Source of the DNA: a virus
Strand: one strand, 5' to 3'
Length of the DNA: 64,000 bases
Virus record (IMG/VR): IMGVR_UViG_3300045988_057942
The notes beneath the pieces were generated by a model that did no database searches, was not told the DNA's origin, and saw nothing but the letters and a program-made list of their open reading frames with translations. How positions within the stretch are numbered: position 1 is the first letter of the stretch; every line of letters starts with the position of its first letter. This document shows, piece by piece, positions 1 to 64,000 of the stretch. Made by a program: the position numbers and the translations under genes.

Positions 1-708
1 GAAGCAAATGGTCCTGTAGTTCTTCCTGCTTATAAGAAACATCTTACTTTTGTTAAAGGTGTTTATCAGGCTGCTACTACTTTCTCTGCTAATCTTACTA
101 TTGGCGATGTTAATGCTTATTCTGATTATTCTATAATGATTGTGAAGAAAGGATTAAAGTTCAATGAACGTAATCGCTGGACAGCTACTATTCATACAGG
201 TCTTAATCCGACTGCAAATGATGTAGCGCAGAAATTAGCTAATCAGATTAATAACAATACTATTGGTCATGGTATTAAAGCAACAGTTGCTGATGCTAAA
301 ATTACTTTAACTGCTGAGTCTAAAGGTATTGATTATGAAATTCTTGGAGCTGATGAATTAGTTGGTATTAGTGTTACAGTTACAGCTACTGGTTTTCCTG
401 CATATGGAGATGCGGCTTATATTACTGATTTGGCTAATAAAGCTGCTGCCGATGCTGGTATCGAATATACTTATCGAGATACTTATACTGAACTGTATCC
501 TACATATCCGCTTAATCCTTTGAAACAACCTGATAGTGCAGATGCTGGATATACTATCTTTACTCTTCGTTTTGCTGTTCCACGTGAAATGAAAACTAGA
601 GATGAAGTTGTTCATCAGATTGTACAAATAGCATTCCCAACTGGAGCTGCTGCTATTGCAACTGTTGAAACTATCCTTAAAGCTATTGCCACTGAAGAAA
701 AAGCATAA
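1..708 (+). CDS. 3' part of a gene entering from the left edge; frame 1 is open from nt 1 and the listed ORF 136-708 is its tail. Virion structural protein, possibly major capsid protein C-terminus (guess from position ahead of the tail genes).
   Basis: Frame 1 has no stop from nt 1 through 708 (EANGPVVLPAYKKHL...). Composition fits a structural protein. Confidence 0.6.
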   Translation, partial: EANGPVVLPAYKKHLTFVKGVYQAATTFSANLTIGDVNAYSDYSIMIVKKGLKFNERNRWTATIHTGLNPTANDVAQKLANQINNNTIGHGIKATVADAKITLTAESKGIDYEILGADELVGISVTVTATGFPAYGDAAYITDLANKAAADAGIEYTYRDTYTELYPTYPLNPLKQPDSADAGYTIFTLRFAVPREMKTRDEVVHQIVQIAFPTGAAAIATVETILKAIATEEKA

Positions 709-819
709 CCTGTTACCCGACTTGATTAGGTAAATATTTAGGTAATATTAATCAAATAGGGGCTATTGGTATTGGCATTACTGTTAATACTGATAGTCCC
801 TATTTTTTATTTTATAAAG

Positions 820-1353
820 ATGGAATTAATACAAAATGCTTTTGAACAAGGTCTTGTTCCAGGCATTGTTATTGTAATTTATCTTATAGTTAATAAGATA
901 ATAGATAGTAAAAAGAAAGATCCTTTAGCTGATATTGCTAAACTTCTTAATATAGTTACCAAAGATATTATAGATAAAGATAGAGAGAAATCTAAAGCTG
1001 TCATATCTATTGCTATGGTTAATGCTGCTTCTGAATGTGCAAAGTTTGTTGCTTCTACTATCATTACAAATAACGTTGATGCTAATCGTGACCAAATTGA
1101 ATATAATGCTAGACACTTAGTTAACAGTGTTTATTATGATGCTTATTCTAAATTAAATATGTATCGTGGAGATGAAGATTATCTTAGTCATTATATGAAA
1201 GATGAATGGAAAGAAGATGTTTATGGTGATATTATTAATATAATATATAATAAACATCTTGATTCTAATCAACGTATATTAGCATTTAATAAACGTATTG
1301 ATATTAGAGTTAATGATTATACTACATATATTATTAATAAGGCTTTTAAATAA
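820..1353 (+). CDS. Hypothetical small virion protein with an N-terminal hydrophobic segment. The track ORF begins at TTG 766; ATG at 820 is the more likely start.
   Basis: ORF 766-1353. First ATG at 820 gives MELIQNAF...LVPGIVIVIYLIV. Confidence 0.6.
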   Translation: MELIQNAFEQGLVPGIVIVIYLIVNKIIDSKKKDPLADIAKLLNIVTKDIIDKDREKSKAVISIAMVNAASECAKFVASTIITNNVDANRDQIEYNARHLVNSVYYDAYSKLNMYRGDEDYLSHYMKDEWKEDVYGDIINIIYNKHLDSNQRILAFNKRIDIRVNDYTTYIINKAFK

Positions 1354-1362
1354 GATGATATT

Positions 1363-1602
1363 ATGATAGGTGGTTATATTAATAATCCAAAACAGCTATC
1401 TAAAGAGATGCAATTACGTATTGCAGCTATGGCTGAAAAACAAGCGAGAATAGCAGAATTAGGCTTTCCATTGGACGAAAAAAATTGGTGCAAGTTAACA
1501 CAAGGACAAATTTTAATTCAAGCTCTAGAAGCCTTAGAATTGCTTTCTGACGAAGAACAAAAATCAATTATTAATTCATATAATAACTTGATGGTAGAAT
1601 GA
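1363..1602 (+). CDS. Hypothetical protein, 79 aa.
   Basis: ATG start, tightly packed with neighbours, stop overlaps the next start (ATGA). Confidence 0.55.
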   Translation: MIGGYINNPKQLSKEMQLRIAAMAEKQARIAELGFPLDEKNWCKLTQGQILIQALEALELLSDEEQKSIINSYNNLMVE

Positions 1603-2126
1603 GTGAACAAATAGATGATAATTATGTTAATGGTGTCTATGTAAAAGCTAGTGGAACTGAACAAGTTGAGATTACTCCTCAATATGTTTATATGACAGTT
1701 CCAAGTAAATTTGTTTGTACTTATCACAAACTATTAGTTCTTATGGCACAATATGGAGTTGATATGCTTAATGATTGTTCTGCTACTTGTAAAGGTAATA
1801 ATAAAAATATTATTACTTGTTGGAATATGTTCCAATCTGCAATGGCTGCATATCAACTTGGTCAAAATAAACTTGCTGAAACACTTCTTAAATATATTAA
1901 AGGACAACTTAATATTATTTATGAAGGTAGTGAACAAGTTCAGTATAGTGGTTCTATTACTCTTCCTGTTGATGAAGAAGGAAAAATTCATGCTATAGTT
2001 AGTTGTGGAGATGCTCCTAAGTTTTATGTTGACCCTGAAACTGGTAAACTTTGGGAACAAAGAGAAGAAGGTAAAGAATATAATGAAACTTATAGTCTTA
2101 GTAATGTTGATTATAATAATGAATAA
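1599..2126 (+). CDS. Hypothetical structural-module protein, 175 aa.
   Basis: ORF with ATG overlapping the previous stop. Low-complexity-free coding sequence. Confidence 0.7.
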   Translation: MSEQIDDNYVNGVYVKASGTEQVEITPQYVYMTVPSKFVCTYHKLLVLMAQYGVDMLNDCSATCKGNNKNIITCWNMFQSAMAAYQLGQNKLAETLLKYIKGQLNIIYEGSEQVQYSGSITLPVDEEGKIHAIVSCGDAPKFYVDPETGKLWEQREEGKEYNETYSLSNVDYNNE

Positions 2127-2138
2127 CATGAATGTATT

Positions 2139-2162
2139 CCATCCTCTACGGGGAGTCTACAC
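2139..2162 (+). repeat. GC-rich dispersed repeat copy (ccatcctctacggggagtctacac), intergenic, 28 nt upstream of gene 2190.
   Basis: Core CCATCCTCYACGGGGRGT. Confidence 0.9.
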
Positions 2163-2189
2163 TAAGAATTTAGTAAACTTAAAGAATAT

Positions 2190-4808
2190 ATGGAAACAAT
2201 AGAAAAAGAACTTGGTAAAGTTAGTCTTACTTGTAATGGTCAATGGAGTCCTGATAGACCTTACGATAGACTATGTATAGTTCATGATGGTTTCTATGCT
2301 AGCTATATTTCTCGTAAAGCTACTCCTGCTGGTATTCCATTACCTAATGAAGAATATTGGCAACCTATTGCTAAACTTCGAGAAGATTTAGTTATTGATT
2401 ATGAAACCTTTAAGAAAGAAATACTTGAACTTATTGCTGTTGTTCAAAGAGGGCTTAAAGCTGCTAGAATTGTAGTATCTACAATGGAAGATAGAGATGC
2501 TCTTACTTGGGAACAAATTGGAGTAGGTTGTGAAGTTTATGTTATTGAAACTAAAAAGAGTTATATACTTGATGAAATAACTCCTGTTAATAATGCTAAG
2601 AAATGGCATCTTGAGGCTGATTCTGAAATTGGTTCTAAATTTGTAGAATCTTTTAGTGGTATGTTTCCAAGAGCAATTGCAGAACGTGCTGTTGCTGATG
2701 AATTTGGTATTAATATACAAGATAATTATCTTCGTCGTAACGTAGTAGTTAATTATATGGCACAAGTACTTAAACAGTATTTTGAAGATAATGCTGTTCA
2801 AATACTTGAAGGTCAGATTACTCCTGATATGCTTAGTGAATCTGTTAAACAAATGTTTACTGCTTCTCAGATTACTAACGCTGCTGATGAAGAAGATTTA
2901 ACTGTTGTTGATAATCTACTTAAATTTGCAGATAAAGACTATAATGTAAATGATTATAGTGGAAAGGCTCGTAAATATCTTCGTAAAAATATGATTAGTG
3001 GTGTTAATACTCTTACTCAAGATATGATTAACGAGCCTAATACTATTTATATACTTCAATATGATTATTGTTTAGCTGGACAAACTATTGAACTTCCAGA
3101 TGATAGTATAATTCTTTGGAGAGGTGGTAGATTATATGATGGAGCTGTTAAACTAAATAAATGTAGACTTCTTAGTAATTATCGTCAGGAAGATATGTTT
3201 GATAAAGAAACTATATCTTTAGATGGTGATTGGGCTAAAGGTCAAATACTTTATCATCCTCTTGATTTAGGCGAAGATAATAAACAAGTTGAAATTACAG
3301 GTTGGGGTGGTTCTTATACCAATGATTTTTATTGGTTTTGGGATGGAGAAAAATGGGTAAGTATGGGTTTTGATTTATCTGTTTATCTTACTCGTGCTGA
3401 ATTTGAAGCTTTCTTAGAGAAGTTAAGAGAAGAAATGGAAAAGTTCTATGCTTGGCTTCTTGAAGAACTTAGAAAGATTAATGAACATCTTGAACTTCAT
3501 GACCAACAGATAAGTAATCTTCAACAAGAAGTTTCTAATATTAATACTAGAATAGATAATCTTATTACTGAATATAACGCTAAATTTACTGATATTTATA
3601 ATAAGATTGGAGATTTAAATAGTAGTGTAGAAGGTAGTATTAATAATCTAGAACAATATATTAATAATAAGATTGAAGAGATTCTTAATAAGATAGACCA
3701 AAGTGGTGGTAACATAAGTAATGAGTATAAACAATATTTTGAAGATAATTATGTTTCTATGTTTAAGAACATGATTAAAGCTGGTACTAATATTACTTTT
3801 GTTGAAAACTCTGATGGTACTATTACTATTAATGCTACAGGTGGTGGTTCTGGCGGCGGTGGATTAACCGAACAAGAAGTAAGAGATATTGTTAATTCTA
3901 TGCTTAATAATTATTATACTAAGTCTGAAATTAATGATATTATTGCTGGTATTGAAGGCGGTGGAGGAAGTGGTGGAGATGGCACTCATAATGTTATGTC
4001 TACTACTCAACTCGGTGAAGCTAGAACAGGTAAATATCTTACTATGAGTAAGTTTGCTGATAGTGAAACTAAACCTAGCAGACTTGATGTTGATTTTAAT
4101 ACTCTTTATACAGATATTAAAAATAAATTAGTAAATGATGGATTTGGCTCAGGCGGTAGTGGAGGAGGAACAACAGGTGGAGTAACTGCTACTCAAGTAC
4201 AAACTTGGATTGCTGCTGTTATGCCTATTGGTTCTATTATGCTTTGGGATACTACTACACCTCCAACAGGTTGGGAAATATATACTGCTGCTCAAGGACG
4301 ATTTGTTATGGGTCATATAAGTGGTGGTATTAATATTTATAATAATCCTAAACAAAATACTCTTGATTGGAGTACTGTTCTTAAAAATGTAGGTGATACT
4401 TATGACCCTGCTACTCCTGGTTTAAATATTGGAGCTTACGGTTTTTATATTGGTGGTACTGATTTACCATTACATCAACATGCAATTGCCGCTAGTTCTG
4501 GTAAATGCGGTGATGGTAATCATCATGTTGTAGTTCCTAGTAACTGGCGAGCAAATGATCATGGTAGACCTTTGGATCAAGATTGTAGAAATACTTATCC
4601 TTATGGTACTACTAAAACTAATTATTGGGATTTAAATATTAATAAAAATACCAATTGGTATATGACTGGACCTAATATTAGTAGAAATGGTGAAATGGTG
4701 TGGACACAAATTAGTACAGATAATTGGACAGGAGATTATCTTGCTATTAATAAACTATTACCTACTATTGCTTTACATTATATTAAACGTGTTTCTAATC
4801 CGTGGTAA
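2190..4808 (+). CDS. Tail fibre/spike-like protein: N-terminal domain, a domain paralogous to 11728-13413, a central coiled coil, and Gly-rich linkers (GGGSGGGG, GGGGSGGDG, GSGGSGGGTTGG).
   Basis: 872-aa ORF. Heptad-like region ~aa 400-500. Block 'NEPNTIYILQYDYCLAGQTIELP...GGRLYDGAVKLNKCRL' matches 'NEENTRYIIRYAFDLSGKTITMP...GGIIENGTIDLNKCKL' in gene 11728-13413. Confidence 0.75.
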   Translation: METIEKELGKVSLTCNGQWSPDRPYDRLCIVHDGFYASYISRKATPAGIPLPNEEYWQPIAKLREDLVIDYETFKKEILELIAVVQRGLKAARIVVSTMEDRDALTWEQIGVGCEVYVIETKKSYILDEITPVNNAKKWHLEADSEIGSKFVESFSGMFPRAIAERAVADEFGINIQDNYLRRNVVVNYMAQVLKQYFEDNAVQILEGQITPDMLSESVKQMFTASQITNAADEEDLTVVDNLLKFADKDYNVNDYSGKARKYLRKNMISGVNTLTQDMINEPNTIYILQYDYCLAGQTIELPDDSIILWRGGRLYDGAVKLNKCRLLSNYRQEDMFDKETISLDGDWAKGQILYHPLDLGEDNKQVEITGWGGSYTNDFYWFWDGEKWVSMGFDLSVYLTRAEFEAFLEKLREEMEKFYAWLLEELRKINEHLELHDQQISNLQQEVSNINTRIDNLITEYNAKFTDIYNKIGDLNSSVEGSINNLEQYINNKIEEILNKIDQSGGNISNEYKQYFEDNYVSMFKNMIKAGTNITFVENSDGTITINATGGGSGGGGLTEQEVRDIVNSMLNNYYTKSEINDIIAGIEGGGGSGGDGTHNVMSTTQLGEARTGKYLTMSKFADSETKPSRLDVDFNTLYTDIKNKLVNDGFGSGGSGGGTTGGVTATQVQTWIAAVMPIGSIMLWDTTTPPTGWEIYTAAQGRFVMGHISGGINIYNNPKQNTLDWSTVLKNVGDTYDPATPGLNIGAYGFYIGGTDLPLHQHAIAASSGKCGDGNHHVVVPSNWRANDHGRPLDQDCRNTYPYGTTKTNYWDLNINKNTNWYMTGPNISRNGEMVWTQISTDNWTGDYLAINKLLPTIALHYIKRVSNPW

Positions 4809-4810
4809 TT

Positions 4811-6904
4811 ATGGCTGAAGAAGAAAATGTTTTTGTTGGTACTAATTGTCAATCTTTTGACCCTAGTAAAGTTCAATGTGATAAAGAGGGCAATATGCCA
4901 ATTCATATACTAGATAAGTATTGTGAAGAAAATGATACTAGATATAATATATATCCTTTGACTGTTATTCAAGCTATTTTTGATGGTGTAACTGGAACAA
5001 GATTAGATAGAATACTTGCCGCTTGTAATAGTATTTATTTAACTTGGGAAGGTACTTTTGCCGATACTGTTAATAAACTTGATAAAATTTATCGTCGTAA
5101 AGGATATATTATAACATATCGTGATGAAACTAATGTTAATTGGACTCAACGATATAATAGTGATGATATTAGTGATGAAGCTTGGACTAATCCTGACAAT
5201 TGGGAAGGATGGTCTTTTGATACTGTTATTAAAGATTTGTCTGAAGCTCTTGAAGAAATATTTATTAATATAGGTGATTATAAAGATTTTCTTGATGTTA
5301 TTACTAGTTTTATTAACGAGTTTGTTATAAATGTATTTAACAATCTTAATAATTATCCTGAACTAGTTAATATTATTAAGAATAGTACAGTTGAAAGTTT
5401 ACCTATTATTGTTAAAGACATATTCAATAATATTAATGATTATCCTGAACTTAAGAATATATTTAATGAATATGTTAAACAATGGACTGAAACTATCTTT
5501 AATAATATTTCTTCTTATCCTGCTCTTAGTCAATTTATTACTAATGCTATTAATTCTCATGTAGAAACTACTATTAATAATATATTTAACAATATTAATA
5601 ATTATCCTAACATTAAGAATCTTATTATTAATAATACTATTAACAAAGTAGTTGATATATTTAAGAATATAGGTCAATATCCAGAATTACAAGAAACTAT
5701 TCAGAATAATGTTAATGAACGAGTAGATTATATATTTAATAATATTAATAATTATCCTGAACTTATTGGTATCCTTTCTGATTTAGTTTGTAATTGTGTT
5801 CAGAATATATTTGCTAATATTAATAATTATCCTTCTCTTGTTACATGTATTAATAATGCTGTAAACAGTAGAACTGAATATATATTTAATAATATTGATA
5901 GATTTCCTATTCTTAAGAATCTTATTGAAACTAAAGTAGAATCTAGAGTTACTTATATATTTGAAAATATTAATAGTTTTACTGAATTACTTAATGTTAT
6001 TAAAGGTAATATAGAAGATATATTTGATAATATTGATGACCATACTAATCTTAAACTTGTAATTGAAAATAAAGTTGAATCTACAGTTGAAAAGATTCTA
6101 ACAAATATAGATGATTATCCTATCATTAAGGAAAAGATAACACAGTTTTGTAATGAAGCTATTGAAGCAAAAAGAGGTGTTGCTAATGGTATAGCTAGTC
6201 TTGATGGAGATGGTAAAGTTCCAGCAAGTCAATTACCAAGTTATGTTGATGATGTTCTTGAAGGATATTATGTTGATGAAACTCATTTTGCTGAAAAGTA
6301 TATAGAAGATGCTCCTGTATATTATACTCCTGAAAAAGGTAAGATTTATGTTGATATAAGTACAGATACTGATTATAGTGGTAAGACTTATCGTTGGTCT
6401 GGAACTAAATATTCAGTTATATCTGAAACTTTAGCTTTAGGTGAAGTTACAGGTACTGCTTATGATGGTGGTAAAGGTAAGAAAACTACTGCGATAGTTA
6501 ATAGTTTACCAAATACTGTTGTAGATACTTTAGAATTTGGTAAAGCATATACCGATTATGTACAATTAAAATACCATTATTATCGTAAAGAATTTGTAAC
6601 TGGTCAAGATGACCATTATACGGCACAACCTCATGGTCATGTAGATATACCTATTGCTACTACTCAATTAGCAGGTGTTATGTCTGCTGCTGATAAAGTT
6701 AAACTTGATGAAACTTTACCTAATCAAATTACTGAACTTAGTAATAATGTTTATACTAAAGAAGAAATTAATAATAAGTTTGATAATGTACCAACAGTAG
6801 AAAATACTTATACTAAAGCGGAAGTTGATAAAGCTATTTCTGATGCTATTAAAGCTTTAATTCCTGCTGGTTATGAACTTGTTATTAAAAAGAAAACAAC
6901 TTAA
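4811..6904 (+). CDS. Tail-fibre-like protein with ~14 tandem ~20-aa repeats (IFNNINNYPEL...) and a C-terminal 'GIASLDGDGKVPASQLP' phage-fibre-type motif. The track start 4802 is GTG; ATG 4811 is likelier.
   Basis: Repeats are visible in the translation from aa ~160-440. The C-terminal LDxxGKVPxxQLP motif is common in phage tail fibres. Confidence 0.75.
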   Translation: MAEEENVFVGTNCQSFDPSKVQCDKEGNMPIHILDKYCEENDTRYNIYPLTVIQAIFDGVTGTRLDRILAACNSIYLTWEGTFADTVNKLDKIYRRKGYIITYRDETNVNWTQRYNSDDISDEAWTNPDNWEGWSFDTVIKDLSEALEEIFINIGDYKDFLDVITSFINEFVINVFNNLNNYPELVNIIKNSTVESLPIIVKDIFNNINDYPELKNIFNEYVKQWTETIFNNISSYPALSQFITNAINSHVETTINNIFNNINNYPNIKNLIINNTINKVVDIFKNIGQYPELQETIQNNVNERVDYIFNNINNYPELIGILSDLVCNCVQNIFANINNYPSLVTCINNAVNSRTEYIFNNIDRFPILKNLIETKVESRVTYIFENINSFTELLNVIKGNIEDIFDNIDDHTNLKLVIENKVESTVEKILTNIDDYPIIKEKITQFCNEAIEAKRGVANGIASLDGDGKVPASQLPSYVDDVLEGYYVDETHFAEKYIEDAPVYYTPEKGKIYVDISTDTDYSGKTYRWSGTKYSVISETLALGEVTGTAYDGGKGKKTTAIVNSLPNTVVDTLEFGKAYTDYVQLKYHYYRKEFVTGQDDHYTAQPHGHVDIPIATTQLAGVMSAADKVKLDETLPNQITELSNNVYTKEEINNKFDNVPTVENTYTKAEVDKAISDAIKALIPAGYELVIKKKTT
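5260..6135 (+). repeat. Tandem ~60-bp coding repeats (~14 units) encoding 'xIFNNINNYPELxxxIxNxV'.
   Basis: 'aatattaataattatcctgaact'-like units recur about every 60 nt. Confidence 0.8.
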
Positions 6905-6912
6905 TATTAATT

Positions 6913-6945
6913 ATGGTGGTACTGAATAAGTACCACCATTTAAAG
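6913..6945 (+). terminator. Putative intrinsic terminator: 10-bp perfect stem (atggtggtac / gtaccaccat), 7-nt loop, then a T/A-rich tail.
   Basis: Stem-loop 9 nt after the stop of gene 4811-6904. Confidence 0.45.
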
Positions 6946-6956
6946 TTTATAAAGTT

Positions 6957-7754
6957 ATGCAAGATATTAATCAACAATTATATGAAAGAAAAGATACTCC
7001 TGAAGGATTTATTCCTGTTTATGGTGTAGTTATAACTGTTCCTACTGGAATATATACTAGTGAGCAAAAAGAATTTACTTGTGATAAAACTTTTGATGAA
7101 GTAAAAGAAATACTATTAAAAGGCGGAAGTATTATTGCTGTTGATAACAATAATAGTAGAATTAATTTTGATAGAATTGTTATAGGCAGTAACGATATTA
7201 GTGCTACAATTACTTATTTTTCTAATGGTGGAATTAATAAAATCGATTTAAGTTGGGATAAAGGTATAGCTAGAGTTGGTGGTGAAGAAACAAAAAGTAT
7301 TAATACTTTTGTAGCTATAAATAGTAATTCAATTATTAAATCTTATGATATTGGAAGTATTACTATATTATTAACAAATAGTGGTAGTAAAGAAGAAGTA
7401 TTAGCTGCTATTAATTCTATTTTTACTAATTTTGCTGGATTTGTTACAGCTATTGGTAAACCTAATTCTGTATTTCATAATGGTAAGTATGGTACATTTA
7501 ATGTTAGATATACAGATAATATTATAATTATTCAATGGAGTAATGCTAATGCAATTCATCATGTTGCTTTATCAGAGGATGGTTCTTATGTTTATAATAC
7601 TATTCAAATAGTTGACCAAACTCTTTATAGATTATCTGCTCTTACTATTGAGCCAATAGTTAATCCTAAAATATGGGTTGGTACTGCTACTCAATATGCA
7701 GCTATTGCACAAAAAGATAACAATACTACTTATATAGTTAAATCAGACGCTTAA
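6957..7754 (+). CDS. Tail-associated protein. Its C-terminal 'WVGTATQYAAIA...TYIV' motif is shared with the end of 11728-13413.
   Basis: 265-aa ORF. The C-terminal motif recurs in 11728-13413 (LPIWTGTATQYATI...TYNIV). Confidence 0.7.
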   Translation: MQDINQQLYERKDTPEGFIPVYGVVITVPTGIYTSEQKEFTCDKTFDEVKEILLKGGSIIAVDNNNSRINFDRIVIGSNDISATITYFSNGGINKIDLSWDKGIARVGGEETKSINTFVAINSNSIIKSYDIGSITILLTNSGSKEEVLAAINSIFTNFAGFVTAIGKPNSVFHNGKYGTFNVRYTDNIIIIQWSNANAIHHVALSEDGSYVYNTIQIVDQTLYRLSALTIEPIVNPKIWVGTATQYAAIAQKDNNTTYIVKSDA

Positions 7755-7757
7755 GTT

Positions 7758-10700
7758 ATGGCTATATATCAAGGAGATATTGGAATACATGATATTAAAC
7801 TTGGTAGTATAGATGTATTTGAAATATATCAAGGTTCTAAACTTGTTTATCCTGAGAATACTGAAGTTACTGTTACGTTTAAATTGAATGTTTCCGGAAC
7901 TGTTACTATTAATGGTTATACTCCTGTTATAAGTGAAAATAATACTAAATTTGTATTTACTATTCCTGTTAAGACTGATTATACTGCTAATATTACTGCT
8001 GAACATTATAAATCTCAAACTATTAGTGGTAACAGTGGTTATTTACCTATAACTCATAATGTAGAATTAGAATGGGAACAAGAATTTATATCTTATACTG
8101 TTACTTTTCCTACTGATGGAGTTAAAGTTTTATTTGATGGAATAGAAAAAGGAGTTATAACTAATGGTAAGTTAGTTGTATTAATTGATGATATAGAAGC
8201 TAAAGATAGTTATACTGTTACATTTGAAGGTAGTAAAGCTAGTACATATGATACTAGTGGATTAAAAGTAGTAGATAGTAGTATAGCTGCAACTGGTGGT
8301 AGTTATGATTTAAAACTTTCTACTAGTTCTGTTAAGACTGCTTATACACGAACTGACTATGCATCCTCCACGGGGAGTATAACCAAGGGTTCTACTTATA
8401 CTGGTTCTTGGATTGAAACTGTTGTTAATCTTACTGCTAGTTTTACTAGTTCTACTACTTTAGGTTCTATAAGTAATAATGTACTAACTATTGCTAATAA
8501 TGAATCTACTAATACTAAAAGTGGAACTTTAACTGTTATATTTACTTTAGAAAATAAACAAACTAAAGAAGTTAGTGCTGCTTTAAATCAAGCTGCTGGA
8601 GCTAAAGTTTATACTAATTGGGTATTAGATTTACAAACTGATGGAACTAGTGTTGAAGCTAAAGGTGGTACTAGAACAGTTACAGCTAATATTGCTCGTA
8701 GAACTTATAAATGGAATAATACTGGTACTGTTTATAGTGAAACTGCTACTCCTACTCTTAGTATTAGTGGTAGTGCTAGTCTTAGTGGAAATCAAATAAA
8801 ATTTACATCAAACGAGAGCGTTTCAGCCCGTTCTGCGGTACTTACTGCTAGTTATGTAGGATTATCCAAAACGATTACGATAACTCAATCAGCAGGCTCA
8901 AAAGTGTATTCAGCGTGGTCTGCATGGGCTGTTTCTATCTCGGCAAGTACGCAAACGATAGGCGCAAGTGGAGGAACATCAACAATAACTACTAGTGCTA
9001 GTCGTTCTAGAACTTGGACTTGGAATGGAGTTGGAACTACTCATACTGATACTGAAACAGGTACACCTACACTTAGTGGTAGTGCTGGTGGATTTACTTT
9101 AAGTGGTAAAACTGTTACTGCTAGTAACAATACTACAACAAATAGTCGTAGTATAACTATTACTGCTACTAGCAATAATGTTTCTAAGTCTATTACTATA
9201 ACACAATCTGCTGGTGCTAAAGTTTATGGTAATTGGTCTGCTTGGACTGTTAATATTAGTGCTGATAAAACTAGTATTGGAGCAACAGGTGGAACAGCTA
9301 CTATATCAACTAGTGCTAGTAGAACTAGAAGTTATACATGGAATGGTGTTGCCGGTTCTGGTGGTACAGAAACTGGAAATGGTACTCCAACGTTAAGTAA
9401 AGTTAGTGGAAGTGGTAATTGGACTAGTCCTAAAGTTACTTATGGAAATAATACTAGCACAAGTGGTAAATCAACTGTTATTCGTGCTACTATTGATTCA
9501 ACTACTAAAGATATAACTATTAGCCAATCTGCTGGAGCTAAACAATATAGTACTTGGTCTGCATGGACAGTTAATATTTCTAATAGTGGAAATATTGCTG
9601 CTAGTGGAGGTAGTTCAAATATAACTACTTCTGCAAGTAGAACAAGAACTTGGACGTGGAACGGAGTTAATGGAAGTGGTGGAACTGAAACAGGAACTGG
9701 AACTCCTACTCTTAGTAAAATTAGTGGTGCTGGTTCATTTGCTAGTAATAAAGTAACTTATGATAATAATACTTCTACAAGTGCTAGAAGTACAGTTATT
9801 AGAGCTACAATGGATTCTGTAACTAAAGATACTACTGTAACTCAAAATGCTGGTTCTAAAACTTATAGTAGTTGGGGAGCATGGTCTATTAGTTTAAGTG
9901 CTAATGTAACAACTATTGCTGCTGCTGGTGGAAATGCTACATTATCTACTTCTGCTACTAGAAGTCGTACTTGGCAATGGAATGGTACAGGAACAACTTA
10001 TACTGAAAATGCTAGTGGTTCTCCAACATTAAGTAAAGTTAATGGTGCTGCTTCTTTAAGTGGTTCTACTGTTAGTTATGGTAATAATACTTCTACTAGT
10101 TCTCGTAGTTCTGTATTTAGAGCAACAATAGATAGTACTACTAAAGATATAACTATTAGTCAATCTGCTGGGGCTAGAGTATATGGAAGTTGGTCTGGTT
10201 GGACTGTAAGTTGTAGTGCTAGTAATTATAAAGTTTGGGCAGGAGGTGATTCAGTAACTATTTATAGTAGTGCTTCAAGAAATAGAACTTGGACTTGGAA
10301 TGGTGTTGCAGGTTCTGGTGGCACTGAGTCTGATAATGCTACTCCTACTATTTCTGTTACAAGTGGTGTTGGAGTTTTAAGTGGTAATACTTTAACTTTT
10401 AGTAATAACACATCTCCTGATGCTAGAACAACTCGAGTTACTGCTAATTATAACGGAGTTACTGATTATTGTGATATTATGCAATATGGTGGTAATAAAG
10501 TTGCTGGAAGTTGGACATCTTGGCAAGTAACTATATCTGCTAGTCCTATGAATATTGCTGCTGCTGGCGGTAGTTCTACTATTACTTGTAATGCTGTTCG
10601 TACTAGAAATTATACTTGGAATGGGGTGGGTACTACTTATACTGAAACTGAAAATGGTAGTCCAACTTTAAGTAAATCTGGAGATGGTACATTAAGTGGT

Positions 10701-11642
10701 ACTACTAGCGGTAGTAAACTTACTTATGGTAATAGAACTACTACAACAAGTAGAAGTACAACTGTTACTGCAACTTATAATGGAGTTAGTAAATCTATTA
10801 ATATTACACAATCTGCTGGTAGTAAAATTACAGGCAAAATGACATATCATACTGATATTTATGATAGAAATTCATCTAATTATACAGATTATACTAGTTA
10901 TCCTGTAACACATGATATTGGAGGTGAACCTGTTATTTCTGGAGGTGATACAATTATTACTTATTGTAGACTTCGTAAAACACAACCATGGACTTGGAAT
11001 GGTGTTAGTGGTAGTGGCGGAACAGATACTACTTATGCTAGCGCAAAAGATGTAGCTATTGTAAGTCAATCTAACTGTACAACTATTGTTAAAGATATAG
11101 GTAGTAATAATATGATTATGTTTAGTTCTGTTGTTCCCGCTAATTTAAGTAGTAGTGCTCGTACTTGGTATTTTAATTGGAGATGGTTAGGTTCTAATAA
11201 TACTACTATCCGAAATACACAAGCCGCAAATACTTTACGTGGTAGACTTGTTATTAAAAATGATTATTTTACTAGTCAAAATATTGCATTACCTATTTAT
11301 TTAGATAGTGAAAATGTAGATTCAATATATAAAGGAGAAGCAAGTTATAATGATATTAAAAAAACTCCTATTGGTGTTTATGTATATATTCCTACTAATA
11401 TTTCTATAATGAACGCTGGTAAATTGCAATTTTGGTTTGAAAATAAAGATGGTGGTGGCAGTAAATATACTTGTACTTTAAGTAAAGTTAGTACACCTTC
11501 AAATAGTGTTTTTGTATCTAATAATAATAATATTATTACTGTTACTGCTAATACAACTACTTCTTCATTTACTATATTATGTCAATTTACTATTACTTCT
11601 AATAGTACAATATTTAATGTAAGAGTTTTAATTGAACAATGA
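7758..11642 (+). CDS. Large tail protein with ~8 tandem BACON-like / Ig-like repeats (~107 aa each).
   Basis: 1294-aa ORF. Repeat unit 'ITITQSAGAKVY..WSAWTV.ISA....IGA.GGT..I.TSASR.R.W.WNGV...' resembles the BACON domain described in crAssphage. Confidence 0.8.
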   Translation: MAIYQGDIGIHDIKLGSIDVFEIYQGSKLVYPENTEVTVTFKLNVSGTVTINGYTPVISENNTKFVFTIPVKTDYTANITAEHYKSQTISGNSGYLPITHNVELEWEQEFISYTVTFPTDGVKVLFDGIEKGVITNGKLVVLIDDIEAKDSYTVTFEGSKASTYDTSGLKVVDSSIAATGGSYDLKLSTSSVKTAYTRTDYASSTGSITKGSTYTGSWIETVVNLTASFTSSTTLGSISNNVLTIANNESTNTKSGTLTVIFTLENKQTKEVSAALNQAAGAKVYTNWVLDLQTDGTSVEAKGGTRTVTANIARRTYKWNNTGTVYSETATPTLSISGSASLSGNQIKFTSNESVSARSAVLTASYVGLSKTITITQSAGSKVYSAWSAWAVSISASTQTIGASGGTSTITTSASRSRTWTWNGVGTTHTDTETGTPTLSGSAGGFTLSGKTVTASNNTTTNSRSITITATSNNVSKSITITQSAGAKVYGNWSAWTVNISADKTSIGATGGTATISTSASRTRSYTWNGVAGSGGTETGNGTPTLSKVSGSGNWTSPKVTYGNNTSTSGKSTVIRATIDSTTKDITISQSAGAKQYSTWSAWTVNISNSGNIAASGGSSNITTSASRTRTWTWNGVNGSGGTETGTGTPTLSKISGAGSFASNKVTYDNNTSTSARSTVIRATMDSVTKDTTVTQNAGSKTYSSWGAWSISLSANVTTIAAAGGNATLSTSATRSRTWQWNGTGTTYTENASGSPTLSKVNGAASLSGSTVSYGNNTSTSSRSSVFRATIDSTTKDITISQSAGARVYGSWSGWTVSCSASNYKVWAGGDSVTIYSSASRNRTWTWNGVAGSGGTESDNATPTISVTSGVGVLSGNTLTFSNNTSPDARTTRVTANYNGVTDYCDIMQYGGNKVAGSWTSWQVTISASPMNIAAAGGSSTITCNAVRTRNYTWNGVGTTYTETENGSPTLSKSGDGTLSGTTSGSKLTYGNRTTTTSRSTTVTATYNGVSKSINITQSAGSKITGKMTYHTDIYDRNSSNYTDYTSYPVTHDIGGEPVISGGDTIITYCRLRKTQPWTWNGVSGSGGTDTTYASAKDVAIVSQSNCTTIVKDIGSNNMIMFSSVVPANLSSSARTWYFNWRWLGSNNTTIRNTQAANTLRGRLVIKNDYFTSQNIALPIYLDSENVDSIYKGEASYNDIKKTPIGVYVYIPTNISIMNAGKLQFWFENKDGGGSKYTCTLSKVSTPSNSVFVSNNNNIITVTANTTTSSFTILCQFTITSNSTIFNVRVLIEQ
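8362..8381 (+). repeat. GC-rich repeat copy (catcctccacggggagtata), in-frame in 7758-11642 (ASSTGSIT).
   Basis: Core match. Confidence 0.85.
8590..10830 (+). repeat. About 8 tandem ~320-bp coding repeats (BACON-like domains).
   Basis: 'caatctgctgg(t/a)gctaaagt.tat...tgg' recurs at 8886, 9202, 9523, 9841, 10160, 10481 and 10807. Confidence 0.75.
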
Positions 11643-11727
11643 TAAGAATACTATTTAATATAACAATATTACTAATACTTATATTGTTTATTTACTCATT
11701 AAAGTTATTTAAATTAATCACATAATT

Positions 11728-13413
11728 ATGAACAATAAACAACTATATGAAAAACTAGGTCAGAATAGTTATGATAAAGTATTTCCTATTACTTATCTTC
11801 AAAATATTCTTGACAAAGATACAAATAATGATTTAACTGTTGTTCTTTCTAGGTTTAATCATTTATGGATTCCATATCAAGGAACTAGAGTTAATACTCG
11901 TAAAGCTGTTCCTGCTATTTTTAGACGTAATAGTCTTACTATAAGTTATTATGACGCAGAACATAATATATCTGTAACTGAAAGTTATATAGGTAGTAAT
12001 ATGCAAGCTGGTGTTGAAGCTAGTTGGGTTTCTGATGATAATTGGACTAAAATTCTTAGTGAAAAATATCTTGAAGAATCTGGTGCTAAAATTCCTATTG
12101 CTGATGGTACTATTGATTGGGATATGCTTAACGAAGCTCTTAAGCAAATGATTGCTGCTGATGGTAAAGTTACTATTATTAATTATCCTGATGAAGAGGA
12201 TATTACTCTTCGATTAACTCCTGGTTGTTGTAATGTAAATCGTCTTAGTCTTAAAGATAGACATTATGAGCCTGAATATAAAAGCGGTAAAGGATATAAA
12301 ATAATTCGCAGGGTTTTACTCCCCGTGGAGGATGATGCTAGTAATGCAGAACAGCTTTTATTTGATGGTTTTCTTGATGATACTTATTGTGAACAATATG
12401 GCCAAATAATTCTTAATACTGATAAGTATGAAGTTATTAAAACAGATTTAGGTAATACTGCTGGTATTTATTATGATACTTATCATAAATTATTTGTTCT
12501 TAGAGTTAAGACTGTTCATGATGGAATTGGTTTTTATAATTATTATACTAGATGGACGATTGTAGAATCTACTGATAGAGTTCATCCTCTACGGGGGGTC
12601 AACACTCCTGTTTATGGAAATAGTGAAGATTATAATATTTATAATACTTGTCTTTCTGATGAACGTCCAAGACTTGGTATTATATATGTTAATTCAGTAG
12701 ATAATATTAAATATTATTTTAATGAAGAAAATCTAGTTCAAGTTAAGAATAATATTTATCTTAATTATAAAGCTGTTCTTACTCAAGATATGGTTAACGA
12801 AGAAAATACTCGTTATATTATTCGTTATGCTTTTGATTTAAGTGGTAAAACTATTACAATGCCTGCTGGATGTGAACTTGTATTTGAAGGTGGTATTATT
12901 GAAAATGGTACTATTGATTTAAATAAATGTAAACTTACAGGTATGGTTGGTGAAGAATCTGAATATCTTCCTAATGTAACTTGTAGTAATTGGGCTGTTG
13001 GTCAAATTGAATATCGTAATGGAAAGATTTGTTATTGGAATGGTAATGAATGGAGAGTAATGGGAGATACTTCTTCATTTGATAGTTATACTAAACAAGA
13101 AATTAATAACTTGCTTAAAAATTATTATACTAAATCTGAAACTTATAATAAAGAAGAAGTTAATAATTTGCTTAATGGATATGTTACTAATAGTACATTT
13201 AATAACTTTAAAGAAGAAATAAATCAAACTATTACTAATAGTGTTAATCTTGATAAGATTCAAAAAGCTATTAATGATGGTTGTGGAGTTAATATGACTA
13301 TGCCTAGTGCAAATAATAATAAACTTAGTCTTCCAATTTGGACAGGAACTGCTACCCAATATGCAACTATTACCCCAGTTGCTGGAATGACTTATAATAT
13401 TGTTGATGAATAA
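11728..13413 (+). CDS. Tail fibre-like protein. Carries two GC-rich repeat copies in-frame and shares a central domain with 2190-4808 and a C-terminal motif with 6957-7754.
   Basis: 561-aa ORF. Paralogous blocks as described. Peptides 'LLPVEDDA' and 'HPLRGVNTP' come from the repeat. Confidence 0.75.
   Translation: MNNKQLYEKLGQNSYDKVFPITYLQNILDKDTNNDLTVVLSRFNHLWIPYQGTRVNTRKAVPAIFRRNSLTISYYDAEHNISVTESYIGSNMQAGVEASWVSDDNWTKILSEKYLEESGAKIPIADGTIDWDMLNEALKQMIAADGKVTIINYPDEEDITLRLTPGCCNVNRLSLKDRHYEPEYKSGKGYKIIRRVLLPVEDDASNAEQLLFDGFLDDTYCEQYGQIILNTDKYEVIKTDLGNTAGIYYDTYHKLFVLRVKTVHDGIGFYNYYTRWTIVESTDRVHPLRGVNTPVYGNSEDYNIYNTCLSDERPRLGIIYVNSVDNIKYYFNEENLVQVKNNIYLNYKAVLTQDMVNEENTRYIIRYAFDLSGKTITMPAGCELVFEGGIIENGTIDLNKCKLTGMVGEESEYLPNVTCSNWAVGQIEYRNGKICYWNGNEWRVMGDTSSFDSYTKQEINNLLKNYYTKSETYNKEEVNNLLNGYVTNSTFNNFKEEINQTITNSVNLDKIQKAINDGCGVNMTMPSANNNKLSLPIWTGTATQYATITPVAGMTYNIVDE
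12318..12335 (-). repeat. GC-rich repeat copy, reverse orientation (actccccgtggaggatga), in-frame in 11728-13413 (LPVEDD).
   Basis: Core reverse complement. Confidence 0.85.
12583..12600 (+). repeat. GC-rich repeat copy (catcctctacggggggtc), in-frame in 11728-13413 (HPLRGV).
   Basis: Core match. Confidence 0.85.
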
Positions 13414-14525
13414 TGAGTTTAACTCTTGGACGTGAAGGAGGAATTGCTCAACCTCTTAGAAAGAGAACAGTAGGTCAAACTAATATTGCTCATGTTTATG
13501 ATGGTACTAATCATATTTGGCCTACTTCTGTTATTCATTTTAGTGATTTTACTAGTGTTCAACTTAGATATATTTGGGGTAAAAATGATGGTTCTGATTT
13601 GGATACTAAATCATATTATGTTAATTCTCCTATTGATAGTTTAAACTATTCATCTGTTGGTTTTTCTTGGAGTCAAAGACCTGGTGTTATACCTTATTTA
13701 TATTGGGGTGGTGATAATGTAAATTCTGGTGCTGAATGTATTATGTTCAACATTGAATCTATGATTGAATTAGAAGATAAAATGCCTGATATAATGAAGA
13801 TGAATTTATGTGCTAATTGGTATGGTTCAAAAGGTATTGGAAATGTTACTATTGAATGTACTGCTTATAAAGGAGGAGTTATAGTTTGTGCTTGGCAATT
13901 AACAAATGTTGAAGATGATATTGATAAACGTGGAGAATTTTTATTTCCAACTTCTGATGGTAAAATAGATATGCCTGATTATAGTAATGGAGGTTATAAA
14001 GAATGTTGGTATGGTGAAGTTGTTGAAGCTAGACCTATTGGTGGTGGTCAATCTATATATTTTAGAGTTAATCCTGTTGATGATAGTATTTTTGAACTTC
14101 CTAATATTAAAGTAATTCGTACTGGTAATGGAATGGTACATAAAGATGGTTATTGCTGGTATCAAAATACTCCTAATACTAAGTATAAAGTATGGAATAA
14201 TCAAATAAATCTAAGTGGATATATTAATACTCTTGGTTCTCCTAAGTTAAATATTGATAAAGATGATACTTACGAATATACTTATATGACAGCTTTACTT
14301 AATTCAGATAATACTATTTATAATTCAGAATATAACAATAATTATAAATTTAATTATGGTTTTGTTGCAGGTAATTCTGAATTTAGAGGACAACAAGTTA
14401 TTCAATGTAATGTTGCTAGTCAAACTGGTCCTGCTGATGATGGTAAGACTTCAATTGGTGAAATAAAATATACTAAACTTAACAAAATTGGTGAGTTGAC
14501 AATATATAATCCTATTGAAAGTTAA
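13413..14525 (+). CDS. Hypothetical structural protein, 370 aa.
   Basis: ATG overlaps the upstream stop (TAATGA). Confidence 0.75.
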   Translation: MSLTLGREGGIAQPLRKRTVGQTNIAHVYDGTNHIWPTSVIHFSDFTSVQLRYIWGKNDGSDLDTKSYYVNSPIDSLNYSSVGFSWSQRPGVIPYLYWGGDNVNSGAECIMFNIESMIELEDKMPDIMKMNLCANWYGSKGIGNVTIECTAYKGGVIVCAWQLTNVEDDIDKRGEFLFPTSDGKIDMPDYSNGGYKECWYGEVVEARPIGGGQSIYFRVNPVDDSIFELPNIKVIRTGNGMVHKDGYCWYQNTPNTKYKVWNNQINLSGYINTLGSPKLNIDKDDTYEYTYMTALLNSDNTIYNSEYNNNYKFNYGFVAGNSEFRGQQVIQCNVASQTGPADDGKTSIGEIKYTKLNKIGELTIYNPIES

Positions 14526-14630
14526 AATAATGTTAATTACCAAACAAAGATAACGGTTTAAGTGTTATAGATTATGTAGTTCAAACTACAAGTATTAATC
14601 TATTTTTTTTAACTTAAACCTTAATTTATT

Positions 14631-15392
14631 ATGCAAGTAATTGAAAAAGTGAAAGTTGTTCCAGAGGGCTATAATGGTGCTGGAATGAATTATGACGGTG
14701 GTAATCGTCGTGATGTAAACGGTAAAGCTAATGCAGGTTTAACTCTTGGTATTATCGGTACTGCACTTGGTGCTTGGGCTTTGTTTGGTAATCGTCGTTC
14801 TAGTGTATTAGGTGGCGCTGGTGGTGGAATGTTAGGTGATGGTTCTACTAATATTAACGTACTTGGTGCTACTGCTGGTAGTGGAAGCGGTGCTCCTACT
14901 GCTTTTCAAGCATGGGAAAAATCTTGTGAAGATACTTTAGCTCTTCAAGGTGGTCTTTATCAATGGGCTTTGACTCAACAGAATCAACGTTTTGAAGATA
15001 GAGAACGATTGAATAGTGAACTGTTTGGTGTTTATATTGATGGACGTAATCGTACTGATGCTCTTATTGAGAAAAATAACACTGACCATTTTAATCTTTA
15101 CAAGTACACTCGTGACGCTGATGATGATATCCGTAAAGAAATATCTGAATTGAAAGCCGAATTAGCTGTTACTAAAGCTATTCGTCCTTATCAGGATAAA
15201 CTTATCCAATGCGAAATGGAAAGAATGTTTACGGCTGGTATCAACTATACTAATCAAAAGACTTGCAATGTTATTTATGGTGTAGTTACTCTTCCGAATG
15301 AACCTACTGTTACTGGTTTAGTTGGACGTAATGCTAACGGTTGTTTACCATGCGGTTTTACTCAAACTGCTAGTACAACTCCTGCTCAGTAA
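14631..15392 (+). CDS. Hypothetical protein with a Gly-rich, glycine-zipper-like hydrophobic segment (GLTLGIIGTALGAWALFG).
   Basis: 253-aa ORF preceded by a ~100-bp AT-rich intergenic region. Confidence 0.7.
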   Translation: MQVIEKVKVVPEGYNGAGMNYDGGNRRDVNGKANAGLTLGIIGTALGAWALFGNRRSSVLGGAGGGMLGDGSTNINVLGATAGSGSGAPTAFQAWEKSCEDTLALQGGLYQWALTQQNQRFEDRERLNSELFGVYIDGRNRTDALIEKNNTDHFNLYKYTRDADDDIRKEISELKAELAVTKAIRPYQDKLIQCEMERMFTAGINYTNQKTCNVIYGVVTLPNEPTVTGLVGRNANGCLPCGFTQTASTTPAQ

Positions 15393-15432
15393 TATTACTA
15401 AGTTTGATTAAGAACATAAAATTAGAATAGAT

Positions 15433-15948
15433 ATGATACCTGTTAATCAATTTATACTAGGTGGTAGTGACCCTTTACTATACCCTGGTGAAAAAATGAC
15501 TAATAGCATTGATGAACAAATTGCTTTTCTTCAAAGTCAAAAACAAGCAATTAATGAAGCTTATCGTCGTAATGCTATTCCTAATGCAAATAATGGTACA
15601 ACTCAAAATCAGCAAGTTCCAACTCAAGGAATTTGGGACGCTATTGATGCTGAAATTGCACCACTTACACAAGAACAACAAAATATGCTTCTTAGTAACC
15701 AAGATTATGTAAATAACTATAATGCTTTACAAAGTATGGTTCAAGCAGAAGTTCTTAATTTAGTTAGAGGAAAAATCGAAGCTAGTGCTGATGGCAAACA
15801 TTTACTTGAAGAACAACTTAAACTTGTTAAGTTACTTAAAAGTAAAATTGTTGAAGTTACTAACAAAGAAATGGAATTGTTTAAAGCTTTTAAAGAAGCT
15901 AGTAAAACTAATCCTAATTTAACTTATGAAGAATTTTTAAAGAAGTAA
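15433..15948 (+). CDS. Hypothetical protein, 171 aa.
   Basis: ATG-start ORF, compact spacing. Confidence 0.65.
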   Translation: MIPVNQFILGGSDPLLYPGEKMTNSIDEQIAFLQSQKQAINEAYRRNAIPNANNGTTQNQQVPTQGIWDAIDAEIAPLTQEQQNMLLSNQDYVNNYNALQSMVQAEVLNLVRGKIEASADGKHLLEEQLKLVKLLKSKIVEVTNKEMELFKAFKEASKTNPNLTYEEFLKK

Positions 15949-15952
15949 TATT

Positions 15953-16339
15953 ATGGTTGAAATTGGTAATGTTAAAGAGGTTATTAAAGATTATATTATT
16001 AAACAATTAGTATCTATGGGTGAAAGTTCTCCAGCTATAAGACTTTTAATTCCTTTAGCTAAAAGAGCAATTACTAATAATATTAATAGTTTTGATAAGT
16101 TCTTGAAGCCTATTGCAGATAAAGATGGCATGATTGATATTGAAGGTATATTTGATGAAGAAATGGAAATTATTAATAATATTGATAATTTTGATTTTGA
16201 TATACCTTTTATTGGTGGCGGTAATATTTCTAAAGGTATTATATCTCTTGAAGTTCCTTATGTGAATAAAATTGTTGCTCTTAATCAAACTGATTTAGAA
16301 GTTTTAAAAGAATCATTAATCAGTTTAAAAACAAAGTAA
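15953..16339 (+). CDS. Hypothetical protein, 128 aa.
   Basis: ORF starts 5 nt after the previous stop. Confidence 0.65.
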   Translation: MVEIGNVKEVIKDYIIKQLVSMGESSPAIRLLIPLAKRAITNNINSFDKFLKPIADKDGMIDIEGIFDEEMEIINNIDNFDFDIPFIGGGNISKGIISLEVPYVNKIVALNQTDLEVLKESLISLKTK

Positions 16340-16343
16340 TATT

Positions 16344-16919
16344 ATGAGAGAAATGCCTTACATTCAACCTTACCATGTTGGTAATCGTCGTGGCGGTAAT
16401 CAAAATATTCTTGATGAATTTCGTGAATTTCTTGATGCACGTGGAGGACGAGGCGGTCGTGGTGGTAGAGGTGGCATGAGAAATCGTATTGGCTATGATA
16501 CTTACGATACTTATGGTCGCTCTACTAATAAAAATGACCGAGAAGAAAAGATTTTAACTATGCTTATGAGCGGTGGATATAATGACGATGGCTATCATTT
16601 TAATGAGTATGAAGCTAAAGAAGTTGTAGAACAAATGTATCATGTTAAAGACAATAAGAAATATATTGGTGAAAAATATGATATGAATAAAGCTCATGAG
16701 ATTTGTGAACGCTATAAAGAAGTATTACCTAATGATGTTGAACCTTGTGATGTTTATGTTGCAATTAACGCTCAATATCATGATTATGCTAAATTATTTG
16801 AAGAATGGTTTGGTGGTAATATAGATAATAAAGTGTTTGAAAGTGCTATTACATTTTGGTTTAAAGATGTAGATTTTGATGGTGATAAAGTGTGGGAATA
16901 TTTTCACATGAATAACTAA
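16344..16919 (+). CDS. Hypothetical protein with an RGG/RG-rich box (RGGRGGRGGRGGMRNR). Possibly nucleic-acid binding.
   Basis: 191-aa ORF. 'GNRRGGNQ...ARGGRGGRGGRGG'. Followed by a strong terminator. Confidence 0.7.
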   Translation: MREMPYIQPYHVGNRRGGNQNILDEFREFLDARGGRGGRGGRGGMRNRIGYDTYDTYGRSTNKNDREEKILTMLMSGGYNDDGYHFNEYEAKEVVEQMYHVKDNKKYIGEKYDMNKAHEICERYKEVLPNDVEPCDVYVAINAQYHDYAKLFEEWFGGNIDNKVFESAITFWFKDVDFDGDKVWEYFHMNN

Positions 16920-16941
16920 TCATTATTGTAAAACTATAAAA

Positions 16942-16974
16942 GGGAATTATCTTCGGATAGTTCCCTTTTTTATT
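16942..16974 (+). terminator. Rho-independent terminator: 10-bp stem (gggaattatc / gatagttccc, one G-U wobble), ttcg tetraloop, then tttttTattT.
   Basis: Seen directly at 16942-16974, 23 nt after the stop of 16344-16919. Confidence 0.7.
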
Positions 16975-16989
16975 TATCTAAATTTTAGT

Positions 16990-17319
16990 ATGGACAAATT
17001 TATTGATGCAATTGTAGATGGAATCCTTAGTAATTTTGATTTTGGATTTATGTTTATTGTTAATGTTCTAACTTATATTATTATTAAAACTATTGATTAT
17101 TTTAATGGTGATAATAAAGTTCCTACTTGGCAAAAAAGATGTGTATTAGTTATAAGTATTGCTGCTATGATTGGTATTTATATTACAGCTGGTTATGATA
17201 ATACTATTATGCTTGTTAATAGTGCTATTCTTGCTCCTGTGTTTTGGAGTTGGGTTGTTAGTCCTATTCTAAAGAAACTTGGAGTTGGTTATAAAGATAT
17301 TGATAATACTATTGGTTAA
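16990..17319 (+). CDS. Small membrane protein with 2-3 predicted TM helices. Holin-like is one possibility.
   Basis: 109 aa. Hydrophobic stretches FGFMFIVNVLTYIII, VLVISIAAMIGIYITAG and ILAPVFWSWVVSPIL. Confidence 0.55.
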   Translation: MDKFIDAIVDGILSNFDFGFMFIVNVLTYIIIKTIDYFNGDNKVPTWQKRCVLVISIAAMIGIYITAGYDNTIMLVNSAILAPVFWSWVVSPILKKLGVGYKDIDNTIG

Positions 17320-17369
17320 GATTGTGTGATGATTATTAGCTAGGTTTGACTGACTAATTCAAGCCTGCT

Positions 17370-17392
17370 CCATCCTCTACGGGGAGTATAGC
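17370..17392 (+). repeat. GC-rich repeat copy (ccatcctctacggggagtatagc), intergenic, flanked by imperfect 10-bp inverted repeats ttagctagg / cctagctga.
   Basis: Core match. Confidence 0.9.
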
Positions 17393-17527
17393 TTGCCGAA
17401 TTTGGCTAGTTTTAAGCCTAGCTGATTAGTTATACACGATTGAATAAAAGTCTTACTGTAAGCCTAAAAAGTGGCTCTATGGACGTACATAAATATTTAC
17501 AATATTAAAATTTAAAATAGTAAAGTT

Positions 17528-17869
17528 ATGAGAGTTATTAAGACTAAACATTTTCCTTTTGGTGGTTATAAAGCTATTAATCTTTTTGGTATTGTATTTA
17601 CTAAAGGAGAATTAAGTAATAGAGAACTTAATCATGAAGCTATTCATACAGAACAAATGAAAGAAATGTTATATATCTTTTTCTATATATGGTATGGTAT
17701 TGAATATCTTATTATAAGACTATTTCATATTAAACAACATGATGCTTATAAAGATGTAAGTTTTGAAGAAGAAGCTCATATTAATGATGATAATCTTAAT
17801 TATATTAGTGAACGTAAACATTATACTTGGACTAAATATCTAGGTATTAATAGTTCTAAAACTGCTTAA
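17528..17869 (+). CDS. Hypothetical protein with an HExxH motif (NHEAIHTEQ). Possibly a minimal Zn-metallopeptidase-like fold.
   Basis: 113-aa ORF. HEAIH motif. No further support. Confidence 0.5.
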   Translation: MRVIKTKHFPFGGYKAINLFGIVFTKGELSNRELNHEAIHTEQMKEMLYIFFYIWYGIEYLIIRLFHIKQHDAYKDVSFEEEAHINDDNLNYISERKHYTWTKYLGINSSKTA

Positions 17870-17950
17870 TTAAAAAATGTTAATAATATTGTTAAACTAC
17901 TTGTTATTAATAATATAATTTATATTTGTAACAAACTAAATTCTAAAGAT

Positions 17951-18466
17951 ATGGAAGATGATAAAAGAGTTAATTATAAGTTAGATGCTATTAATAAACT
18001 TATTAATAATCTTAAACTTAGTATTTCTGGTAATAAAGAACATGATGAGCTTGGAGAAAATAATGTTATAGTTAATCTTGATGAGATTAGTCAAAAGATT
18101 ACTGAATTACATGAAATGGTTAAAGCTGAATTTGATGAGTTTGAAAATCAACATAAAAGTGAATCAGATGAAACTCAAACTCTTCTTAATAGTCGTTTTG
18201 ATAAAGTTGATGCTAAATTAGATAGTATTAAAGCTGCTGTTGATAGTATGAAAACTACTATTGGTAATAAACTTGATACTGTTAATTCTACTATTAATAA
18301 AGCAAATACAGATATAGTTGCTGCGATTAATGCTATGAAAACTAGTAATGATACTAAAAACGATGCTATAATTACTGCTCTTCAAGGACTTGTAACTAAA
18401 GTTAATCGAAATACTAGTAATATTAATTCTCTTAACGGTCGAGTTGATGCTCTAGAACAAGCTTAA
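17951..18466 (+). CDS. Coiled-coil protein, 171 aa (fibre-associated or assembly type). Not Avd-like, since it is not basic.
   Basis: Heptad periodicity through most of its length. Lies immediately upstream of the DGR target gene. Confidence 0.65.
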   Translation: MEDDKRVNYKLDAINKLINNLKLSISGNKEHDELGENNVIVNLDEISQKITELHEMVKAEFDEFENQHKSESDETQTLLNSRFDKVDAKLDSIKAAVDSMKTTIGNKLDTVNSTINKANTDIVAAINAMKTSNDTKNDAIITALQGLVTKVNRNTSNINSLNGRVDALEQA

Positions 18467-18467
18467 C

Positions 18468-19928
18468 ATGAATTTTAATTTAGTAGAAATGTATAATGGC
18501 TTGTTAAGATTTAATAAGCATATACTAAATGAACTTGCAGAAGGACTTAAACATCTACCTAATTTAGATGGAGTATCTAAAGGAGATAGTTTAATTATTA
18601 ATGAACAAGGTAATCCAGCTTGGGGTTCTGCTGCATTTATTCCTACTTTTGAAAATGCTGCTTATGGTATTGAATGGACTAAAGATGATAATGATATAAT
18701 CAGAATTGGTAATGCTAAATTTCATAGAGAACTTCCTATTCAAAATAGACTTAAAGGTTGTGTCTATAATGAAAAGAAAATCAGTTATTTCCTTAATCCT
18801 ACGGGTTGGGCTAAACCTCTTGAAAATGGTTTTGTTCCTCCTCTTGATGGAAGTGATGGCGATGTTGGGGTAAGAGTTCCAGAGTTTTATATGTGCGTTA
18901 AAGATACTGGTACTAAATATCAACTTTGGATAAGTGATTTTAATATTGATGGAACATTTACTAGAGTTCATCCTTTTATTATAAGTCATACTAAAACTAT
19001 GACTAGAACTAGAGAAGATGGTAAAGAAGAAGTATTTAGTGCTTGCATTAAACATGATAATACCAGATATTTAGGAGGAAATAAAAGTTCTTCTGTTGTT
19101 GCTACTAAATTACAAGGTAGACCTAGAACTGGTATTAATTATGATAAAGCAAATGAATTTTGTGCTAATCGCGGTGATTGGATTACAATGATTGATTATC
19201 TTGAATATTGTGCTTTACAGGCTCTTTGTTATATTGAGTATGCTAATTTTGATAATCAAGCTGCATTAAATACTAATTTAACTAGTGAAGGATTTAAACA
19301 AGGAGGTCTTGGTGCTGGTGTTACAAATTTAAATTGGGATAGATGGGCAGCTTTTAATGGTAATAATCCTATTGTACAAACTTATTGGACTGCTGAACAT
19401 AATATTGGTAATGGTAGTACAAATGGTGATCATTATGAACTAGGAAATTATAATGCAGATGGAAGTAATTTAAATACTTATCCTGCTGTTTATCGTGGTA
19501 TTCTAAATTTCTTTGGTGATATATGGACATTTGTTAGAGATGTAGCTATTATTAATAAAGATACAAATTATAATAGTGTTTATCTTCTTAAAAAAGGTGT
19601 TAATCATTCTGATATTACAATAGATAATATTCAAGATAAATGTTATTTTATAGGTGACCAAGCTAATACTAATAATTTTATTACTGAATTTGATTTTAGA
19701 TTTGGTCCTTATTTTGTTCCTAATAAAGTTGGAACTAATAAAAAAGCTGACTATAATTGGAAAAGAGGTAATGATGGACAAGATACAGATAAAGCTGTTC
19801 GTGTGCTTCTGCTTGGCGGTGACGCTCTTAACGGTTCTGCGGCTGGCTCTGGTTACTTTGGTTCTCATTGGGTTCGGTCGGCTTCTGATGCTGGTGTCGG
19901 CTTCTTTACCACAGTTAAGCTTGATTAA
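18468..19928 (+). CDS. DGR target protein (variable protein). The C-terminal ~35 codons are the VR, of C-type-lectin/FGE-fold type.
   Basis: The last 105 nt match the downstream TR except at adenines. TR adenines sit in AAC/AAT/AGC codons. The VR is at the extreme C-terminus, as in Mtd-like targets. Confidence 0.85.
   Translation: MNFNLVEMYNGLLRFNKHILNELAEGLKHLPNLDGVSKGDSLIINEQGNPAWGSAAFIPTFENAAYGIEWTKDDNDIIRIGNAKFHRELPIQNRLKGCVYNEKKISYFLNPTGWAKPLENGFVPPLDGSDGDVGVRVPEFYMCVKDTGTKYQLWISDFNIDGTFTRVHPFIISHTKTMTRTREDGKEEVFSACIKHDNTRYLGGNKSSSVVATKLQGRPRTGINYDKANEFCANRGDWITMIDYLEYCALQALCYIEYANFDNQAALNTNLTSEGFKQGGLGAGVTNLNWDRWAAFNGNNPIVQTYWTAEHNIGNGSTNGDHYELGNYNADGSNLNTYPAVYRGILNFFGDIWTFVRDVAIINKDTNYNSVYLLKKGVNHSDITIDNIQDKCYFIGDQANTNNFITEFDFRFGPYFVPNKVGTNKKADYNWKRGNDGQDTDKAVRVLLLGGDALNGSAAGSGYFGSHWVRSASDAGVGFFTTVKLD
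19803..19907 (+). repeat. DGR variable repeat (VR), 105 bp.
   Basis: Aligns base-for-base with 20074-20178 at ~21 mismatches, every one at a TR 'A' (A>G, C or T). The 3' 14 nt (tgtcggcttcttt) are identical, an IMH-like end. Confidence 0.9.
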
Positions 19929-19942
19929 ATAAGTCCACGTGG

Positions 19943-20018
19943 AACTGTTGCTAGGAGTAGTTGGTTAATTAATTTGTTTTCTGTTTTTGTATTTCTCGAT
20001 ACTACTCCTGCAACAGTT
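19943..20018 (+). other. Long hairpin downstream of the VR: 18-bp stem with a 1-nt bulge (aactgttgcTaggagtagt / actactcctgcaacagtt) and a 39-nt AT-rich loop.
   Basis: Seen directly. Lies 36 nt after the VR end. BPP-1-type DGRs need a hairpin/cruciform 3' of the VR for target recognition. Confidence 0.6.
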
Positions 20019-29912: not shown

Positions 29913-32159
29913 ATGCCTAGAAAAAATAAAACTATTCATATAAGTGACATGCCTAGTGAATTTAAAGGTACAGTTACTAAAGATGGCAGATTTATTAAAA
30001 GTGGTATTCCTCCACTTGGTGGAGTTTATGATAAAGTAGCTAAAACTACCGGATTAATAAGACTTGGTAATGAATTTCTTTATAATGGTATTAATAATTT
30101 AATACCTAGAAATGATAGAGAACAATTAATGGATAATACTGCCGGTAGACTTGTTGATTATGTTAAGAATTTTAATAAAGAATCTTTTCCTAATGATGAA
30201 GACCTTGGACCAACTTTTCCATTTAATATTATTCAAACTCCTAGAACTAATGGAAGAAATATCCCACAAAAACAATATGCTACTGGTGGAAAAGTTCCTA
30301 ATGTAGTTGATGGTGGTATTGCTCATCCTCTTGGTAATAATTTCTTTTATATGAATGGAAGAAAACATAGTCAAGGTGGTATTGATATTGGTCCTAGTGA
30401 TAAAACTGGTATTGAAGTAGAAGATGGTGAAATTGTAGAAACTAATGGTGATGAACTTAAAGTTTATTCTGCTCAACCAATTATTAACGGAGTTAGTCCT
30501 GCTAAATTAGTTATGGGTGGAGCTAATCCTAATAAAGTATTTAAAGCTCAAGAAGATTTTAAAGATAGAAATAAAATTAATGATGATGGTACTATAAAAG
30601 CTATGGGTGGTTTAAGCAGAGATAAAGATTATGGTTCTAAAAAGAAACCTTATCCTAGTGTAGCTAAAAAAGATTTTGCTGGAGGACATAGAAGTTATCC
30701 TATTCCTACTAAAGCTGATGCTATTGATGCTTTAAGATTAGCTGGATTACATGGAAGAAGTGATGTTAAAGCTAAAGTCTATAATAAATATCCTGAACTT
30801 AGAAAGAAAGGTAGTAATGGATTGATTGTTAGTATTAGTGGTAATGTTAAGAATGGATTACTTCATTCTCCATCCTCTACGGGGGGTCGGCACGACAAAC
30901 TTAGGGATGGTGGAAAACGTATTAATCGTCATGGTAGAACTTGGGAATATGATGAAGATAACGGATATTATATTCCAATAACTGATAGAACTATTACTAG
31001 AACAAGTTCATATCCTATTGATAAATCTGCTAGAGGTGAAACTGTTTCTGGTTCTGAATATACATTTAGAAATGGAAGATGGCATAAAAATAAATCTAAT
31101 ACTTCTAATGATAATCCTACTAAAAATTCTGAAGTAGATAATGGAAATCGTCGTCCTCAATATTATGCAGAACGCGAACTTCCCTTATTTGATGATGGAC
31201 CTGCTATTACTAGCGGTCTTGTTAGAGCTGGTTGGAGTCATAGTAATAATAAAAATATAACTGTTGATAATACTAATATTCCAAATTTGCCTGCTACTAA
31301 ATCTAAAGGGAATACCCCCCGTAGAGGAAGGAATAAGTCAAGTCAATCAGTTCAATCTAGTTCTACTAAAACTCCTCCTACTGCTACTTATAATCGTAAT
31401 CTTCCTACTATAGAAGCTAGTATTCCTACTACTTTACCTGTTTCTACTAGTACTCCTGCTAAACAATCTAGTCAATCTGATGGTAAAGGTCAAGGTAAAT
31501 TTAAAAACATTACTACTGCTGATTGGATAGGTCTTGGTAGTAATATTGCTGGAGGATTAGGTAGTTATTTTGCAAGTAAACGAGCTATTAATAAAATGAG
31601 AGGTCCTGGCAGACCTACTCTTATTAGTGCTAATAAACTTAAAACTAAATATAATATTAATCCTCAACTTGATAGAATTAGAGAAGATAAATTTGAAGCT
31701 TATCGTGATATTGATTCTAATACTGCTAGTAGTCGTGTAGGTTTAGCTCGTAAACAAAGAGTTCGTAATGCTGCTGGTCAAGCTGTTAATCAACTTTATG
31801 GTGAAAAAGAAAATATTGAAACTAATCTTATTAATCAAGATAGACGTAATCAACAAAGTGTACGTCAATTTAATGCTCAACAATACAATCAATATATAGA
31901 TAGAAAAACAGCATTTGATAATGGTATTAGAGAAGCTAAACTTACTAATGTAAATAATTTATTTACTGGAATTAATGCTGGTATTCAAGATATGATTAGT
32001 AGATATGAAAATCGTAAAGCTTTAAATAATACTATTGGTGCTATGAGAGCATCTGCTCCTAATGTTGATGATAGAATAATGAGAGATGCTGGAGTTGATT
32101 ATGATGAATTTATTATTCGTAAACGTAGAAAACTTGGAGGAAAACAATCATGCCGATAA
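29913..32159 (+). CDS. Basic (K/R/N-rich) virion protein, 748 aa. Carries two GC-rich repeat copies in-frame.
   Basis: ORF. Repeat-derived peptides 'SPSSTGGRHD' and 'NTPRRGRNK'. Confidence 0.8.
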   Translation: MPRKNKTIHISDMPSEFKGTVTKDGRFIKSGIPPLGGVYDKVAKTTGLIRLGNEFLYNGINNLIPRNDREQLMDNTAGRLVDYVKNFNKESFPNDEDLGPTFPFNIIQTPRTNGRNIPQKQYATGGKVPNVVDGGIAHPLGNNFFYMNGRKHSQGGIDIGPSDKTGIEVEDGEIVETNGDELKVYSAQPIINGVSPAKLVMGGANPNKVFKAQEDFKDRNKINDDGTIKAMGGLSRDKDYGSKKKPYPSVAKKDFAGGHRSYPIPTKADAIDALRLAGLHGRSDVKAKVYNKYPELRKKGSNGLIVSISGNVKNGLLHSPSSTGGRHDKLRDGGKRINRHGRTWEYDEDNGYYIPITDRTITRTSSYPIDKSARGETVSGSEYTFRNGRWHKNKSNTSNDNPTKNSEVDNGNRRPQYYAERELPLFDDGPAITSGLVRAGWSHSNNKNITVDNTNIPNLPATKSKGNTPRRGRNKSSQSVQSSSTKTPPTATYNRNLPTIEASIPTTLPVSTSTPAKQSSQSDGKGQGKFKNITTADWIGLGSNIAGGLGSYFASKRAINKMRGPGRPTLISANKLKTKYNINPQLDRIREDKFEAYRDIDSNTASSRVGLARKQRVRNAAGQAVNQLYGEKENIETNLINQDRRNQQSVRQFNAQQYNQYIDRKTAFDNGIREAKLTNVNNLFTGINAGIQDMISRYENRKALNNTIGAMRASAPNVDDRIMRDAGVDYDEFIIRKRRKLGGKQSCR
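30870..30888 (+). repeat. GC-rich repeat copy (ccatcctctacggggggtc), in-frame in 29913-32159.
   Basis: Core match. Confidence 0.9.
31314..31331 (-). repeat. Degenerate reverse copy (accccccgtagaggaagg), in-frame (TPRRGR).
   Basis: 16 of 18 core match. Confidence 0.6.
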
Positions 32160-34720
32160 ACTTTTATACTCCTACTTTTAGACAACAAGTTAATCCTATT
32201 GACTTAAATGTTTTAGCTAAAACTTATAATACTCTTGAACAAGGACATCAACAAGCTATTCAAACTAAATCTCAAATTGATGCTCAACTTGCTCAATTAG
32301 ATTTAAATGAAGCTGAAGATGCTTGGCGTCAAGAACAACTTAATAAAATTCGAAATGCTCTTACAGAGAATATGCAATATGGAAATGCTTATTCTAGTCT
32401 TGATGATATAGTTGGTACTTATGGAGATATAACTTCTAGTCCTGGAATGATTGGTCGTTTACGTGCTCAACAAGATTATAAGACTTATATGAATAATCTT
32501 GATAAACGTAATGATTTATCCGAAGATTATAAAAATTATTATCGTGCTGTTAATAAATATAACTATCAAGATATAACTGATAAGAATGGTAATGTTGTTG
32601 GTGGAACTAAATGGACTCCTACAGATAGAGAAGTTTCTGAAGTTCCTATGAATCAAATACTCAATCAAGCATTACAATGGGCTGCTAAAGAACAAGGTGG
32701 TAGTAGTCAAACTAGATGGCTTGATGCTAGTGGTAAAGTTACTGATGATATTACTAAATCAGTTACAGGAGAAATTTATTCTCATAGTAAAGGTCAATGG
32801 CAAAGATTAAGTAAAGCTAAACTTGCTGAAGCTGTTAAAGCTGTTATAGAAAATACTCCTGGTGCTAAAGCTAGTCTTGACCAAGATTATAAGATTGCTA
32901 AATGGAAGTATGACCAAAATGGAAGTAATCCTGATATAACAGATAAAAATGGTATTCTTCTTACTCCTGAACAATATCTTGCTAAACGTATTGACCCTTT
33001 CTATAATGCTGCTACTTTTTATAATCAAACTAGTGATACTACATATGGTGCTGCATGGAAAGCTCAATTAGCATTAGCTCAGAAAACTGCTGCTAATAAT
33101 ACTCAAAGAAAACAAGCTATTGATAATTTAACTTATAAAGGTACTCCTGTTCGTATTGATAATTTTATGCCTGCACAAGCTCAAGCTGAAATTACTACTA
33201 ATAGACAATCAATAGCTGGACTTCTTACTAAATATAATCCTGATATTAATATTGATTTAAGTACTGCTGATACAGATGTTATTAGAAATAGTATTATGAG
33301 TAATATTAGCAATCCTACTGATAGAGCATATGCGCTTAGTTATCTTAATGATATTATTGATAATCAAGAATATATTAATAATCTTAAAGTTGGTAAATCC
33401 GAAGATAATATTTATGGATTTGATACTTATAATGCTATTATTAGTTTAAGTGATTTACCTTCTAATAAATATTCTAAGACATATAGTAAATATGTTAATC
33501 AGATATTTGGAGATAGTTCTGCTATTAGACAATACTTTAATAATGACGATGTATATAATTCATTTATTAGTGCTTTAGGTGGAGAGAAAAAAGCGGCTAG
33601 TCTTGGTATAAGATTTGGTTCTGATGGTAATGGTTATAGATATGCTGAATTACCTAAAGATTATCATAAATCTATTTATAGTTTTGGTAAAGCTGTTAAA
33701 GAAGCTGAAGATACTAGAAATCCTTTAAATGCTTTTCTTAATTCTGCTAAGACTAGATTTTTTGGTTACGGTGATAAATTTGTTCGAGTTGACTCTAATG
33801 GTGAAGAACATCATGCTGGATTGCCAACAGGTAATAAAGAACCTTATATTGGTTTAGTTAATTATGTTGATTCTCTTAAATCTAAAAATGATGCTGTTCT
33901 TGATGGTGGCAAAATAACTTCTTCTACTATTGGTATTAGCGCTTTAACTCCTGAATTAGCTGAAATTAATTTTATGATGAATGCTAATCCTGAGAAAGCT
34001 AGTCAACTTTCTGCTTATAAGAAGAATAAAGAAGAACAAGCTATGATGGCTATTCGTAGTGGCATTGATTTAACTCAAGGTGAAGCTTATATTACTAGTG
34101 AAAATGGAATATTTGAGCCTATGACTTCTGAGGATAGAAAAGCTTATACAGCTTATCTTAGAAGCGCTAAAGAAAATGAGATTACTCCTACTATTGTTCG
34201 TGACCCAAAAACTGGGGATGTTGGAGTTCAAATTAATATTGCAGGTTACTATGATACAGAAGGTAAACTTAAAAGAGAACCTATTACTTTACTTGTAGGT
34301 AGTGGTGCTATTGATAGTTCTATTATTCAATCTTGGAATCAAGATACTAGTTGGAGAGCTGCCGGTAAAGTAGAAAATTATTATAATGCTAATAGACCTA
34401 TTTCTCTTACTAATAATGCTGCATTTACTGGAATTGATAAATTTAAATTAGTACCTAATGGTGGAGGTTTTAATTTAATTAATTCTACTAATAATCAAAC
34501 TATTGGTTTAGTAAGTAAAGAAAATGCTGTTGATATTGTAGATAATTTATCTCAATGGGAACAAACTGTAACTGCTGTTAAAGCTGGTATGGCAGTAGAT
34601 GAAAATGCTGTTAAAGCTATTCAACAAAATGTTGCTACTAAACTTGCTCAACTTAGTGGTAGTTCAGACCCTTATGTTATTCAATATTACTACGATGAAT
34701 TAACTAATAATCTATATTAA
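32150..34720 (+). CDS. Virion protein, 856 aa.
   Basis: ORF overlapping the upstream gene by 10 nt. Confidence 0.8.
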   Translation: MPINFYTPTFRQQVNPIDLNVLAKTYNTLEQGHQQAIQTKSQIDAQLAQLDLNEAEDAWRQEQLNKIRNALTENMQYGNAYSSLDDIVGTYGDITSSPGMIGRLRAQQDYKTYMNNLDKRNDLSEDYKNYYRAVNKYNYQDITDKNGNVVGGTKWTPTDREVSEVPMNQILNQALQWAAKEQGGSSQTRWLDASGKVTDDITKSVTGEIYSHSKGQWQRLSKAKLAEAVKAVIENTPGAKASLDQDYKIAKWKYDQNGSNPDITDKNGILLTPEQYLAKRIDPFYNAATFYNQTSDTTYGAAWKAQLALAQKTAANNTQRKQAIDNLTYKGTPVRIDNFMPAQAQAEITTNRQSIAGLLTKYNPDINIDLSTADTDVIRNSIMSNISNPTDRAYALSYLNDIIDNQEYINNLKVGKSEDNIYGFDTYNAIISLSDLPSNKYSKTYSKYVNQIFGDSSAIRQYFNNDDVYNSFISALGGEKKAASLGIRFGSDGNGYRYAELPKDYHKSIYSFGKAVKEAEDTRNPLNAFLNSAKTRFFGYGDKFVRVDSNGEEHHAGLPTGNKEPYIGLVNYVDSLKSKNDAVLDGGKITSSTIGISALTPELAEINFMMNANPEKASQLSAYKKNKEEQAMMAIRSGIDLTQGEAYITSENGIFEPMTSEDRKAYTAYLRSAKENEITPTIVRDPKTGDVGVQINIAGYYDTEGKLKREPITLLVGSGAIDSSIIQSWNQDTSWRAAGKVENYYNANRPISLTNNAAFTGIDKFKLVPNGGGFNLINSTNNQTIGLVSKENAVDIVDNLSQWEQTVTAVKAGMAVDENAVKAIQQNVATKLAQLSGSSDPYVIQYYYDELTNNLY

Positions 34721-34721
34721 T

Positions 34722-37700
34722 ATGGATGTATTAAAGTTTCTACAAGGTGGTAATCAAACACCTAATCCTAAATATAATCCTAAAACTAAAAAGGGGGCTA
34801 TACAGCCTCCTACTTTAGTTGATTACAACCCTGGCACTTCTATTAGTGACCGGGGTCGTGGTCGTTTATTTGGTCGTATTGCTGAACAATCATATAATCT
34901 TAATCAATATAATATAGATAAATATGCTCCTTATGATGTTTATGTTAATCCTGTTGATGACCATGAAAAACTTGATAAAGAACGTGCTGTTAATCAAAGT
35001 AATTGGGAACAAGGATTAAGAATGATTGGACAGATTGGTAATGAGATTACTGTTGGTACAGCTATTGGTTTTGCTGATTTAGCTGATGCTTTCTATAATA
35101 TGGTTAGTAATAGTCCTAATGATTATCAATCTGAAATAAGTTCTGAACTTGAATCTTTAAAAGAATCTATTAATGAACGTTTAGCTATATATAGAGAAAA
35201 TCCTAATGCTGCTTTTGATATTGGAGATTTTGCTTGGTGGGCTAGCAATGCTCCTAGTATAGCTAGTTCGTTAACTCTTATGGTTCCTAGTACAGGTCTT
35301 GCTAAAGGTGTTTCTTTATTAGGTAAAAGTATAAAGTTTAATAAATTAGCTAATAAAATGGCTAATGCTATTAATATGACTCAAAAGAGTAGAGCCATTA
35401 CTGGTAGAATAGCAGAAGCTACTGCTATTGGAGTTCCTTCTCGTTATCTTGAAAATTATCAAGAAGCTAGACAAACTTATAATGATATTGAAGATTATTC
35501 TAAAACTCAACTTGCTAATATGAATGATAAACAAAGGGAAGAGTTTTATAATAATAATCCTAAATATAGAGATATGTCTGATGAAGAAGTAGCTAAAGAT
35601 ATTGCTAAAAATAGTGCTGATGTTACTTTTGCTGAAGATTGGGCTAATGTTCTTTTTGATGTATGGCAAGTTTATAGTTTAAAGAACTTATGGAAAAATG
35701 CTTTAAGTGGTAATACAACTAGTTCTAGACTTAGAAATTTAAATACTGCATTTAATAGTAATATTGATGATGCCGCTGCAATTACTAATGCTTTAAGTAA
35801 TAAAACTACTAAACAAGCAATTACTAGTACATTAAAAGATATAGGTGATGATATACTTCATGGAGTAAGAGCGGAATGGACAGAAGGTGTTGAAGAAGCT
35901 ATTAACTATATAGCTAGTCAAGATGGTATGTATAATGGTAAAAAAGTATTTGATAAAGATATTCCTCAACAAACTATTAAAGATTATCTTCAAGACCCTA
36001 TGTTATGGGAACAAGCATTTTGGGGTGCTCTTGGTGGTATCACTTTTAGTAGTGTTATGAATAAAGCTGGAGAATTTATTAATAAACGTCTTGATAAAGA
36101 TTGGACTTCTGCTGAAAAACAAAGAGAAAATGAAATTCTTGGTCGTACTGCTACTTTTCAAGCATATCAAGAAAGACTTAATAGTATAGCTAATGGTAAA
36201 AATCCATTTATAACTATTACTGATGAAAATGGTCAACAGGTTAATCCAGATATTATTACTGGTACTGAAGAAGAACTTCGTAATATAGCTGAAAAAGAAT
36301 ATATGGATAATATTATTATTAATTCTATGAACGCTGGTAATTTAGGACTTCTTGAAAGTTCTATTAATAGTAAAGAATTTAATGATAGTATTACTAATAA
36401 ACTTGGATTACAACAACAAGATAGTATTGAACTTATTAATAGATTTAAAACTGAAATTAATAATATTAAAAATGAATATAATACTACTTTAAATAAAGTT
36501 AATAGACTTGGTGGTGGATTTGAAGTTGGTCGTATTATAGCTACTCAAATGGTTCATGCTCGTAATCGTCAAGAAAATTATAATAATCTTCTTAATTGGG
36601 CTAATAATGTTTTAAATCAAGATATTACAAATAATCATATTGAAGATGTTGATATTACTTCTGCTAAAAATGGTATATATCAACATATTCTTGATAGTAT
36701 TCAAAGAGATATTAAAACTATTCAAGATAATGCTGCAATTAATGATTCAGTTAAACAAGAACGTATTGCTCAATTAAATGAACGTCTAGATGCTATTAAT
36801 AAACTTTATACTCCTATTGATATTGAAAATAAAAATGATATTCAATCAGCTATTCAACTTCAAAAACAATATAATGAAGTATTTAAAGATTTAGCAGAAG
36901 TTGTTAATGCTGAAATTAATGTTGAAGTTAATAAAAATCAACTTAATTTATCTGATGATAATATTAAATCTCGTATAACTTATCTTAATAACTTCTTTGA
37001 TAATAGTCGTAAAAAGATTGTTAATAAAGCTATGGACGATTTACGTAATGCTTATAAACAATATGGTAAAGAATATGTTAATTCTGTTATTAAAGATGCT
37101 AATAATGGTAATAAACCCAATATAGATAAAGTTATTAGAGATGCTTATGCTGCACTTGATTTAAGTTCTAAAGGTAATGAACATCTTAAAAATACAATAG
37201 AACAATTAGCTGAAATTGCAAAGATTGAAAATGATGTTAATAATACTCCTAAAGAGGAAGAAGTTGCTCCTGTTAATCCTGATGTTAATGAAGTTAATGA
37301 AACTGATGTAGATGATACTAACTCATCTCCATCCTCCACGGGGAGTATAGCGGAGCGAAGCGAAGCGGTTCTTAGTGAGCCTACTAATACTGAACAACTT
37401 CAATCTCAAACTGAACAACCAATTTCTCAAGAACCTATTAGTACTCCTAAGCCTGAAGTTAATAATACTCTTCCAGATGATGATTTTGAACGTGGTCAAA
37501 TAGGTACTGATTTAGTTTATGAAAGTATTGCTGATTTAGAAGATTCTTTAGGACATGAATCTACTAGTAGTGATTTACTTAATGCTAGACAATCTTTTAT
37601 TGATAAACTTAGTCAAGCTGGATTTGAACAAACAGAAGCTGCTGATATAGTTAATAATATTATTGATGGTCTTACAGGAGGTAGTTTATATAGTTCTGTT

Positions 37701-40595
37701 CAAGATGATAGCACTAGACGTTTATTACTTAATGCTACTTATGCTACTGTTACAGGTAATGAACGCAATATAGAAGCTATTATGGATGATTTTGCTAATA
37801 GTGTTGATAGTGAAGGTAATACTAGAGGTAAAATTGTTAATGGTAAAGTCTATCTTAGTATTGGTCAATTAGTTGAATATATAGATGGTATTACAGGAAA
37901 TAAAATTATTAAAAATTATTTGTTTAATCAAATAAAAAACTATCTTTACGCAAGCACTAATAATCAAGGTAAATATCGTGCTACTGATGAATCAACTATT
38001 AAGAAACTTAATGCTAAACAATTTGTTCAATATGTAGATGGTATTACTAAAGAACGTCTTGAAAGACTTCAAGTTGAACATACTAATAATGTTAATCTTA
38101 AGTATATAGTAGAGAATGAAAATGTTAAAGCATTTACTAGTATTAAGCAAGGTGATTATTTAGAAGCTGTATATAATATTAAACTTAAACGTATTGATAT
38201 TTTTGCTAAAGATACAATTATTGGTTATATAGGAGTTCCAAATATTGATAAGTTTGGTAATTATGATATGGTTAACCAAGGTTGGAAATATAATATTCAT
38301 GCTGAAAATGGTCAAGTTATTTCTCCACTTAAAGACGCTTTAATTAGTATTCTTGATGGTGATAGATTTGATGAAGAATTTATTGGTCATTTATATGAAC
38401 TTGCTGTTAAAGAAGAAGTTACACAAGAAGAACTTGTTAATCTATTTAAAGAATTTGAAACTAAATATCCTGATATAGTTAGAGATTTTACTACTCCTGT
38501 TGCAAGTTTTGATTTAGCTGGACATCTTGTTAATCTTACTAAATATATATTTAATCAACCTTATGAAAACAGTCATGAAGCTAGTATTAATCGTTGGTTT
38601 AATAATCTTCTTAATAGTTATGACCAAGCTATTACAATAGTTAAAGGTGACTTTAAAGGTAAAGTTAAAGCTGTTAATGTTAAATATGGAGTTCTTAATA
38701 CTATTGATGATGCTAATGGCGAATGGAATGATGTACAAGAAACAGTAGTTAATTATAGCGAAGATGTTAATAAACTTGGTGTAGTTGTACAAGGTCAAGT
38801 ATATCTTAATGGAGAAAGCAAACCTACTATTATTGAAAATCTTACTACTAATGGTATGCCTGTTATTAGTATTCCAAGTAGTGACGGTACTTCTTTATAT
38901 GCTTTTTGTAAACAAGTTCCATTAAATAGTAATCTACTTAAAGGTGATGCTCGACGTATTACTAATTCTATTAAGAATGAAGTTAATAATCTTTGTAGAG
39001 ATTATATTAGTGGTAAAATAAGTTTTGGTGAACTTAAACAAAGTCTTGGAGATATATTTGGAAATAATAAACTTATTAACGGAGATAGAAATACTGGACT
39101 TCAAATTAGTATTAATCCTACTAATATAGGTTTTTATGTTAAAGGTGCACATTTTAATGGTAAGGATTATGCTTTTACTATTAATTCTGATGCTGGTAAT
39201 TATAAACGTAATATTATTATTAATTCTCCTTATGTTGTTAATAGTGCTTTTAAAATAGGTAAAAGTTATGGAATTAATGCTAGTACTATTGATGAATTAG
39301 ATAATGCTCTTCGTCCTGTTATTGATGAAATGTTTAACTATGCTCAATTTGCTATTAGTAAAGATTTTATTAATGATAGTACAAAAACTAATAATAAAAC
39401 TAATAAATATATTTATCGCGAAAATGGTAAAACTATTATAAATATTGATGGTGAAACTTATTCTTATAATAGTTATCAAGATTTTATTATTAGTAATGGT
39501 TTAATTAGAACTAAGTTAGCTAATACCAATACAGATGATACTGCTGGCAATTGGAAAGTTGATATACATTCCCATCTTGATATTGCTTATGAGTTAGAGG
39601 GTAGACCCCCCGTGGAGGATGGAGTTATACCTGAACAGCTATCTGAGTTTATGCTAGATGATACAGTTAATGCTATCAATATTAATTCTTTTGAATCTGC
39701 TTTAACTGCTAATAATCTTACTAGAGGTCTTAAAAAATACTTTGCTAATGACCAAACTGCTATTGATTATATCGATGCTCTTCAAAAACTTAATATATTA
39801 CCAAAAAATGTTCAAGTAGTTGATAGTCTTATAGATAACAATGGCAATCAAGTTAATGCTGTTTATCATCGTAGTACTGATACTATTGAACTTAATAGTT
39901 CTTCTATTGCTGGTCAAAGAGTTTATAGAGTTGTTAATATTATAGTTCATGAAAGTTTACATAGACAACTTTATACTAAGTATAATACCGAACAAGCAAT
40001 CGCTTTAGTTAAACCTATTTATGATAAGTTTAAGACTTGGCTTGATACTCAAGATGATTCTACTAAAGAAAGACTTAAGCCATATCTATTTGAAAGTTTT
40101 GATACTGCCGAAGCTTTAGAAGAATTCCTTGTTGAAAGTATTACTAGTAATGCTCTTATGACTGCTCTTAATGAAATAAAAGATGACAATAGAAAAACTA
40201 GTAAACGTAAGACTCTGTTTAGTAGACTTCTTGAAGTTATTGCTGATATGCTTGGTATCAAGATTAATGAAAATAGTTTATTAGCTTCTGCTAGAGATGC
40301 TTATAAAGCTATTAAAAAGATGTCTATTGAAACTAATCAAGAAGCTACTCAAGGTACTTTTAAATTTGAAGAACCTGTTATCAATACTGAACAAACTGAA
40401 AATCCTAACGAAGATATAAGTCAAGAATATAATTATAATAATGATAATCTTAATGATGGACTTGATATGTTTAGTAGTATTGATGATGATATAGTGCTGA
40501 ATATGGCTGAATTGACTAGCCGTTTGCCAATAGCACAACAGTCCGAATTTGCCACTTTGCTTGACACAGGACGCATCAGTTTTAGCTGTATGTAG
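34722..40595 (+). CDS. Giant virion (cargo-type) protein, 1957 aa, with an HExxH zincin-like motif ('IIVHESLHRQLY', ~aa 1745) and an acidic Pro/Glu-rich low-complexity region.
   Basis: Long ORF. HESLH motif. Repeat-derived peptides 'SPSSTGSIAERSEAVLS' and 'RPPVEDGV'. Confidence 0.85.
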   Translation: MDVLKFLQGGNQTPNPKYNPKTKKGAIQPPTLVDYNPGTSISDRGRGRLFGRIAEQSYNLNQYNIDKYAPYDVYVNPVDDHEKLDKERAVNQSNWEQGLRMIGQIGNEITVGTAIGFADLADAFYNMVSNSPNDYQSEISSELESLKESINERLAIYRENPNAAFDIGDFAWWASNAPSIASSLTLMVPSTGLAKGVSLLGKSIKFNKLANKMANAINMTQKSRAITGRIAEATAIGVPSRYLENYQEARQTYNDIEDYSKTQLANMNDKQREEFYNNNPKYRDMSDEEVAKDIAKNSADVTFAEDWANVLFDVWQVYSLKNLWKNALSGNTTSSRLRNLNTAFNSNIDDAAAITNALSNKTTKQAITSTLKDIGDDILHGVRAEWTEGVEEAINYIASQDGMYNGKKVFDKDIPQQTIKDYLQDPMLWEQAFWGALGGITFSSVMNKAGEFINKRLDKDWTSAEKQRENEILGRTATFQAYQERLNSIANGKNPFITITDENGQQVNPDIITGTEEELRNIAEKEYMDNIIINSMNAGNLGLLESSINSKEFNDSITNKLGLQQQDSIELINRFKTEINNIKNEYNTTLNKVNRLGGGFEVGRIIATQMVHARNRQENYNNLLNWANNVLNQDITNNHIEDVDITSAKNGIYQHILDSIQRDIKTIQDNAAINDSVKQERIAQLNERLDAINKLYTPIDIENKNDIQSAIQLQKQYNEVFKDLAEVVNAEINVEVNKNQLNLSDDNIKSRITYLNNFFDNSRKKIVNKAMDDLRNAYKQYGKEYVNSVIKDANNGNKPNIDKVIRDAYAALDLSSKGNEHLKNTIEQLAEIAKIENDVNNTPKEEEVAPVNPDVNEVNETDVDDTNSSPSSTGSIAERSEAVLSEPTNTEQLQSQTEQPISQEPISTPKPEVNNTLPDDDFERGQIGTDLVYESIADLEDSLGHESTSSDLLNARQSFIDKLSQAGFEQTEAADIVNNIIDGLTGGSLYSSVQDDSTRRLLLNATYATVTGNERNIEAIMDDFANSVDSEGNTRGKIVNGKVYLSIGQLVEYIDGITGNKIIKNYLFNQIKNYLYASTNNQGKYRATDESTIKKLNAKQFVQYVDGITKERLERLQVEHTNNVNLKYIVENENVKAFTSIKQGDYLEAVYNIKLKRIDIFAKDTIIGYIGVPNIDKFGNYDMVNQGWKYNIHAENGQVISPLKDALISILDGDRFDEEFIGHLYELAVKEEVTQEELVNLFKEFETKYPDIVRDFTTPVASFDLAGHLVNLTKYIFNQPYENSHEASINRWFNNLLNSYDQAITIVKGDFKGKVKAVNVKYGVLNTIDDANGEWNDVQETVVNYSEDVNKLGVVVQGQVYLNGESKPTIIENLTTNGMPVISIPSSDGTSLYAFCKQVPLNSNLLKGDARRITNSIKNEVNNLCRDYISGKISFGELKQSLGDIFGNNKLINGDRNTGLQISINPTNIGFYVKGAHFNGKDYAFTINSDAGNYKRNIIINSPYVVNSAFKIGKSYGINASTIDELDNALRPVIDEMFNYAQFAISKDFINDSTKTNNKTNKYIYRENGKTIINIDGETYSYNSYQDFIISNGLIRTKLANTNTDDTAGNWKVDIHSHLDIAYELEGRPPVEDGVIPEQLSEFMLDDTVNAININSFESALTANNLTRGLKKYFANDQTAIDYIDALQKLNILPKNVQVVDSLIDNNGNQVNAVYHRSTDTIELNSSSIAGQRVYRVVNIIVHESLHRQLYTKYNTEQAIALVKPIYDKFKTWLDTQDDSTKERLKPYLFESFDTAEALEEFLVESITSNALMTALNEIKDDNRKTSKRKTLFSRLLEVIADMLGIKINENSLLASARDAYKAIKKMSIETNQEATQGTFKFEEPVINTEQTENPNEDISQEYNYNNDNLNDGLDMFSSIDDDIVLNMAELTSRLPIAQQSEFATLLDTGRISFSCM
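37329..37371 (+). repeat. Extended GC-rich repeat copy (ccatcctccacggggagtat + agcgg agcga agcga agcgg ttc), in-frame in 34722-40595.
   Basis: Core plus (AGCGR)4 pentamer tail. Confidence 0.9.
39604..39622 (-). repeat. GC-rich repeat copy, reverse (gaccccccgtggaggatgg), in-frame (RPPVEDG).
   Basis: Core reverse complement. Confidence 0.9.
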
Positions 40596-40641
40596 AATTA
40601 ATCGAGCAAATATAAAAGTTGCTTAAAACGAAAGAAAACAG

Positions 40642-40688
40642 CCTCTATGACGATGTAATTAAATTTTACTTTACATTAGTCATAGAGG
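40642..40688 (+). other. 10-bp perfect hairpin (cctctatgac / gtcatagagg) with a 27-nt loop, between the two giant genes. Possible transcript-processing or attenuator site.
   Basis: Seen directly. Not followed by a clean T-run. Confidence 0.4.
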
Positions 40689-40725
40689 TATTACTATTAA
40701 TGAATTTAAACTTAAATATAAACTT

Positions 40726-43700
40726 ATGAGTTGTGGAAATATTAAACTTGTAGGATATAATAATCTTAATAATGTTATTATTAAAGAACATGGTTCTAAT
40801 AATGCAGATTATTATAGTCTTATAGCTATGGTTGAAGACCCAATCTTTAAGAAGATTGTAGCTGATAAAGGTATTAATGTTAAAACTTCTGGAAGACAAG
40901 CTTATAATGCTCTTCTTGAAGCTAGAGCTATTAAACTCCGTAATATGGATGATATAGCTTCTGTTGCTGAAAAAGAAGAACGTGGTTTGTTTAGTACAAT
41001 TAAAGCTAGAGATACAGCTATTACTTATATGGCTGATATTATGAATAAACTTAGTTTTAATTTTCTATATAATGGTGCTCCATTAAATTTTAATGAAATT
41101 AAAAAACGTACTAATGAAACTGTTATTAATGCTGGACTTAAACGTGCTAAGAAATTAGCTGGAAGTGATGAAACTAGAAATAATGAACTTAATAGTTTTA
41201 TTAATAATCCAAATCCTGCTATTAAAATTAACGGTCTTGGTGCATTTCTTCGTAAATACGGTAATGCTCAAGATTTTAATTATGGGGCATTACTGCGTTC
41301 TCTAACTAATACTGAATTTAATGAAGCTCTTTTTAATAATAAGAATGTTGCTAAACTTATTAAAAGAGATGAATTATATCAAACTACTGATTATGAAGAA
41401 TTAGGCGGATATCTTGATGAAACTTTTACTGAAGGTGATGAAAATAGTATAGATGATGGTATTGATTTAATGACTCAACTTTGGAATTTAAGTATTGGTG
41501 AAGTTAAAGATTTTAATAAACACGTAGAAGAAATTATTAAATATCATCTTGCAAGTTTACCTAAACTTACTGCTGCTTCTCAACTTGATAATGGAAGTTA
41601 TCCTTTTGATACTAATAATGAATTAGGAGTTGTTACTTTTTCTGATGCTAATTATTTATCTAAAATATTATATGCTAGTGCTGATACTAGTAATGTAGAT
41701 AATTTTATAGCTAGTCTTAAACGTATATCTGAAACTATTCCAAATTGTGAATGTTTAATTCAATTACATGATTTACTTAGCAAAAATAAAGTATTTGCTA
41801 ATAAGTATATGATGGTATTTAATAAACCTATTATATCTAAAATTGAAACTTATATTCAAACTGATTCTAATGGTAATAGTTATGTTCGTGCTCGTGTAAC
41901 TAATCCTAATACTGATTCTCGTACTATTTTACAGAATACTTTTTATAATAATGTTAAAAATAATATTATTACTAATCGTGTTCCTAGTGCTCGTGAAAAG
42001 TTTCGTATATATGATAGATATAAAAATACTCCTCATGCTAATCTTTATTTATATGATGCTTTTAAAGAAATATTTCCAGATATTAATCAAGCTAGTTTTA
42101 ATTTAGCTATTGCTAAAATTGGACGTATTGCTATGGCTAATAATCTTATTAACTTTGCTAATGTTATTAATCGTACAGTTGAAAATTATAATAAATATGT
42201 AGAAGCACTTAAAAAGGATAAAAGAACTAAAATGCCTGATAGTTTTATTAATAGAGGTGATACTTCTATTATATATCAAATGGCTGATGTTTTTAAAGAT
42301 ATTATTTATATTCCTGTTGAACTTAATTCTCGTAATCCTGAAGGTAATTTAAGTTCTGATGTTATTAATAGAAGTTTTATTACTAATATTGCTAAAATTA
42401 TTAATGATGATAAATCTACTGTTGAAGAGCAAAATGCTATGGTTGAAGCTTATGCTAAACAAAAGTTTGCTAGTCATCAATATGATTATAGTAATTTACT
42501 TCTTGAACATAGAGATAGTAATGGTAATATAATTAATTATGGATTATTTAGAAGAGTTGGAAATGGAACTCCTAAACTTACCGAATATGCTCGTAGTATG
42601 TTTAAAACTTCTCTTCTTAATGGTATTAGCGAATTAGATAATAACAATAATGACTTATATCGTAGTATGAGTGATGGTGATTATTTAATTACTGCTATGG
42701 GATTATTTATGACTGATATTAATAATTCTGAAACTCCTACTGCTAATTATTTACTTCCCATACCTAGTGATGCTCCTAAAAACTTTACTATTACTGCTCC
42801 TAGATATAGTCTTGCTGGATTACGTAGTCAACTAGAAGATGGAACTAAAATTATAAATAGAGAACATCCATTATTTAAACAGTATTATAATATAGTTATT
42901 CAAGAACTTACTAATATGGCTCAAGCTGTTAATGTAATGTTTAAAACTAATGCTAATGGTAATCCTATTTTAACTAATGGAGATTTTGAATTTAGTGATA
43001 CTTATAATAATAAACCTGAACATTTTTATAATCAATACCATAAAGATGGAAAAGATAATGTATTTACTACTAAAGATGGACATAAAGTTTTAGCTGGTAG
43101 AGTATTTAGTTTTAAACGTTTAGCTAGTAAAATTACTCCTAATAGTAATGGAGCATTTAATGAACTAATTGGGTATGGTAAGACTATTGACATCCTCTAC
43201 GGGGGGTCTACACGTGGACTTAGCTATGTTAATAATCAAGTAGTTCTTAATGCAGAACAACGTATTGCTCTTGAAGATGCTGTTGCTGATTGGTTAAATG
43301 AATATATAACTAATGGTTATAAAGAACTTAAAAATAAATATGGTACATTTATTGATGATAGGATTAATAATGAATCTTTAGCTGAGTTTCTTGTTAATGA
43401 CTATCTTGTTAGAGATAGTATGTACGATATGTATGGCGGCGACCAAAGTTTTTATAAAAATGGTCAAGCTATTCTAAAACGTATTAAAGAAGTACAAGCT
43501 AGTGGTAATCCTTTTGGTAATACAGACTTTACTAAAAATGATTTAGATATAGCTACTAATTTATATGATGTAACAATTAATGGTAATGCTATTACTGTCC
43601 CTTATACAGTTAATGGAGTTGTTAAACGTAAAAAAGTAGTTCTACAAGATAAATTTAGAGGTGTTACTATTTATAATACTTTTAAATCTTCTGATAAAGT

Positions 43701-46700
43701 TGTTATTGATAGACTTGATGACCAACTTAAAAAAGCTGGACTTGATAAAAAAGACAGAGAACGAATATTAGAACCATTTAAAGGAGGAGTTAATGCTAAT
43801 GATGCTCAATCTTATATTACTCTTGAAGAATGGATTCGTCGTATTACTGCTGCTGGTGAATTAGATAAATATGCTGGACTTATTCAAAGTCTTACAGATG
43901 ACACTCCTATTGATAAAATTGATTGGAATAAATTTGCTAATAAAGTTCAAATTCAAAAGAATTTCTATTATGATTTATATTATGATACTACTGTTGGTAT
44001 TGAAGTTCCTAGACAAGTAAAGAATGCTGAGTTTGTTCTTATTCCTAAACTTATTAAAGGAACAGAACTTGAAAAAGTTTATAATATAATGACTAATAGA
44101 GGTATTCATCAGCTTAATACTGTTGAAACTGTTAAAGTTGCACAACATAACAGAATGACACTTTGGAATAACGATGGGGTTCTAACTGATAAAGCTCTTA
44201 AAGAATTTGATGATAATGTATTTGATAATTCTGAATTGTTTAGTTATAATTATCTTTATCGTCAACAAGAAGTTCCTCAGCATATGGTTGATGCTAGTAA
44301 TAAAGCTGCTATTCAGATTATGAAAAAAATGCTTGATAATCTTCCTAATAAACCTGAACTTAATGACCTTAAAAATAAAGTATTTAATAATTATGTAGCT
44401 AATATTAGAAATAGTTTTGAAAAAACTTGTGCTGAACTTGGTATTGGATTAGATGATAATGGTCATATTGATTTAAATTCTAATGGTACTATTAAAAATC
44501 TTAATCGTTTTGTATTTTTTGATAGATTTAAAGAAAATGCTCAACAACAAGGAGTTGAGAAAGCTTTTCTTGAATTTTTTGATTTAGATAGTGCTGGATT
44601 TAATAATCTTCCTTTATTCTTATCTAATATTAATAGTAAACTAGAAAGTATTGCTAATAGTTATTTTAATACTAATATTACTAGACAACTTATTAGTGGT
44701 TGGCACGCTGCTCAGTTATCTGATTTTGGATTTAAAGTTGATAAACAAACTCAAACAGATAGTAAACTTCAATATAAGAAAATTGGAGAAGTTGATGGCA
44801 CTCCTGTTTATTATACTGAAATTAAACTTCCTAGATGGAGTAGTAAACTTAAAGGATTAAATATTGAACAAGTTCCTGATAGCTTACGTACTATGATTGG
44901 TTATCGTATTCCTACTGAAGGTAAGCAATCTATATGTATTATGTATGTTAAAGAGTTTCTTCCTGATGCTTATGGTAGTACTGTTGTTGTTCCTGATGAA
45001 TGGGTTACTCAAACTGGTTCTGACTTTGACGTTGATAGTGTTTATGGTATGTCTAAAACATTTAATCTTGTTAAAGGTGTTCCAACTGAAATTACTCATG
45101 CTAGATATACTAAAGATGAAGTAGGATATATTAATTATGTTAAAGATAATGTAGATAAAGCTAGTCGTAAGATTCTTGGTAAGACTTATAATAAACAAGG
45201 TAATATTAGAGCTTCTTTAAAAAATAGTGAAGATGCTATTAATGCTACTCTTGAAGGTTATAATGGCAATCTTAAAGTTGTTGAAAAAATTGCTAATGAT
45301 GGTGGACTTAAGTCTTACGAATCATACTTGAAACTCCCCGTGGAGGATACAAGTAGTCAAGCTGCTAGAACTAATGCTATTATTCAATCATTTATTGATA
45401 TACTTAATAATCCTGCTGCATTTGAAGAAAATACTACTACTTCTAATTTTGAAAATGTCAAAGAAGCTAATGAAACTTATGCAGAAATAGTTGGCGCTAA
45501 TAAAACAACTGTTGCTCCTAGTGATTTCTTTACTCAACTTGATTGGTTTGATGCTGCTACTTCTGGTATTAAACTTAAAGGTATCAGTGTTAATAGAGAT
45601 ACTTTTATGAGTATTGGAAATGTTACTAAAGCTAATCATAGCGAAGGTATTAAAGTTATGTACACTACTGATGTGATTAGTGAGCAAGAAGCTGTTAATA
45701 GATATGGTAAAGAAAATGTTGAAACTATTGGTAATAAACATATTCGTATTACTCATAAGAATTTTGGTTGGTCTGGAGATGATAAGAATGTTGATGGTTA
45801 TTTGATTAATCCTTATAGTTCTCAGACTACTGCTCATATTCTTGATGTTATGAAAGAGGGAGCTATACATAATGAAAATACTTATACATTTAATGCTTTC
45901 AAAACTATTGTTGACTTTGGAAGTAATTATGATACTGCTATTGGATTTATGTGGCAACCTGCTATTGATATATTAGTTCGTAAATGGAAAGAAACTAATA
46001 GTGTTCTTGCAGAAGGTACTAAAAATCCGCTTACTGAAGCTATTAGAGAAGTTGCTCATAATCTTGGTTTTGGTGAAAAAGTTAATTTTGCTGGACGTAA
46101 AAAGCTAATTGATATTATTAATGAAAGTTATGGTGAAACTTTCAAGAAATTATTCAATTTAAGCGTTTCTGAGGCATTTTCATCACCCAACCTTATATTT
46201 TCATCAGACGCATATAAATCTCGTCTTAGAGGGGAAATGAATGGGGTTCAGCAGGCTTTATTTGACCTTTATGTTCTAGCACAATTCAATCGGTTAAACT
46301 CAATCGGACAGGATATAAGTAATAATCTTAATATTCTTAGTGCTGATAAATATGGTGCTAAACAAAGTTTTTATGCTAGTGATAAAGTATTTAGAGATGC
46401 TAGAACTGTTATTGAAAATAGTAATATTTATGCTCCATCCTCTACGGGGGGTCAAACCTTGTTGTTAGAGAGTGTATTTCCTGATATTAGTGGTGGTATA
46501 GATGCGTTTATTAAATCAGATATATCTAAAAGTAGTTATCCTAGTTTAGCTGCATTTTTACAAATGAGTACTGCTCTTAGTGTTAAAGCTACTCAACAAG
46601 TATTTGAAACTGCTAATCCTGTATTTATTGATTATGTATATAGAATAGCGGAATGGACTAAAGGTGGAATAATGACTGAAAAGTTATATAATGACTATAA

Positions 46701-49700
46701 AGATTATCTTATTAATAAACTAGAAGTAGGTAATAATGGTAGTTCTTATCTTAATTTACCTGTTACTGTTGTTAATGGAGATTTTGTTCATCCTAAATAT
46801 ATTAAAGAATATGGTACTGGACAATCTAGAGCTTTAGAAGTTGGTAGAGTTAGTGGTACATTAGTTAATATTAAAACTGATGATGTTGTAGTTAAAAATA
46901 TATTTGAACCTACACAAACTGAAATTGATGTATTTGCTAGACTTACACCTGCTCAAAAAGTTGATTGGATTAAACGTAATTTTAGTCAAGACGGTAGTAT
47001 ATTTGCACATATTGAAATAGTTGCTAATGATGAAAGAAATAATCGTCGTAATGTAAATATTCAATATATTAATTATATACAAGGTGATATTACTAATGAT
47101 GAAGCCCATAGATTGTTTGATAGAGCTTGGAATCATCCTAATCCTCTTATTAAACTTGCAGCTCTTGATTTAGTTAAATATGCTTTTATTGTTGAAGGTC
47201 ATAAATTTAGAACTAGAAATATTAGTAGACTTATAAGTAATACTCCCCTTAGAGGATTGAGCGATAATGGAATAGCTATTGGAGATATAGCTATGAAAGG
47301 CATTAATAACTATGGTTTTATTGATAAAGATAATGTTGAAGATATAATTGGTTTTATTCGTAAAAATTATAATAGTTTTAATTGTCCTAGTTATACATTT
47401 AAAAGACTTACTAATAATAAAATTAATTATAGTCTAAAAAGAAGTGGTATTATTACTTTTAATGGTCAAGAAAATCTTGATAATGTAGGAATAATAAGAA
47501 ATGGAGATGCTGTTAATGTTATTAGAATTAATAAAAATTTATATATTAAAGGAACTTATGATGGAACTTTAGCTTATTATCCTATTGATAGACTTGAATC
47601 ATTTGAAACTTATAATAGTATTGAGCCTAGTATTATAGCTAATAATAATATTCATAAACCGTTAGCTGTTCTTCTTTATGAAGGTCTTACTCAACAAGAA
47701 AAACGAGATAAATTTATTGATGGTATTAAAGACAATATTAATGAAGCTATAAATAAAGGTTATAAAGAAGTTCCTGAACTATATGGTAAATATATATCTG
47801 ATGAGTATTTCCAACCTTTTATGAATACTCCTTTTGAGAATAATACTATATATACTATTAATGATAAATTTTATCTTAACATTAATGGAACTACTGCTAT
47901 TAATTTAAGCGATGATTTACAGCAATATAAAGCTAAATATCCTAATATTGAAGATAGTAAACTTGGATTATTTATTGAAATTAATGAAAATGAAATAGAT
48001 AGAGTTACAAGTAATACTGATAGATATAGTAGTGTTGATGACCAAACTCCTATTGGTAGATTTGCTAAAAATGCAAGTTTAATTATTTCAAGAGCTGTTC
48101 GTCATGGTCAACCTGCTGCTCAAAATGTATTAAACGCTCTTAATAATGCTGAAATTAATTATCTTGATAGTAGTAGTCTTTCTGATAATTCTGAATTTTC
48201 ATTATCAGTTATAGCTAATTATATAGATGTTGAAGCTAATAATATTCTTAATGATATTAATCGTTTTATTAAAATTGATGGTATCGATAAACCTATTAAC
48301 GATAAAGATGTTATTGGTAAAGTTCTTAAAGATGAACAACTTCAAAATCGTTTCTTAGATGTTATTCTTAGTGCTAATACATTTAAGAATAAATACAAAC
48401 TTATTAGCGAAATTGATATTGATAGTACAAATCTTGATGATAAAACTAAAGAGAATATTAGAAAGATTCAGAAACTAGTTAATCAAGTTGATTCTAATAC
48501 TACTGTACATTCTGCTAGAAAAGATTGGTTTGAAAGATGGATTCAATTACGCACTACTAATCCTAATTATATAAGTGGTCTTATGAAAGAATTTGATGCT
48601 TATGGTGATACTGGATTTATGGATTATTGGATACAAGATATTCGTGCTAATCGTAACTTTGTATTGCAGAATATACTTAAAGATGTAATGGGTACTGTTG
48701 AAGAAGGTCGTCTTAACGGTATTAAAGAAGCTAATGACTTTAGAAATTATCTTAAAGAACTTAAATCTAGAGCTACTAAAGATGGTAAATCTGTTAGTCT
48801 TGATAGTATAATTGATGATGATGGTAGATTAATTCAACCTAATAATCCTATTTGGGAAGAAAAGATAAAGAAATATAGAGATGCTGCTATTGAAGCTGAA
48901 CAAAAATTTGGTATAAATAGTGTTGAACATCTTATTGCTTTATCTAATAAAGCTAAATTTATTGATATGACTACTATTCATCAGCTTAAACCAATCACTG
49001 TTCAAGATGAAGATGGCAATGATGTTACTATTGAATATTCTACTTATATTATAAATCTTGAAAGAAGTTTATTAGGTCTTAAAAAAGGAGATGATGGTAT
49101 TCCTAAAGAATTTGCTGAATATAAAAGACTTAATGGTAGAATACGAGATATTCTAAGCCAAGCTACTGATAATGTTACTACACAAAGTCAAGATGAAGAA
49201 CTTGGACGTATCTATGCTCAAATGGATAGCCTTACTAGTCTTTATGATGAAGATGGTAATAAAAAGATTGGTCATGATTTAAATGTAGCTGAAAGACTTC
49301 GTGCTTATCAAACTAATATTCGTAAAGTAAAAGAAATGTTCTATGATAAGCAAGCTAAAGAAGGATTTGATTCTAAACTTAAAGAACAACTTTCTATTAT
49401 TAGTAAATATGAAAGTCAACGTGATGCTAATGGTAATCTTCTTATTAGTATGGAAGAACTTATGAAAGTTCCTGAATATCGTGAAGCTAAAGAATGGATT
49501 CGTAAGAATACTAGATATATTCTTGATATTAAAGATATAGAAGATTTAAATTGGGCATTTGAAGAACTTAAAGACGCTAATAAAGGTAATAGTGTTCTTA
49601 ATCTTGCTATTAGAGAATTTCAAGCTAAAGATGAATTTAACGTAGTTGATGGACGTAAAATACCGGAAGAACGTGCCGCTCTCATAAAAGCTGAAACAGT

Positions 49701-52700
49701 TAGAAAATATAAATATACTAAAGGTAATGGTATACCTTATGTTGGTATTATTCGTTCTGCTGAAGATGAATTAAGAATTTATCGTGCTGATTTCTATAAT
49801 TATCTTACAGGTAATAAATCTAAGAGCGAAGAAGAAATTAATGTAGGAGAAGCTATTAATAAAATACTTGAAAAATATTTTGATAATGCTACTAGAACTC
49901 TTAATACTGCTGATATTAGTCAAGAAGATTTAGAACAACTCAAGACTGGTTTTGAAGTATTTAATGAAATTACTAGAGGAGAAAAGAGTGTTGATAAAGC
50001 TAAAGCAAAACGTGTTGCTGAATTTATTGAAAGTGAATGTGATGTTACTTATAATTGGAAGCAATATGAACTTGATAAAAATAGAGCTTTTGCTAAAGGT
50101 AAAAAGTATTATGATAAATGGCTAGAAGTATTTAGTGAACAAGTTGAAGAAAATGGAACTATTGCAGAAAGACCTAATCGAACTATTTATGGTATTATTA
50201 AACCTAAAGATTTAGATAAATGGACTGATATTGATAAAACTGCTGCAATTAATATTCTTCAAAAAAGAACTAGAGAAACTACTACTCAATATTATTATAT
50301 AAAAGAAAAAGAAGTTCTTGATAAATATGGTATTGATAGTCCAGAATATAAACAATGGTATAGAGATAATCATTATTTTGACCCATATACTCGTACTATT
50401 AAACCTATTCGTATTTGGACTACTATGCAAATGATTAAAGATGATGGTTCAGCTGTTGTTGGTAATTATGAACCACGTATTAATCAAATGCATATTACTC
50501 CTAAAGAAGAACTTATTAATCCAGAATATAGTAGTTTTGTTAATAAGTATAAAGTAGGAACAGGATATGATAATCCTAATTATACTAATCTTAATGAGTA
50601 TCAACTTGAACTTATGAATAAAGTAAATGAACTTATGAAAAAGTATTGTTTTACTAATAGTAATAAGCGATATGTTGATATGGGTTATCTTCCAGCTTTG
50701 CCTAAATCTAAAGATATGACTGTTAAAGATTATTTTGAACAAGCTCTTAGTTTTCTTGGTTGGACAGCCAATGTTCCTAATAATACTAGTTGGAGAAATA
50801 ATGAAGATTTAACTTTTGATAAAGATTATGATATTCCTAATCCTAGATTAGTTCAGTTAGTTAATAAAGATACTCAACAGTTGCCTACTATACCTAAATT
50901 TAAAGAGCCTAATGAAAGTGATGAAGAATTTAGTAAACGTAAAGCTGCTGCAATTAAAGCTAGAGATGAAATTATTGAAAAGAATAATAAAATTCATAAT
51001 GATATTCTTAATCGTAATTGGGAAGAAGTATTTAATAGTTTCTTAATTGAAAGTAATAGATATAATGCTATTAAAACAGTTAAAAATCTTCTTTATACTG
51101 CTGACCAAATTATTACTAGTAATACTGCTTACGATATAAATTATAAAGGTAGTATAAGTGAAAATAGAGAAGCTAGTGCTGGTGGTGAAATTGAATATAA
51201 ACAAGAAAAACAAACTAGAACTAGTGAACATCTTAGAAGTTTTATTCGTCGTCTTGTATTTGAACAATATAAAGATAATAAAATTCCTAATCTAGTTAAA
51301 CTTGGTTCTCTTGCTCAAAACATTGCTGGTAGTAAATATATGATGATGAACATTACTGGTGGTATTGCTAACGTTCTTACTGGTTCTAGTAATATATTTA
51401 TGGAACGAGCTGCTGGTGAATATATTAATCTTAAAGATTGGGAAGCTGGTAAATCTGAATGGATTAAAGGAACTGTTAGTTATATGGCTAATATGTATAG
51501 TGAAAATAGTAGTACTCTTCAAGATGCGATTATTAAACTTAGTCATGTAGTTGATTTTGATAGAGTAACTGAAGTTAGTACTGCTGAAGGTCTTAAAGAA
51601 AATATTCGTAGAGTTCGTGGATTACTATTTAGTCCTCAATCTGTTGGTGAACATTATATGCAAAATGTTATGCTATTTGCTATGCTTAAATCTCATAGAC
51701 TTGTTGATAATGGTAGAGGTGGTTATGATATAATGAGTAAAGAAATGTATCATCGTAAAGCTGAACAAGATGCTCTTATGTCTGTAATAAATACTCCCCG
51801 TGGAGGAGAGAACCAAGCTCTACTTGAACAATTCAATAAGTTCATGGATGAAGCTAAAGCTGATAATAAAAAACGAGCTAAATATAATCTATTTAAAGCT
51901 AATCCTATATTTGATTTTGTTAAGACTTATCTTAATGAAGAACAACAAAGAGAATATATAGCTAAACGTAAAGAACTTATTAAGAATATTGATAAAGAGT
52001 TTGCTAAACTTCCAGATATTTATAATCAGTTTGAACTTAAAGATGGAATTGCTCAAATAAAATCTGATAGTAAACTTACTCTTAAAGAATATGCTAAATT
52101 TATTGATAAAGTTCGTGAAGTAAATAAGAAAGTTCATGGTGTTTATGATAAACTTGGTTCTGCTAATATAGAACAACATTGGTGGGGTGGTACGGTTATG
52201 CAATATCATAAACATCTTTATCCTGGTTTTAAGAAACGTTATCGTTGGAACGGTTATTATAATGAAACTCTAGGTACTATTGAAAAAGGTAGTTATACTA
52301 GTCTTTATGATTATTTGACTATTCCATTTAAAGAAACTAACGTAGGAGAAATTAATAATGTAAGTGATGTTCTTAAAGCATTCCAAACTTATGGTAAGAA
52401 TTTACTTTCATTTGCTGTTAATTTCAAACTTAATTATGAACTTCTTCCTGAACATGAAAAAGCAAATATTAGACGTAATTTAGGTGATTTACTTTATGTA
52501 GGTGCTGCTATTATTGGAGCAATTGCTATAACTGGTATTGGAGGTGATGACGATGAAAGTATTATGTATAATCTTATGCTTTATCATGCTGACCGTCTTG
52601 CTTCTGAAGCTGCATCATTTACTCCATTTGGAGCTTATGCTGAAGGTAAAAAGCTATGGTCTAGTCCTGTTGCTATTGGACAAACTATTAATGACTTACT

Positions 52701-52938
52701 TGGTACTACTGCTATGGCTGCTAGATTTCTTATTGAAGAAGACTTTACTGAGGAATATACTACTGGTAGATATAAAGGTATGAATAAGTTTGAAGTTATG
52801 GCTGTTCGTAATATACCTGTTGTTCGTAGTATTAATCGAGTTCTTGATTTACCAAATAATAATAGTTATTATAAACTTGATGAAAATATACTTAGTATTA
52901 TACCTTATAAAGATATAGCTAAAGATATATTTGAATAA
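40726..52938 (+). CDS. Giant 4070-aa protein, candidate virion-packaged multisubunit-like RNA polymerase of crAss-like phages (DFDVD metal-binding-type motif at ~aa 1430).
   Basis: 'GYRIPTEGKQS...VVPDEWVTQTGSDFDVDSVYG' resembles the DxDxD of RNAP beta' double-psi beta-barrels. Giant proteins with this motif are typical of Crassvirales. Carries 4-5 GC-rich repeat copies. Confidence 0.8.
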   Translation: MSCGNIKLVGYNNLNNVIIKEHGSNNADYYSLIAMVEDPIFKKIVADKGINVKTSGRQAYNALLEARAIKLRNMDDIASVAEKEERGLFSTIKARDTAITYMADIMNKLSFNFLYNGAPLNFNEIKKRTNETVINAGLKRAKKLAGSDETRNNELNSFINNPNPAIKINGLGAFLRKYGNAQDFNYGALLRSLTNTEFNEALFNNKNVAKLIKRDELYQTTDYEELGGYLDETFTEGDENSIDDGIDLMTQLWNLSIGEVKDFNKHVEEIIKYHLASLPKLTAASQLDNGSYPFDTNNELGVVTFSDANYLSKILYASADTSNVDNFIASLKRISETIPNCECLIQLHDLLSKNKVFANKYMMVFNKPIISKIETYIQTDSNGNSYVRARVTNPNTDSRTILQNTFYNNVKNNIITNRVPSAREKFRIYDRYKNTPHANLYLYDAFKEIFPDINQASFNLAIAKIGRIAMANNLINFANVINRTVENYNKYVEALKKDKRTKMPDSFINRGDTSIIYQMADVFKDIIYIPVELNSRNPEGNLSSDVINRSFITNIAKIINDDKSTVEEQNAMVEAYAKQKFASHQYDYSNLLLEHRDSNGNIINYGLFRRVGNGTPKLTEYARSMFKTSLLNGISELDNNNNDLYRSMSDGDYLITAMGLFMTDINNSETPTANYLLPIPSDAPKNFTITAPRYSLAGLRSQLEDGTKIINREHPLFKQYYNIVIQELTNMAQAVNVMFKTNANGNPILTNGDFEFSDTYNNKPEHFYNQYHKDGKDNVFTTKDGHKVLAGRVFSFKRLASKITPNSNGAFNELIGYGKTIDILYGGSTRGLSYVNNQVVLNAEQRIALEDAVADWLNEYITNGYKELKNKYGTFIDDRINNESLAEFLVNDYLVRDSMYDMYGGDQSFYKNGQAILKRIKEVQASGNPFGNTDFTKNDLDIATNLYDVTINGNAITVPYTVNGVVKRKKVVLQDKFRGVTIYNTFKSSDKVVIDRLDDQLKKAGLDKKDRERILEPFKGGVNANDAQSYITLEEWIRRITAAGELDKYAGLIQSLTDDTPIDKIDWNKFANKVQIQKNFYYDLYYDTTVGIEVPRQVKNAEFVLIPKLIKGTELEKVYNIMTNRGIHQLNTVETVKVAQHNRMTLWNNDGVLTDKALKEFDDNVFDNSELFSYNYLYRQQEVPQHMVDASNKAAIQIMKKMLDNLPNKPELNDLKNKVFNNYVANIRNSFEKTCAELGIGLDDNGHIDLNSNGTIKNLNRFVFFDRFKENAQQQGVEKAFLEFFDLDSAGFNNLPLFLSNINSKLESIANSYFNTNITRQLISGWHAAQLSDFGFKVDKQTQTDSKLQYKKIGEVDGTPVYYTEIKLPRWSSKLKGLNIEQVPDSLRTMIGYRIPTEGKQSICIMYVKEFLPDAYGSTVVVPDEWVTQTGSDFDVDSVYGMSKTFNLVKGVPTEITHARYTKDEVGYINYVKDNVDKASRKILGKTYNKQGNIRASLKNSEDAINATLEGYNGNLKVVEKIANDGGLKSYESYLKLPVEDTSSQAARTNAIIQSFIDILNNPAAFEENTTTSNFENVKEANETYAEIVGANKTTVAPSDFFTQLDWFDAATSGIKLKGISVNRDTFMSIGNVTKANHSEGIKVMYTTDVISEQEAVNRYGKENVETIGNKHIRITHKNFGWSGDDKNVDGYLINPYSSQTTAHILDVMKEGAIHNENTYTFNAFKTIVDFGSNYDTAIGFMWQPAIDILVRKWKETNSVLAEGTKNPLTEAIREVAHNLGFGEKVNFAGRKKLIDIINESYGETFKKLFNLSVSEAFSSPNLIFSSDAYKSRLRGEMNGVQQALFDLYVLAQFNRLNSIGQDISNNLNILSADKYGAKQSFYASDKVFRDARTVIENSNIYAPSSTGGQTLLLESVFPDISGGIDAFIKSDISKSSYPSLAAFLQMSTALSVKATQQVFETANPVFIDYVYRIAEWTKGGIMTEKLYNDYKDYLINKLEVGNNGSSYLNLPVTVVNGDFVHPKYIKEYGTGQSRALEVGRVSGTLVNIKTDDVVVKNIFEPTQTEIDVFARLTPAQKVDWIKRNFSQDGSIFAHIEIVANDERNNRRNVNIQYINYIQGDITNDEAHRLFDRAWNHPNPLIKLAALDLVKYAFIVEGHKFRTRNISRLISNTPLRGLSDNGIAIGDIAMKGINNYGFIDKDNVEDIIGFIRKNYNSFNCPSYTFKRLTNNKINYSLKRSGIITFNGQENLDNVGIIRNGDAVNVIRINKNLYIKGTYDGTLAYYPIDRLESFETYNSIEPSIIANNNIHKPLAVLLYEGLTQQEKRDKFIDGIKDNINEAINKGYKEVPELYGKYISDEYFQPFMNTPFENNTIYTINDKFYLNINGTTAINLSDDLQQYKAKYPNIEDSKLGLFIEINENEIDRVTSNTDRYSSVDDQTPIGRFAKNASLIISRAVRHGQPAAQNVLNALNNAEINYLDSSSLSDNSEFSLSVIANYIDVEANNILNDINRFIKIDGIDKPINDKDVIGKVLKDEQLQNRFLDVILSANTFKNKYKLISEIDIDSTNLDDKTKENIRKIQKLVNQVDSNTTVHSARKDWFERWIQLRTTNPNYISGLMKEFDAYGDTGFMDYWIQDIRANRNFVLQNILKDVMGTVEEGRLNGIKEANDFRNYLKELKSRATKDGKSVSLDSIIDDDGRLIQPNNPIWEEKIKKYRDAAIEAEQKFGINSVEHLIALSNKAKFIDMTTIHQLKPITVQDEDGNDVTIEYSTYIINLERSLLGLKKGDDGIPKEFAEYKRLNGRIRDILSQATDNVTTQSQDEELGRIYAQMDSLTSLYDEDGNKKIGHDLNVAERLRAYQTNIRKVKEMFYDKQAKEGFDSKLKEQLSIISKYESQRDANGNLLISMEELMKVPEYREAKEWIRKNTRYILDIKDIEDLNWAFEELKDANKGNSVLNLAIREFQAKDEFNVVDGRKIPEERAALIKAETVRKYKYTKGNGIPYVGIIRSAEDELRIYRADFYNYLTGNKSKSEEEINVGEAINKILEKYFDNATRTLNTADISQEDLEQLKTGFEVFNEITRGEKSVDKAKAKRVAEFIESECDVTYNWKQYELDKNRAFAKGKKYYDKWLEVFSEQVEENGTIAERPNRTIYGIIKPKDLDKWTDIDKTAAINILQKRTRETTTQYYYIKEKEVLDKYGIDSPEYKQWYRDNHYFDPYTRTIKPIRIWTTMQMIKDDGSAVVGNYEPRINQMHITPKEELINPEYSSFVNKYKVGTGYDNPNYTNLNEYQLELMNKVNELMKKYCFTNSNKRYVDMGYLPALPKSKDMTVKDYFEQALSFLGWTANVPNNTSWRNNEDLTFDKDYDIPNPRLVQLVNKDTQQLPTIPKFKEPNESDEEFSKRKAAAIKARDEIIEKNNKIHNDILNRNWEEVFNSFLIESNRYNAIKTVKNLLYTADQIITSNTAYDINYKGSISENREASAGGEIEYKQEKQTRTSEHLRSFIRRLVFEQYKDNKIPNLVKLGSLAQNIAGSKYMMMNITGGIANVLTGSSNIFMERAAGEYINLKDWEAGKSEWIKGTVSYMANMYSENSSTLQDAIIKLSHVVDFDRVTEVSTAEGLKENIRRVRGLLFSPQSVGEHYMQNVMLFAMLKSHRLVDNGRGGYDIMSKEMYHRKAEQDALMSVINTPRGGENQALLEQFNKFMDEAKADNKKRAKYNLFKANPIFDFVKTYLNEEQQREYIAKRKELIKNIDKEFAKLPDIYNQFELKDGIAQIKSDSKLTLKEYAKFIDKVREVNKKVHGVYDKLGSANIEQHWWGGTVMQYHKHLYPGFKKRYRWNGYYNETLGTIEKGSYTSLYDYLTIPFKETNVGEINNVSDVLKAFQTYGKNLLSFAVNFKLNYELLPEHEKANIRRNLGDLLYVGAAIIGAIAITGIGGDDDESIMYNLMLYHADRLASEAASFTPFGAYAEGKKLWSSPVAIGQTINDLLGTTAMAARFLIEEDFTEEYTTGRYKGMNKFEVMAVRNIPVVRSINRVLDLPNNNSYYKLDENILSIIPYKDIAKDIFE
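43201..43223 (+). repeat. GC-rich repeat copy (catcctctacggggggtctacac), in-frame in 40726-52938 (ILYGGSTR), in a third frame.
   Basis: Core match. Shares the 'gtctacac' tail with copy 2139. Confidence 0.9.
45333..45349 (-). repeat. GC-rich repeat copy, reverse (actccccgtggaggata), in-frame (LPVEDT).
   Basis: Core reverse complement. Confidence 0.85.
46435..46453 (+). repeat. GC-rich repeat copy (ccatcctctacggggggtc), in-frame (APSSTGGQ).
   Basis: Core match. Confidence 0.9.
47242..47263 (-). repeat. Degenerate reverse copy (actccccttagaggattgagcg), in-frame (TPLRGLS).
   Basis: 16 of 18 core match plus 'tgagcg' tail as in copy 54082. Confidence 0.45.
51793..51807 (-). repeat. GC-rich repeat copy, reverse (actccccgtggagga), in-frame (TPRGG).
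   Basis: Core reverse complement, truncated. Confidence 0.75.
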
Positions 52939-52964
52939 GCTGGACTTGAACCTAGTAAAAAATA

Positions 52965-53010
52965 AGGGCTTGCCTATGGTATCACTACCTAGACAAGCCC
53001 TATTTGTTTT
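52965..53010. terminator. Bidirectional rho-independent terminator between convergent modules: stem agggcttg / caagccct, followed by atttgtttt on the '+' strand and a T-run on the '-' strand.
   Basis: Seen directly. Located between the stop of 40726-52938 (+) and the stop of 53023-53577 (-). Confidence 0.75.
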
Positions 53011-53022
53011 AACATTAATAAC

Positions 53023-53577
53023 TCAATCATCAAGAATAATACGTTTTTTATCATCAAGAAAACCAACCATACCATCATATTTATCATGATAAATCTTAAT
53101 AAAATCAGTCATACTACCTCTAAATATATAATTATGATTAACAACATAAGTAGATTTTTTAGTAGTATTAATAATTACTTGTTCGTTATAAAGTTCATTT
53201 AAAGCAATATAAAAAGTTTTTGAATCAATATGAGCATAATTCGTTATATCACTTTCAGTAAAAGTAATTTTATTACTACACCATTTAATATTATTACAAA
53301 TATAACTAATAATAGCAATACTACCTTTATTAAGTTTAATAAGTTTAGAACTTAATTCATTACCAAATGTAACATATTCACGATTAGTAATAGTTTTCTT
53401 TGTAAGTTTAAAAACAGTATTAAGTGTTGCTAGACTATCAGTAATTTCTCTATCCTCTGTTGTAACTTCAATATTATACACAGTAGGAGCAATATTTTTA
53501 GCAACTTCATTAGCTCTTTTAGAATATATATCTCTAACCTTTTTAAGAGCTTTACTATCAAATGTAACTCTAGTCAT
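53023..53577 (-). CDS. Hypothetical protein, 184 aa. First gene of the '-'-strand module.
   Basis: ORF. Confidence 0.7.
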   Translation of the reverse strand: MTRVTFDSKALKKVRDIYSKRANEVAKNIAPTVYNIEVTTEDREITDSLATLNTVFKLTKKTITNREYVTFGNELSSKLIKLNKGSIAIISYICNNIKWCSNKITFTESDITNYAHIDSKTFYIALNELYNEQVIINTTKKSTYVVNHNYIFRGSMTDFIKIYHDKYDGMVGFLDDKKRIILDD

Positions 53578-53726
53578 AAAAACAATATTATTTAGATTAT
53601 CAGTATGACAAATATAAATATTATGTAGGAAAAAACGGAATGATTAATGTTAAAAAAGTGTAACTATCTTCCAATTTTCGGAAGTAAATATTTTTGTAAT
53701 TAATTGATAATCAAGATATTACAAGC

Positions 53727-53754
53727 GTTCTTCTATCTATATAGATAGAAGAAC
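53727..53754. promoter_or_regulatory. Perfect 28-bp palindrome gTTCTTCTATCTATATAGATAGAAGAAc. Candidate operator.
   Basis: Seen directly in the intergenic region between 53577 and 53787. Confidence 0.5.
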
Positions 53755-53786
53755 AGATAGAATCAATATTTACTATTAGCAATATC

Positions 53787-53969
53787 TTAATTAAAACCAT
53801 CATCATTATTACCAATAACACACATAAGAATAACAAAAACTATAATACCAATAACAAATAGTTTTCCACTATACTTATCCATAGCTTCACTATCACTAAT
53901 ATTATTAGCAACTGCCAATAGTTTAACACCACCAAATATAATTCCAAGAAGAACAATAAATGCAACCAT
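53787..53969 (-). CDS. Small membrane protein, 60 aa, with two hydrophobic helices.
   Basis: MVAFIVLLGIIFGGVKLLAV...LFVIGIIVFVILMCVIG. Confidence 0.5.
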   Translation of the reverse strand: MVAFIVLLGIIFGGVKLLAVANNISDSEAMDKYSGKLFVIGIIVFVILMCVIGNNDDGFN

Positions 53970-54081
53970 AATTATAATATATTTAAGTTTAACAATAAGA
54001 TAAAAATAAACCTCAGTAGTAAGACTAGCTTATCTACCGAGGTTTCAGTCATGCCAACGACTATAAGTTTAAGGATTAGTA

Positions 54082-54123
54082 GAACGCTCCGCTTCGCTAC
54101 GCTCAACTCCCCGTGGAGGATGG
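54082..54123 (-). repeat. Extended reverse copy (gaacgctccgcttcgctacgctcaactccccgtggaggatgg). Left arm of the intergenic inverted pair.
   Basis: rc = ccatcctccacggggagt + tgagcgtagcgaagcggagcgttc. Confidence 0.9.
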
Positions 54124-54200
54124 AATAGACTAGTATTCATTCAATCAATATAATCATTATTATTAATAACTATACTAATATTACTAGCATAACTACTATT

Positions 54201-54252
54201 CCATCCTCTACGGGGAGTATAGCGAAGAGTGCGTAGCACTCGTAGCGGTTCC
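54201..54252 (+). repeat. Extended forward copy (ccatcctctacggggagtatagcgaagagtgcgtagcactcgtagcggttcc). Right arm of the inverted pair. The pair encloses a 77-bp AT-rich core (MITE-like unit 54082-54252).
   Basis: Seen directly. Confidence 0.9.
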
Positions 54253-54335
54253 AAGCTAATCATTAAATTTAATAAAGCCAGCTCTATTAGAGCCAGCTTT
54301 ACGTATAACATATAAACCATTAGCATTAATACTAT

Positions 54336-54785
54336 TTACTTCTTTAGTCCATATTTAGCCCATTGAAGAACAAATCCAAGACCTTCCCAAATTTTATCTT
54401 CAGCTTTAATTCGAGCGTAATTAGCACCAACATTTAAATCAAAGTTTTCAGGTTTTACACAAGCTGCTTGACCATGAACTTCAAATCCAGTAAGACAAGT
54501 AAGAGTAGTATTAGTTGTTTTAGTACCAACTTTTACATTTTCAATACCTTTAATAAATCTTTTAATATCATTTTCTTTAAGAACATCTCCAGCAGGGTCT
54601 TCAAGTTTATAATAAGCTTTCTCAAACTCTTTAGCAGGACTCCAAGATTTATATCCATCTGGATAAGTTACTTCATAACCCATATCGTCAGGATGAGCAT
54701 TACCAATTTTATAACCTGCACTCAAAGCCATAGAAGCTCTCATAGGAGTAGCTTCAATCATTTTAACTCCAATAAATTTAGCCAT
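54336..54785 (-). CDS. Hypothetical protein, 149 aa.
   Basis: ORF. Confidence 0.7.
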   Translation of the reverse strand: MAKFIGVKMIEATPMRASMALSAGYKIGNAHPDDMGYEVTYPDGYKSWSPAKEFEKAYYKLEDPAGDVLKENDIKRFIKGIENVKVGTKTTNTTLTCLTGFEVHGQAACVKPENFDLNVGANYARIKAEDKIWEGLGFVLQWAKYGLKK

Positions 54786-54804
54786 AATTTTAAAATTTAA
54801 TTAT

Positions 54805-54954
54805 TTATTTAATAGTAGTAGTAATTATTACAAATCTATCATCTACCGGTTCAACATCAATAGCCTGAAATTCTTTATATTCAGTATCTTCAACTAAAAC
54901 AAGTTTATCTTCATCAAATTGTTGAAGTTTATCTATAAGTTCTTTAACTGTCAT
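54805..54954 (-). CDS. Small ORF (49 aa, MTVKELIDKLQQFDEDKLVLVED...), not in the track. Paralogue of the next small ORF.
   Basis: Found by reading the '-' strand in a gap between track ORFs. N-terminus is shared with the neighbour. Confidence 0.4.
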   Translation of the reverse strand: MTVKELIDKLQQFDEDKLVLVEDTEYKEFQAIDVEPVDDRFVIITTTIK

Positions 54955-54969
54955 AGCTTTAAAATTTAA

Positions 54970-55092
54970 TTAATCACTAACTATTATAACTTCTCCACAA
55001 TTATTACTATAATCACATACTTCATCAATAGAATTAATATCACCATTATAATCAATATATACTATTGATCCTTCATCGCAAGTTTTAAGCAT
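54970..55092 (-). CDS. Small paralogous ORF. Homology starts at 'TTVKELIEMLKTCDEGS...' (55113), where ACG replaces ATG. First in-frame ATG is at 55092.
   Basis: rc of 54970-55113 reads 'TTVKELIEMLKTCDEGSIVYIDYNGDINSIDEVCDYSNNCGEVIIVSD*'. Confidence 0.3.
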   Translation of the reverse strand: MLKTCDEGSIVYIDYNGDINSIDEVCDYSNNCGEVIIVSD

Positions 55093-55119
55093 TTCTATAA
55101 GTTCTTTAACTGTCGTAGT

Positions 55120-55398
55120 TTATTCTTTTTCAAGTTTGTTAATAATATCTTTAATATAATCACTAGGAAAACTACCTTCAAGTCGAGCTAATTCTTTTCT
55201 TTTATAATCATTATCGACTTTAGTAATAACAGTAGTAGGAAATTTAGTAATTTCTTTTCTTAGAATATCATCTAGATTTGTATTACGAATATTAAGAGTA
55301 ATATCACAATTAGCTTCATTAATAGCATCAGTTATATTTTTAATTGCTATTTTACAAGCATCACAACCATCTCTAGTAAAACAATCAATACGTATCAT
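55120..55398 (-). CDS. Thioredoxin-fold (glutaredoxin/NrdH-like) protein, 92 aa.
   Basis: N-terminal 'CFTRDGCDACK' CxxC-type motif. Size and position next to nucleotide-metabolism genes. Confidence 0.5.
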   Translation of the reverse strand: MIRIDCFTRDGCDACKIAIKNITDAINEANCDITLNIRNTNLDDILRKEITKFPTTVITKVDNDYKRKELARLEGSFPSDYIKDIINKLEKE

Positions 55399-55988
55399 AA
55401 CACAATAGCATTATTTTTAACAGCTTCTTTAATAGTATTAGGAACTCTAAGAAGAGTATTCTTAATCATTTCAGTAGTAAGACTATCAGAATATACATAA
55501 GTAGCATAAGTTCTCCAACTATCTTTAATCACAATAGCAAACTTATTCGGATTATCAATATTAGTTTGAATATATTCTACTTTAGTATTCTGATATTTCC
55601 ACATCCAAGCAATAGCATCAGCACATTTAGCACGAGTTATACAATCATGTTCATCAATAAACGCTTCAACAAATATATTATTTGTTTGTCTTGTAGGTTC
55701 ATCTCCAGTAAGATAATTAATATCATTACGAAGTTCTTCCCAAGTAACAGAATTACTATATCGTTTATATTCTGTATCATCTCGATATATAATACAAGTA
55801 GGATATTCAGTAATATTCTTACCAGCAACAGCCTTTTCAAGTATCATATCTTCAAGAATAAGATGGTCAGGAAGATTTTTAAAATTACATTGAACATTAG
55901 TACCAAATAAAGCTATATCAATAGCTTCTCGCATAGCTTCTGTTTTATCTTTATCAGCACTTTTATAATAAAATTCAATTTTAACCAT
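55395..55988 (-). CDS. Hypothetical protein, 197 aa.
   Basis: ORF whose stop overlaps the downstream start. Confidence 0.7.
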   Translation of the reverse strand: MVKIEFYYKSADKDKTEAMREAIDIALFGTNVQCNFKNLPDHLILEDMILEKAVAGKNITEYPTCIIYRDDTEYKRYSNSVTWEELRNDINYLTGDEPTRQTNNIFVEAFIDEHDCITRAKCADAIAWMWKYQNTKVEYIQTNIDNPNKFAIVIKDSWRTYATYVYSDSLTTEMIKNTLLRVPNTIKEAVKNNAIVL

Positions 55989-56057
55989 AGTATTCGTATA
56001 ATATAATGAGAATTTATAAAATTAGCTATTTTAAAGCCCTACATTGAATGATATTCA

Positions 56058-56123
56058 TATCGTGATAGATTAATCACAATGATAATTAAAATTCAATATA
56101 AGGCAAAAGAATTATATCTATGA
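56058..56123 (-). promoter_or_regulatory. Conserved ~66-bp non-coding element, copy A (TATCGTGATAGATTAATCA-N3-TGATA...AAAATTcAATA.A.GGCAAAAGAAT...TCTA.GA). Candidate promoter/operator for gene 55395-55988.
   Basis: ~85% identical to 61976-62042. Contains the palindromic GATTAATC core with flanking TGATA half-sites. Confidence 0.55.
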
Positions 56124-56387
56124 CTATTCTAACAGCTTGCGAAGATACCTCCGAAAAGTGTAATCACTTTGTAAACCACGTAGAACATAACCATTACAGT
56201 AAGCAGCAGGAGCATCACTAATACCAATACTACGCGCTTCTTGTCTACCAGTATCAGTATATAGATTATGCCTAATAAGATTAAACCTACCGGCAAACTC
56301 AGGTAGAGCAAGAGCTTTGTGAAGCCTTTCTTCAAAAAGTTTACTAACATTACAATCAGGTAAATAAAACAAGATTAACTTTTTCAT
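56124..56387 (-). CDS. Glutaredoxin-like thioredoxin-fold protein, 87 aa. Monothiol.
   Basis: 'KLILFYLPDCNVSKLFEE' resembles the Grx N-terminal active-site region. Confidence 0.45.
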   Translation of the reverse strand: MKKLILFYLPDCNVSKLFEERLHKALALPEFAGRFNLIRHNLYTDTGRQEARSIGISDAPAAYCNGYVLRGLQSDYTFRRYLRKLLE

Positions 56388-56600
56388 AGATAAACTTCAT
56401 TACCTTCAACTTTAGCATCACTAAAATGACTTTTAAAACTTTCAACACTTCTACACCATAAAGGTTCAAGTCCATTAAGTTTATAAATAACAGCAGGAAT
56501 CCATTCACCTGTATCTGGATGTTTCATTTTAGTAATACTAATAATTATATATTCATTAGACGTTTTATTATGAATATAACGAGCACCAACTTTAAGCTTT
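56384..56600 (-). CDS. DUF1653-like small protein. The track ORF extends to 56701, overlapping dUTPase, so the true start is probably internal.
   Basis: 'GARYIHNKTSNEYIIISITKMKHPDTGEWIPAVIYKLNGLEPLWCRSVESF' fits the DUF1653 pattern G.Y.H.K...Y.V....H..T.E..V.Y..L......W.R....F. Confidence 0.45.
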
Positions 56601-57260
56601 AGCTGCGCCGCCTGTTCCTTTTCCAAATCCTTTGTTTCCACGTTCAGTTTCACCAAGTTCTTCAATAGAATTAACTTCTTTCCAAGTAATACGTTGAGCA
56701 CTATTAATAATTAATTGTGCACATCTATCTTCTCCATTACAATCATAAGGAGGAATAGAAACTTTAGCAAGAATATTAGTCATTGTAGTTCTAACACTAT
56801 TAAGTTTAAGTCTAGAATTACCTACCATACTATCAGGTAAATGCATATGTTGTCTAAGTTTATCAACTACTTCAACAAGGTCAGATACAGCATGAATTAA
56901 ATCTCTAGAAGTACGATTCTTAAAAATAATAAGAAGTTCTCCACGATAACCCCAATCAAGAGTACCAGGTGTATTTGGCATATAAAAATCAGATTTAGTA
57001 AGATTACTTCTAGGACGGAGAGCCATTTCGTTAGGATTACCATCATCATCATTACCAATAGCAAATGCTAAACCAGTATGATATATAAATCTATCTTTAG
57101 TATTATCATATTCACAGTGTATAGGATAAATATCCATACAAGCATCACCTTCTTTACCATAAACAGGTAAAATAGGTTGAACATTACAATACTGTTCTAC
57201 ATCTACAACATCTCCACTAAGAAGTTGAATTTCTTTTAGCTTAAATACTTTTATTTCCAT
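56592..57260 (-). CDS. dut: dUTP diphosphatase (dUTPase) with an insertion.
   Basis: Motifs 'LRPRSNLTKS', 'DWGYRGEL', 'RCAQLII' and C-terminal 'ERGNKGFGKGTGG' correspond to dUTPase motifs 2-5. Confidence 0.65.
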   Translation of the reverse strand: MEIKVFKLKEIQLLSGDVVDVEQYCNVQPILPVYGKEGDACMDIYPIHCEYDNTKDRFIYHTGLAFAIGNDDDGNPNEMALRPRSNLTKSDFYMPNTPGTLDWGYRGELLIIFKNRTSRDLIHAVSDLVEVVDKLRQHMHLPDSMVGNSRLKLNSVRTTMTNILAKVSIPPYDCNGEDRCAQLIINSAQRITWKEVNSIEELGETERGNKGFGKGTGGAAKA

Positions 57261-57279
57261 ATATAATTAAATTATTAAA

Positions 57280-58341
57280 TTAAAGAGCTTCTGCAAGTGC
57301 AAAAGCATTTTCTATTTTTCTTGATTTATCACCATAACAAATACTATCAAATCGCTTAGTACCTTCAATATTATCTATATTAGAATAATATCCACTAACA
57401 GCATTAACAGCTCCCCAAGCAGTACCTAAAATATCTCTTTGACCAGGACCATCAAAATAATAATTATAAGTATCAGAAATAACATTCATTTTTCTACTAC
57501 TTATTTTACTATCAGATAAAGCTAAACCATTACGATAAGCAATATCTTTAATAGTATGACCTGTATCTTTTAGACGTTGAATTTCATCACTAGTAAGAAG
57601 ATTTTCTCCAATAAATTGAATTACATCTTCATCAGTAACTTTAATATTAGCAAGTAAATTACAATATTGACCAAATTCTTCAGATTTAATTTTACTAATT
57701 CCAAGTATTTCTTGTGCAACAGAAATCTTATTATGAACACTAGTTGTATGTCGAAAACTAACATAATTACTACTAGTACGAATAGCAGCATTAAGAGTAT
57801 TTTGACAAATAACTCTAATAGGAGTAAATAAAATCTTAACTCCGCCACTACCATCATGAGTATTAGTAAATACTAGATAATTTTCAACAGGGTCACCTTT
57901 AACAAGAATATTATTAGGAAGTTTAGCACTTACAAATATTCTCTCACCATTTCCCCAAAATCCAGCAGTTTGCCAAATAGCAGAATTTTTACCAATAGCA
58001 TCATCAAAGAAATTAAAAGCATCATTGTTTTGTACAATAGTATATTTACTTTTAACAACACCTAAAGGAATATTGTAATCAGTACGATAGGTAGCAAAGG
58101 CGTTATCACACTTACGATAAATGTCAGTACCAAAAACATGAGCGCCTTCTTTTTGTTCTTTAATAATTTTATCAAGTTCTTCATCAGTTCCAGTAAGTTT
58201 AATAGGCATTTTACCAACTAGTTCACATTTAGCTACATTAAAATTAAGTCCAGCTTTAAGCATAACTTCTTTAGCAGTAGAACAATCTGATACATCAATA
58301 GCACCAGAATAAGCCCAAGGTTTACCTTTAACTTTATACAT
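57280..58341 (-). CDS. Phage protein, 353 aa. Possibly DUF932 family.
   Basis: Size, position and overall sequence pattern resemble DUF932. Assigned by eye only. Confidence 0.35.
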   Translation of the reverse strand: MYKVKGKPWAYSGAIDVSDCSTAKEVMLKAGLNFNVAKCELVGKMPIKLTGTDEELDKIIKEQKEGAHVFGTDIYRKCDNAFATYRTDYNIPLGVVKSKYTIVQNNDAFNFFDDAIGKNSAIWQTAGFWGNGERIFVSAKLPNNILVKGDPVENYLVFTNTHDGSGGVKILFTPIRVICQNTLNAAIRTSSNYVSFRHTTSVHNKISVAQEILGISKIKSEEFGQYCNLLANIKVTDEDVIQFIGENLLTSDEIQRLKDTGHTIKDIAYRNGLALSDSKISSRKMNVISDTYNYYFDGPGQRDILGTAWGAVNAVSGYYSNIDNIEGTKRFDSICYGDKSRKIENAFALAEAL

Positions 58342-58523
58342 TAATTATAAGTTTTAATATATTCAATAATACGTTCAATATCTCTAATAGCTTGACTGTT
58401 AGTAACTCCATAGGTATCTATATACCATTTAATTACTTCTCTTACTTTATCTTCTAGTTCCATAATTAACAAGATTAGTAGTGTTGACTCCCCGTAGAGG
58501 ATGGAATGCACATCATCCTCCAC
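58341..58523 (-). CDS. Small hypothetical protein. The track start is GTG inside the GC-rich hairpin; an internal ATG (MELEDKV..., ~58460) is the likelier start.
   Basis: ORF. Its N-terminus overlaps repeat copy 58514-58533. Confidence 0.4.
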   Translation of the reverse strand: MEDDVHSILYGESTLLILLIMELEDKVREVIKWYIDTYGVTNSQAIRDIERIIEYIKTYN

Positions 58524-58533
58524 GGGGAGTATA
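58487..58533. repeat. Inverted pair of GC-rich repeat cores (actccccgtagaggatgg - aatgcacat - catcctccacggggagtata). An 18-bp stem hairpin with 1 mismatch between two '-'-strand genes.
   Basis: Seen directly. Confidence 0.9.
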
Positions 58534-58539
58534 ATTTAG

Positions 58540-59322
58540 CTATTTAATAATAAGACTAGTATTTTCGACAAACTTAGCAATACTAATATCTCTACCATTG
58601 TTAAGAATATTTTTCATAGTAGTTTTATTAACAGAACTACTTCTAGTCATTTCATGTTGATGATTAAAGAAAGTATTAATCAAATCAAAATTAGCTTTAT
58701 TAGCTAAATCACCGATAGGTTTTTCAATTTCAAATTTAACTTTAATACAATCTAAATCATCAAGAGTAAAATAACCTCCAGTTTCTTCTTTAAGTTTAGC
58801 AGATTGCTCAGGATAATTTATAGCAAATTTAGCATTAATATTATCAAGCATAATTTCTCTATTAAACGATTCAACATCATCATTAATTAAATCATTATCC
58901 CAAAGAGTTTTAAAATGGTCTAATACTAAATCTATAAATATTTGATTAAGACTTTCATCTACTTCAACACATTTACTATTTCTAGTATAAAGTTTACTAT
59001 CAATCAAATCAATAGACCTATTACCAGATTCACCTAAATTGCCATAAGTAATAACAGCATCAAGCATAACACTTTTAAGTCTATTAGCATGATTCTCTTT
59101 AGTTTTACGAAGAACAGCTAATCGTTGCTCTTCTTTTTTACAAGATTCAGCTTCAAGATTAAGTACAGTATATGCTTTACGATAACTATCAAGTTTGGAT
59201 TTAAGACTTTCTTGTGTAATAGCGAGGCGTTCTTCAAGTTCAGGAGTTAATTCACCTCCATTTTCTTCTAACTCAAGAAATATATCCTCAAGTTCAGCAG
59301 TAATATTATAAATATTTGCCAT
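58540..59322 (-). CDS. Gp157-like (Siphovirus Gp157 / Gam-like) coiled-coil protein with a C-terminal extension.
   Basis: N-terminal 'MANIYNITAELEDIFLELEENGGELTPELEERL...KKEEQRLAVLRKTKENHANRLKSVMLDAV' is typical of this family. Confidence 0.45.
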   Translation of the reverse strand: MANIYNITAELEDIFLELEENGGELTPELEERLAITQESLKSKLDSYRKAYTVLNLEAESCKKEEQRLAVLRKTKENHANRLKSVMLDAVITYGNLGESGNRSIDLIDSKLYTRNSKCVEVDESLNQIFIDLVLDHFKTLWDNDLINDDVESFNREIMLDNINAKFAINYPEQSAKLKEETGGYFTLDDLDCIKVKFEIEKPIGDLANKANFDLINTFFNHQHEMTRSSSVNKTTMKNILNNGRDISIAKFVENTSLIIK

Positions 59323-59573
59323 TATTTTCTACGTTTAGGTATATTATAAGCAGAACGATAATAAGGATTTAAATAACCAAATAAATGAGTATAATCACTA
59401 GCAGTCATTTTACCTGTATTAGTTCTATATTTATAAATAGCTTCAGTATATTTCTTCCATAGTTTTTTACTTAAACCAAGATTACCAACAAATCCACCAT
59501 TTTCAAATACAATAGCTTCTGTATTTTTAGTAGTTCTAAAACGGTTATTAAAACCATAAAATCTTCTTCTCAT
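59322..59573 (-). CDS. Hypothetical basic protein, 83 aa.
   Basis: ORF with ATGA-type overlap to its neighbour. Confidence 0.5.
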   Translation of the reverse strand: MRRRFYGFNNRFRTTKNTEAIVFENGGFVGNLGLSKKLWKKYTEAIYKYRTNTGKMTASDYTHLFGYLNPYYRSAYNIPKRRK

Positions 59574-59600
59574 AACTTTAATATTTAAATAGTTAATAAT

Positions 59601-59882
59601 TTATTTATTATTTCTCATTTCTTCATCTTTAACTACTTTAAGAACAACAATATTACATAAAAGACCATAACAAAGATAATTGTTAAATACACAATTAGGA
59701 CAAGTTTCAATATGTTTATTTTTAACATATTTACATAGAAATGTTACTTCTTTATCATCTTTAATTCTAATTGTAGTATAAAGAAATTCTTCACCATCAT
59801 TTAAATCATCAGTGAAATTAGTACCACTATAATTTTCAATATGAAAGTGTTTAAGTTTATCAATCTCTGAAGTCATATCCAA
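59601..59882 (-). CDS. Hypothetical Cys-containing protein, 93 aa.
   Basis: ORF. 'CPNCVFNNYLCYGLLC'. Confidence 0.5.
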   Translation of the reverse strand: MDMTSEIDKLKHFHIENYSGTNFTDDLNDGEEFLYTTIRIKDDKEVTFLCKYVKNKHIETCPNCVFNNYLCYGLLCNIVVLKVVKDEEMRNNK

Positions 59883-60726
59883 GTTCCATTAAATTATTTC
59901 TAATCATACCAGCTATAATAATACAATTAGGATGAGGAGTACCAGTAGTACCATAATAACGTAAATCAATAATATGACGCCATTCATTAATAGAATATGT
60001 ATAGACACATCTAGTAGCAGTATCAAGAGGAAGAACGCCACGAGCATCTTGACGATGCATACCAAATTCATCAATAAGAGCTTTATAATTAAAAAAACTA
60101 TCATTACAAGAATTAATATAATGATATGCTTTTTGATGTTCTATATTATCATCAATCCAATCAGCAAATAAAGGCTCTTCATTAAAATGTGTAGCAATTT
60201 CATCACTCATCCAATGAGGTCTACAAATCGTTCCATCTTCATAAACATAACGAGTTGATTTTTCAGCAATATTATTAGGACTAACACGATTTAATTCACG
60301 AGAAGTACTAATTTGTGTATCAACACAAAAAGTATATCTCATCATATTAAATCCTATTTCAGTATTACAAAAATCTTCAATAGGAACAATATATTTAGAT
60401 AGATAACCAAATTGTGTTTTATGGTCTAAAACCCAATTACCATTAACAGTTATATAATAAACATGTTTTTTATAATCATAACTAAAACCAATAGTATTAG
60501 CATAATTAATAATAATAGTTTCTAAAGTTTTATCACTATCATTAGCAATCATATAATAAGTTCCATGACGAAACATACTCCAATGTTCATCATTAATAAG
60601 TCGTTTAATAGTAGCTTCATCATTACCACTTTCTCTACCATAACAAACTCTTGCGCATCTAGCAACATGAGCTTTAGAATCATTTCCTTGTTGCCAAAGT
60701 TCAACTTTAGGTTCAATTATTTTCAT
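59860..60726 (-). CDS. thyX: Flavin-dependent thymidylate synthase, ThyX-like.
   Basis: N-terminal 'AHVARCARVCYGRES', central 'TSRELNRVSP...STRYV' (a divergent RHR/S motif region), C-terminal 'ARGVLPLDTATR...NEWRHIIDLR'. Confidence 0.55.
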   Translation of the reverse strand: MKIIEPKVELWQQGNDSKAHVARCARVCYGRESGNDEATIKRLINDEHWSMFRHGTYYMIANDSDKTLETIIINYANTIGFSYDYKKHVYYITVNGNWVLDHKTQFGYLSKYIVPIEDFCNTEIGFNMMRYTFCVDTQISTSRELNRVSPNNIAEKSTRYVYEDGTICRPHWMSDEIATHFNEEPLFADWIDDNIEHQKAYHYINSCNDSFFNYKALIDEFGMHRQDARGVLPLDTATRCVYTYSINEWRHIIDLRYYGTTGTPHPNCIIIAGMIRNNLMELGYDFRD

Positions 60727-61096
60727 CTTCTTGATTATTATAAAAATCTTTAACTACATTTCCAAATATACTATAAAAATGTTCTTTAGGTATAATATTA
60801 ATAGGCTGTATAGAATCAAGCTCTTTAAAAAATTCTTTAAGACCTTTATTTCTAATCCATAAAGTATCATAAGTAGCAGTTATATAATTATCTTTATCCA
60901 TGTCACAAGCTATAAAGCAAGTTTCACTATCAAGCTTATCTATACATTCTTTACATACAATAGCCTCAGCTATTTGTTTACTCTTACTAGCATCTTCTTC
61001 AACAGAATTTCCAAGTGGAGTATAACCAATAATTTTACCACAACATATACAAACTCTAGCAAGAGCATTTATACCAAAAATAGGATGTAATTTCAT
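60713..61096 (-). CDS. Zn-finger-like Cys-rich protein, 127 aa.
   Basis: 'CICCGK...CKEC...CFIAC'. Confidence 0.55.
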   Translation of the reverse strand: MKLHPIFGINALARVCICCGKIIGYTPLGNSVEEDASKSKQIAEAIVCKECIDKLDSETCFIACDMDKDNYITATYDTLWIRNKGLKEFFKELDSIQPINIIPKEHFYSIFGNVVKDFYNNQEDENN

Positions 61097-61839
61097 ACCA
61101 TATAATCAGTTACAAATTTAAGAACTTTATAGAAAAGACCAACAAGAGTACCAGTATTATCAATAACATAATCATCTTTATTAATTGTTATTTGTTCACT
61201 TTCGTGACTTTCATGATTATCATTACTAGATTTTCTATCTACTCTAATTATCATTCCTCCACAATCTTTAATAGCTTTACATTCATCATTATCAAATCTA
61301 GCATCAGCTATAATACATTGTCCTTTACTATTTCTTATATCAAATGCTTTATTCATAGTATAACGAATAAAAGCTTCTCTCCAAAAATGATTTCTAATAA
61401 TGTTAGTACCATAATATTGAAGAAGAACTCTAATTTTAATACTAACATTATTATTATATAAAACAAGATATGAGGATAAGTCATTATATTTTAATATAGC
61501 ATCATTACATTTATCCACAACATAAGTAGCATCTTTAATATTAGTAGAAACAATACCAGTTTTAAAATTATAATAATTTTCTTCTTTAACATCTTGTCTA
61601 TCTAGAAGTTTACGGTCAATACCACAAAATTCAGATATATCATCTTTAAGTTTATCAGCAAAATGAATAATTATTTCATCATTTTCGATAAAATCATTTT
61701 TATGATAAAGAAGCCAAGTATCATAACTAGCTTTCATAATACCATCATGAAGGATATAACTAATCATAGAAGCAACTGTATCTTTACCACTTCCTTTAAA
61801 TCCTTTAATACCAACAATAGTAACTTTATTAATACTCAT
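61093..61839 (-). CDS. Deoxynucleoside monophosphate kinase, T4 gp1-like. The track ORF extends to 61965; the start is probably M43 (MSINKV...).
   Basis: 'GIKGFKGSGKDT' matches T4 gp1 'GVKRSGKDT'. C-terminal 'SSNDNHESHESE...VIDNTGTLVGLFYKV' matches gp1 'SNDTHITEAG...VITNDGSLEELFSKI'. Confidence 0.7.
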   Translation of the reverse strand: MSINKVTIVGIKGFKGSGKDTVASMISYILHDGIMKASYDTWLLYHKNDFIENDEIIIHFADKLKDDISEFCGIDRKLLDRQDVKEENYYNFKTGIVSTNIKDATYVVDKCNDAILKYNDLSSYLVLYNNNVSIKIRVLLQYYGTNIIRNHFWREAFIRYTMNKAFDIRNSKGQCIIADARFDNDECKAIKDCGGMIIRVDRKSSNDNHESHESEQITINKDDYVIDNTGTLVGLFYKVLKFVTDYMV

Positions 61840-61975
61840 AATAATTTGTTTTTGTTTATCAAGACAAATATAAAAATATAATAGGAATTTACTAGTAATA
61901 ATGATGCTGAATTTAATGTTAAATATCATGGTGAGAATGACGCATTTTAAGGCTTGCCATGACACGCAAATCTTA

Positions 61976-62042
61976 TCGTGATAGATTAATCATTCTGATA
62001 TATAAAATTGAATACAGGCAAAAAGAATCATGTCTACGAGCG
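61976..62042 (-). promoter_or_regulatory. Conserved ~66-bp non-coding element, copy B. Candidate promoter/operator for the dNMP kinase gene.
   Basis: Aligns with 56058-56123 at about 56 of 66 positions. Confidence 0.55.
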
Positions 62043-62065
62043 TATCATATACAATTTTACACCCA

Positions 62066-62109
62066 TGTAAAACAGAAAAGCCTAGCACACTATCTTATGT
62101 ACTAGGCTT
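62066..62109 (-). terminator. Terminator for gene 62114-62497 ('-' strand): stem aagcctag(c)ac / gt(a)ctaggctt followed by cttttctgttt on the '-' strand.
   Basis: Seen directly. Confidence 0.55.
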
Positions 62110-62113
62110 CACC

Positions 62114-62497
62114 TTATTCAATATCTATATGATAAATAATACAAAAACTATTACGTTCTTCTACAAACTTAACATTAATATTAAAATCATCTTTAGACAT
62201 AACAAAAGCATTACGCAATCTTGTATCGAGAAGTCTAATAACTATATTAGGAATATATAACTTAAATCCAGTATTAGCATCTCGAATAATAGGAACACTA
62301 TTATTAATTCTATTATCATTATACAAAATCACATAAAGTTCATTACTTTTAGTTATATCATTATATCTAACAGCAAAATTATAACTTTTAGCATCATAAT
62401 CAGTAAATAGAATAATAGATTTATAATAACAACTAAAATAAGATTTAGTTCTATCAAAATTATTATTCTTAATTACATTATAATCTAGTATCTCCAT
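62114..62497 (-). CDS. Hypothetical protein, 127 aa.
   Basis: ORF. Confidence 0.6.
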   Translation of the reverse strand: MEILDYNVIKNNNFDRTKSYFSCYYKSIILFTDYDAKSYNFAVRYNDITKSNELYVILYNDNRINNSVPIIRDANTGFKLYIPNIVIRLLDTRLRNAFVMSKDDFNINVKFVEERNSFCIIYHIDIE

Positions 62498-63704
62498 TTA
62501 TAACAACAGTTTTAATATGAAATGGAACTCTAGAAACACCACTCCGTTCACCATATTCTATATGAACAGTTCTACCAATATAAGATTGAGAATCAAATAA
62601 AACTTCTTGCTGAACAATATGACTAGTGCTTAAACGAGTTTCAAACTTTTCATTATTAATATCATTTTTACAAAGAAGAATAGGTAAATCACGTTTCTTT
62701 TCTTTATAAATATCAAGAATGATAAAATCTCCCTCAGCAGAATCTTTAAACTTCTCCATATAATTAGCTCTACGTCTACCATATTGATAATCAGTTTCAG
62801 CATTACGAAGTATAAGACCTTCAAATCCTAAATTAATAAAATGATTTCTAGCGTCAATAGCTTCATTATCATTAGTAATATATCCACTAGGAAGAATAAT
62901 CAATCGTTCTTTATTATTATAATGTTCTTTAATATTATTAAAGCAAGTAGGAAGCTTAATATGATAACGATATGTATTTCTATGAGCTTGATTACCTTCC
63001 ATCATAATATCATAACACCAAAACTGAAGAAGTTTATTTTCAACACAATTAGCATCTTTAACAAAATGATTAATTTGATTAACAGTATAACCGGGAAGAT
63101 AAACTTCACCATCAAGTGCTGCAAATCCATTAATCATATCGTCGATAATATTTGTATTAATAGTAGCAAGCAGATAATCTTCAAGATAGCCAAGAGTATG
63201 CCAAGTAAGACCTTCACGACTTTGGAAACGAAGCCTAACAGGTTTAAACATATCATTTTGAGTATAAGCAGTAACAATACAACGCAGACCATTAATCTTA
63301 TACTGACCATACATACAACTGACTTTTTTCCAAACATTACCATTATACGTTTTAGCAAGCATTGGAAGTAAAAGATTACTGTTTCCATTACTAAGGTCTT
63401 TAGGTAGATAAGTATTTAGAAAATTAAATAGAGTATCATTATCTCCATCCTCCACGGGGGGTAAACCCTGCATATCACAAAGTTCATTAAGATATGTATA
63501 TCCTTGTTTAATCTTATCATTATATCTACTTTCAAGTTCTTTTTGACCATCTTTTTGAGTAACAGCATAAACTTCTTTACGAATATTACCTCGAACAAGA
63601 CCATAAAAAACAGTGATACTATTAGTACCACTGTCAAGTTCAGCCCACCAAACAGTAGGCACACCATTATTATTTCTACGATAAAGTTTATTCATTATGT
63701 TCAC
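62478..63704 (-). CDS. ATP-dependent polynucleotide ligase (DNA/RNA ligase-like nucleotidyltransferase).
   Basis: Motif I-like 'KINGLR', motif III/IV-like 'ALDGEVYLPGY' and 'EGLILR', motif V-like 'KFKDSAEGDFIILDI'. Confidence 0.5.
   Translation of the reverse strand: MNIMNKLYRRNNNGVPTVWWAELDSGTNSITVFYGLVRGNIRKEVYAVTQKDGQKELESRYNDKIKQGYTYLNELCDMQGLPPVEDGDNDTLFNFLNTYLPKDLSNGNSNLLLPMLAKTYNGNVWKKVSCMYGQYKINGLRCIVTAYTQNDMFKPVRLRFQSREGLTWHTLGYLEDYLLATINTNIIDDMINGFAALDGEVYLPGYTVNQINHFVKDANCVENKLLQFWCYDIMMEGNQAHRNTYRYHIKLPTCFNNIKEHYNNKERLIILPSGYITNDNEAIDARNHFINLGFEGLILRNAETDYQYGRRRANYMEKFKDSAEGDFIILDIYKEKKRDLPILLCKNDINNEKFETRLSTSHIVQQEVLFDSQSYIGRTVHIEYGERSGVSRVPFHIKTVVINGDTRL
63444..63461 (+). repeat. 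GC-rich repeat copy (ccatcctccacggggggt), in-frame in ligase gene on the opposite strand (LPPVEDG).
   Basis: Core match. Confidence 0.9.
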
Positions 63705-64000
63705 TTATTTTTAAACCATTAAATGCAAAACTAACAGCTTTACCACCTAGAAGTTTAGCTTTACGCTGAGCAATCGTTTCCTTTTTAGGCTTAATAGCCT
63801 TTGCAATACCGGTGCTAACATCAATGGGTTTACCTGTAAAGACATCTTTTGATTGATTAACTCTGCTAGCACTTCTAGTGCGTTTCCTTGGTTCTTTACT
63901 ATAATATCGTACTGGGTTTCTTCTCTCGAAATCAAGATTTTTTTCATGTATATCAATAATTCTTTTAATAATACTATTACGATAATCAATATAACTTTGA
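63691..64000 (-). CDS. 3' end of a '-'-strand gene entering from the right edge. Open frame with no stop and no ATG in the window, ending '...KAVSFAFNGLKISEHNE*'. Basic, K/R-rich.
   Basis: rc of 63691-64000 translates without stops. More plausible than the 80-aa track ORF in another frame. Confidence 0.45.

Follow-up and report, generated by a model that had tools for sequence, protein, structure and literature searches.

What role does a GC-rich 18-nt sequence play in a genome of only 29% GC, in which it recurs on both strands and mostly inside genes? The window, which here means the whole 64,000-nucleotide stretch that was analysed, is from Carjivirus communis, the prototypical crAssphage, and an earlier note had described the repeat family from its letters alone. 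A search of the window with CCATCCTCYACGGGGRGT, allowing up to two mismatches, returned 21 copies from 2139 to 63462, with 12 on the plus strand and nine on the minus strand, as in the earlier note. Over-representation was evident from 100 dinucleotide-preserving shuffles of the window, none of which contained any match (0 expected versus 21 observed). Comparison with the list of open reading frames again placed 15 copies within long ORFs (the BACON protein, the gp63 tail protein, the Cys-rich gp50, gp47, gp45, the giant RNAP gp44 and the ligase) and six between genes, and the translations agreed with the peptides named previously (PSSTGG, HPLRGV, ILYGG, (L/P)PVED and TPRGG). The full 97-kb reference genome contained 31–33 copies. 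Two thirds of the copies are intragenic, and the non-coding 6.3% of the reference holds 12 of 33 sites, an approximately six-fold intergenic enrichment. No description of this element was found.

Anatomy of the motif and its tails

The conserved element is slightly longer than 18 nt (about TCCATCCTCYACGGGGRGTMWAMCC), and strict constraint is limited to positions 4–18, the Y and R positions excepted, which leaves thirteen invariant nucleotides. Together with the lineage-specific flanks, these thirteen nucleotides point to sequence-specific recognition. The two sub-families proposed earlier reflect a real tendency rather than a strict rule; of nine GGGGGGT copies, seven have C next, and 7 of 12 GGGGAGT copies continue with AT. 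The (AGCGR)n tail reported at 37347–37371 is also real, and a more fitting description of it is WAGCG, next a short hairpin (GNA or GNRA loop) and then AGCGG(G/T)TC.

Several copies carry such a tail. The long form in gp50 (23884–23937, plus strand, sense; PSSTGGQAEDESPER) consists of the motif (23884–23901) followed by CAAGCG, the hairpin GAGGAC-GAAA-GTCC and GGAGCG. The long form in the RNAP-associated protein gp45 (37329–37371, plus strand, sense) is the motif plus ATAGCGGAGCGAAGCGAAGCGGTTC, with GCGAAGC mini-hairpin units within it, and a similar site in the crAss002 gp32 gene is composed of the motif plus GAGCGAAGCGA. An intergenic sense copy on the plus strand (17370–17429) has a variant long tail (motif 17370–17387; tail 17388–17429). 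The hairpin cassettes were found to vary among strains at one site, reference 95861.

Conservation of the copies in place

Upon comparison of the window with the reference, positions 4–18 without Y and R showed no difference among 273 positions, whereas 7.4% of positions differed in the flanks of 40 nt on either side (P = 8e-10 versus the core); the Y and R positions were free to vary. The core thus evolves approximately seven-fold or more slowly than its flanks. Presence/absence polymorphism among strains was essentially nil. Only one of 32 well-formed reference sites was missing, in a single relative, L019, whose sequence is 9 nt shorter there; this is the sense copy in gp63 that encodes HPLRGV (12582–12599, plus strand). 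The degenerate copy at reference 3447 fell under the threshold in 4 of 9 relatives.

The same core was found far beyond the species. CCTYYAYGGGG ranked first among the GC-rich k-mers of cr11_1 (29 copies), cr3_1 (28) and crAss002 (25), and a core variant was also present in Rudgehvirus. Each lineage used its own dialect of this core, with approximately 25–31 copies per genome and a near-even strand split. Many sites are orthologous between genera and between subfamilies. Among sites that could be aligned through their proteins, reference sites were kept in the same orientation in 6 of 11 cases in cr11_1, 7 of 9 in cr3_1 and 3 of 7 in crAss002; overall, position and orientation were retained in other genera (Delmidovirus, Diorhovirus and Jahgtovirus) at about half to three quarters of alignable sites. 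In the window, the gp50 site at 23884 and the antisense copy in the ATP-dependent DNA ligase (63445–63462, plus strand, PPVED; ORF 62478–63704, minus strand) are common to cr11_1 and cr3_1, the sense copy in gp47 (30870–30887, plus strand, PSSTGG; ORF 29913–32159) is shared with cr3_1, and an antisense copy in gp44 (45333–45350, minus strand, LPVED; ORF 40726–52938) is shared with cr11_1.

Some of the shared sites are translated in differing frames, which indicates selection on nucleotides. A primase site occurs in all four genera, and encodes ILYGG in two and PLRG in the other two. Similarly, the second gp50 site (24097–24114, minus strand, antisense), which reads TPRGG here, has a cr11_1 orthologue in another frame, SPVED. 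On this sequence evidence, the array appears to be an ancient DNA-level signal, held at the same gene positions in several crAss-like genera. Lineage-specific sites are a minority and lie in indels of 5–11 amino acids, so gain and loss do happen; short-indel examples are a site in gp73 and the antisense TPRGG copy in gp44 (51793–51810, minus strand), which lies within a segment of 4–7 amino acids missing from the three other genera.

These results bear on the idea in the earlier note that a palindromic or MITE-like element has invaded the genes in frame. A selfish mini-element of this kind would copy itself into coding DNA, and would have done so recently; relevant types are Rickettsia RPEs, solo MITE ends and yeast mitochondrial GC clusters. 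The GC-rich island in an AT-rich genome, the few lineage-specific sites, the strain-variable cassettes and the terminal-repeat-like inversion of close copies would fit such an element. Nevertheless, no target-site duplications were found at the copies, the sites are fixed among strains and shared across genera and subfamilies, and the slow evolution of the core argues against it, since a dead insertion would decay. Transposition is also not expected to give even spacing, and no transposase-like gene was detected in the proteins scanned. The data do not support an RPE/MITE element; mobility is largely refuted and highly improbable. The peptides, proposed as lineage-specific insertions, proved to be so only at a minority of sites. 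Occurrence at matching sites in distant relatives, which the earlier note named as a refutation, was indeed observed, with the difference that the nucleotide motif persists, sometimes in another frame, and not the peptide. A recombination hot-spot driving mosaicism fared no better, as breakpoints of divergence between window and reference were not enriched at copies, and no bacterial source emerged among the first 120 bacterial-genome matches listed. The remaining suggestion, recognition by a protein that binds or nicks DNA, is fully compatible with the data and close to the explanation that we prefer.

Orientation, spacing and pairing

Copies in the same orientation were evenly spaced and almost never less than 2 kb apart. 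In 7 of 8 strand sets from four genomes, which are not independent because they have orthologous sites in common, the coefficient of variation (CV) of per-strand gaps was 0.31–0.58, where random placement gives approximately 0.9. The plus series of the window comprised 12 sites with gaps of 3.2–7.8 kb and a CV of 0.23, equalled by none of 20,000 random sets, and the best series comprised 18 sites with a largest gap of 8.4 kb, equalled by none of 50,000. The minimum-gap effect was more consistent between genomes than the maximum-gap effect, and the regularity could partly stem from the removal of close direct repeats, which are prone to deletion. Spacing continued unbroken across the switch in gene direction and tracked the physical strand, not gene direction. 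Sense and antisense copies were mixed within genes; gp44 contains sense copies at 43190–43207 (plus strand, ILYGG) and 46435–46452 (plus strand, PSSTGG) and a degenerate antisense copy (CAATCCTCTAAGGGGAGT) at 47242–47259 (minus strand), gp45 also has an antisense copy at 39605–39622 (minus strand, PPVED), and the BACON-domain protein (ORF 7758–11642) has a sense copy at 8361–8378 (plus strand, SSTGS).

Neighbouring copies less than 500 bp apart formed 17 inverted pairs and one direct pair in the four genomes, which again share orthologous sites, and orientations tended to alternate (combined z = 3.4). In gp63 (ORF 11728–13413), an antisense copy (12318–12335, minus strand, LPVED) is inverted with that at 12582; the two gp50 copies are inverted likewise, as are the gp47 copy at 30870 and its antisense partner (31314–31331, minus strand). 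Two inverted pairs of long forms, reference 28074/28169 and 95742/95861, enclose AT-rich spacers of 77 and 101 bp near two RepL genes. In the window, the left arm (54073–54123, minus strand; motif 54106–54123, tail 54073–54105) lies some 500 bp away from the RepL start codon (gene 53023–53577), the 77-bp AT-rich spacer (54124–54200) comes next, and the right arm (54201–54261, plus strand) is composed of the motif, ATAGCG, the hairpin GAGTGC-GTA-GCACTC and GTAGCGGTTCC; one strain has a compensated stem, GAGTAC/GTACTC. As an arrangement, this may be origin-like. A further pair with an 8-bp spacer (58487–58530; 58487–58504 minus, 58513–58530 plus) separates the Gam-like gene from the gene that follows, and its inner part is apparently flipped relative to the reference.

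The number and form of the copies recall repressor sites. Mycobacteriophage L5 has roughly 30 asymmetric 13-bp stoperators, and the phage-plasmid P1 has dispersed 17-bp C1 operators that also control its RepL replicon. An operator or stoperator array that shuts down transcription genome-wide in a plasmid-like carrier state would fit the approximately 30 asymmetric copies of 14–18 bp, lineage dialects as a product of repressor/operator co-evolution, the pairs adjoining both RepL genes and the intergenic enrichment. In L5, the stoperators share the direction of transcription and are mostly placed in short intergenic gaps, whereas the crAssphage copies are oriented approximately 50:50 in each gene block and two thirds lie inside ORFs. 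Moreover, a non-polar binder of double-stranded DNA would not account for copies that are spaced by strand and yet tolerated as close inverted pairs, and no repressor candidate was found among the proteins scanned. We consider an operator array unlikely, although a carrier lifestyle as a phage-plasmid has been described in this phage (PMC10983915).

Even, orientation-specific coverage of both strands, together with the Gam-like, RecT and PD-(D/E)XK nuclease proteins that the phage encodes, would also suit a Chi-like signal that tames an end-entering helicase-nuclease, or a consensus for localised single-strand nicks. Localised nicks occur in T5, phiKMV and tf, and nick consensus sequences in other phages span 10–20 nt. 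Known Chi sites, in contrast, are 5–8 nt long and host-specific, whereas at least 13 nt are constrained here and differ between phage lineages, and the first 120 bacterial-genome matches listed included no Bacteroidales chromosome. We regard this reading as improbable, slightly more so than the operator array.

Hairpin potential and the putative reader

The motif strand can fold into a small hairpin whose loop is UACG. As single-stranded DNA it is marginal (-1 to -2.5 kcal/mol), whereas as RNA it reaches -5.6 to -12 kcal/mol (-7.1 in p-crAssphage, -12 in cr3_1 and -5.6 in crAss002) and the complementary strand folds poorly, a difference that favours an RNA reading. The motif-strand RNA (a stem of 5–8 bp that includes a conserved G.U pair, and a tetraloop of the C(UACG)G type) could act on transcripts as a 3'-end or stability element, a processing or termination site or a site for an RNA-binding protein, and antisense-sense pairs would encode long intercistronic hairpins; the CUUCGG hairpins of phage T4, REP elements and terminator DUS dyads are comparable. 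The cr3_1 fold had a z of -5.3, with none of 200 shuffles as good. The variable positions of five lineages all fall in the loop or are wobble-compatible, pair 4–19 covaries (AU, UA, UG, CG), and the covariation score of 0.225 (0.179 when shuffled, 0/500) was the top among slid registers. The intergenic enrichment also agrees with this reading, as do solitary intergenic copies, which are mostly sense and lie 6–24 nt past a stop codon or 19–34 nt ahead of the next ATG, a placement that looks transcript-related; the copy at 2139–2156 (plus strand, sense; orthologue at reference 78926, minus strand) sits 13 nt past a stop and precedes the ATG at 2190 by 34 nt. The paired region 54100–54224 gave a weak Rfam score as a generic precursor-like hairpin.

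However, roughly one in two intragenic copies runs antisense to the mRNA, and these are as well conserved across genera as the sense copies (for example in ligase, SNF2, RNAP and gp50), so that the hairpin-forming strand would there be a putative antisense transcript. The three central stem pairs are invariant and show no covariation, which suits sequence recognition better than structure on its own. The hairpins are not followed by a U-tract, no Rfam family reached its gathering score, and the strand-wise spacing ignores gene direction. An RNA element is conceivable, and we regard it as a minority prospect.

We are fairly confident that the motif is a selected, in-place, polar cis-signal and not a mobile one. 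The explanation that we prefer as a whole, in which an ancient array common to the family Intestiviridae consists of copies of a cis-acting nucleic-acid signal, orientation-specific and under nucleotide-level purifying selection, is put forward tentatively, as somewhat short of an even chance. The signal most likely acts on DNA, and its best reading is that a putative lineage-specific factor recognises it in an orientation-specific way; the dialect of each lineage suggests that this reader co-evolves with the motif and is probably phage-encoded. We infer that the reader is a protein and that the process served is replication or repair. The cognate factor was not identified; candidates are family-restricted proteins that have no Pfam or PHROG match. 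RepL was rejected as the reader, since it is absent from cr3_1 and crAss002.

Under the preferred explanation, the factor would bind every DNA copy with polarity, and a DNA transaction would use the copies on one physical strand when it proceeds in one direction and those on the other strand when it proceeds in the opposite direction. Solitary copies every 3–8 kb per strand may be loading or re-start sites for a primosome, a helicase or recombination-repair, and inverted pairs around AT-rich spacers, near the RepL genes and a predicted origin, may be bidirectional loading sites; the region holding the reference pair 95742/95861 is where an origin has been predicted (PMC10983915). Intragenic copies would persist only in frames that yield harmless, linker-like peptides. 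Loading for replication or repair is, as a specific mechanism, only a possibility and rather a doubtful one, and we know of no precedent for genome-wide priming of the lagging strand from a signal of 14–18 nt. In phage, the proposed array would correspond to ssi sites or to Chi-like "self" signals, and in its distribution the motif most closely resembles bacterial DNA uptake sequences.

Copies, dialects and conservation of the motif

Over 12 kb, the window shared ~96% identity with the prototypical crAssphage, Carjivirus communis (BK010471), and it corresponded to the reverse complement of roughly 17.6-81.1 kb of this 97-kb reference genome. A search with CCATCCTCYACGGGGRGT at up to two mismatches revealed 21 matches in the window, 12 on the plus strand and 9 on the minus strand, and none in 100 dinucleotide-preserving shuffles of the window, which had a GC content of 24-35%. 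On comparison with the ORF list, 15 copies were located within long ORFs and six were intergenic; the earlier note was thus correct in describing a dispersed GC-rich 18-mer lying mostly inside genes. The position-wise consensus of the oriented flanks indicated that the element is slightly longer than the 18-mer (TCCATCCTCYACGGGGRGTMWAMCC), and some copies carried tails (long forms). The reference contained 33 copies at up to three mismatches, or 31 with a stricter core, spread over the whole genome, and each of the 21 window sites corresponded to one reference site.

A scan of viral contigs identified the 16-mer in many crAssphage strains and in contigs whose identity to the reference was only 65-73%. 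Additionally, in the complete genomes that represented other Intestiviridae genera, no GC-rich k-mer was more frequent than the core CCTYYAYGGGG. The search of related Crassvirales that had been proposed earlier gave 25-29 copies in each of three genomes, namely Delmidovirus cr11_1 (29 copies, TCCTCTACGGGGGGTCTC), Diorhovirus cr3_1 (28 copies, GTTCCTYTACGGGGGARC) and Jahgtovirus crAss002 (25 copies, CTCCTYTAYGGGGGAA). Rudgehvirus jaberico (record L272, OQ198719) contained 15 copies in 41 kb; its dialect, CCTYTACAGGGGAGTTTACA, differed by a G to A change in the final position of the loop, and there were five inverted pairs of closely spaced copies. This phage has been cultured on Bacteroides cellulosilyticus and is a cultivable system for tests of the motif. 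No such motif was found in the first 50 kb of crAss001 (Steigviridae). We also observed a different element of ~45 nt, (TATAAT)GGCCACAAGGGCGAGAGGTGTTCCGAAAT(T)CG, in cr127_1 (Crevaviridae; records L273 and L275; NC_055886), where 10 copies in 83 kb were mostly intergenic and included three inverted pairs; it may correspond to the Intestiviridae motif or be a promoter-plus-leader unit. Full-text literature searches on the motif and on crAssphage repeats, promoters and MITEs revealed no earlier description.

The window and the reference were both picked without regard to the motif. The divergence between the two sequences was 7.0% over all aligned positions and 7.4% in the ±40-nt flanks of the copies. 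In contrast, motif positions 4-18 excluding Y9 and R16 showed no differences at all (0 of 273; P = 8e-10), while Y and R differed at 4 of 42 positions and motif positions 1-3 at 8 of 63. A larger set of strain haplotypes, which was ascertained via exact motif matches and is used as supporting evidence only, showed a divergence of 0.8% in the core, 5-6% in the flanks and 11.6% at Y. Among relatives with spanning alignments, one of the 32 well-formed reference sites was without the motif, in one contig, and the degenerate 3447 copy fell below the threshold in four of nine alignments.

Site sharing between genera was judged from local protein alignments around each intragenic copy. A copy with matching orientation was aligned with 6 of 11 spanned sites in cr11_1, 7 of 9 in cr3_1 and 3 of 7 in crAss002, so that 43% to 78% of alignable sites were common across genera, against a chance expectation of a few per cent. 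The common sites include those in PolB, SNF2, primase, ligase, RNAP, gp47, gp73 and gp75 as well as both gp50 sites. In particular, all four genera have the primase site ~10 codons ahead of the conserved IGV(V/I)NIP; its frame gives ILYGG or FLYGG in two of them and PLRG in the remaining two. The second gp50 site encodes TPRGG in crAssphage and SPVED in cr11_1. Because some shared sites are read in different frames, the conserved object is a DNA (or RNA) word and not a peptide. Frame use was biased towards SSTGG in sense copies and P(P/L)VE(D/E) in antisense copies, and no copy used the antisense frame containing TAG. The alignment of homologues, suggested earlier to separate ancient motifs from lineage-specific insertions, gave a divided answer: the nucleotide motif was kept at the same sites, which points to an ancient feature, the peptide was not always kept, which speaks against a peptide motif, and a few sites were lineage-specific, lying in indels of 4-11 aa (e.g. 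RNAP at window 51793, and gp73). These few sites indicate that turnover exists but is slow. The short Pro/Ser/Thr/Gly or Pro-Val-Glu-Asp peptides should not be annotated as protein motifs.

The earlier note had read the copies as an in-frame invasion resembling RPEs or MITEs, which was not borne out. RPEs, MITEs and yeast mitochondrial GC clusters are similarly GC-rich islands in AT-rich genomes that can lie in frame within genes and add extra peptides. However, they are mobile, polymorphic and often flanked by target-site duplications, with decaying copies, whereas the motif copies are fixed, orthologous across genera, evenly spaced and under strong purifying selection. No flanking k-mer duplication beyond chance was found at the copies for any boundary choice, and relatives showed essentially none of the presence/absence polymorphism, and the copies none of the neutral decay, expected of mobile elements. 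Recent mobile insertion was rejected on the basis of fixed sites, cross-genus orthology and missing target-site duplications, and RPEs, MITEs and GC clusters fail every defining test made on the motif. A selfish element, which would have spread by copying itself, is extremely unlikely given the fixed sites and constrained core. gp50 was also set aside as an insertion case, as its 24-aa indel in the 82-89% relatives was N-terminal and unrelated to the motif.

The DNA between close intragenic inverted pairs was ordinary coding sequence, and no intragenic pair showed inversion of an invertible segment among the relatives examined. The only pair that looks inverted is the intergenic palindrome at window 58487-58530 (18-bp arms, 8-bp spacer), the inner part of which looks flipped relative to the reference and most strains, with arm TCATCCTCCACGGGGAGT on the opposite side and a different spacer. 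A recombination hot-spot, another suggestion made earlier, was rejected because the copies showed no enrichment of the 44 divergence breakpoints between window and reference; a breakpoint lay within 60 nt of 1 of the 21 copies, compared with 1.7 expected.

The possibility of a host origin was addressed with a scan of bacterial genomes. Among the first 120 matches listed, 99 were single matches in GC-rich genomes (median GC 0.65) and 21 were low-GC loci, 18 of which were crAssphage DNA; these 120 matches were due to chance or to crAssphage DNA, and no Bacteroidales repeat family was found among them. As far as the matches listed show, the motif does not seem to derive from a host repeat. Contigs with 94-98% identity to crAssphage were observed inside records of Chitinophaga silvisoli (L130, L175) and Atlantibacter subterraneus (L174) and in an 'uncultured Mycoplasma sp.' MAG (L132/L154/L181/L185); these contigs in bacterial assemblies are most likely contamination or mis-binning.

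Spacing, hairpins and inverted pairs

Non-coding DNA makes up 6.3% of the reference genome and held 12 of its 33 sites (P = 4e-7), and the other 21 copies were intragenic. Solitary intergenic copies were mostly in the sense orientation, 6-24 nt past a stop codon or 19-34 nt ahead of an ATG, and every antisense intergenic copy had a sense copy after it. Among intragenic copies, the two orientations were approximately equally frequent. A hand count of the Y/R state against sense or antisense orientation gave a weak, non-significant trend.

The coefficient of variation (CV) of same-orientation gaps was 0.31-0.58, compared with ~0.9 for random placement, in seven of eight strand sets. In particular, the 12 plus-strand copies of the window were separated by gaps of 3.2-7.8 kb (CV 0.23), which was matched by none of 20000 random sets; the genomes share sites, so the spacing tests are not independent. 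Same-orientation neighbours were never closer than ~2 kb, with one 437-bp exception, and opposite-orientation neighbours were as near as 27-82 bp. Adjacent pairs within 500 bp in four genomes comprised 17 inverted pairs and one direct pair, and the orientations tended to alternate (combined z = 3.4). The regular same-orientation series continued past the switch in gene direction. This per-strand regularity could come partly from selection against deletion-prone close direct repeats; across the genomes, the maximum-gap effect was less consistent than the minimum-gap effect.

The motif strand of the core can form the hairpin UCCUC-UACG-GGGGA, the stem of which is extended by flanking pairs in some lineages. 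Folding with RNA parameters gave -7.1 kcal/mol for crAssphage, -12 for cr3_1 (z = -5.3) and -5.6 for crAss002, and the complementary strand of the core folded poorly with these parameters. With DNA parameters, the core hairpin was marginal (-1 to -2.5 kcal/mol). Pairs were counted over 94 sites from five lineages: three pairs of the core stem were invariant, one of them U.G; the closing pair was C-G or U.G in all 94 sites; the next pair outward was U-A or U.G in 89%; and the pair beyond it covaried (AU, UA, UG, CG). The covariation score was 0.225 compared with 0.179 for shuffles (0 of 500), above that of all slid registers. The pairing pattern would also fit an imperfect dyad for a dimeric protein, save for the many wobble combinations. 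An RNA hairpin element is the strongest rival to a signal read on DNA and is supported by the UACG tetraloop, by RNA stability on the motif strand only and by the transcript-like placement of the intergenic copies, but the antisense copies are equally conserved, and we consider it unlikely overall.

No match was found in the whole window at the Rfam 15 gathering score, and a known RNA family was rejected on this basis; the permissive mode gave only generic hairpin matches to miRNA precursor models, all below threshold, at the 54100-54224 pair. Intrinsic terminators were rejected because no U-tracts follow the hairpins, and resemblances to a T7-type promoter and to the 16S '341F' region were judged to be coincidental.

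In the long forms, the tail consisted of WAGCG, a 4-7 bp hairpin with a GNA or GNRA loop, and AGCGG(G/T)TC. The tail hairpins were GAGTGC-GTA-GCACTC, GGCAC-GTA-GTGCC, GAGAGC-GAA-GCTC and GGAC-GAAA-GTCC, and one strain had a compensated tail stem, GAGTAC/GTACTC. In DNA, GNA triloops with a C-G closing pair have unusual stability. Upstream of RepL at reference 95861 (locus L002:45863; homologues L016, L117 and L015), the hairpin was GAGAGC-GAA-GCTC or GAGGAC-GAAA-GTCC depending on the strain; the latter is identical to the gp50-internal hairpin, which suggests exchange between copies. The crAss002 copy in gp32, an RNAP-associated protein gene (record L271, near 47839), is followed by AACGAGGAGCGAAGCGACGAGG, which is similar to the (AGCGR)n tail that the gp45 copy carries at window 37329 and has a comparable relative position in the protein; the (AGCGR)n-like tail may also be ancient.

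Two inverted long-form pairs with AT-rich spacers adjoin two RepL genes, at window 54073-54261 and reference 95742-95878, and the reference pair falls in a previously predicted origin region (PMC10983915). RepL was rejected as the reader of the motif because cr3_1 and crAss002 lack it. Of 19 proteins compared with Pfam, none showed a DNA-binding domain, nor did the nine of them also compared with PHROGs; most had no match at all, and the candidate readers gp19, gp22, gp23 and gp84-86 had no Pfam or PHROG match. Neither a transposase family nor a RAYT-like gene was seen among the proteins scanned, a set that was not exhaustive.

Known systems and possible function

Lineage-specific dialects exist among the uptake sequences of Pasteurellaceae (USS) and Neisseriaceae (DUS), and the motif shares this property. 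All are short and non-palindromic, have many intragenic copies and encode characteristic peptides. As described for USS and DUS (PMC2817400, PMC1939737), the motif is hugely over-represented, occurs in similar numbers in both orientations with a more even spacing than random, often forms intergenic dyad pairs, shows a strong reading-frame bias and arises in place by mutation and recombination, not by copy-and-insert. In contrast, USS and DUS are read by the uptake machinery of a competent cell, a criterion that almost certainly does not apply to the motif; a phage has no uptake step, and the reader and the process must therefore differ. The density of the motif is also lower (~0.3 per kb compared with ~1 per kb), and its regularity is per orientation, unlike that of USS and DUS. 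Judged by distribution, the bacterial DNA uptake sequence is the closest known counterpart, in a likeness of pattern and not of membership.

The stoperators of mycobacteriophage L5 (Cluster A) and the C1 operators of phage-plasmid P1 are tens of asymmetric 13-17 bp sites dispersed in a phage genome, with a lineage-specific consensus that tracks the cognate repressor. The P1 operators also control a RepL replicon, and inverted pairs can occur. These are the closest phage precedents for ~30 asymmetric dispersed sites, but they fail on orientation and location: L5 and P1 sites lie in promoters or short intergenic gaps and L5 stoperators have a single orientation relative to transcription, whereas two thirds of the motif copies are intragenic, with an orientation of approximately 50:50 in genes. 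A repressor candidate was not found among the proteins scanned, and a stoperator-like repressor array is improbable.

The ssi and sso signals of plasmids and ssDNA phages, as well as Chi, are strand-specific and orientation-dependent, like the motif, and in the RSF1010 origin the ssi sites are arranged as an inverted pair. GCGAAGC-type GNA-loop mini-hairpins occur in the motif tails, and TAGCG is similar to the sso CS-6 box. An ssi-type signal has a stable ssDNA hairpin that a primase or RNA polymerase recognizes, whereas the motif core is weak as DNA; the long-form tails do carry GNA/GNRA-loop hairpins with compensatory change. Chi is 5-8 nt long, specific to host RecBCD/AddAB and both enriched and skewed in the host chromosome, whereas at least 13 nt of the motif are constrained and its dialects follow the phage lineage, which argues against Chi. 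Chi-like or nick sites, the latter also raised earlier, are very improbable. We know of no ssi or Chi system in which a 14-18 nt motif recurs ~30 times in a phage genome.

The C(UUCG)G hairpins of intercistronic regions in phage T4 and REP/REPIN elements share with the motif a small, very stable UNCG-type tetraloop hairpin that recurs in the genome, intergenic copies just downstream of genes and inverted doublets. However, T4 hairpins and REP/REPIN are extragenic and sense, with the palindromic REP/REPIN units accompanied by a Y1 transposase gene, whereas the motif is mostly intragenic and half antisense.

Four properties are required by the data: selection at fixed places on a word of at least 13 nt, a dependence on orientation that shapes the spacing on each strand, tolerance of either orientation relative to genes and a reader that drifts with the phage lineage. 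A polar recognition signal that acts in cis on DNA and is read by a phage-encoded factor is therefore favoured. The general claim, a selected, polar cis-acting signal that stays in place and is not mobile, is probably correct. What goes beyond the descriptive results is what we infer from them, and the function is a proposal. A phage-encoded factor would recognize the polar signal on DNA, with solitary copies serving as loading or re-start sites specific to their strand and inverted pairs that enclose AT-rich DNA serving as bidirectional sites similar to origins; this particular mechanism is tentative and somewhat unlikely to be right as a whole. The motif copies are taken to be a dispersed recognition-sequence array, and it is possible, at rather less than even confidence, that they form a new phage-specific system. 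With similar reserve, Intestiviridae may have an unrecognised genome-wide signalling system, in which an orientation-specific 'self' sequence of 14-18 nt, regular on each strand and running through coding genes in any frame that these tolerate, would be read by a lineage-specific phage factor; other Crassvirales perhaps have such a system with different motifs. If true, this would be a viral counterpart of Chi and uptake sequences that governs genome replication, repair, protection or silencing.

The 13-nt-invariant signal has kept its positions across genera, over synonymous drift and frame, which suggests that an important process constrains ~30 genomic places; among these are sites in the polymerase, primase, ligase and virion RNA polymerase genes. 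No known virus of the human gut is more abundant than Carjivirus communis. A plasmid-like carrier state of crAssphage has been proposed only recently (PMC10983915). The cultivable crAss002 and Rudgehvirus carry their own dialects and offer an experimental handle, and a new trans-acting factor may be identified among proteins of unknown function. The dialects may be useful as lineage markers and the motif as a conserved diagnostic target.

Strain differences between window and reference

The genome was strongly mosaic, with a divergence of 0.2-35% per 500 bp between window and reference. In the RepL region (window 53001-54000), the divergence from the reference was 20-35%, with 1.6-2% on both sides, and the replication initiator appears to have been exchanged for another allele in this region. 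A 1.6-kb segment at window 20032-21609, in the tail gene region, contained two ORFs (20328-21278, 316 aa; 21275-21625, 116 aa) with no reference counterpart; its flanks are contiguous in the reference at ~61060-61068, indicating a strain-specific insertion or replacement. At window 56952-56961, ~1 kb corresponding to reference 24467-25490 was missing. This reference segment is a group I intron with an HNH endonuclease ORF within the dUTPase gene, and the window thus carries an intron-less dUTPase allele. We also observed internal repeats of ~65% identity within the BACON-domain protein gene at window 8865-10829; BACON tandem repeats have already been described, according to the literature cited by PMC10983915.

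Follow-up and report, generated by a model that had tools for sequence, protein, structure and literature searches.

A dispersed, near-invariant motif of crAss-like phages, most likely a selected recognition signal

An asymmetric 18-mer, CCATCCTCYACGGGGRGT, recurs in and between the genes of the prototypical crAssphage. Judged from sequence comparisons, it probably represents, in its Carjivirus version, an ancient cis-acting nucleotide signal of the Intestiviridae crAss-like phages, most likely a recognition signal under selection. The window, meaning the whole 64,000-nucleotide stretch analysed (IMG/VR record IMGVR_UViG_3300045988_057942), is ~95% (about 91–96%) identical to Carjivirus communis BK010471 and represents the prototypical crAssphage. 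It contains 20 copies of the 18-mer at ≤3 mismatches, compared to an expectation of 0 from 100 shuffles, and a further copy with 4 mismatches at 24097 raises the total to 21. The reference genome (97 kb) contains 33 copies, 21 of them intragenic. The motif is short, near-invariant and hugely over-represented, with copies in both orientations inside and outside genes. The sites in the window are as follows, with the peptide encoded by intragenic copies.

2139..2156, plus strand: solitary intergenic sense copy, 13 nt past the stop of the gp68 homologue and 34 nt ahead of the ATG of the gp67 homologue
8361..8378, plus strand: sense copy in the BACON-domain tail protein gene (gp64 homologue), ASSTGS
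12318..12335, minus strand: antisense copy in tail protein gp63, LLPVEDD, C/G variant
12582..12599, plus strand: sense copy in gp63, VHPLRGV; in L017 and L115, whose gp63 alleles are divergent, it is degenerate or missing
17370..17430, plus strand: solitary sense copy between genes (17370-17387), extended on its 3' side by GC-rich sequence
23884..23933, plus strand: sense copy in the gene for tail tubular protein gp50, PSSTGG, with the GC-rich extension GCGGAGGACGAAAGTCCGGAGCG after it; site also in cr110_1
24097..24114, minus strand: antisense copy in gp50, TPRGGY; the cr110_1 ortholog is in another frame, SPVEDK
30870..30887, plus strand: sense copy in gp47, PSSTGG
31314..31331, minus strand: antisense copy in gp47, TPRRGR; T/A variant in this strain, whereas other strains have either G or A
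37329..37370, plus strand: sense copy in gp45, PSSTGS, followed by the extension AGCGGAGCGAAGCGAAGCGG, which contains GCGAAGC; site also in cr110_1
39605..39622, minus strand: antisense copy in gp45, RPPVEDG
43190..43207, plus strand: sense copy in the giant RNA polymerase gene gp44, DILYGGS
45333..45350, minus strand: antisense copy in gp44, KLPVEDT; site also in cr110_1 (LTLPVEDR)
46435..46452, plus strand: sense copy in gp44, PSSTGG
47242..47259, minus strand: degenerate antisense copy in gp44, CAATCCTCTAAGGGGAGT, TPLRGL
51793..51810, minus strand: antisense copy in gp44, TPRGGE; corresponds to a 7-residue insertion relative to cr110_1
54082..54250, both strands: origin-like module with two outward-facing copies, 54106-54123 (minus) and 54201-54218 (plus)
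58487..58530, both strands: tight inverted pair, its copies 8 nt apart, located between the homologues of gp33 and gp31/32
63445..63462, plus strand: copy in antisense orientation within the ATP-dependent DNA ligase gene (62478-63704, minus strand), LPPVEDG

The Carjivirus core, TCCTCYACGGGGRGT, belongs to a motif family of general form T-(C/T)6-ACGGGG-R, which was found throughout the sampled Intestiviridae loci, including the cultured phage crAss002. In each clade examined, ACGGGG was nearly always preceded by a pyrimidine tract of 6–7 nt, with clade-specific versions (TCCTCT, TTCTCT, TCTTCT and TCCTTT). The motif holds 35 bits of information compared to the 12.6 bits needed to specify its sites, roughly three times the amount required to locate a site in the phage genome, and the excess fits a need for uniqueness against the host genome. 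As a side observation, the motif is GC-rich in a genome of 29% GC and accounts for roughly half of the window's GC-rich islands.

When 185,579 species genomes were scanned for the exact 18-mer, multi-copy matches were apparently crAssphage contigs mis-binned into metagenome-assembled genomes or assembly contamination (judged from the lengths and titles of the contigs), and the remaining matches were roughly two dozen single chance hits. The motif therefore does not appear to be a host-derived or CRISPR-related repeat, there being no bacterial multi-copy occurrence apart from these crAssphage-looking contigs. No published description of it was found in the literature that could be searched.

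Sites occur at a density of roughly one per 3–4 kb and are spaced more evenly than random placement would give, with a gap coefficient of variation of 0.43 in crAssphage (P = 2e-4) and 0.47 in cr110_1 (P = 4.5e-4), compared to 0.81–0.82 for random placement; even spacing was not seen in crAss002 (15 copies; coefficient of variation 0.85). Solitary copies show a non-significant excess of the sense orientation (29 versus 18, P = 0.14, ~38% antisense), and a sense share of ~60% is expected inside genes anyway, because one antisense frame is closed by the stop. Among solitary intergenic copies the bias is 10:2 (P = 0.04), and crAss002 has 11 sense and 4 antisense copies.

Reading frames of intragenic copies

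The initial annotation had reported that intragenic copies avoid the only frame containing a stop, and had suggested either that insertions in that frame were purged or that the element is tuned for coding-compatible insertion. Its count of stops was correct: the motif contains a single stop trinucleotide over both strands, and none of the antisense intragenic copies in the window uses the SP(*/W)RM frame. The frames it assigned also hold, apart from slips in coordinates (a copy placed at 43201 lies at 43190, and 8362, 12583, 39604 and 63444 are each one base off) and one antisense copy that it missed. All seven of its antisense copies were confirmed, those at 12318, 39605, 45333 and 63445 reading (L/P)PVED and those at 24097, 31314 and 51793 reading TPR(G/R)G; the overlooked eighth is at 47242 (CTTAGAGG, TPLRGL). 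Sense copies lie in the SSTG(G/S) frame in five cases, while 12582 starts at codon position 3 and 43190 at codon position 2.

The statistical support is weak: restriction of the eight antisense copies in the window to two of the three frames has P = 0.039, with P = 0.017 for the ten antisense copies genome-wide and P = 0.088 for the TAG-free antisense copies alone (n = 6). The absence of TAG-frame insertions is supported, but trivially so: a TAG-bearing copy cannot lie in frame inside an open gene, which makes the avoidance a tautology. It is an ordinary side effect of genes staying open, with no special significance and no special adaptation behind it. Tuning for coding-compatible insertion finds no footing in the stop content either, because shuffles of the same bases average 1.06 stops and 71% of them have at most one, so that one stop in six frames is what composition predicts. 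The frame bias itself (SSTGG in sense, PVED in antisense) is best read as the encoded peptide being tolerated in permissive loops.

It had further been claimed that reverse copies use a G variant that removes the TAG. GTGGAGG is indeed present in six of the seven antisense copies listed at the time, but its enrichment among antisense copies is not significant, with P = 0.08 in the window (6/8 versus 4/13, Fisher) and P = 0.45 across the whole reference genome (6/10 versus 9/23, Fisher). The TAG is already out of frame in both used frames, and the change from GTA to GTG is synonymous in the PVED frame. Also against the claim, the T/C state flips between strains at one and the same site (31314, 24097, 54106 and 37329), and the G variant is absent from antisense copies of the sister genus, where nine of nine in Delmidovirus cr110_1 keep GTAGAGG.

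Conservation across strains and clades

Conservation acts on the nucleotide sequence and not on the protein, reflecting selection or drive, because third codon positions are constrained and the same site is read in different frames between clades. Across strains, third-codon-position differences amounted to 1.7% in the core versus 8.8% in the 60-nt flanks (Fisher 5e-12). In phages that are only ~68% identical, the orthologous ligase site still has an intact motif between flanks that have diverged. Orthologous sites were found across genera and subfamilies (PolB identity 39–99%) in the genes for PolB, the SNF2 ATPase, ligase and RNA polymerase and in gp45 and gp50, and antisense intragenic copies (SNF2, ligase and RNA polymerase) are conserved as deeply as sense copies. 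The primase site lies 8–10 residues upstream of the conserved IGVINI in every clade and encodes LYGG or PLRG depending on the clade; likewise, the second gp50 site encodes TPRGGY here versus SPVEDK in cr110_1.

All 21 sites of the window were present in essentially all covering crAssphage strain loci, with the sole exception of 12582 in two divergent gp63 alleles, and the PolB-region sites were fixed across 23 strain loci. Where genera do not share a site, its position often coincides with an indel of 5–11 residues, which leaves room for an insertional origin of individual copies. Recent insertion nevertheless fits poorly with orthologous positions across genera and subfamilies, purifying selection at the nucleotide level and even spacing.

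Paired copies and candidate readers

Some intergenic copies form tight pairs, and in the two complete genomes all seven such pairs have the same polarity, with their pyrimidine ends facing each other. In the 54082..54250 module, the copies are separated by a 77-nt AT-rich spacer and each has a GC-rich extension on its outer side with small hairpins (GCGAAGC; GAGTGC-GTA-GCACTC); the module lies ~530–670 nt upstream of a gene for a RepL homologue (53023-53577, minus strand). Two of the four tight intergenic pairs of the reference genome lie upstream of repL genes and flank AT-rich spacers, and the region adjoining the other repL is the published origin prediction (PMC10983915). AGCGG and GAAGCGG are skewed towards the sense strand, which GC skew can explain.

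In the explanation that we favour, selection on the nucleotide sequence itself would keep about one site per 3–4 kb in either orientation, inside genes and between them, and a protein whose gene includes a site would have to accommodate the peptide that results. Copies would then persist only in frames that are free of stops and tolerated (SSTGG, ILYGG and PLRGV in sense; PVED and TPRGG in antisense), and the frame pattern first reported would be a by-product of this. A phage-specific trans-acting factor would read the signal, most probably a sequence-specific protein that binds DNA or tracks along it in replication or genome maintenance, since both repL genes have upstream of them an AT-rich spacer between outward-facing copies and the sites hold about three times the information needed to locate them in the phage genome. 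Several observations count against this explanation, among them the lack of even spacing in crAss002 and the indels at non-shared sites. A purely orientation-blind duplex-binding protein leaves the 10:2 bias of solitary intergenic copies unexplained, and 13 positions are near-invariant over ~30 sites, which is unusual for protein-binding sites and also fits base-pairing with RNA or ongoing homogenisation of copies. A bolder version, which we regard as possible but doubtful, is an undescribed genome-wide code in the family to which the most abundant phage of the human gut belongs: a 15-nt, ~35-bit tag confined to phages, placed every 3–4 kb, long kept despite its reshaping of proteins and read by a dedicated phage machine with which lineage-specific versions co-evolve. 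If so, the sites could act as a Chi-like self/non-self switch for a helicase-nuclease, as replisome or primosome loading sites or as nucleation points for silencing in the plasmid state.

Four other explanations were weighed. That the motif is a small mobile element (of the type of MITEs, Rickettsia palindromic elements or mitochondrial GC clusters), which inserts into genes and persists only where the frame remains open, was the view of the initial annotation. Its GC-richness and share of the GC-rich islands would agree with this, as would the many non-shared sites at 5–11-residue indels, the degenerate or absent 12582 site in divergent gp63 alleles, a genus-specific flanking consensus of the kind that copy homogenisation would give, and a lineage-specific inserted segment in gp50 bracketed by two inverted copies. 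We nonetheless consider it quite unlikely: sites are orthologous across subfamilies, the core is under strong purifying selection while its flanks diverge, spacing in two genera is significantly even and neither random nor clustered, and sites are essentially fixed among dozens of strain loci, without the presence/absence polymorphism of a mobile repeat. Moreover, solitary copies are non-palindromic, their stop content is ordinary for their composition, no terminal inverted repeats or target-site duplications were noticed on informal inspection of the copy listings and no transposase was noticed among annotated genes. About as improbable is an RNA-level element, in which the pyrimidines and G run of the sense transcript form a hairpin capped by UAC(G), and inverted pairs form long stems, for mRNA processing, stabilisation or termination. 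The pyrimidine tract varies only from C to T against an invariant G run, so that G-C or G-U pairing is preserved, though only on the motif strand; solitary intergenic copies are mostly sense and just past stop codons, the sense excess recurs in crAss002, and the 58487..58530 pair folds into a 17-bp hairpin (RNA, -32.7 kcal/mol; z = -7.2). Self-folding of a solitary copy, however, is no better than that of shuffled sequence (RNA, -4.2 kcal/mol, z ~0; DNA, -1.3), and among copies there were no double compensatory changes, only C/T changes opposite G. A T that lies opposite a G is conserved in 90 of 102 copies, which points to reading of the sequence and not to pairing, and the equally conserved antisense intragenic copies would make a mismatched hairpin in mRNA. 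No U-run follows the motif, and Rfam gave zero matches at the gathering score.

Another reading, somewhat less improbable though still unlikely, is a Chi-like self tag, recognised in single-stranded form by a helicase-nuclease that tracks along DNA (the phage SF1 helicase together with a PD-(D/E)XK nuclease, or a host enzyme) and would switch from degradation to repair, so that phage DNA is marked as self and untagged host DNA is degraded. The even spacing of 3–4 kb is near the density of Chi in Escherichia coli (roughly one per 4.5 kb), the motif is strand-asymmetric with clade-specific variants and is not a repeat in the bacterial genomes scanned, and the copies of a pair are so oriented that the AT-rich spacer between them would be shielded on both sides. 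Copies occur in both orientations with an excess co-oriented with genes; GC skew and the published origin prediction suggest that replication and transcription run in the same direction, in which case the excess would follow replication too. The phage also encodes RecT, a nuclease, a helicase and a Gam-like inhibitor. On the other side, known Chi sites are 5–8 nt long compared to 15 nt and 35 bits here, the overall orientation excess is non-significant and the closed antisense frame would by itself give ~60% sense inside genes, a fused helicase-nuclease is not among the annotations, and GC skew can account for the AGCGG and GAAGCGG bias. Least probable of all is that the motif serves a phage-specific polymerase (the giant virion RNA polymerase or a DnaG-type primase) as a promoter or primer-start site, in the manner of T7-type promoters that double as origin elements. 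T7 promoters are comparable to the motif in information content (35 bits) and density (one per ~3 kb), clade-specific variants would fit co-evolution with a polymerase, intergenic copies are mostly sense, pairs flank AT-rich spacers near repL and the most deeply conserved site is in the primase gene. Efficient transcription of single-stranded DNA by a crAss-like virion RNA polymerase (bioRxiv 10.1101/2020.03.07.982082) counts in the same direction. Yet ~40% of copies run antisense, those in sense within genes lie mid-gene and not upstream of gene starts, no shared motif was found ahead of the early transcripts of phage phi14:2, whose middle and late genes are served by the host polymerase, and a CTA/TTA primase start is disrupted in half of the crAssphage copies by a central C in place of T.

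Significance and relation to known systems

crAss-like phages are the dominant viruses of the human gut, and their replication, plasmid persistence and gene control are largely unknown, so the motif offers a concrete handle. It predicts a trans-acting partner that binding assays could retrieve and marks candidate origins adjoining the repL genes; as carriers can be cultured (crAss002 and probably the related Rudgehvirus), mutation and testing are feasible. Because the same site is read in different frames between lineages, it also shows, in a clean natural case, how a nucleic-acid signal constrains the evolution of proteins, and the invariant 15-mer is a lineage-specific marker that may serve detection.

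Several known systems share part of this pattern. Rickettsia palindromic elements are likewise translated within many unrelated proteins in permissive loops, but they are 100–150 bp long, palindromic, mobile and patchily present, whereas the crAssphage motif is 15–18 nt, non-palindromic, evenly spaced, positionally conserved and selected at the nucleotide level. Baculovirus hrs are also repeated around a viral genome, where they serve as origins and enhancers; they are intergenic clusters of 30-bp imperfect palindromes, in contrast to single asymmetric 15-mers inside genes. Promoters of the T7 group hold ~35 bits, repeat roughly every 2–3 kb and have lineage-specific variants, with some copies inside coding sequence and at origins, but all of them point with the genes, whereas ~40% of crAssphage copies point against them and sense copies lie mid-gene. 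The operators of the P1 C1 repressor are asymmetric sites of ~17 bp scattered over a phage-plasmid, some in inverted-repeat pairs and one controlling the repL lytic replicon; unlike the crAssphage sites, which are two thirds intracoding and near-invariant, they are fewer, more degenerate and located at promoters. Chi (RecBCD/AddAB) resembles the motif as a dispersed, asymmetric form of self-marking, genic and intergenic, at one site per few kb in both orientations. It differs in its length of 5–8 nt and strong skew with replication direction, compared to 15 nt, a weak skew and a putative cognate enzyme in crAssphage. The uptake sequences of Haemophilus (USS) and Neisseria (DUS) are alike in being short, near-invariant, asymmetric and over-represented, mostly genic, present in both orientations and biased in frame towards tolerated peptides, with intergenic copies often in inverted pairs that form hairpins. 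Those sequences belong to transformable bacteria with an uptake machinery, whereas the crAssphage motif belongs to a phage without one, is longer (15–18 nt) and is held at orthologous positions across subfamilies.

Motif copies and reading frames in the window

Megablast identified the window as prototypical crAssphage (Carjivirus communis BK010471 and its strains), with aligned blocks about 91–96% identical to the reference; it is the reverse complement of reference positions ~17.6–81 kb. Its GC content is 26–33%, with a GC-skew flip at ~52–53 kb, where two convergent gene blocks meet. The motif, CCATCCTCTACGGGGAGT, had 20 matches in the window at ≤3 mismatches compared to 0 in 100 shuffles, and a 21st copy lies at 24097 (4 mismatches). 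Six copies are intergenic, seven lie within genes in the sense orientation and eight are antisense to a gene.

Peptides read across intragenic motif copies in the window
12318, 39605, 45333, 63445: antisense, (L/P)PVED
24097, 31314, 47242, 51793: antisense, TPxxG
Five of seven sense copies: (P/A)SSTG(G/S)
One of seven sense copies: HPLRGV
One of seven sense copies: ILYGG

None of the eight antisense copies uses the SP(*/W)RM frame, and six of them carry GTGGAGG. The initial annotation had thus described frames and orientations accurately, bar small coordinate slips (43201 should read 43190) and one overlooked copy, 47242. The avoidance of the TAG frame that it reported is seen in all antisense copies, but is a tautology for the T-variant copies because no intact gene can contain an in-frame TAG; for the six TAG-free copies alone, the chance of avoidance is P = (2/3)^6 = 0.088. 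It had also proposed that reverse copies use a G variant by which a TAG is removed. Enrichment of this variant (C in the forward orientation) among antisense copies was not significant, either in the window (Fisher P = 0.08) or in the whole reference genome (6/10 antisense compared to 9/23 others, Fisher P = 0.45). TAG is already out of frame in both frames used, GTA to GTG is synonymous in the PVED frame and the T/C state at a given site varies by strain (31314, 24097, 54106, 37329 and 58487/58513). In the sister-genus phage cr110_1 (Delmidovirus, MT774386), nearly all copies have the T form and GTAGAGG is retained in 9/9 antisense copies, 8 of them in the PVED frame. As for the suggestion of an element tuned for coding-compatible insertion, the motif contains one stop trinucleotide over six frames compared to a mean of 1.06 in same-base shuffles and is therefore not tuned for coding. 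The observation was accurate but its significance overstated, and neither the G-variant nor the coding-tuned reading is supported.

Among sense-frame peptides SSTGG is the most frequent, alongside ILYGG and PLRGV; among antisense-frame peptides it is PVED, alongside TPRGG, while SP*RM or SPWRM was never observed. As peptides, the favoured strings are small, polar and loop-like, the motif sites fall in variable, indel-rich stretches (flank identity 0.93) and sites not common to both genera coincide with indels of 5–11 residues. Probable tolerance of these peptides in loops, together with trivial exclusion of the stop frame, explains the frame distribution.

Conservation of the motif as a nucleotide signal

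The motif is an ancient nucleotide signal, specific to phages and under selection, that is superimposed on coding sequence. It is conserved far above its flanks: among strains, third-codon-position differences occurred in 1.7% of comparisons in the 15-nt core compared to 8.8% in the 60-nt flanks (Fisher P = 5e-12; haplotypes are non-independent, yet the effect is five-fold). At the ligase site, the motif is intact in phages only ~68% identical, in which the adjacent codons are unalignable. Proteins of crAssphage and cr110_1 are 31–60% identical, and roughly half the intragenic sites occupy orthologous positions in the two (PolB, SNF2 ATPase, RNA polymerase, gp45, gp50 with two sites, ligase, gp78 and primase).

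We surveyed 44 loci centred on PolB (39–99% identity) and found a version of the motif in every clade examined; the clades comprise phages related to cr3_1, to cr8_1 and cr271_1, and to crAss002, cr107_1 and Rudgehvirus. Nearly all ACGGGG occurrences in these AT-rich genomes lie directly 3' of a pyrimidine tract of 6–7 nt, the sequence of which is clade-specific (TCCTCT; TTCTCT or CCCTCT; TCTTCT; TCCTTT). The cultured phage crAss002 (Intestiviridae, Churivirinae) has 15 copies. In all clades, the DnaG-type primase carries a site 8–10 residues upstream of the conserved IGVINI; it reads (I/L/F)(L/F)YG(G/E) in crAssphage and the L152 and L149 clades, and (N/F)PLRG in Delmidovirus-like and crAss002-like clades. 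Likewise, the second gp50 site reads TPRGGY in crAssphage compared to SPVEDK in cr110_1. The DNA motif is thus kept while the frame across it changes, which rules out selection for a conserved peptide and means that inheritance of one old insertion alone is insufficient. Around positions 11216–11300 of two Delmidovirus-like contigs, L160 and L166, the PolB reading frame stops 27 codons past its motif copy; with a PolB match extending over ~3.4 kb rather than 2.3 kb, this suggests an intron or intein-like insertion near the motif.

A scan for the exact 18-mer in 185,579 bacterial and archaeal species, one genome each, returned multi-copy matches only on contigs that, judging from sizes and titles, look like crAssphage (mis-binned in metagenome-assembled genomes (MAGs) or contaminating a Chitinophaga assembly), plus roughly two dozen single chance occurrences; it is thus no repeat of the host, and no genomic-repeat or CRISPR origin was found in these species. 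By the same criteria, apparent near-complete crAssphage genomes (89–98 kb contigs with many motif copies; L169–L248) are present within GTDB species representatives, filed as MAGs named 'uncultured Clostridia', 'Clostridiales', 'Mycoplasma sp.' or 'bacterium', and the many small motif-bearing contigs of the Chitinophaga silvisoli K20C18050901 assembly look like contamination. The first 50 kb of crAss001 (Steigviridae), the part searched, contained no ACGGGG. This phage (MH675552, 1–100000; L168 and L257) has its own dispersed 9-mer, CTTCTGGAG, with 27 exact copies in both orientations compared to 1.9 expected under a third-order Markov model; their spacing is not significantly even (gap coefficient of variation 0.70, P = 0.19). 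Crassvirales may thus generally carry over-represented motifs of a pyrimidine-then-G type that differ by lineage.

Spacing, inverted pairs and the repL region

The reference genome contains 33 motif copies, and the information content of the motif is 35 bits compared to the 12.6 bits required for ~31 sites in 97 kb. Copies are significantly evenly spaced in crAssphage (gap coefficient of variation 0.43 versus 0.82 for random placement, P = 2e-4; largest gap 7.5 kb versus 13.4 kb) and in cr110_1 (0.47, P = 4.5e-4); even spacing is absent in crAss002. Solitary copies showed no significant orientation bias (29 sense, 18 antisense), and those between genes were 10:2 sense (P = 0.04). Alternation of orientation along the genome was not robust (P = 0.019 in crAssphage but 0.19 in cr110_1), and enrichment of recombination breakpoints at the motif was marginal (identity-jump percentile 0.61 versus 0.50 expected).

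In the two complete genomes, 7/7 tight inverted pairs between genes have the same polarity, 5'-ACTCCCCGTAGAGGA...TCCTCTACGGGGAGT-3'. The window pair 58487/58513 folds into a 17-bp hairpin (–32.7 kcal/mol, z = –7.2). Another, 54106/54201, brackets a 77-nt AT-rich spacer upstream of the RepL-homologue gene (53023–53577), and its outer sides bear GC-rich mini-hairpin extensions containing GCGAAGC. A matching pair in the reference genome, 95742/95861, lies upstream of the second repL, in the region of which a replication origin has been predicted (PMC10983915). Within the window, megablast matched both flanks of 53036–53775 to the reference at ~95% identity but not this stretch itself, marking it as a divergent repL allele; Pfam returned no family for the 184-residue ORF. 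Intragenic inverted pairs, 140–440 nt apart, mostly run motif then reverse complement, opposite in polarity to the intergenic pairs, and a second GC-rich module, comprising AGCGR pentamers and small hairpins (GCGAAGC, GCGTAGC and GGAC-GAAA-GTCC), follows about five copies on their 3' side.

Intragenic inverted pairs and GC-rich modules
23884–24114, window: intragenic inverted pair in gp50
30478–30656, 43105–43277, 20304–20455, cr110_1: intragenic inverted pairs
23902–23933, 37347–37370, 54082–54105, 54219–54250, window: GC-rich module
95879–95905, reference: GC-rich module

In gp50, the bracketed segment is Cys-rich, and the homologues in crAss002 and crAss001 either have a shorter version of it or lack it. 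Inversion of the segments between intragenic copies was rejected, as the inverted reading is interrupted by stops in gp63 (8) and gp47 (2); the gp50 segment alone stays open, and it then encodes an implausible peptide. The reference genome has 30 occurrences of AGCGG versus 17.6 expected (23 in the sense orientation) and 6 of GAAGCGG (6/6 sense), but a Chi-like role for these words of the 3' extensions was not retained, since genome GC skew may account for their sense bias.

The ~1 kb dUTPase intron with an HNH endonuclease annotated in BK010471 (reference 24467–25490) is absent from the window strain, its flanks being cleanly joined at 56952–56961. A diversity-generating retroelement at 19803–21625 is missing from the reference (20032–21609 has no counterpart); its variable and template repeats differ at 22 positions, all template adenines.

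Diversity-generating retroelement in the window
19803–19907: variable repeat, 3' end of the tail-collar fibre gene (18468–19928)
20073–20177: template repeat
20328–21278: reverse transcriptase ORF (Pfam RVT_1, E = 3e-18)

Candidate roles and comparison with known systems

We consider it reasonably likely that selection maintains the motif as a cis-acting recognition signal and that the frame pattern is a by-product. Such a signal would be read by a trans-acting factor. A copy inside a gene must be translated, leaving its encoded peptide in the protein. The excess of information fits a signal needing uniqueness against a multi-megabase host genome, and the pairs around AT-rich spacers adjoining repL point to a possible role in replication or genome maintenance.

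Four rival explanations were considered, in which the motif would be a mobile mini-element, a self tag of the Chi type, an element acting at the RNA level, or a start site for a polymerase or primase. The motif failed the tests for a MITE or Rickettsia-type insertion and those for a T7-type promoter. It also failed the tests for a structured RNA: a single motif folds no better than shuffled sequence, as RNA or DNA, and no known RNA family matched at gathering score; the sole weaker hits, to microRNA precursors, were spurious and fell on the long inverted pair. Conservation of T opposite G in 90/102 copies argues for sequence reading over pairing, and the restriction of pyrimidine-tract changes to C/T is compatible with a single-strand-reading mechanism.

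Searches of limited extent with motif sequence strings found no relevant paper, and the motif is unmentioned in a preprint on crAssphage as a phage-plasmid, the paper on crAss002 and a review of Crassvirales; the element is real and apparently undescribed. In behaviour it most resembles DNA uptake sequences and Chi, which like the motif are over-represented, asymmetric and found both inside and between genes; DNA uptake sequences also show inverted pairs and a bias in frame. A further analogue is provided by the dispersed, asymmetric C1 operators of phage-plasmid P1.

Follow-up and report, generated by a model that had tools for sequence, protein, structure and literature searches.

Crudevirinae crAss-like phages carry a family of ~115-nt non-coding intergenic cassettes that, judged from the sequences compared, is specific to this group and previously undescribed. 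The cassettes have a fixed architecture and a base-paired stem with compensatory changes, keep their position and orientation across genera, and do not match the host promoter consensus. crAssphage ranks first in abundance among human gut viruses, its transcription control is hardly understood, and we know of no signals read by the giant crAss virion RNA polymerase (RNAP). The cassette is a conserved, unannotated candidate for a crAss transcription signal, defined to the nucleotide; it fronts the replication, nucleotide-metabolism and virion-RNAP blocks, and one conserved antisense copy faces the portal and terminase genes. In the literature we searched, neither the element nor crAss virion-RNAP promoters are described. 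We tentatively favor the interpretation that the cassette is a phage-specific promoter/operator module that marks the starts of transcription units and is combined with a hairpin.

Copies, genomic positions and conservation

The window, a 64,000-nt stretch of viral DNA (IMG/VR record IMGVR_UViG_3300045988_057942), comes from a ~93% relative of prototype crAssphage (Carjivirus communis). The initial annotation had pointed to two similar segments in it, and both are indeed present, intergenic and upstream of '-'-strand genes; they share a 19-mer, TATCGTGATAGATTAATCA, that is exact at 56058-56076 and 61974-61992 and has no further site in the window at <=3 mismatches (0.06 are expected, and none of 100 shuffles reaches 2). 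The similarity stands, but the identity given for it, ~85%, is 81% (55/68) in the true register, 56058-56123 versus 61974-62040, the second interval having been placed at 61976-62042, 2 nt late. Rather than ~66 bp, the similarity between copies A and B extends over ~111 nt (56021-56131 versus 61937-62047) at 73% identity. Nor is the pair a simple duplication: the search for further copies that the annotation had suggested yielded a third, degenerate window copy, D, at 29771-29883 on the + strand (profile E=1e-5 to 3e-7), bringing the window to three copies, and the reference crAssphage genome has five. Profile matches at 104-167, 17391-17471 and 40597-40656 were sub-threshold and were excluded from the copy count. 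As for the two downstream genes, both called metabolic, the dNMP kinase is confirmed by its Pfam match (PF21448, E=1.5e-15), whereas the label is unsupported for the gp38 homologue (55395-55988), which matches no Pfam family. Coordinates are collected in Table 1.

The element had been expected to be conserved in relatives, and it is: Delmidovirus has at least 4-6 copies, and in Delmidovirus and unclassified gut contigs the cassettes lie at identical gene junctions. The cassettes of Carjivirus, Delmidovirus and the E/G phages occupy orthologous positions in orthologous orientation, and copies within a genome are 64-73% identical to each other. With its repeated, conserved intergenic units of ~100 bp, the family is mostly sense-oriented (4 of the 5 crAssphage copies), the portal-side copy in three lineages running antisense to the genes that flank it. 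The stop codon of the upstream gene lies inside the cassette 5' block; that of gp37 (56124-56126) adjoins the 5' block of copy A. No copy of the element is found in a host genome, and the core 17-mer is absent from all Bacteroidales genomes; apparent Bacteroidales matches to it are mis-binned crAssphage contigs or unrelated singletons, and mimicry of a host operator or RNA target was therefore rejected. A scan with CGTGGCGAGCCTTAAAA retrieved mostly an unrelated coding family.

Table 1. Cassette copies, their parts and neighboring features in the window.
Feature	Position	Strand	Details
Copy A, whole element	56021..56131	-	profile HMM E=4e-22 / 2e-22; between gp37 (truncated thioredoxin) and gp38
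Copy A core GATTAATCTATCACGA	56060..56075	-	exact in 84 IMG/VR crAss-type copies
Copy A TTAAAAT box	56028..56034	-	exactly 25 nt 3' of core
Copy A stem 5' arm GCCTTATATTGAAT	56091..56104	-	14/14 paired with 3' arm
Copy A stem 3' arm ATTCAATGTAGGGC	56036..56049	-	pairs with 5' arm; register i+j=10
Copy A 5' block TCATAGATATAATTCTTTTGCC	56102..56123	-	common to A, B, C, D
gp38 homologue, 197 aa	55395..55988	-	gene downstream of copy A
Copy B, whole element	61937..62047	-	profile HMM E=9e-25 / 1e-26; between gp25 and dNMP kinase gene
Copy B core GATTAATCTATCACGA	61976..61991	-	16 nt
Copy B TTAAAAT box	61944..61950	-	25 nt 3' of core
Intrinsic terminator after gp25	62077..62110	-	directly 5' of copy B, outside element; 14-bp stem and T-tract
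Host-type -7 box TATATTTG	61865..61872	-	read from sequence; separate from copy B; 25 nt before dNMP kinase ATG
dNMP kinase gene	61093..61839	-	PF21448, E=1.5e-15; downstream of copy B; start 61839
Copy D, degenerate	29771..29883	+	profile E=1.2e-5 / 2.8e-7; between gp48 and gp47 homologues
Copy D stem 5' arm CTCTGTTGGA	29801..29810	+	10/10 pairs with 29856-29865
Copy D stem 3' arm TTCAACAGAG	29856..29865	+	pairs with 29801-29810
gp47 homologue	29913..32159	+	gene downstream of copy D

Block architecture and promoter readings

Four parts make up the ~115-nt unit: a 5' block, the 16-nt core GATTAATCTATCACGA, a spacer of exactly 25 nt, and TTAAAA(T/C). The core, which contains the 8-bp palindrome GATTAATC, is exact in the 84 crAss-type copies from IMG/VR (columns 42-53 of alignment A3 are invariant), and at +25 from it TTAAAA is found in 64 of these 84 copies (AAAGAA in the remaining 20) and in 0 of 29 unrelated matches. 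The core-to-TTAAAA distance is kept across types whose spacers are unrelated, and the anchors GATTAATC-N30-GCyTTAAAA recur paired with six different core second halves. The 5' block is common to copies A, B, C and D and recognizable in types E-J. Degenerate copy D retains a 5' block (29780-29800), ATTAATC (29833-29839) and TTAAAAT (29870-29876) and lacks TATCACGA; its positional ortholog, type F, has the full core. The initial annotation overlooked TTAAAAT at its fixed 25 nt, as well as the inverted repeat, the third copy and the cross-genus conservation.

Spacing that is rigid whatever the intervening sequence is typical of protein-DNA recognition, and copies B, G and P keep core, spacing and TTAAAAT without any outer stem, indicating that the sequence blocks function without the hairpin; both observations favor a promoter/operator module. 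In such a module, a sequence-specific factor, either the transcribing polymerase itself or a protein encoded by the phage or delivered with the virion, would bind the 16-bp core exactly 25 bp upstream of the -10-like TTAAAAT box, initiation would occur a few bases further downstream, and the inverted repeat, which surrounds the core in most copies, could fold into a hairpin and so attenuate or terminate transcripts that come from upstream, or help to open the DNA. We infer the -10-type role of TTAAAAT and the protein-binding role of the core from these patterns, and likewise the polymerase used and the role of the hairpin.

The genomic setting of the copies also argues for a promoter. Each crAssphage copy precedes a functional block (C, helicase to ligase; B, nucleotide metabolism; A, gp38 to RepL; D, the gp47-gp44 virion-RNAP block), and the A, C and D gaps hold no host-type -7 box on the sense strand. 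Copy B comes after a genuine intrinsic terminator, a separate hairpin 5' of the copy (1 found versus 0.1 expected), where re-initiation is needed. After the conserved zincin-protease gene, a cassette is present in Delmidovirus and the E/G phage and a canonical TATATTTG box in crAssphage, an alternation that suggests functional equivalence. In type F the confirmed start ATG (9298) of a 962-aa gene follows TTAAAAT by 21 nt, and in L022-type E an ATG that opens a short ORF does so at the same distance, which is close to the 23-32 nt by which the host-type tTATATTTGt box precedes other ATGs in this genome. By analogy with phi14:2, the replication module containing A, B and C would be transcribed by the virion RNAP, a polymerase with no promoter known to us, and the element is not host-type. 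The antisense placement of the portal-side copy, finally, is easy to accommodate for a promoter, which could produce an antisense or early transcript, and hard for a cis-acting RNA. The general idea in the initial annotation of a shared promoter/operator-type cis signal upstream of co-regulated genes survives as the leading explanation, whereas its specifics do not.

Those specifics describe a TGATA-type operator joined to a host-type Bacteroidetes sigma-A promoter (-33 TTTG / -7 TAnnTTTG), a combination that we regard as very improbable. TTTG is conserved within the 5' block, and 19 nt after it the window copy A has TATCATTG, one mismatch from TAnnTTTG; however, the same position reads TGTTATTG in the reference copy A and has no match in B, C, E and F, and the element contains no conserved TAnnTTTG and nothing conserved 19-21 nt after the 5'-block TTTG. 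The boxes originally proposed, TTTG and TATATTGA, are separated by ~4 nt where ~19-21 would be needed, a layout already contradicted by conservation, and A3 columns 29-40, the only stretch that lies at such a distance from TTTG, show the lowest conservation within the element. The second TGATA half-site falls in the most variable stretch and is conserved in copies A and B only. Genuine host-type boxes (TATATTTG) do occur at other sites of this genome, and the phi14:2 middle promoters resemble those boxes and not the cassette. A sigma-54 or sigma-70 reading of the 3' half was also rejected, by eye only, on misfitting spacings.

Other findings count against the promoter/operator module itself. 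A sigma-70 scan of the cassette found nothing above shuffles; the gene of copy B already has a host-type -7 box, 72 nt downstream of that copy's TTAAAAT; copy C lacks TTAAAAT and has an extended stem instead; half of the core is missing from copy D; TTAAAAC, the form in types G and some E, would be poor as a sigma-70-like -10; and in L041-type E an ATG follows TTAAAAT by just 9 nt. The compensatory stem changes, moreover, imply that base pairing is selected, and a plain double-stranded promoter needs none.

A more specific version, which we consider unlikely, holds that the cassette is the early promoter of the crAss-like virion RNAP. This polymerase needs a single-stranded template in vitro, and to our knowledge its promoter motif has not been found so far. 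Recognition would proceed via the core and TTAAAAT, and the inverted repeat would extrude as a hairpin and open the DNA, possibly assisted by virion-packaged IHF-like proteins. If true, the mechanism would be convergent with that of coliphage N4 and built on an unrelated polymerase.

The inverted repeat and readings at the RNA or DNA level

The core is surrounded, in the majority of types, by an inverted repeat of 10-22 bp that shows compensatory changes from one type to another; the loops are 41-45 nt long, and the 3' arm lies in the otherwise unconstrained 25-bp spacer. Stable stem-loops form in A, D, C, E, F and A' and are absent from B, G, J and P. Copy A pairs at 14 of 14 stem positions (12 Watson-Crick and 2 G.U) and folds at -29.7 kcal/mol, with z=-4.85 on the '-' strand versus -1.84 on the opposite strand; its register i+j=10 gives 20 of 27 pairs, other registers at most 17. 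Copy D folds at -28.9 kcal/mol (z=-3.8), and copy B, which lacks such a stem, has 10 of 27 pairs in register (z=-0.34). A local hairpin in this stemless copy, with TTAAAAT in the loop, is 79% paired versus 20-52% when slid, but shows no covariation (104/500) and reaches only -2.4 kcal/mol with RNAalifold. An intrinsic terminator inside the cassette was rejected: the scan finds none in A, B or D, and the stems are followed by CTTTAAAAT and no T-tract.

These folds bear on the main rival to the promoter/operator module, a cis-acting structured RNA, which we hold to be possible though doubtful. As part of long polycistronic (virion-RNAP) transcripts, the cassette would form a long hairpin with the core at its apex. 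Its role would be that of a processing or stability site, as with the T7 RNase III sites, or that of a signal for antitermination or translational control to which a protein binds, as with lambda nut and HK022 put; such a phage RNA motif would be new, and its 16-nt loop unusually invariant. In A, A', C, D, E and F the outer stem departs strongly from random expectation (z=-3.8 to -7.4), a single register is kept across types (67% of cells paired versus 36-47% slid), both sides change at columns 18-74, 21-71, 23-69 and 26-66, and the sense strand folds better than the antisense strand in A (window), C and F; the mostly sense orientation and the upstream stop codon inside the 5' block fit as well. 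However, B, G, J and P keep the sequence blocks without a significant fold, the covariation shuffle control for the outer stem is marginal (33/500), and the strand bias is not significant (8 G.U versus 2 A.C, p=0.11; z-scores mixed), with D, A' and the Delmidovirus F-type copy folding equally on both strands. Indel-free rigid spacing is unusual in RNA stems, the antisense portal-side copy and the position of copy B downstream of a terminator fit poorly, and Rfam 15 covariance models give no match at the gathering threshold in the whole window and no relevant match at E<=1 in 52900-64000.

Alternatively, every copy could be its own ~110-nt RNA gene, the invariant 16-nt core of these sibling small RNAs serving as seed for a host or phage target, although we judge this improbable. 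An invariant core within variable, compensating scaffolds would suit such RNAs, B, E, F and G have an A-rich block, GTAAAA(T/A), at a constant distance of 62-63 nt upstream that could be part of an upstream promoter, free-standing genes would naturally be placed without regard to orientation (as at P), and phi14:2 makes abundant early non-coding RNAs. Yet the 3' end lacks a terminator, the 5' end shares bases with upstream stop codons, the seed is missing from copy D, and no complementary site was found at <=3 mismatches in the window, nor the 17-mer in any Bacteroidales genome.

Similarly improbable is a single-stranded DNA or other DNA-level element apart from transcription, such as a priming (ssi-type) site, a secondary lagging-strand-template origin, a hotspot of recombination or a MITE-like repeat that has been domesticated. 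The hairpin, long and imperfect and with a loop that is conserved, would be in keeping with it, as would the alternation of cassette and host promoter at one junction and the variable genes downstream of types E and G. A RepL-proximal replication origin has been proposed (PMC10983915), and if replication starts near it, the better-folding strand is the predicted lagging-strand template. However, no copy lies near predicted origins, priming of the lagging strand would need more than five sites per 97 kb, and the stemless copies are conserved. The orthologous positions and orientations across genera, with the within-genome identity given above, indicate that the element is not recently mobile and led us to reject a MITE or Correia-like mobile repeat.

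Comparison with known systems

Coliphage N4 delivers an RNAP with its virion, and that polymerase needs a single-stranded template in vitro. Like the N4 hairpin promoters, the cassette has a conserved sequence with an inverted repeat and occurs in few copies upstream of early genes. N4 stems, however, are 5-7 bp with 3-nt loops on the template strand, whereas crAss stems are 10-22 bp with loops of 41-45 nt, never favor the template strand and do not occur in B, G, J and P; the two polymerases are, in addition, unrelated. With lambda nut, HK022 put and the T7 RNase III sites the cassette shares few sense intergenic copies and a linear block followed by a covarying hairpin. Those sites are hairpin-dependent, whereas stemless crAss copies are conserved, one crAss copy is antisense, and the spacing to the downstream AT box is rigid.

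The middle promoters of phi14:2, a marine relative, are the only experimentally mapped Crassvirales promoters, and the early (virion-RNAP) transcripts of this phage share no common motif (10.1101/2020.03.07.982082). The middle promoters resemble the cassette in being multi-block motifs upstream of virion-RNAP, IHF and portal-neighbor genes, but are host-type (A-tract, TTTG, ~20 nt, TAnnTTTG), features that the cassette lacks.

The closest analogue is the PeSL (promoter-early stem-loop) cassette of T4-like phages, a repeated ~100-bp intergenic unit composed of a stem-loop (terminator/attenuator), an early promoter and an AT-rich tract (PMC2839356, PMC4122927). PeSL promoter and terminator activity has been measured; the promoter fits the host sigma-70 consensus perfectly, and for the crAss cassette no host consensus matches. 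In PeSLs the stem-loop is next to the promoter, whereas the crAss inverted repeat encloses the core, and PeSLs are numerous and clustered in hyperplastic regions, whereas the 5-6 crAss cassettes lie at module boundaries conserved across genera. Nonetheless, in both systems the cassettes are conserved as units, are intergenic and sense-oriented, and can be followed by different genes in different relatives.

Copies of the element in crAssphage

The window shares ~93% identity with its relative Carjivirus communis, the prototype crAssphage, and is reversed in orientation relative to BK010471.1. The initial annotation described two similar stretches, each intergenic and upstream of a '-'-strand gene, and both are present at such locations. 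They share an identical TATCGTGATAGATTAATCA (56058-56076 and 61974-61992), for which no third site was found within the window with up to three mismatches allowed (0.06 expected). The second interval began 2 nt late; once the register is corrected, 56058-56123 matches 61974-62040 at 55 of 68 positions (81%). The search for further copies proposed in that annotation, performed with short-word BLAST and a profile HMM on the reference genome, identified five copies of a ~115-nt element, including a third in the window (copy D, E=1e-5 to 3e-7), and the profile search yielded no other significant copies in the window beyond A, B and D. Over the full length, identity is 73% for A-B and 64% for both A-D and B-D.

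Positions of element copies and other features (gp numbers are reference crAssphage genes)
Feature	Window (strand)	Reference	Junction or context
Copy C	outside window	~5.0 kb	gp09/gp10
Copy B	61937-62047 (-)	19.6 kb	gp25/gp26
Copy A	56021-56131 (-)	26.4 kb	gp37/gp38
Copy D	29771-29883 (+)	52.8 kb	gp48/gp47
Copy P	outside window	86.1 kb	portal/gp75
Intrinsic terminator	62110-62077		ahead of copy B
TATATTTG box	61872-61865 (-)		before dNMP kinase ATG
-7 boxes tTATATTTGt	17921-17928 (+), 53609-53616 (-), 61865-61872 (-)		before start codons
4070-aa protein with RNAP domain	40726-52938
dUTPase gene	56592-57260 (-)
Tandem in-frame coding repeats	8958-10829 (+), 5299-6139 (+)		tail/BACON-domain-type genes
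CCTC-UACG-GGGG hairpins	2138, 8360, 12581, 17369, 23883, 30869, 43189, 46434, 58512, 63444 (+)
Inverted hairpin pair	54097-54128 / 54196-54227
Possible relative	40590-40700 (+)		gp45 homologue/4070-aa RNAP gene gap
UACG hairpin and small hairpin	~17341-17480 (+)		upstream of zincin-protease gene

Copies A and B both lie within the replication/nucleotide-metabolism module. Copy A is flanked by gp37 (a truncated thioredoxin) and gp38 (197 aa), which has no Pfam match and, in the phage collection, is confined to this species; copy B separates gp25 from the gene for dNMP kinase (PF21448, E=1.5e-15; ATG at 61839). Copy D occupies the DNA strand opposite to A and B, yet like them it is sense with its flanking genes, and copy P is antisense to its neighbors. 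The dUTPase gene is uninterrupted in the window, and its counterpart in BK010471.1, gp34, is interrupted by an intron that encodes an HNH endonuclease, which accounts for part of a ~700-bp length difference in alignments. The tandem coding repeats, with periods of ~318 nt and ~75-150 nt, are consistent with published BACON repeat expansions of crAssphage.

Scans of IMG/VR recovered 84 copies of crAss type in which the core is exact, as well as types from other phages (E, F and G, then H, I and J, plus variants); the element is also present in two Delmidovirus species. CrAssphage contigs of 89-98 kb, whole or partial, occur in several 'bacterial' MAGs (labelled Clostridiales, Mycoplasma, Clostridia, Chitinophaga and Atlantibacter); these are binning contamination and not evidence of a host.

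Block spacing and the inverted repeat

On the gene-sense strand, 5' to 3', the element consists of an A-rich block GTAAAA(T/A), present in several types; ~20 nt; a 5' block, yrTAGAyAyrATTCTTTTGCC, with the upstream stop codon usually inside or abutting it; the 5' arm of a stem; ATTTT; 12 variable nt; the 16-nt core GATTAATCTATCACGA; a spacer of exactly 25 nt; and TTAAAA(T/C). At 25 nt past the core, 64 copies read TTAAAA and 20, all of type C, read AAAGAA; none of 29 unrelated matches to the 16-mer has the hexamer at that spacing. The anchors GATTAATC-N30-GCyTTAAAA were found again with six different core second halves, and no fixed indels occur between blocks, even across unrelated intervening sequence.

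An inverted repeat of 10-22 bp brackets the core. Compared with shuffled sequences, folding is strong in A (z=-4.85), C (-7.4), D (-3.8), E (-4.0), F (-3.8) and A' (-7.1), but not in B (-0.3), G (-0.8), J (0.0) or P (-1.5). All stem-bearing types use a single register (i+j=10, counted from the core's first base), except that copy D, with two extra loop bases, uses i+j=8. Most variants pair 17-22 of the 27 positions in their register, and alternative registers give at most 15-19 pairs, bar type E, where one ties; stem pairs number 14/14 in A and A', 19/20 in C, 10/10 in D and 13/13 in E and F. In an ungapped alignment of 50 sequences, 67% of cells are paired versus 36-47% with partners slid, and both sides change between types at columns 18-74 (UA/UG/CG), 21-71 (UA/GC), 23-69 (AU/CG) and 26-66 (UA/GC). 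The covariation shuffle control was marginal (33/500) because independent lineages are few and B and G are unpaired.

Selected base pairing, together with the absence of TTAAAAT from C and the half core of D, is not fully explained by a promoter. The main rival, a cis-acting structured RNA within long early transcripts, is less likely in our assessment: the blocks are kept in copies without a stem, and the antisense copy is conserved. In the window's copy A and in C and F, the sense strand gives the better fold; D, A' and the F-type copy of Delmidovirus fold equally on either strand, and sense-only versus antisense-only pairs stand at 8:2 (p=0.11). Sibling sRNAs seem improbable, and a DNA role outside transcription equally so.

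Junctions, host-type boxes and other hairpins

In every genome the copies lie in intergenic gaps and run in the direction of both flanking genes, apart from the portal-side copy, which is antisense in crAssphage, Delmidovirus-type phages and E/G phages (type I). Type F and the first Delmidovirus copy lie between ~281-aa and ~960-aa genes, past a ~1150-aa gene; this is the gp49-gp48-D-gp47 position, which makes D the degenerate ortholog of an element whose core is complete. B has its orthologs in type H and the fourth Delmidovirus copy. Downstream of the conserved zincin-protease gene, Delmidovirus and E/G phage carry the element, and in crAssphage a canonical TATATTTG box, 23 nt ahead of the ATG, takes its place.

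At copy B, the sense order is gp25 stop, terminator (14-bp stem plus T-tract; 0.1 expected), GTAAAAT, 5' block, core, TTAAAAT, 71 nt, TATATTTG, 25 nt and ATG. The stemless copy is thus the one already preceded by a terminator, and the gene behind it is additionally served by a host-type box. The tTATATTTGt boxes, canonical Bacteroidetes -7 boxes 23-32 nt before the start codons of the post-zincin-protease gene, RepL and dNMP kinase, are likely host-RNAP promoters separate from the element. Mapped middle promoters of phi14:2 comprise an A-tract, TTTG, ~20 nt and TAnnTTTG (10.1101/2020.03.07.982082), and such boxes are also present in crAssphage, away from the element. For the element itself, spacing and conservation contradict this layout: the -33/-7 boxes initially proposed are ~4 nt apart, and the segment suitably spaced from TTTG falls in the least conserved columns, which also contain the second TGATA of the putative operator. 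A host-type promoter is the least probable of the readings considered.

At least 10 copies of ~ATCCTC(T/C)ACGGGG(G/A)GT form a tetraloop-type hairpin, CCTC-UACG-GGGG, some in intergenic gaps and some within long ORFs such as the 4070-aa RNAP gene. Two inverted copies form a 124-nt palindrome near RepL, the source of sub-threshold Rfam miRNA matches on both strands, and in the Delmidovirus portal-side element GATTAATC is fused directly to this hairpin. Among ~40 gaps genome-wide, 5 hold the element, ~10 host-type -7 boxes and ~9 these hairpins; the element is distinct from both. The gap before the RNAP gene contains ATTAATCGAGC...GCTTAAAAC followed by a 10-bp hairpin (CCTCTATGAC/GTCATAGAGG), with a perfect TATATTTG on the opposite strand at 40607; its likeness to the element is sub-threshold (E=0.59), and it is possibly a decayed or divergent relative. 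The small hairpin upstream of the protease gene, GAGCC-TAAAAAGT-GGCTC, looks like the TTAAAAT-in-loop hairpins beside stemless copies (profile E=1.1, not significant).

Possible function and relation to known cassettes

Our data suggest, tentatively, that the element is a phage-specific promoter/operator cassette. This reading draws on indirect evidence: the rigid spacing and the blocks kept without a stem, the position of copies ahead of functional gene blocks and after a terminator, the host promoter that replaces the element at one junction, the conserved antisense copy, and the TTAAAAT-to-ATG distance, which is 21 nt, near that of host-type boxes, in type F (gene start confirmed) and the type E copy of one sequence, L022 (short ORF). 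The shared promoter/operator idea of the initial annotation thus survives without its host-type layout. The core would be bound by a factor, and TTAAAAT 25 bp downstream would function as a -10-type element; with its 3' arm in the free spacer, the inverted repeat may attenuate incoming transcription or help opening. In phi14:2, the genes of the replication/nucleotide-metabolism module form the early class; the virion RNA polymerase transcribes them, with no promoter motif found for them (10.1101/2020.03.07.982082). The phi14:2 record also contains a 1.7-kb non-coding stretch (2905-4601), the source of reported abundant early non-coding RNAs, in which every earlier ORF call has been withdrawn.

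The element lacks the defining features of an N4 hairpin promoter, an intrinsic terminator, an Rfam family or a MITE. It is annotated in none of the sequence records and described in none of the literature searched. It is related in kind to the PeSL cassettes of T4-like phages, its closest analogue, in which a ~100-bp stem-loop and early promoter are repeated (PMC2839356, PMC4122927). PeSL promoters, however, match the host consensus, unlike the element, and the PeSL stem-loop adjoins the promoter, whereas the stem of the element surrounds its conserved part.

Follow-up and report, generated by a model that had tools for sequence, protein, structure and literature searches.

Among the described systems closest to the locus studied here are the USS of Pasteurellaceae and the DUS of Neisseriaceae, asymmetric words that measure only 9-12 nt and have weaker flanks. 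They occur equally in both orientations at even spacing, lie mostly in open reading frames (ORFs) with an enrichment in non-coding DNA, form dialects and, in a minority of cases, are paired in inverted orientation, giving hairpins that resemble terminators (PMC1939737). For the DUES of H. influenzae, 65% were found in ORFs and ~10% as inverted repeats, with significantly even spacing and no orientation bias (PMC1939737). The nick words of phages (T5, the phiKMV group, and the tf/LUZ24-like group with WACTRTGAC / TACTRTGMC) are short, scattered through lytic phage genomes in and out of genes at levels far above chance and conserved across relatives sharing little nucleotide identity; they cluster on one strand, and nicks at these words have been shown physically (PMC11780129). 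In 61 Pseudomonas phages, one of them, WACTRTGAC, is conserved at genic and non-genic positions alike (PMC11780129). REP/BIME elements, which have a RAYT gene alongside, are GC-rich, contain GTAG and occur singly or as inverted pairs able to stabilize mRNA (described in part in PMC3733652).

MITEs, yeast mitochondrial GC clusters and Rickettsia palindromic elements are short GC-rich repeats of AT-rich genomes that are tolerated in frame within genes, are polymorphic for presence or absence, duplicate their targets and leave copies in decay. The Chi word of E. coli is strand- and orientation-specific, occurs about once per 3-5 kb and is read by an enzyme travelling along the DNA; Chi sites are recognized by RecBCD/AddAB and over-represented in the host chromosome. 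No viruses of the human gut are more abundant than crAssphage and its relatives.

The window analyzed here (the whole 64,000-nt stretch of IMG/VR record IMGVR_UViG_3300045988_057942) is from a strain of Carjivirus communis (crAssphage). In this DNA, positions 58487-58503 pair with 58514-58530 to form a GC-rich stem of 17 positions closed by a 10-nt loop (Table 1). The initial annotation had described a near-perfect 18-bp stem with one A/C mismatch. The sequence, the stem and the mismatch were confirmed, the last at 58496/58521 of the plus strand, where it becomes a G-U pair in minus-strand RNA; 17 is the fairer count, as an 18th pair needs an extra G-T. The folding energy of the minus-strand RNA was -32.7 kcal/mol (z = -8.0, with 0 of 200 shuffles folding equally well) and that of the plus-strand DNA was -16.3 kcal/mol (z = -5.7). 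The hairpin had further been placed between the stop of a Gp157-like gene (58540) and a 60-aa ORF with a GTG start. Its position beside the stop codon stood; the 60-aa ORF, by contrast, is probably mis-started, and the real neighbor is the conserved 40-aa ORF, which the reference genome annotates here as a gene (KP06_gp32). With this 40-aa gene starting at the ATG at 58463, the hairpin is wholly intergenic within 58464-58539, one of the few intergenic gaps in the crAssphage genome. Like an intrinsic terminator, the structure at 58487-58533 is a stable GC-rich stem-loop just past a stop codon. It differs in that its 17-bp stem is far longer than usual, each arm is one copy of a dispersed word, and no U/T run was found 3' of it on the minus strand, where a terminator scan made no call at the site. 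Sequence and scan thus bore out the earlier view that, lacking a U-run, it is not a canonical terminator.

Table 1. Positions of the hairpin, its neighboring genes and the copies of the word within the 64,000-nt window.
Feature	Position	Strand	Remark
Single copy, intergenic	2139..2156	-	
Single copy in 1296-aa ORF, read as PSSTGS	8361..8378	-	
Copy in 567-aa tail-protein ORF, LPVED frame	12318..12335	+	partner of 12582
Copy in 567-aa tail-protein ORF, HPLRGV frame	12582..12599	-	partner of 12318
Single copy, intergenic	17370..17387	-	
Copy in tail tubular/ring protein ORF, paired divergently with 24097	23884..23901	-	orthologous site in Delmidovirus cr11_1
Copy in tail tubular/ring protein ORF, TPRGG frame	24097..24114	+	orthologous site in cr11_1
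Copy in 759-aa ORF, divergent pair with 31314	30870..30887	-	orthologous site in Diorhovirus cr3_1
Copy in 759-aa ORF, paired with 30870	31314..31331	+	
Copy in 1964-aa RNAP-associated ORF, CGCT-repeat extension	37329..37346	-	
Copy in 1964-aa RNAP-associated ORF	39605..39622	+	
Copy in 4092-aa RNAP ORF, ILYGGS frame	43190..43207	-	
Copy in 4092-aa RNAP ORF	45333..45350	+	same alignment column, orientation and frame as cr11_1 site 67937
Copy in 4092-aa RNAP ORF	46435..46452	-	
Copy in RNAP ORF with core mismatch CCCCTTAGAGGA	47242..47259	+	mismatch conserved in all strains
Copy in RNAP ORF, within 7-aa insertion relative to cr11_1	51793..51810	+	
Convergent pair 54106+ / 54201-	54106..54218	.	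AT-rich 77-nt spacer; outer GC-rich CGCT-repeat extensions
DUF932 'phage/plasmid-related' gene, downstream	57280..58341	-	Pfam profile match
Downstream 40-aa ORF, homologue of KP06_gp32	58341..58463	-	40-aa gene annotated in reference genome
Intergenic spacer holding hairpin, 76 nt	58464..58539	.	Gp157 stop codon to ATG of 40-aa ORF
Hairpin left arm	58487..58504	+	plus-strand copy of 18-mer signal, ACTCCCCGTAGAGGATGG
Loop/spacer between arms	58505..58512	.	the fold itself gives a 10-nt loop, 58504-58513
Hairpin right arm	58513..58530	-	minus-strand copy of signal, reads ACTCCCCGTGGAGGATGA on minus strand
Upstream gene, Sipho_Gp157 / Gam-like host-nuclease inhibitor	58540..59322	-	Pfam PF05565, E = 8e-13
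Copy in DNA ligase ORF (minus-strand gene)	63445..63462	-	orthologous to cr11_1 site 85567

Both arms of the hairpin were found to be copies of an 18-mer, ACYCCCCGTRGAGGATGG, and of the repeat core in the unit at 54082-54252, the comparison to which the initial annotation had pointed. When up to three mismatches were allowed, the 18-mer occurred 21 times in the 64-kb window against 0.01 expected, and three complete C. communis genomes carried 31-33 syntenic copies each. The core of the word is the 12-mer CCCYRTARAGGA, and its Carjivirus form reads tACYCCCCGTRGAGGATGGa. This core was perfect at 31 sites, carried one mismatch at 1 site and two at 5 (0.8 expected), and fell to background at three or more mismatches. 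The core with genus-specific flanks was also detected in four further genera of Intestiviridae, at 25-30 copies per genome where counts were complete: 30 in Delmidovirus cr11_1, 28 in Jahgtovirus crAss002 and 25 to 28 (by the pattern used) in 'Rudgehvirus jaberico', with 17 within the first 50 kb of Diorhovirus cr3_1. Every Intestiviridae genome tested thus kept the word, at about 30 copies per genome, whereas none was found in Steigviridae crAss001. The word occurs together with the PolB / SF1-helicase / RecT / ligase module. A scan of bacterial genome contigs with the 18-mer as the query returned crAssphage-like contigs and isolated chance matches only; these were mis-binned crAssphage contigs, probable contamination and lone matches in high-GC genomes, and a host-derived repeat was rejected as the source. 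The word thus offers a sequence signature by which Intestiviridae DNA may be recognized. No crAss paper found in open-access full text mentions it, in core or dialect forms, and the DNA-level signal apparently has no prior description in that literature.

The GC content of the word and the GTAG within it recall REP/BIME elements, as does its occurrence as single copies or inverted pairs. REPs are, however, extragenic imperfect palindromes with a terminal GTAG/CGTC tag. The GTAG of the present word is internal and varies to GTGG, ATAA or GTAA in other copies or dialects, single copies are neither palindromic nor locally folding, and ~70% of copies are intragenic (15 of the 21 in the window lie in long ORFs, where either orientation and three frames are used). 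An identity with REP/BIME was rejected on these grounds; the annotations of the reference genomes list neither a RAYT nor a transposase.

The initial annotation had proposed that the hairpin could be an 'empty' MITE-like unit. In its general form, this reading takes the word as a selfish mobile GC-rich mini-element (MITE, GC cluster or Rickettsia-palindromic-element-like), with the hairpin as two terminal repeats and the single copies as solo ends. Such an origin would suit a word rich in GC within a genome of 29% GC, with longer GC-rich extensions on some copies, in-frame residence in ORFs and the placement of some copies in small indels relative to other genera. It would also suit the variation among strains, in which strains ZA and LMMB have a degenerate copy at 12582 that lacks 9 nt of its length, and the hairpin loop, of which two unrelated haplotypes exist, is reverse-complemented in one strain. 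The hallmarks of such elements (polymorphic presence, duplicated target sites, a series of decaying copies) were, by contrast, not seen. The hairpin was kept in 21 of 21 Carjivirus strains (the sources of the haplotypes) with an identical 61-nt interval, and no shorter, empty allele (interval of 0-30 nt) was detected among them. No target-site duplication was found at 58487-58533 (flanks GTGTTG and TATAAT) or at the other pairs. Copy positions were identical among strains and syntenic in four genomes, bar one decayed copy. Approximately 10 sites were orthologous between genera at synonymous saturation, there was practically no tail of decayed copies (31 of 32 cores perfect), spacing was even and non-random, and the interior of the 12318-12599 'unit' proved to be ordinary conserved coding sequence. 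With copies mostly single and most of them in ORFs, the 'empty unit' proposal was abandoned, and the mobile-element reading as a whole is largely refuted and highly improbable. GC-rich hairpins in these genomes should be annotated neither as mobile-element scars nor as ordinary terminators.

The comparison of strains and genera points instead to a constraint on the DNA itself. Intragenic copies were located in poorly constrained stretches of protein, and the word was still enriched in non-coding DNA. Among strains, core positions diverged by 0-2% and the immediate flanks by 5-22% per position, and the sole core position that varied freely (R) is synonymous in the commonest frames. Approximately 10 of ~22 coding sites in BK010471 had an orthologous site in cr11_1, in proteins that are 24-57% identical, and some of the sites orthologous between genera were read in different frames. 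A site in the primase gene was kept in four genera, where it encodes ILYGGS in one and PLRG or PLQG in the others. Selection on the word is visible at the nucleotide level, and the word provides a case study of how DNA-level constraint shapes viral protein sequences. A word that is perfect at ~30 even sites, across genera whose proteins are ~30-55% identical and despite changes of frame, must be read by something important.

Several simple functions were considered for the copies and set aside. A Shine-Dalgarno-like role of the AGGA half was rejected, as the ATG in GGATGG is directly adjacent and antisense copies make up half of the total. A promoter for the phage RNA polymerase was likewise rejected, as the sites point both ways within one-directional operons; in the phi14:2 study, early transcripts had no common upstream motif and middle promoters were sigma-70-like. 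The pair at 23884/24097 covers 231 nt, a length divisible by 3, with an antisense frame open across it, as an intragenic invertible segment might; the antisense peptide was low-complexity junk, the frame was not open in the other two intragenic pairs, no recombinase was found encoded, and the arrangement was set aside as a codon-usage coincidence.

The copies were found to be evenly spaced, at ~5-6 kb on each strand. In BK010471, the coefficient of variation (CV) was 0.31 on the plus strand (P < 2e-4) and 0.50 on the minus strand (P = 0.004), compared to 0.58 and 0.42 in cr11_1 (P = 0.017 and 0.001). Evenness reached P < 0.03 in 6 of 8 strand sets from four genomes and was not significant for the plus-strand sets of crAss002 and Rudgehvirus. 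The merged set was also even; evenness was stronger per strand and exceeded that obtained by permutation of strand labels (P < 2e-4 and P = 0.0016). Classification of the sites by sense and antisense gave the same statistics as classification by physical strand, so that spacing does not separate DNA-level from transcription-level processes. When copies were close (<500 nt), 15 of 17 pairs were inverted, and in 3 of 4 genomes minus-strand sites were nearer to plus-strand sites than expected by chance. Within-pair spacers ranged from 9 nt to ~450 nt. Five hairpin-like pairs (<70 nt apart) were identified in three genomes; all five were convergent and intergenic, between co-directional genes. Secondary structure beside single copies was found in few cases: the folding energy of the upstream flank lay under the 5th percentile of background at only 3/32, 4/30 and 3/28 sites. 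Local structure of the kind seen at single-strand initiation signals, HUH nick sites or REPs was therefore rejected as a general feature.

Taken together, the hairpin is neither a MITE remnant nor a canonical terminator but a convergent pair of a selected strand-specific DNA signal. To the reading as a whole, in which the two copies stand back to back and each acts as a short strand-specific signal in the DNA, we assign a probability of about 0.6. The hairpin potential would arise from a plus site placed beside a minus site, and a trans-acting factor would read the copies singly, at the DNA level and on one strand per reading; since the flanks are genus-specific, this factor would co-evolve with the phage lineage. 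The suggestion that the hairpin is a protein-binding palindrome is retained in part: protein binding is a live option, with each arm as a separate candidate site rather than the palindrome as a unit.

What the signal might do is more tentative. Our best guess, with the odds against it, is that the sites mark strand-specific events in phage DNA replication or recombination, as programmed nicks or for initiation of primers or the complementary strand. As with phage nick words, the present word is short, scattered in the genome of a lytic phage, far above chance, conserved among related phages with little nucleotide identity, and located both in and out of genes, which are the sequence traits of a nick motif. 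It differs from the nick words in that it occupies both strands, is evenly spaced and is known from sequence alone. The presence of the word on both strands counts against the nick model. Primases normally recognize ~3 nt, not 12. At the hairpin itself, two convergent nicks, with 26 nt between them, would carry the danger of breaking both strands. Further points against the mechanism are the two plus-strand sets that lack significant evenness and the absence, beside single copies, of the secondary structure usual at single-strand initiation signals. Extended to the family, a possible and admittedly speculative picture is that Intestiviridae crAss-like phages use genome-wide strand marking, in which a 12-nt word every 5-7 kb per strand would override codon choice and a phage enzyme would nick or prime at it or tell phage from host DNA by it, the hairpin being a double site. 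For experiments, the word is a cheap and concrete handle in crAss002 and Rudgehvirus jaberico, relatives that are in culture.

The distribution of the word also matches that of USS and DUS in orientations, spacing, residence in ORFs, inverted pairs and dialects, a resemblance that is one of pattern only. USS and DUS belong to naturally competent bacteria with uptake machinery and number in the thousands with many one-mismatch variants, whereas the word belongs to a lytic phage family and has ~30 copies, with 31 perfect against 1 and positions conserved across genera. With Chi, the word shares strand and orientation specificity and a density near one per 3-5 kb; Chi, by contrast, is 5-8 nt long, a property of the host genome and skewed by replication direction, and the word is 12-18 nt, phage-specific in the scan with the 18-mer and without skew. 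A rival reading is a Chi- or DNA-uptake-like tag of self identity, by which a helicase-nuclease or recombination machine would recognize phage DNA on either strand, no more than a few kb from any break. The phage itself could supply this machine, with its SF1 helicase, PD-(D/E)XK nuclease and RecT, and an AddAB-type enzyme of the host is the other candidate; tagged phage DNA would be spared or recombined, untagged DNA degraded, and the hairpin would be a spot where both orientations coincide. The equal orientations, even per-strand spacing and non-coding enrichment follow the USS/DUS and Chi paradigm, as do the dialects in related lineages, the minority of inverted pairs and the placement of most copies in poorly constrained stretches of ORFs, and the phage encodes RecT, the PD-(D/E)XK nuclease, the SF1 helicase and a Gam-like inhibitor. 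We consider the tag unlikely nonetheless, given that Chi words are abundant in the host whereas the scan of bacterial genomes with the 18-mer did not find it there, and that the one-mismatch copies so common among USS and DUS are here nearly lacking. To our knowledge, no enzyme of such specificity is known in these phages.

A further reading takes the copies as architectural or regulatory sites in duplex DNA, bound by IHF/HU-like virion proteins, a C4 zinc-finger protein or RepL, which would organize the genome for packaging, ejection, replication-origin function or local repression; 58487-58533 would then be a dimer operator before the 40-aa ORF and DUF932 genes. The 12-18 bp length, sharp conservation and genus-specific flanks of the word are consistent with a binding site, inverted pairs suit dimers, and overall spacing is even. 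The pair at 54106..54218 is upstream of RepL in the reference genome, and a paralogous unit, also with an AT-rich spacer, lies upstream of the second RepL gene. A duplex binder, however, needs no regularity that is greater per strand than in the merged set and withstands permutation of strand labels, the wide range of within-pair spacers fits no single dimer geometry, and crAss001 encodes HU/IHF-like proteins yet has no copy of the word. This reading appears unlikely.

Transcribed as a pair, the two copies of the strand-specific DNA signal would in addition give an RNA stem of great stability, and this stem may incidentally form a barrier for 3' ends between the Gp157 gene and those that follow it. 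An RNA element in its own right would be a stem-loop in early or middle mRNA with the function of a terminator or attenuator that has no U-run, of a site for RNase processing, or of a barrier to 3' exonucleases that stabilizes the Gp157 message, with the single copies unrelated. The strong minus-strand fold speaks for such an element, as do the location of all hairpin-like pairs between co-directional genes and the proposal that inverted DUS pairs are terminators in bacteria (PMC1939737). The lack of a U-run speaks against it. When 11 haplotypes were compared, 0 of 17 pairs had changed on both sides, and with no compensatory changes there is no positive sign that pairing itself is selected; the arms did not covary and act like copies of the motif that are independent of each other. 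On the sense strand, 1-4 A-C mismatches were tolerated in most strains and unrepaired core mutations in two. The orthologous interval of cr11_1 has no hairpin, and its genes abut. No Rfam family reached its gathering score anywhere in the window. As ~80% of copies are single and do not fold locally, an RNA hairpin cannot explain the family, and we regard an RNA element as the origin of the locus as improbable. The sense-RNA fold was retained in all haplotypes at -18 to -37 kcal/mol, a stability that leaves room for a possible RNA role of the hairpin pair.

The hairpin at window 58487-58533 proved to consist of two convergent copies of a strand-specific word. Strong purifying selection acts on this word at the DNA level, and the word is conserved across Intestiviridae and evenly spaced on each strand. 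The sequence was as first read, including one A/C mismatch in the stem. The stem, initially called near-perfect and 18 bp long, is real and somewhat shorter, with 17 positions that pair around a 10-nt loop. The + strand mismatch becomes a G-U pair in a minus-strand transcript, and the predicted folding energy was -32.7 kcal/mol for minus-strand RNA (z = -8.0; 0 of 200 shuffles as good) and -16.3 kcal/mol for + strand DNA (z = -5.7). No T run was detected 3' of the hairpin on the transcribed strand and a terminator scan gave no call there, in agreement with the initial annotation that this is not a canonical terminator. The same annotation placed the hairpin between a Gp157-like gene, as found here, and a 60-aa ORF with a GTG start. 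This overlapping ORF is probably mis-started, as the reference genome is annotated with a 40-aa gene that corresponds to the ATG at window 58463; with this start, the hairpin is wholly intergenic. The gene past the small ORF is DUF932. Strain ZA (MK238400 22045-22827) has an extra ~750-bp gene for a 'coil containing protein' beside its Gp157 gene that is not present in the window (about 59600).

Each hairpin arm is a copy of an 18-mer that recurs throughout the genome. The window (29% GC) matches Carjivirus communis (crAssphage) genomes at about 93-94% identity, in reverse orientation to the reference (BK010471). With up to 3 mismatches, 21 copies of the 18-mer were found in the window vs 0.01 expected, and three complete C. 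communis genomes had 31-33 copies apiece, at syntenic positions. The majority are single, and 15 of 17 close pairs (<500 nt; three genera) are inverted. Long ORFs, including those of tail proteins, giant RNA-polymerase proteins and ligase, contain 15 of the 21 window copies, in both orientations and all three phases, which read TPRGG, LPVED, PSSTGG, HPLRGV or ILYGGS. Core positions AC.CCCCGT.GAGG differed among strains in 0-2% of comparisons, most single positions of the immediate flanks in 5-22% and the wider flanks in about 5.6%; in 15-nt bin averages, divergence of the flanks adjoining the core was only about 1.5-fold over background. The sole variable core position (R, 24% differ) falls on a synonymous third codon position in the frames used most often, and the remaining third positions within the word were invariant among strains. 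As judged by these sequence comparisons, selection on the word acts at the DNA, not the protein, level. The core was matched perfectly at 31 sites, with one mismatch at 1 site and with two mismatches at 5 sites (chance expectation for the last, 0.8); from three mismatches upward, counts equaled background, such that no tail of decaying copies was apparent.

Six genera of Crassvirales were compared for the word, and the forms detected are listed in the table. Sites in BK010471 coding regions were mapped via protein alignments (local tblastn, segments up to about 125 aa). Orthologous sites were found for about 10 of about 22 in Delmidovirus cr11_1, which has only about 37% amino-acid identity to the window over the RNAP segment searched. 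The shared sites are in PolB, SNF2 ATPase, primase, ligase, RNAP, both members of the tail tubular gene pair and gp78, and some BK010471 sites are also common to Rudgehvirus, crAss002 or cr3_1. The primase-gene site occurs in four genera and reads ILYGGS in Carjivirus and PLRG or PLQG in the others; here the nucleotides were retained as the overlying reading frame changed. Further sites are lineage-specific, several within small indels. One window copy (12582-12599) is decayed in strains ZA and LMMB, where a partly similar sequence shorter by 9 nt, CAACCTCGACAGGTTG, takes its place; this is the only clear site loss or gain within the species. Thus, turnover exists and is slow. In Steigviridae crAss001 (NC_049977), which does not have the word, other GC-rich 11-mers, CTCCAGAAGGA and CCTTCTGGAGA, are over-represented, at 7 copies each (both strands counted).

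Positions and forms of the word and associated features
Feature	Source	Position or copies	Strand	Sequence or remark
Left hairpin arm	window	58487-58504	+	ACTCCCCGTAGAGGATGG
Right hairpin arm	window	58513-58530	minus	ACTCCCCGTGGAGGATGA
Sipho_Gp157 protein gene	window	58540-59322	minus	upstream of hairpin
Minus-strand sites, first half	window	2139, 8361, 12582, 17370, 23884, 30870	minus	
Minus-strand sites, second half	window	37329, 43190, 46435, 54201, 58513, 63445	minus	
Extended copies	window	23884-, 37329-, 54106+, 54201-		
Extended copies	BK010471	6021-, 93667+, 95864-		
Extended copies	crAss002	4209-, 47839-, 86212+, 64741+/64775-		
RepL-upstream pairs	BK010471 (L004/L005)	28077-28183 and 95745-95875		
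Word form	Delmidovirus cr11_1	30 copies		aGACCCCCCGTAGAGGAt
Word form	Diorhovirus cr3_1	17 copies in first 50 kb		tcCCCCGTA[GA]AGGAA
Word form	'Rudgehvirus jaberico' (cultured, B. cellulosilyticus)	25 to 28 copies, by pattern used		cCCCTGTA[AG]AGGA
Word form	Jahgtovirus crAss002 (cultured, B. xylanisolvens)	28 copies		TTCCCCC[AG]TA[AG]AGGAG
Word form	Steigviridae crAss001	0 perfect, 1 one-mismatch (0.9 expected)		no word

A scan of bacteria and archaea (one genome per species) detected the 18-mer only in crAssphage-like MAG contigs, in one assembly that is probably contaminated and in sporadic chance matches; by this 18-mer scan, the word is not a host repeat. Among the contigs (L010-L089) were 89-98 kb contigs whose MAGs are labelled Clostridia or 'bacterium', shorter ones belonging to a 'Mycoplasma' MAG and, from the assembly of Chitinophaga silvisoli K20C18050901, numerous small contigs. 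Misbinning or contamination of the public records is the probable cause.

The hairpin locus was compared among 21 sources (the window, three GenBank genomes and 17 further Carjivirus contigs found by an IMG/VR pattern scan with the conserved flanks). Absence from close relatives without any footprint had been named as an observation that would refute the first reading; the hairpin was kept in all 21, in an identical 61-nt interval, and a scan for shorter, empty intervals at this locus found none. These results, together with the age of the positions and a core free of a decay tail, do not uphold the earlier suggestion of an 'empty' MITE form. Five mechanisms were ranked, all as proposals from sequence patterns, and a selfish mobile element, largely excluded by the data, was placed last. 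Two unrelated loop haplotypes were observed among strains. The loop of contig L114 (homologous to window 58504-58513) matches the L105-type loop exactly when reverse-complemented, a flip-flop inversion such as short inverted repeats are expected to undergo. No stem pair was changed on both sides in the 11 haplotypes compared; changes affected one side at a time and fell mostly in the 3' part of the right-hand copy, which is less conserved, and core mutations were left unrepaired in two strains. The sense-strand stem was stable in all haplotypes (-18 to -37 kcal/mol), and an RNA role specific to pairs was ranked fourth. The orthologous genes of cr11_1 abut with no hairpin, and a single site lies within the Gp157 gene instead.

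Spacing was assessed against simple uniform models. The gap CV was 0.31 for the 18 plus-strand sites of the reference genome (P < 2e-4 vs random placement), 0.50 for its 14 minus-strand sites (P = 0.004), and 0.58 and 0.42 for the cr11_1 strand sets (P = 0.017 and 0.001); across four genomes, 6 of 8 strand sets were significantly regular. When strand labels were shuffled with positions fixed, Carjivirus (P < 2e-4) and Delmidovirus (P = 0.0016) still showed exceptional per-strand regularity, and crAss002 and Rudgehvirus did not. The window minus-strand series has one copy per about 5.6 kb. Minus-strand sites adjoin plus-strand sites above chance in 3 of 4 genomes, and all five hairpin-type pairs (<70 nt apart) are convergent and intergenic. 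We infer that the hairpin is a by-product of one site per strand being set into a rare non-coding gap.

The hairpin does not belong to the MITEs, REP/BIME elements, intrinsic terminators or Rfam families; for each of these, a defining feature was looked for and not found. The word is alike in pattern to DNA uptake sequences and to words associated with nicks in T5-, phiKMV- and tf-like phages but differs from both in its carrier, in strand use, in spacing or in copy spectrum. It appears to be a genome-wide short DNA signal of a known general kind; full-text and keyword searches of the open-access literature found no description of the word or its dialects in crAss-like phage papers, and an earlier description elsewhere is possible. 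A lineage-specific factor would recognize the word in its DNA form, on a single strand each time, and the dialects suggest co-evolution of the word with this reader. Strand-specific nicking or priming during replication or recombination was ranked first, since nick-linked words exist in phages and the word co-occurs with a replication module: it is present with the PolB/SF1-helicase/RecT/ligase module and missing in crAss001, whose module is of the DnaB/PolA type. Ranked second, a Chi- or USS-like self-tag would match the distribution of the word, which closely follows that of USS/DUS. A putative architectural double-stranded binding site was ranked third.

A subset of copies has a GC-rich 5' extension of CGCT/CGCTTCG repeats, in two subfamilies. 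The CGCT-type extension, which reads AGCGG/GAAGCGG in reverse complement, sometimes forms a small hairpin of variable sequence and is translated where it lies in ORFs. The convergent pair at window 54082-54252, upstream of a RepL gene, has CGCT repeats in its outer arms and an AT-rich spacer between them, and its paralogue upstream of a second RepL gene has a similar interior and outer arms. These paired units may represent duplication of an origin or of a regulatory module.

Other features of the window included a reverse-transcriptase gene (RVT_1, E = 3e-18) at 20328-21625, directly downstream of the tail-collar fibre gene and followed by an overlapping 116-aa ORF. This region has the lowest GC content in the window (24%) and probably represents a diversity-generating retroelement; it is not in BK010471 or ZA, and LMMB has a reverse transcriptase annotated beside its tail-collar fibre gene. 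The dUTPase gene is unbroken in the window (56592-57260) and ZA and is interrupted in the reference (BK010471 24167-25851) and LMMB by a ~1-kb intron that contains an HNH endonuclease. An antisense frame of 124 codons (window 23749-24120, minus strand) is open over the divergent pair 23884/24097 and was judged a codon-usage coincidence; because the span of the pair (231 nt) is divisible by 3, its inversion would keep the frame.
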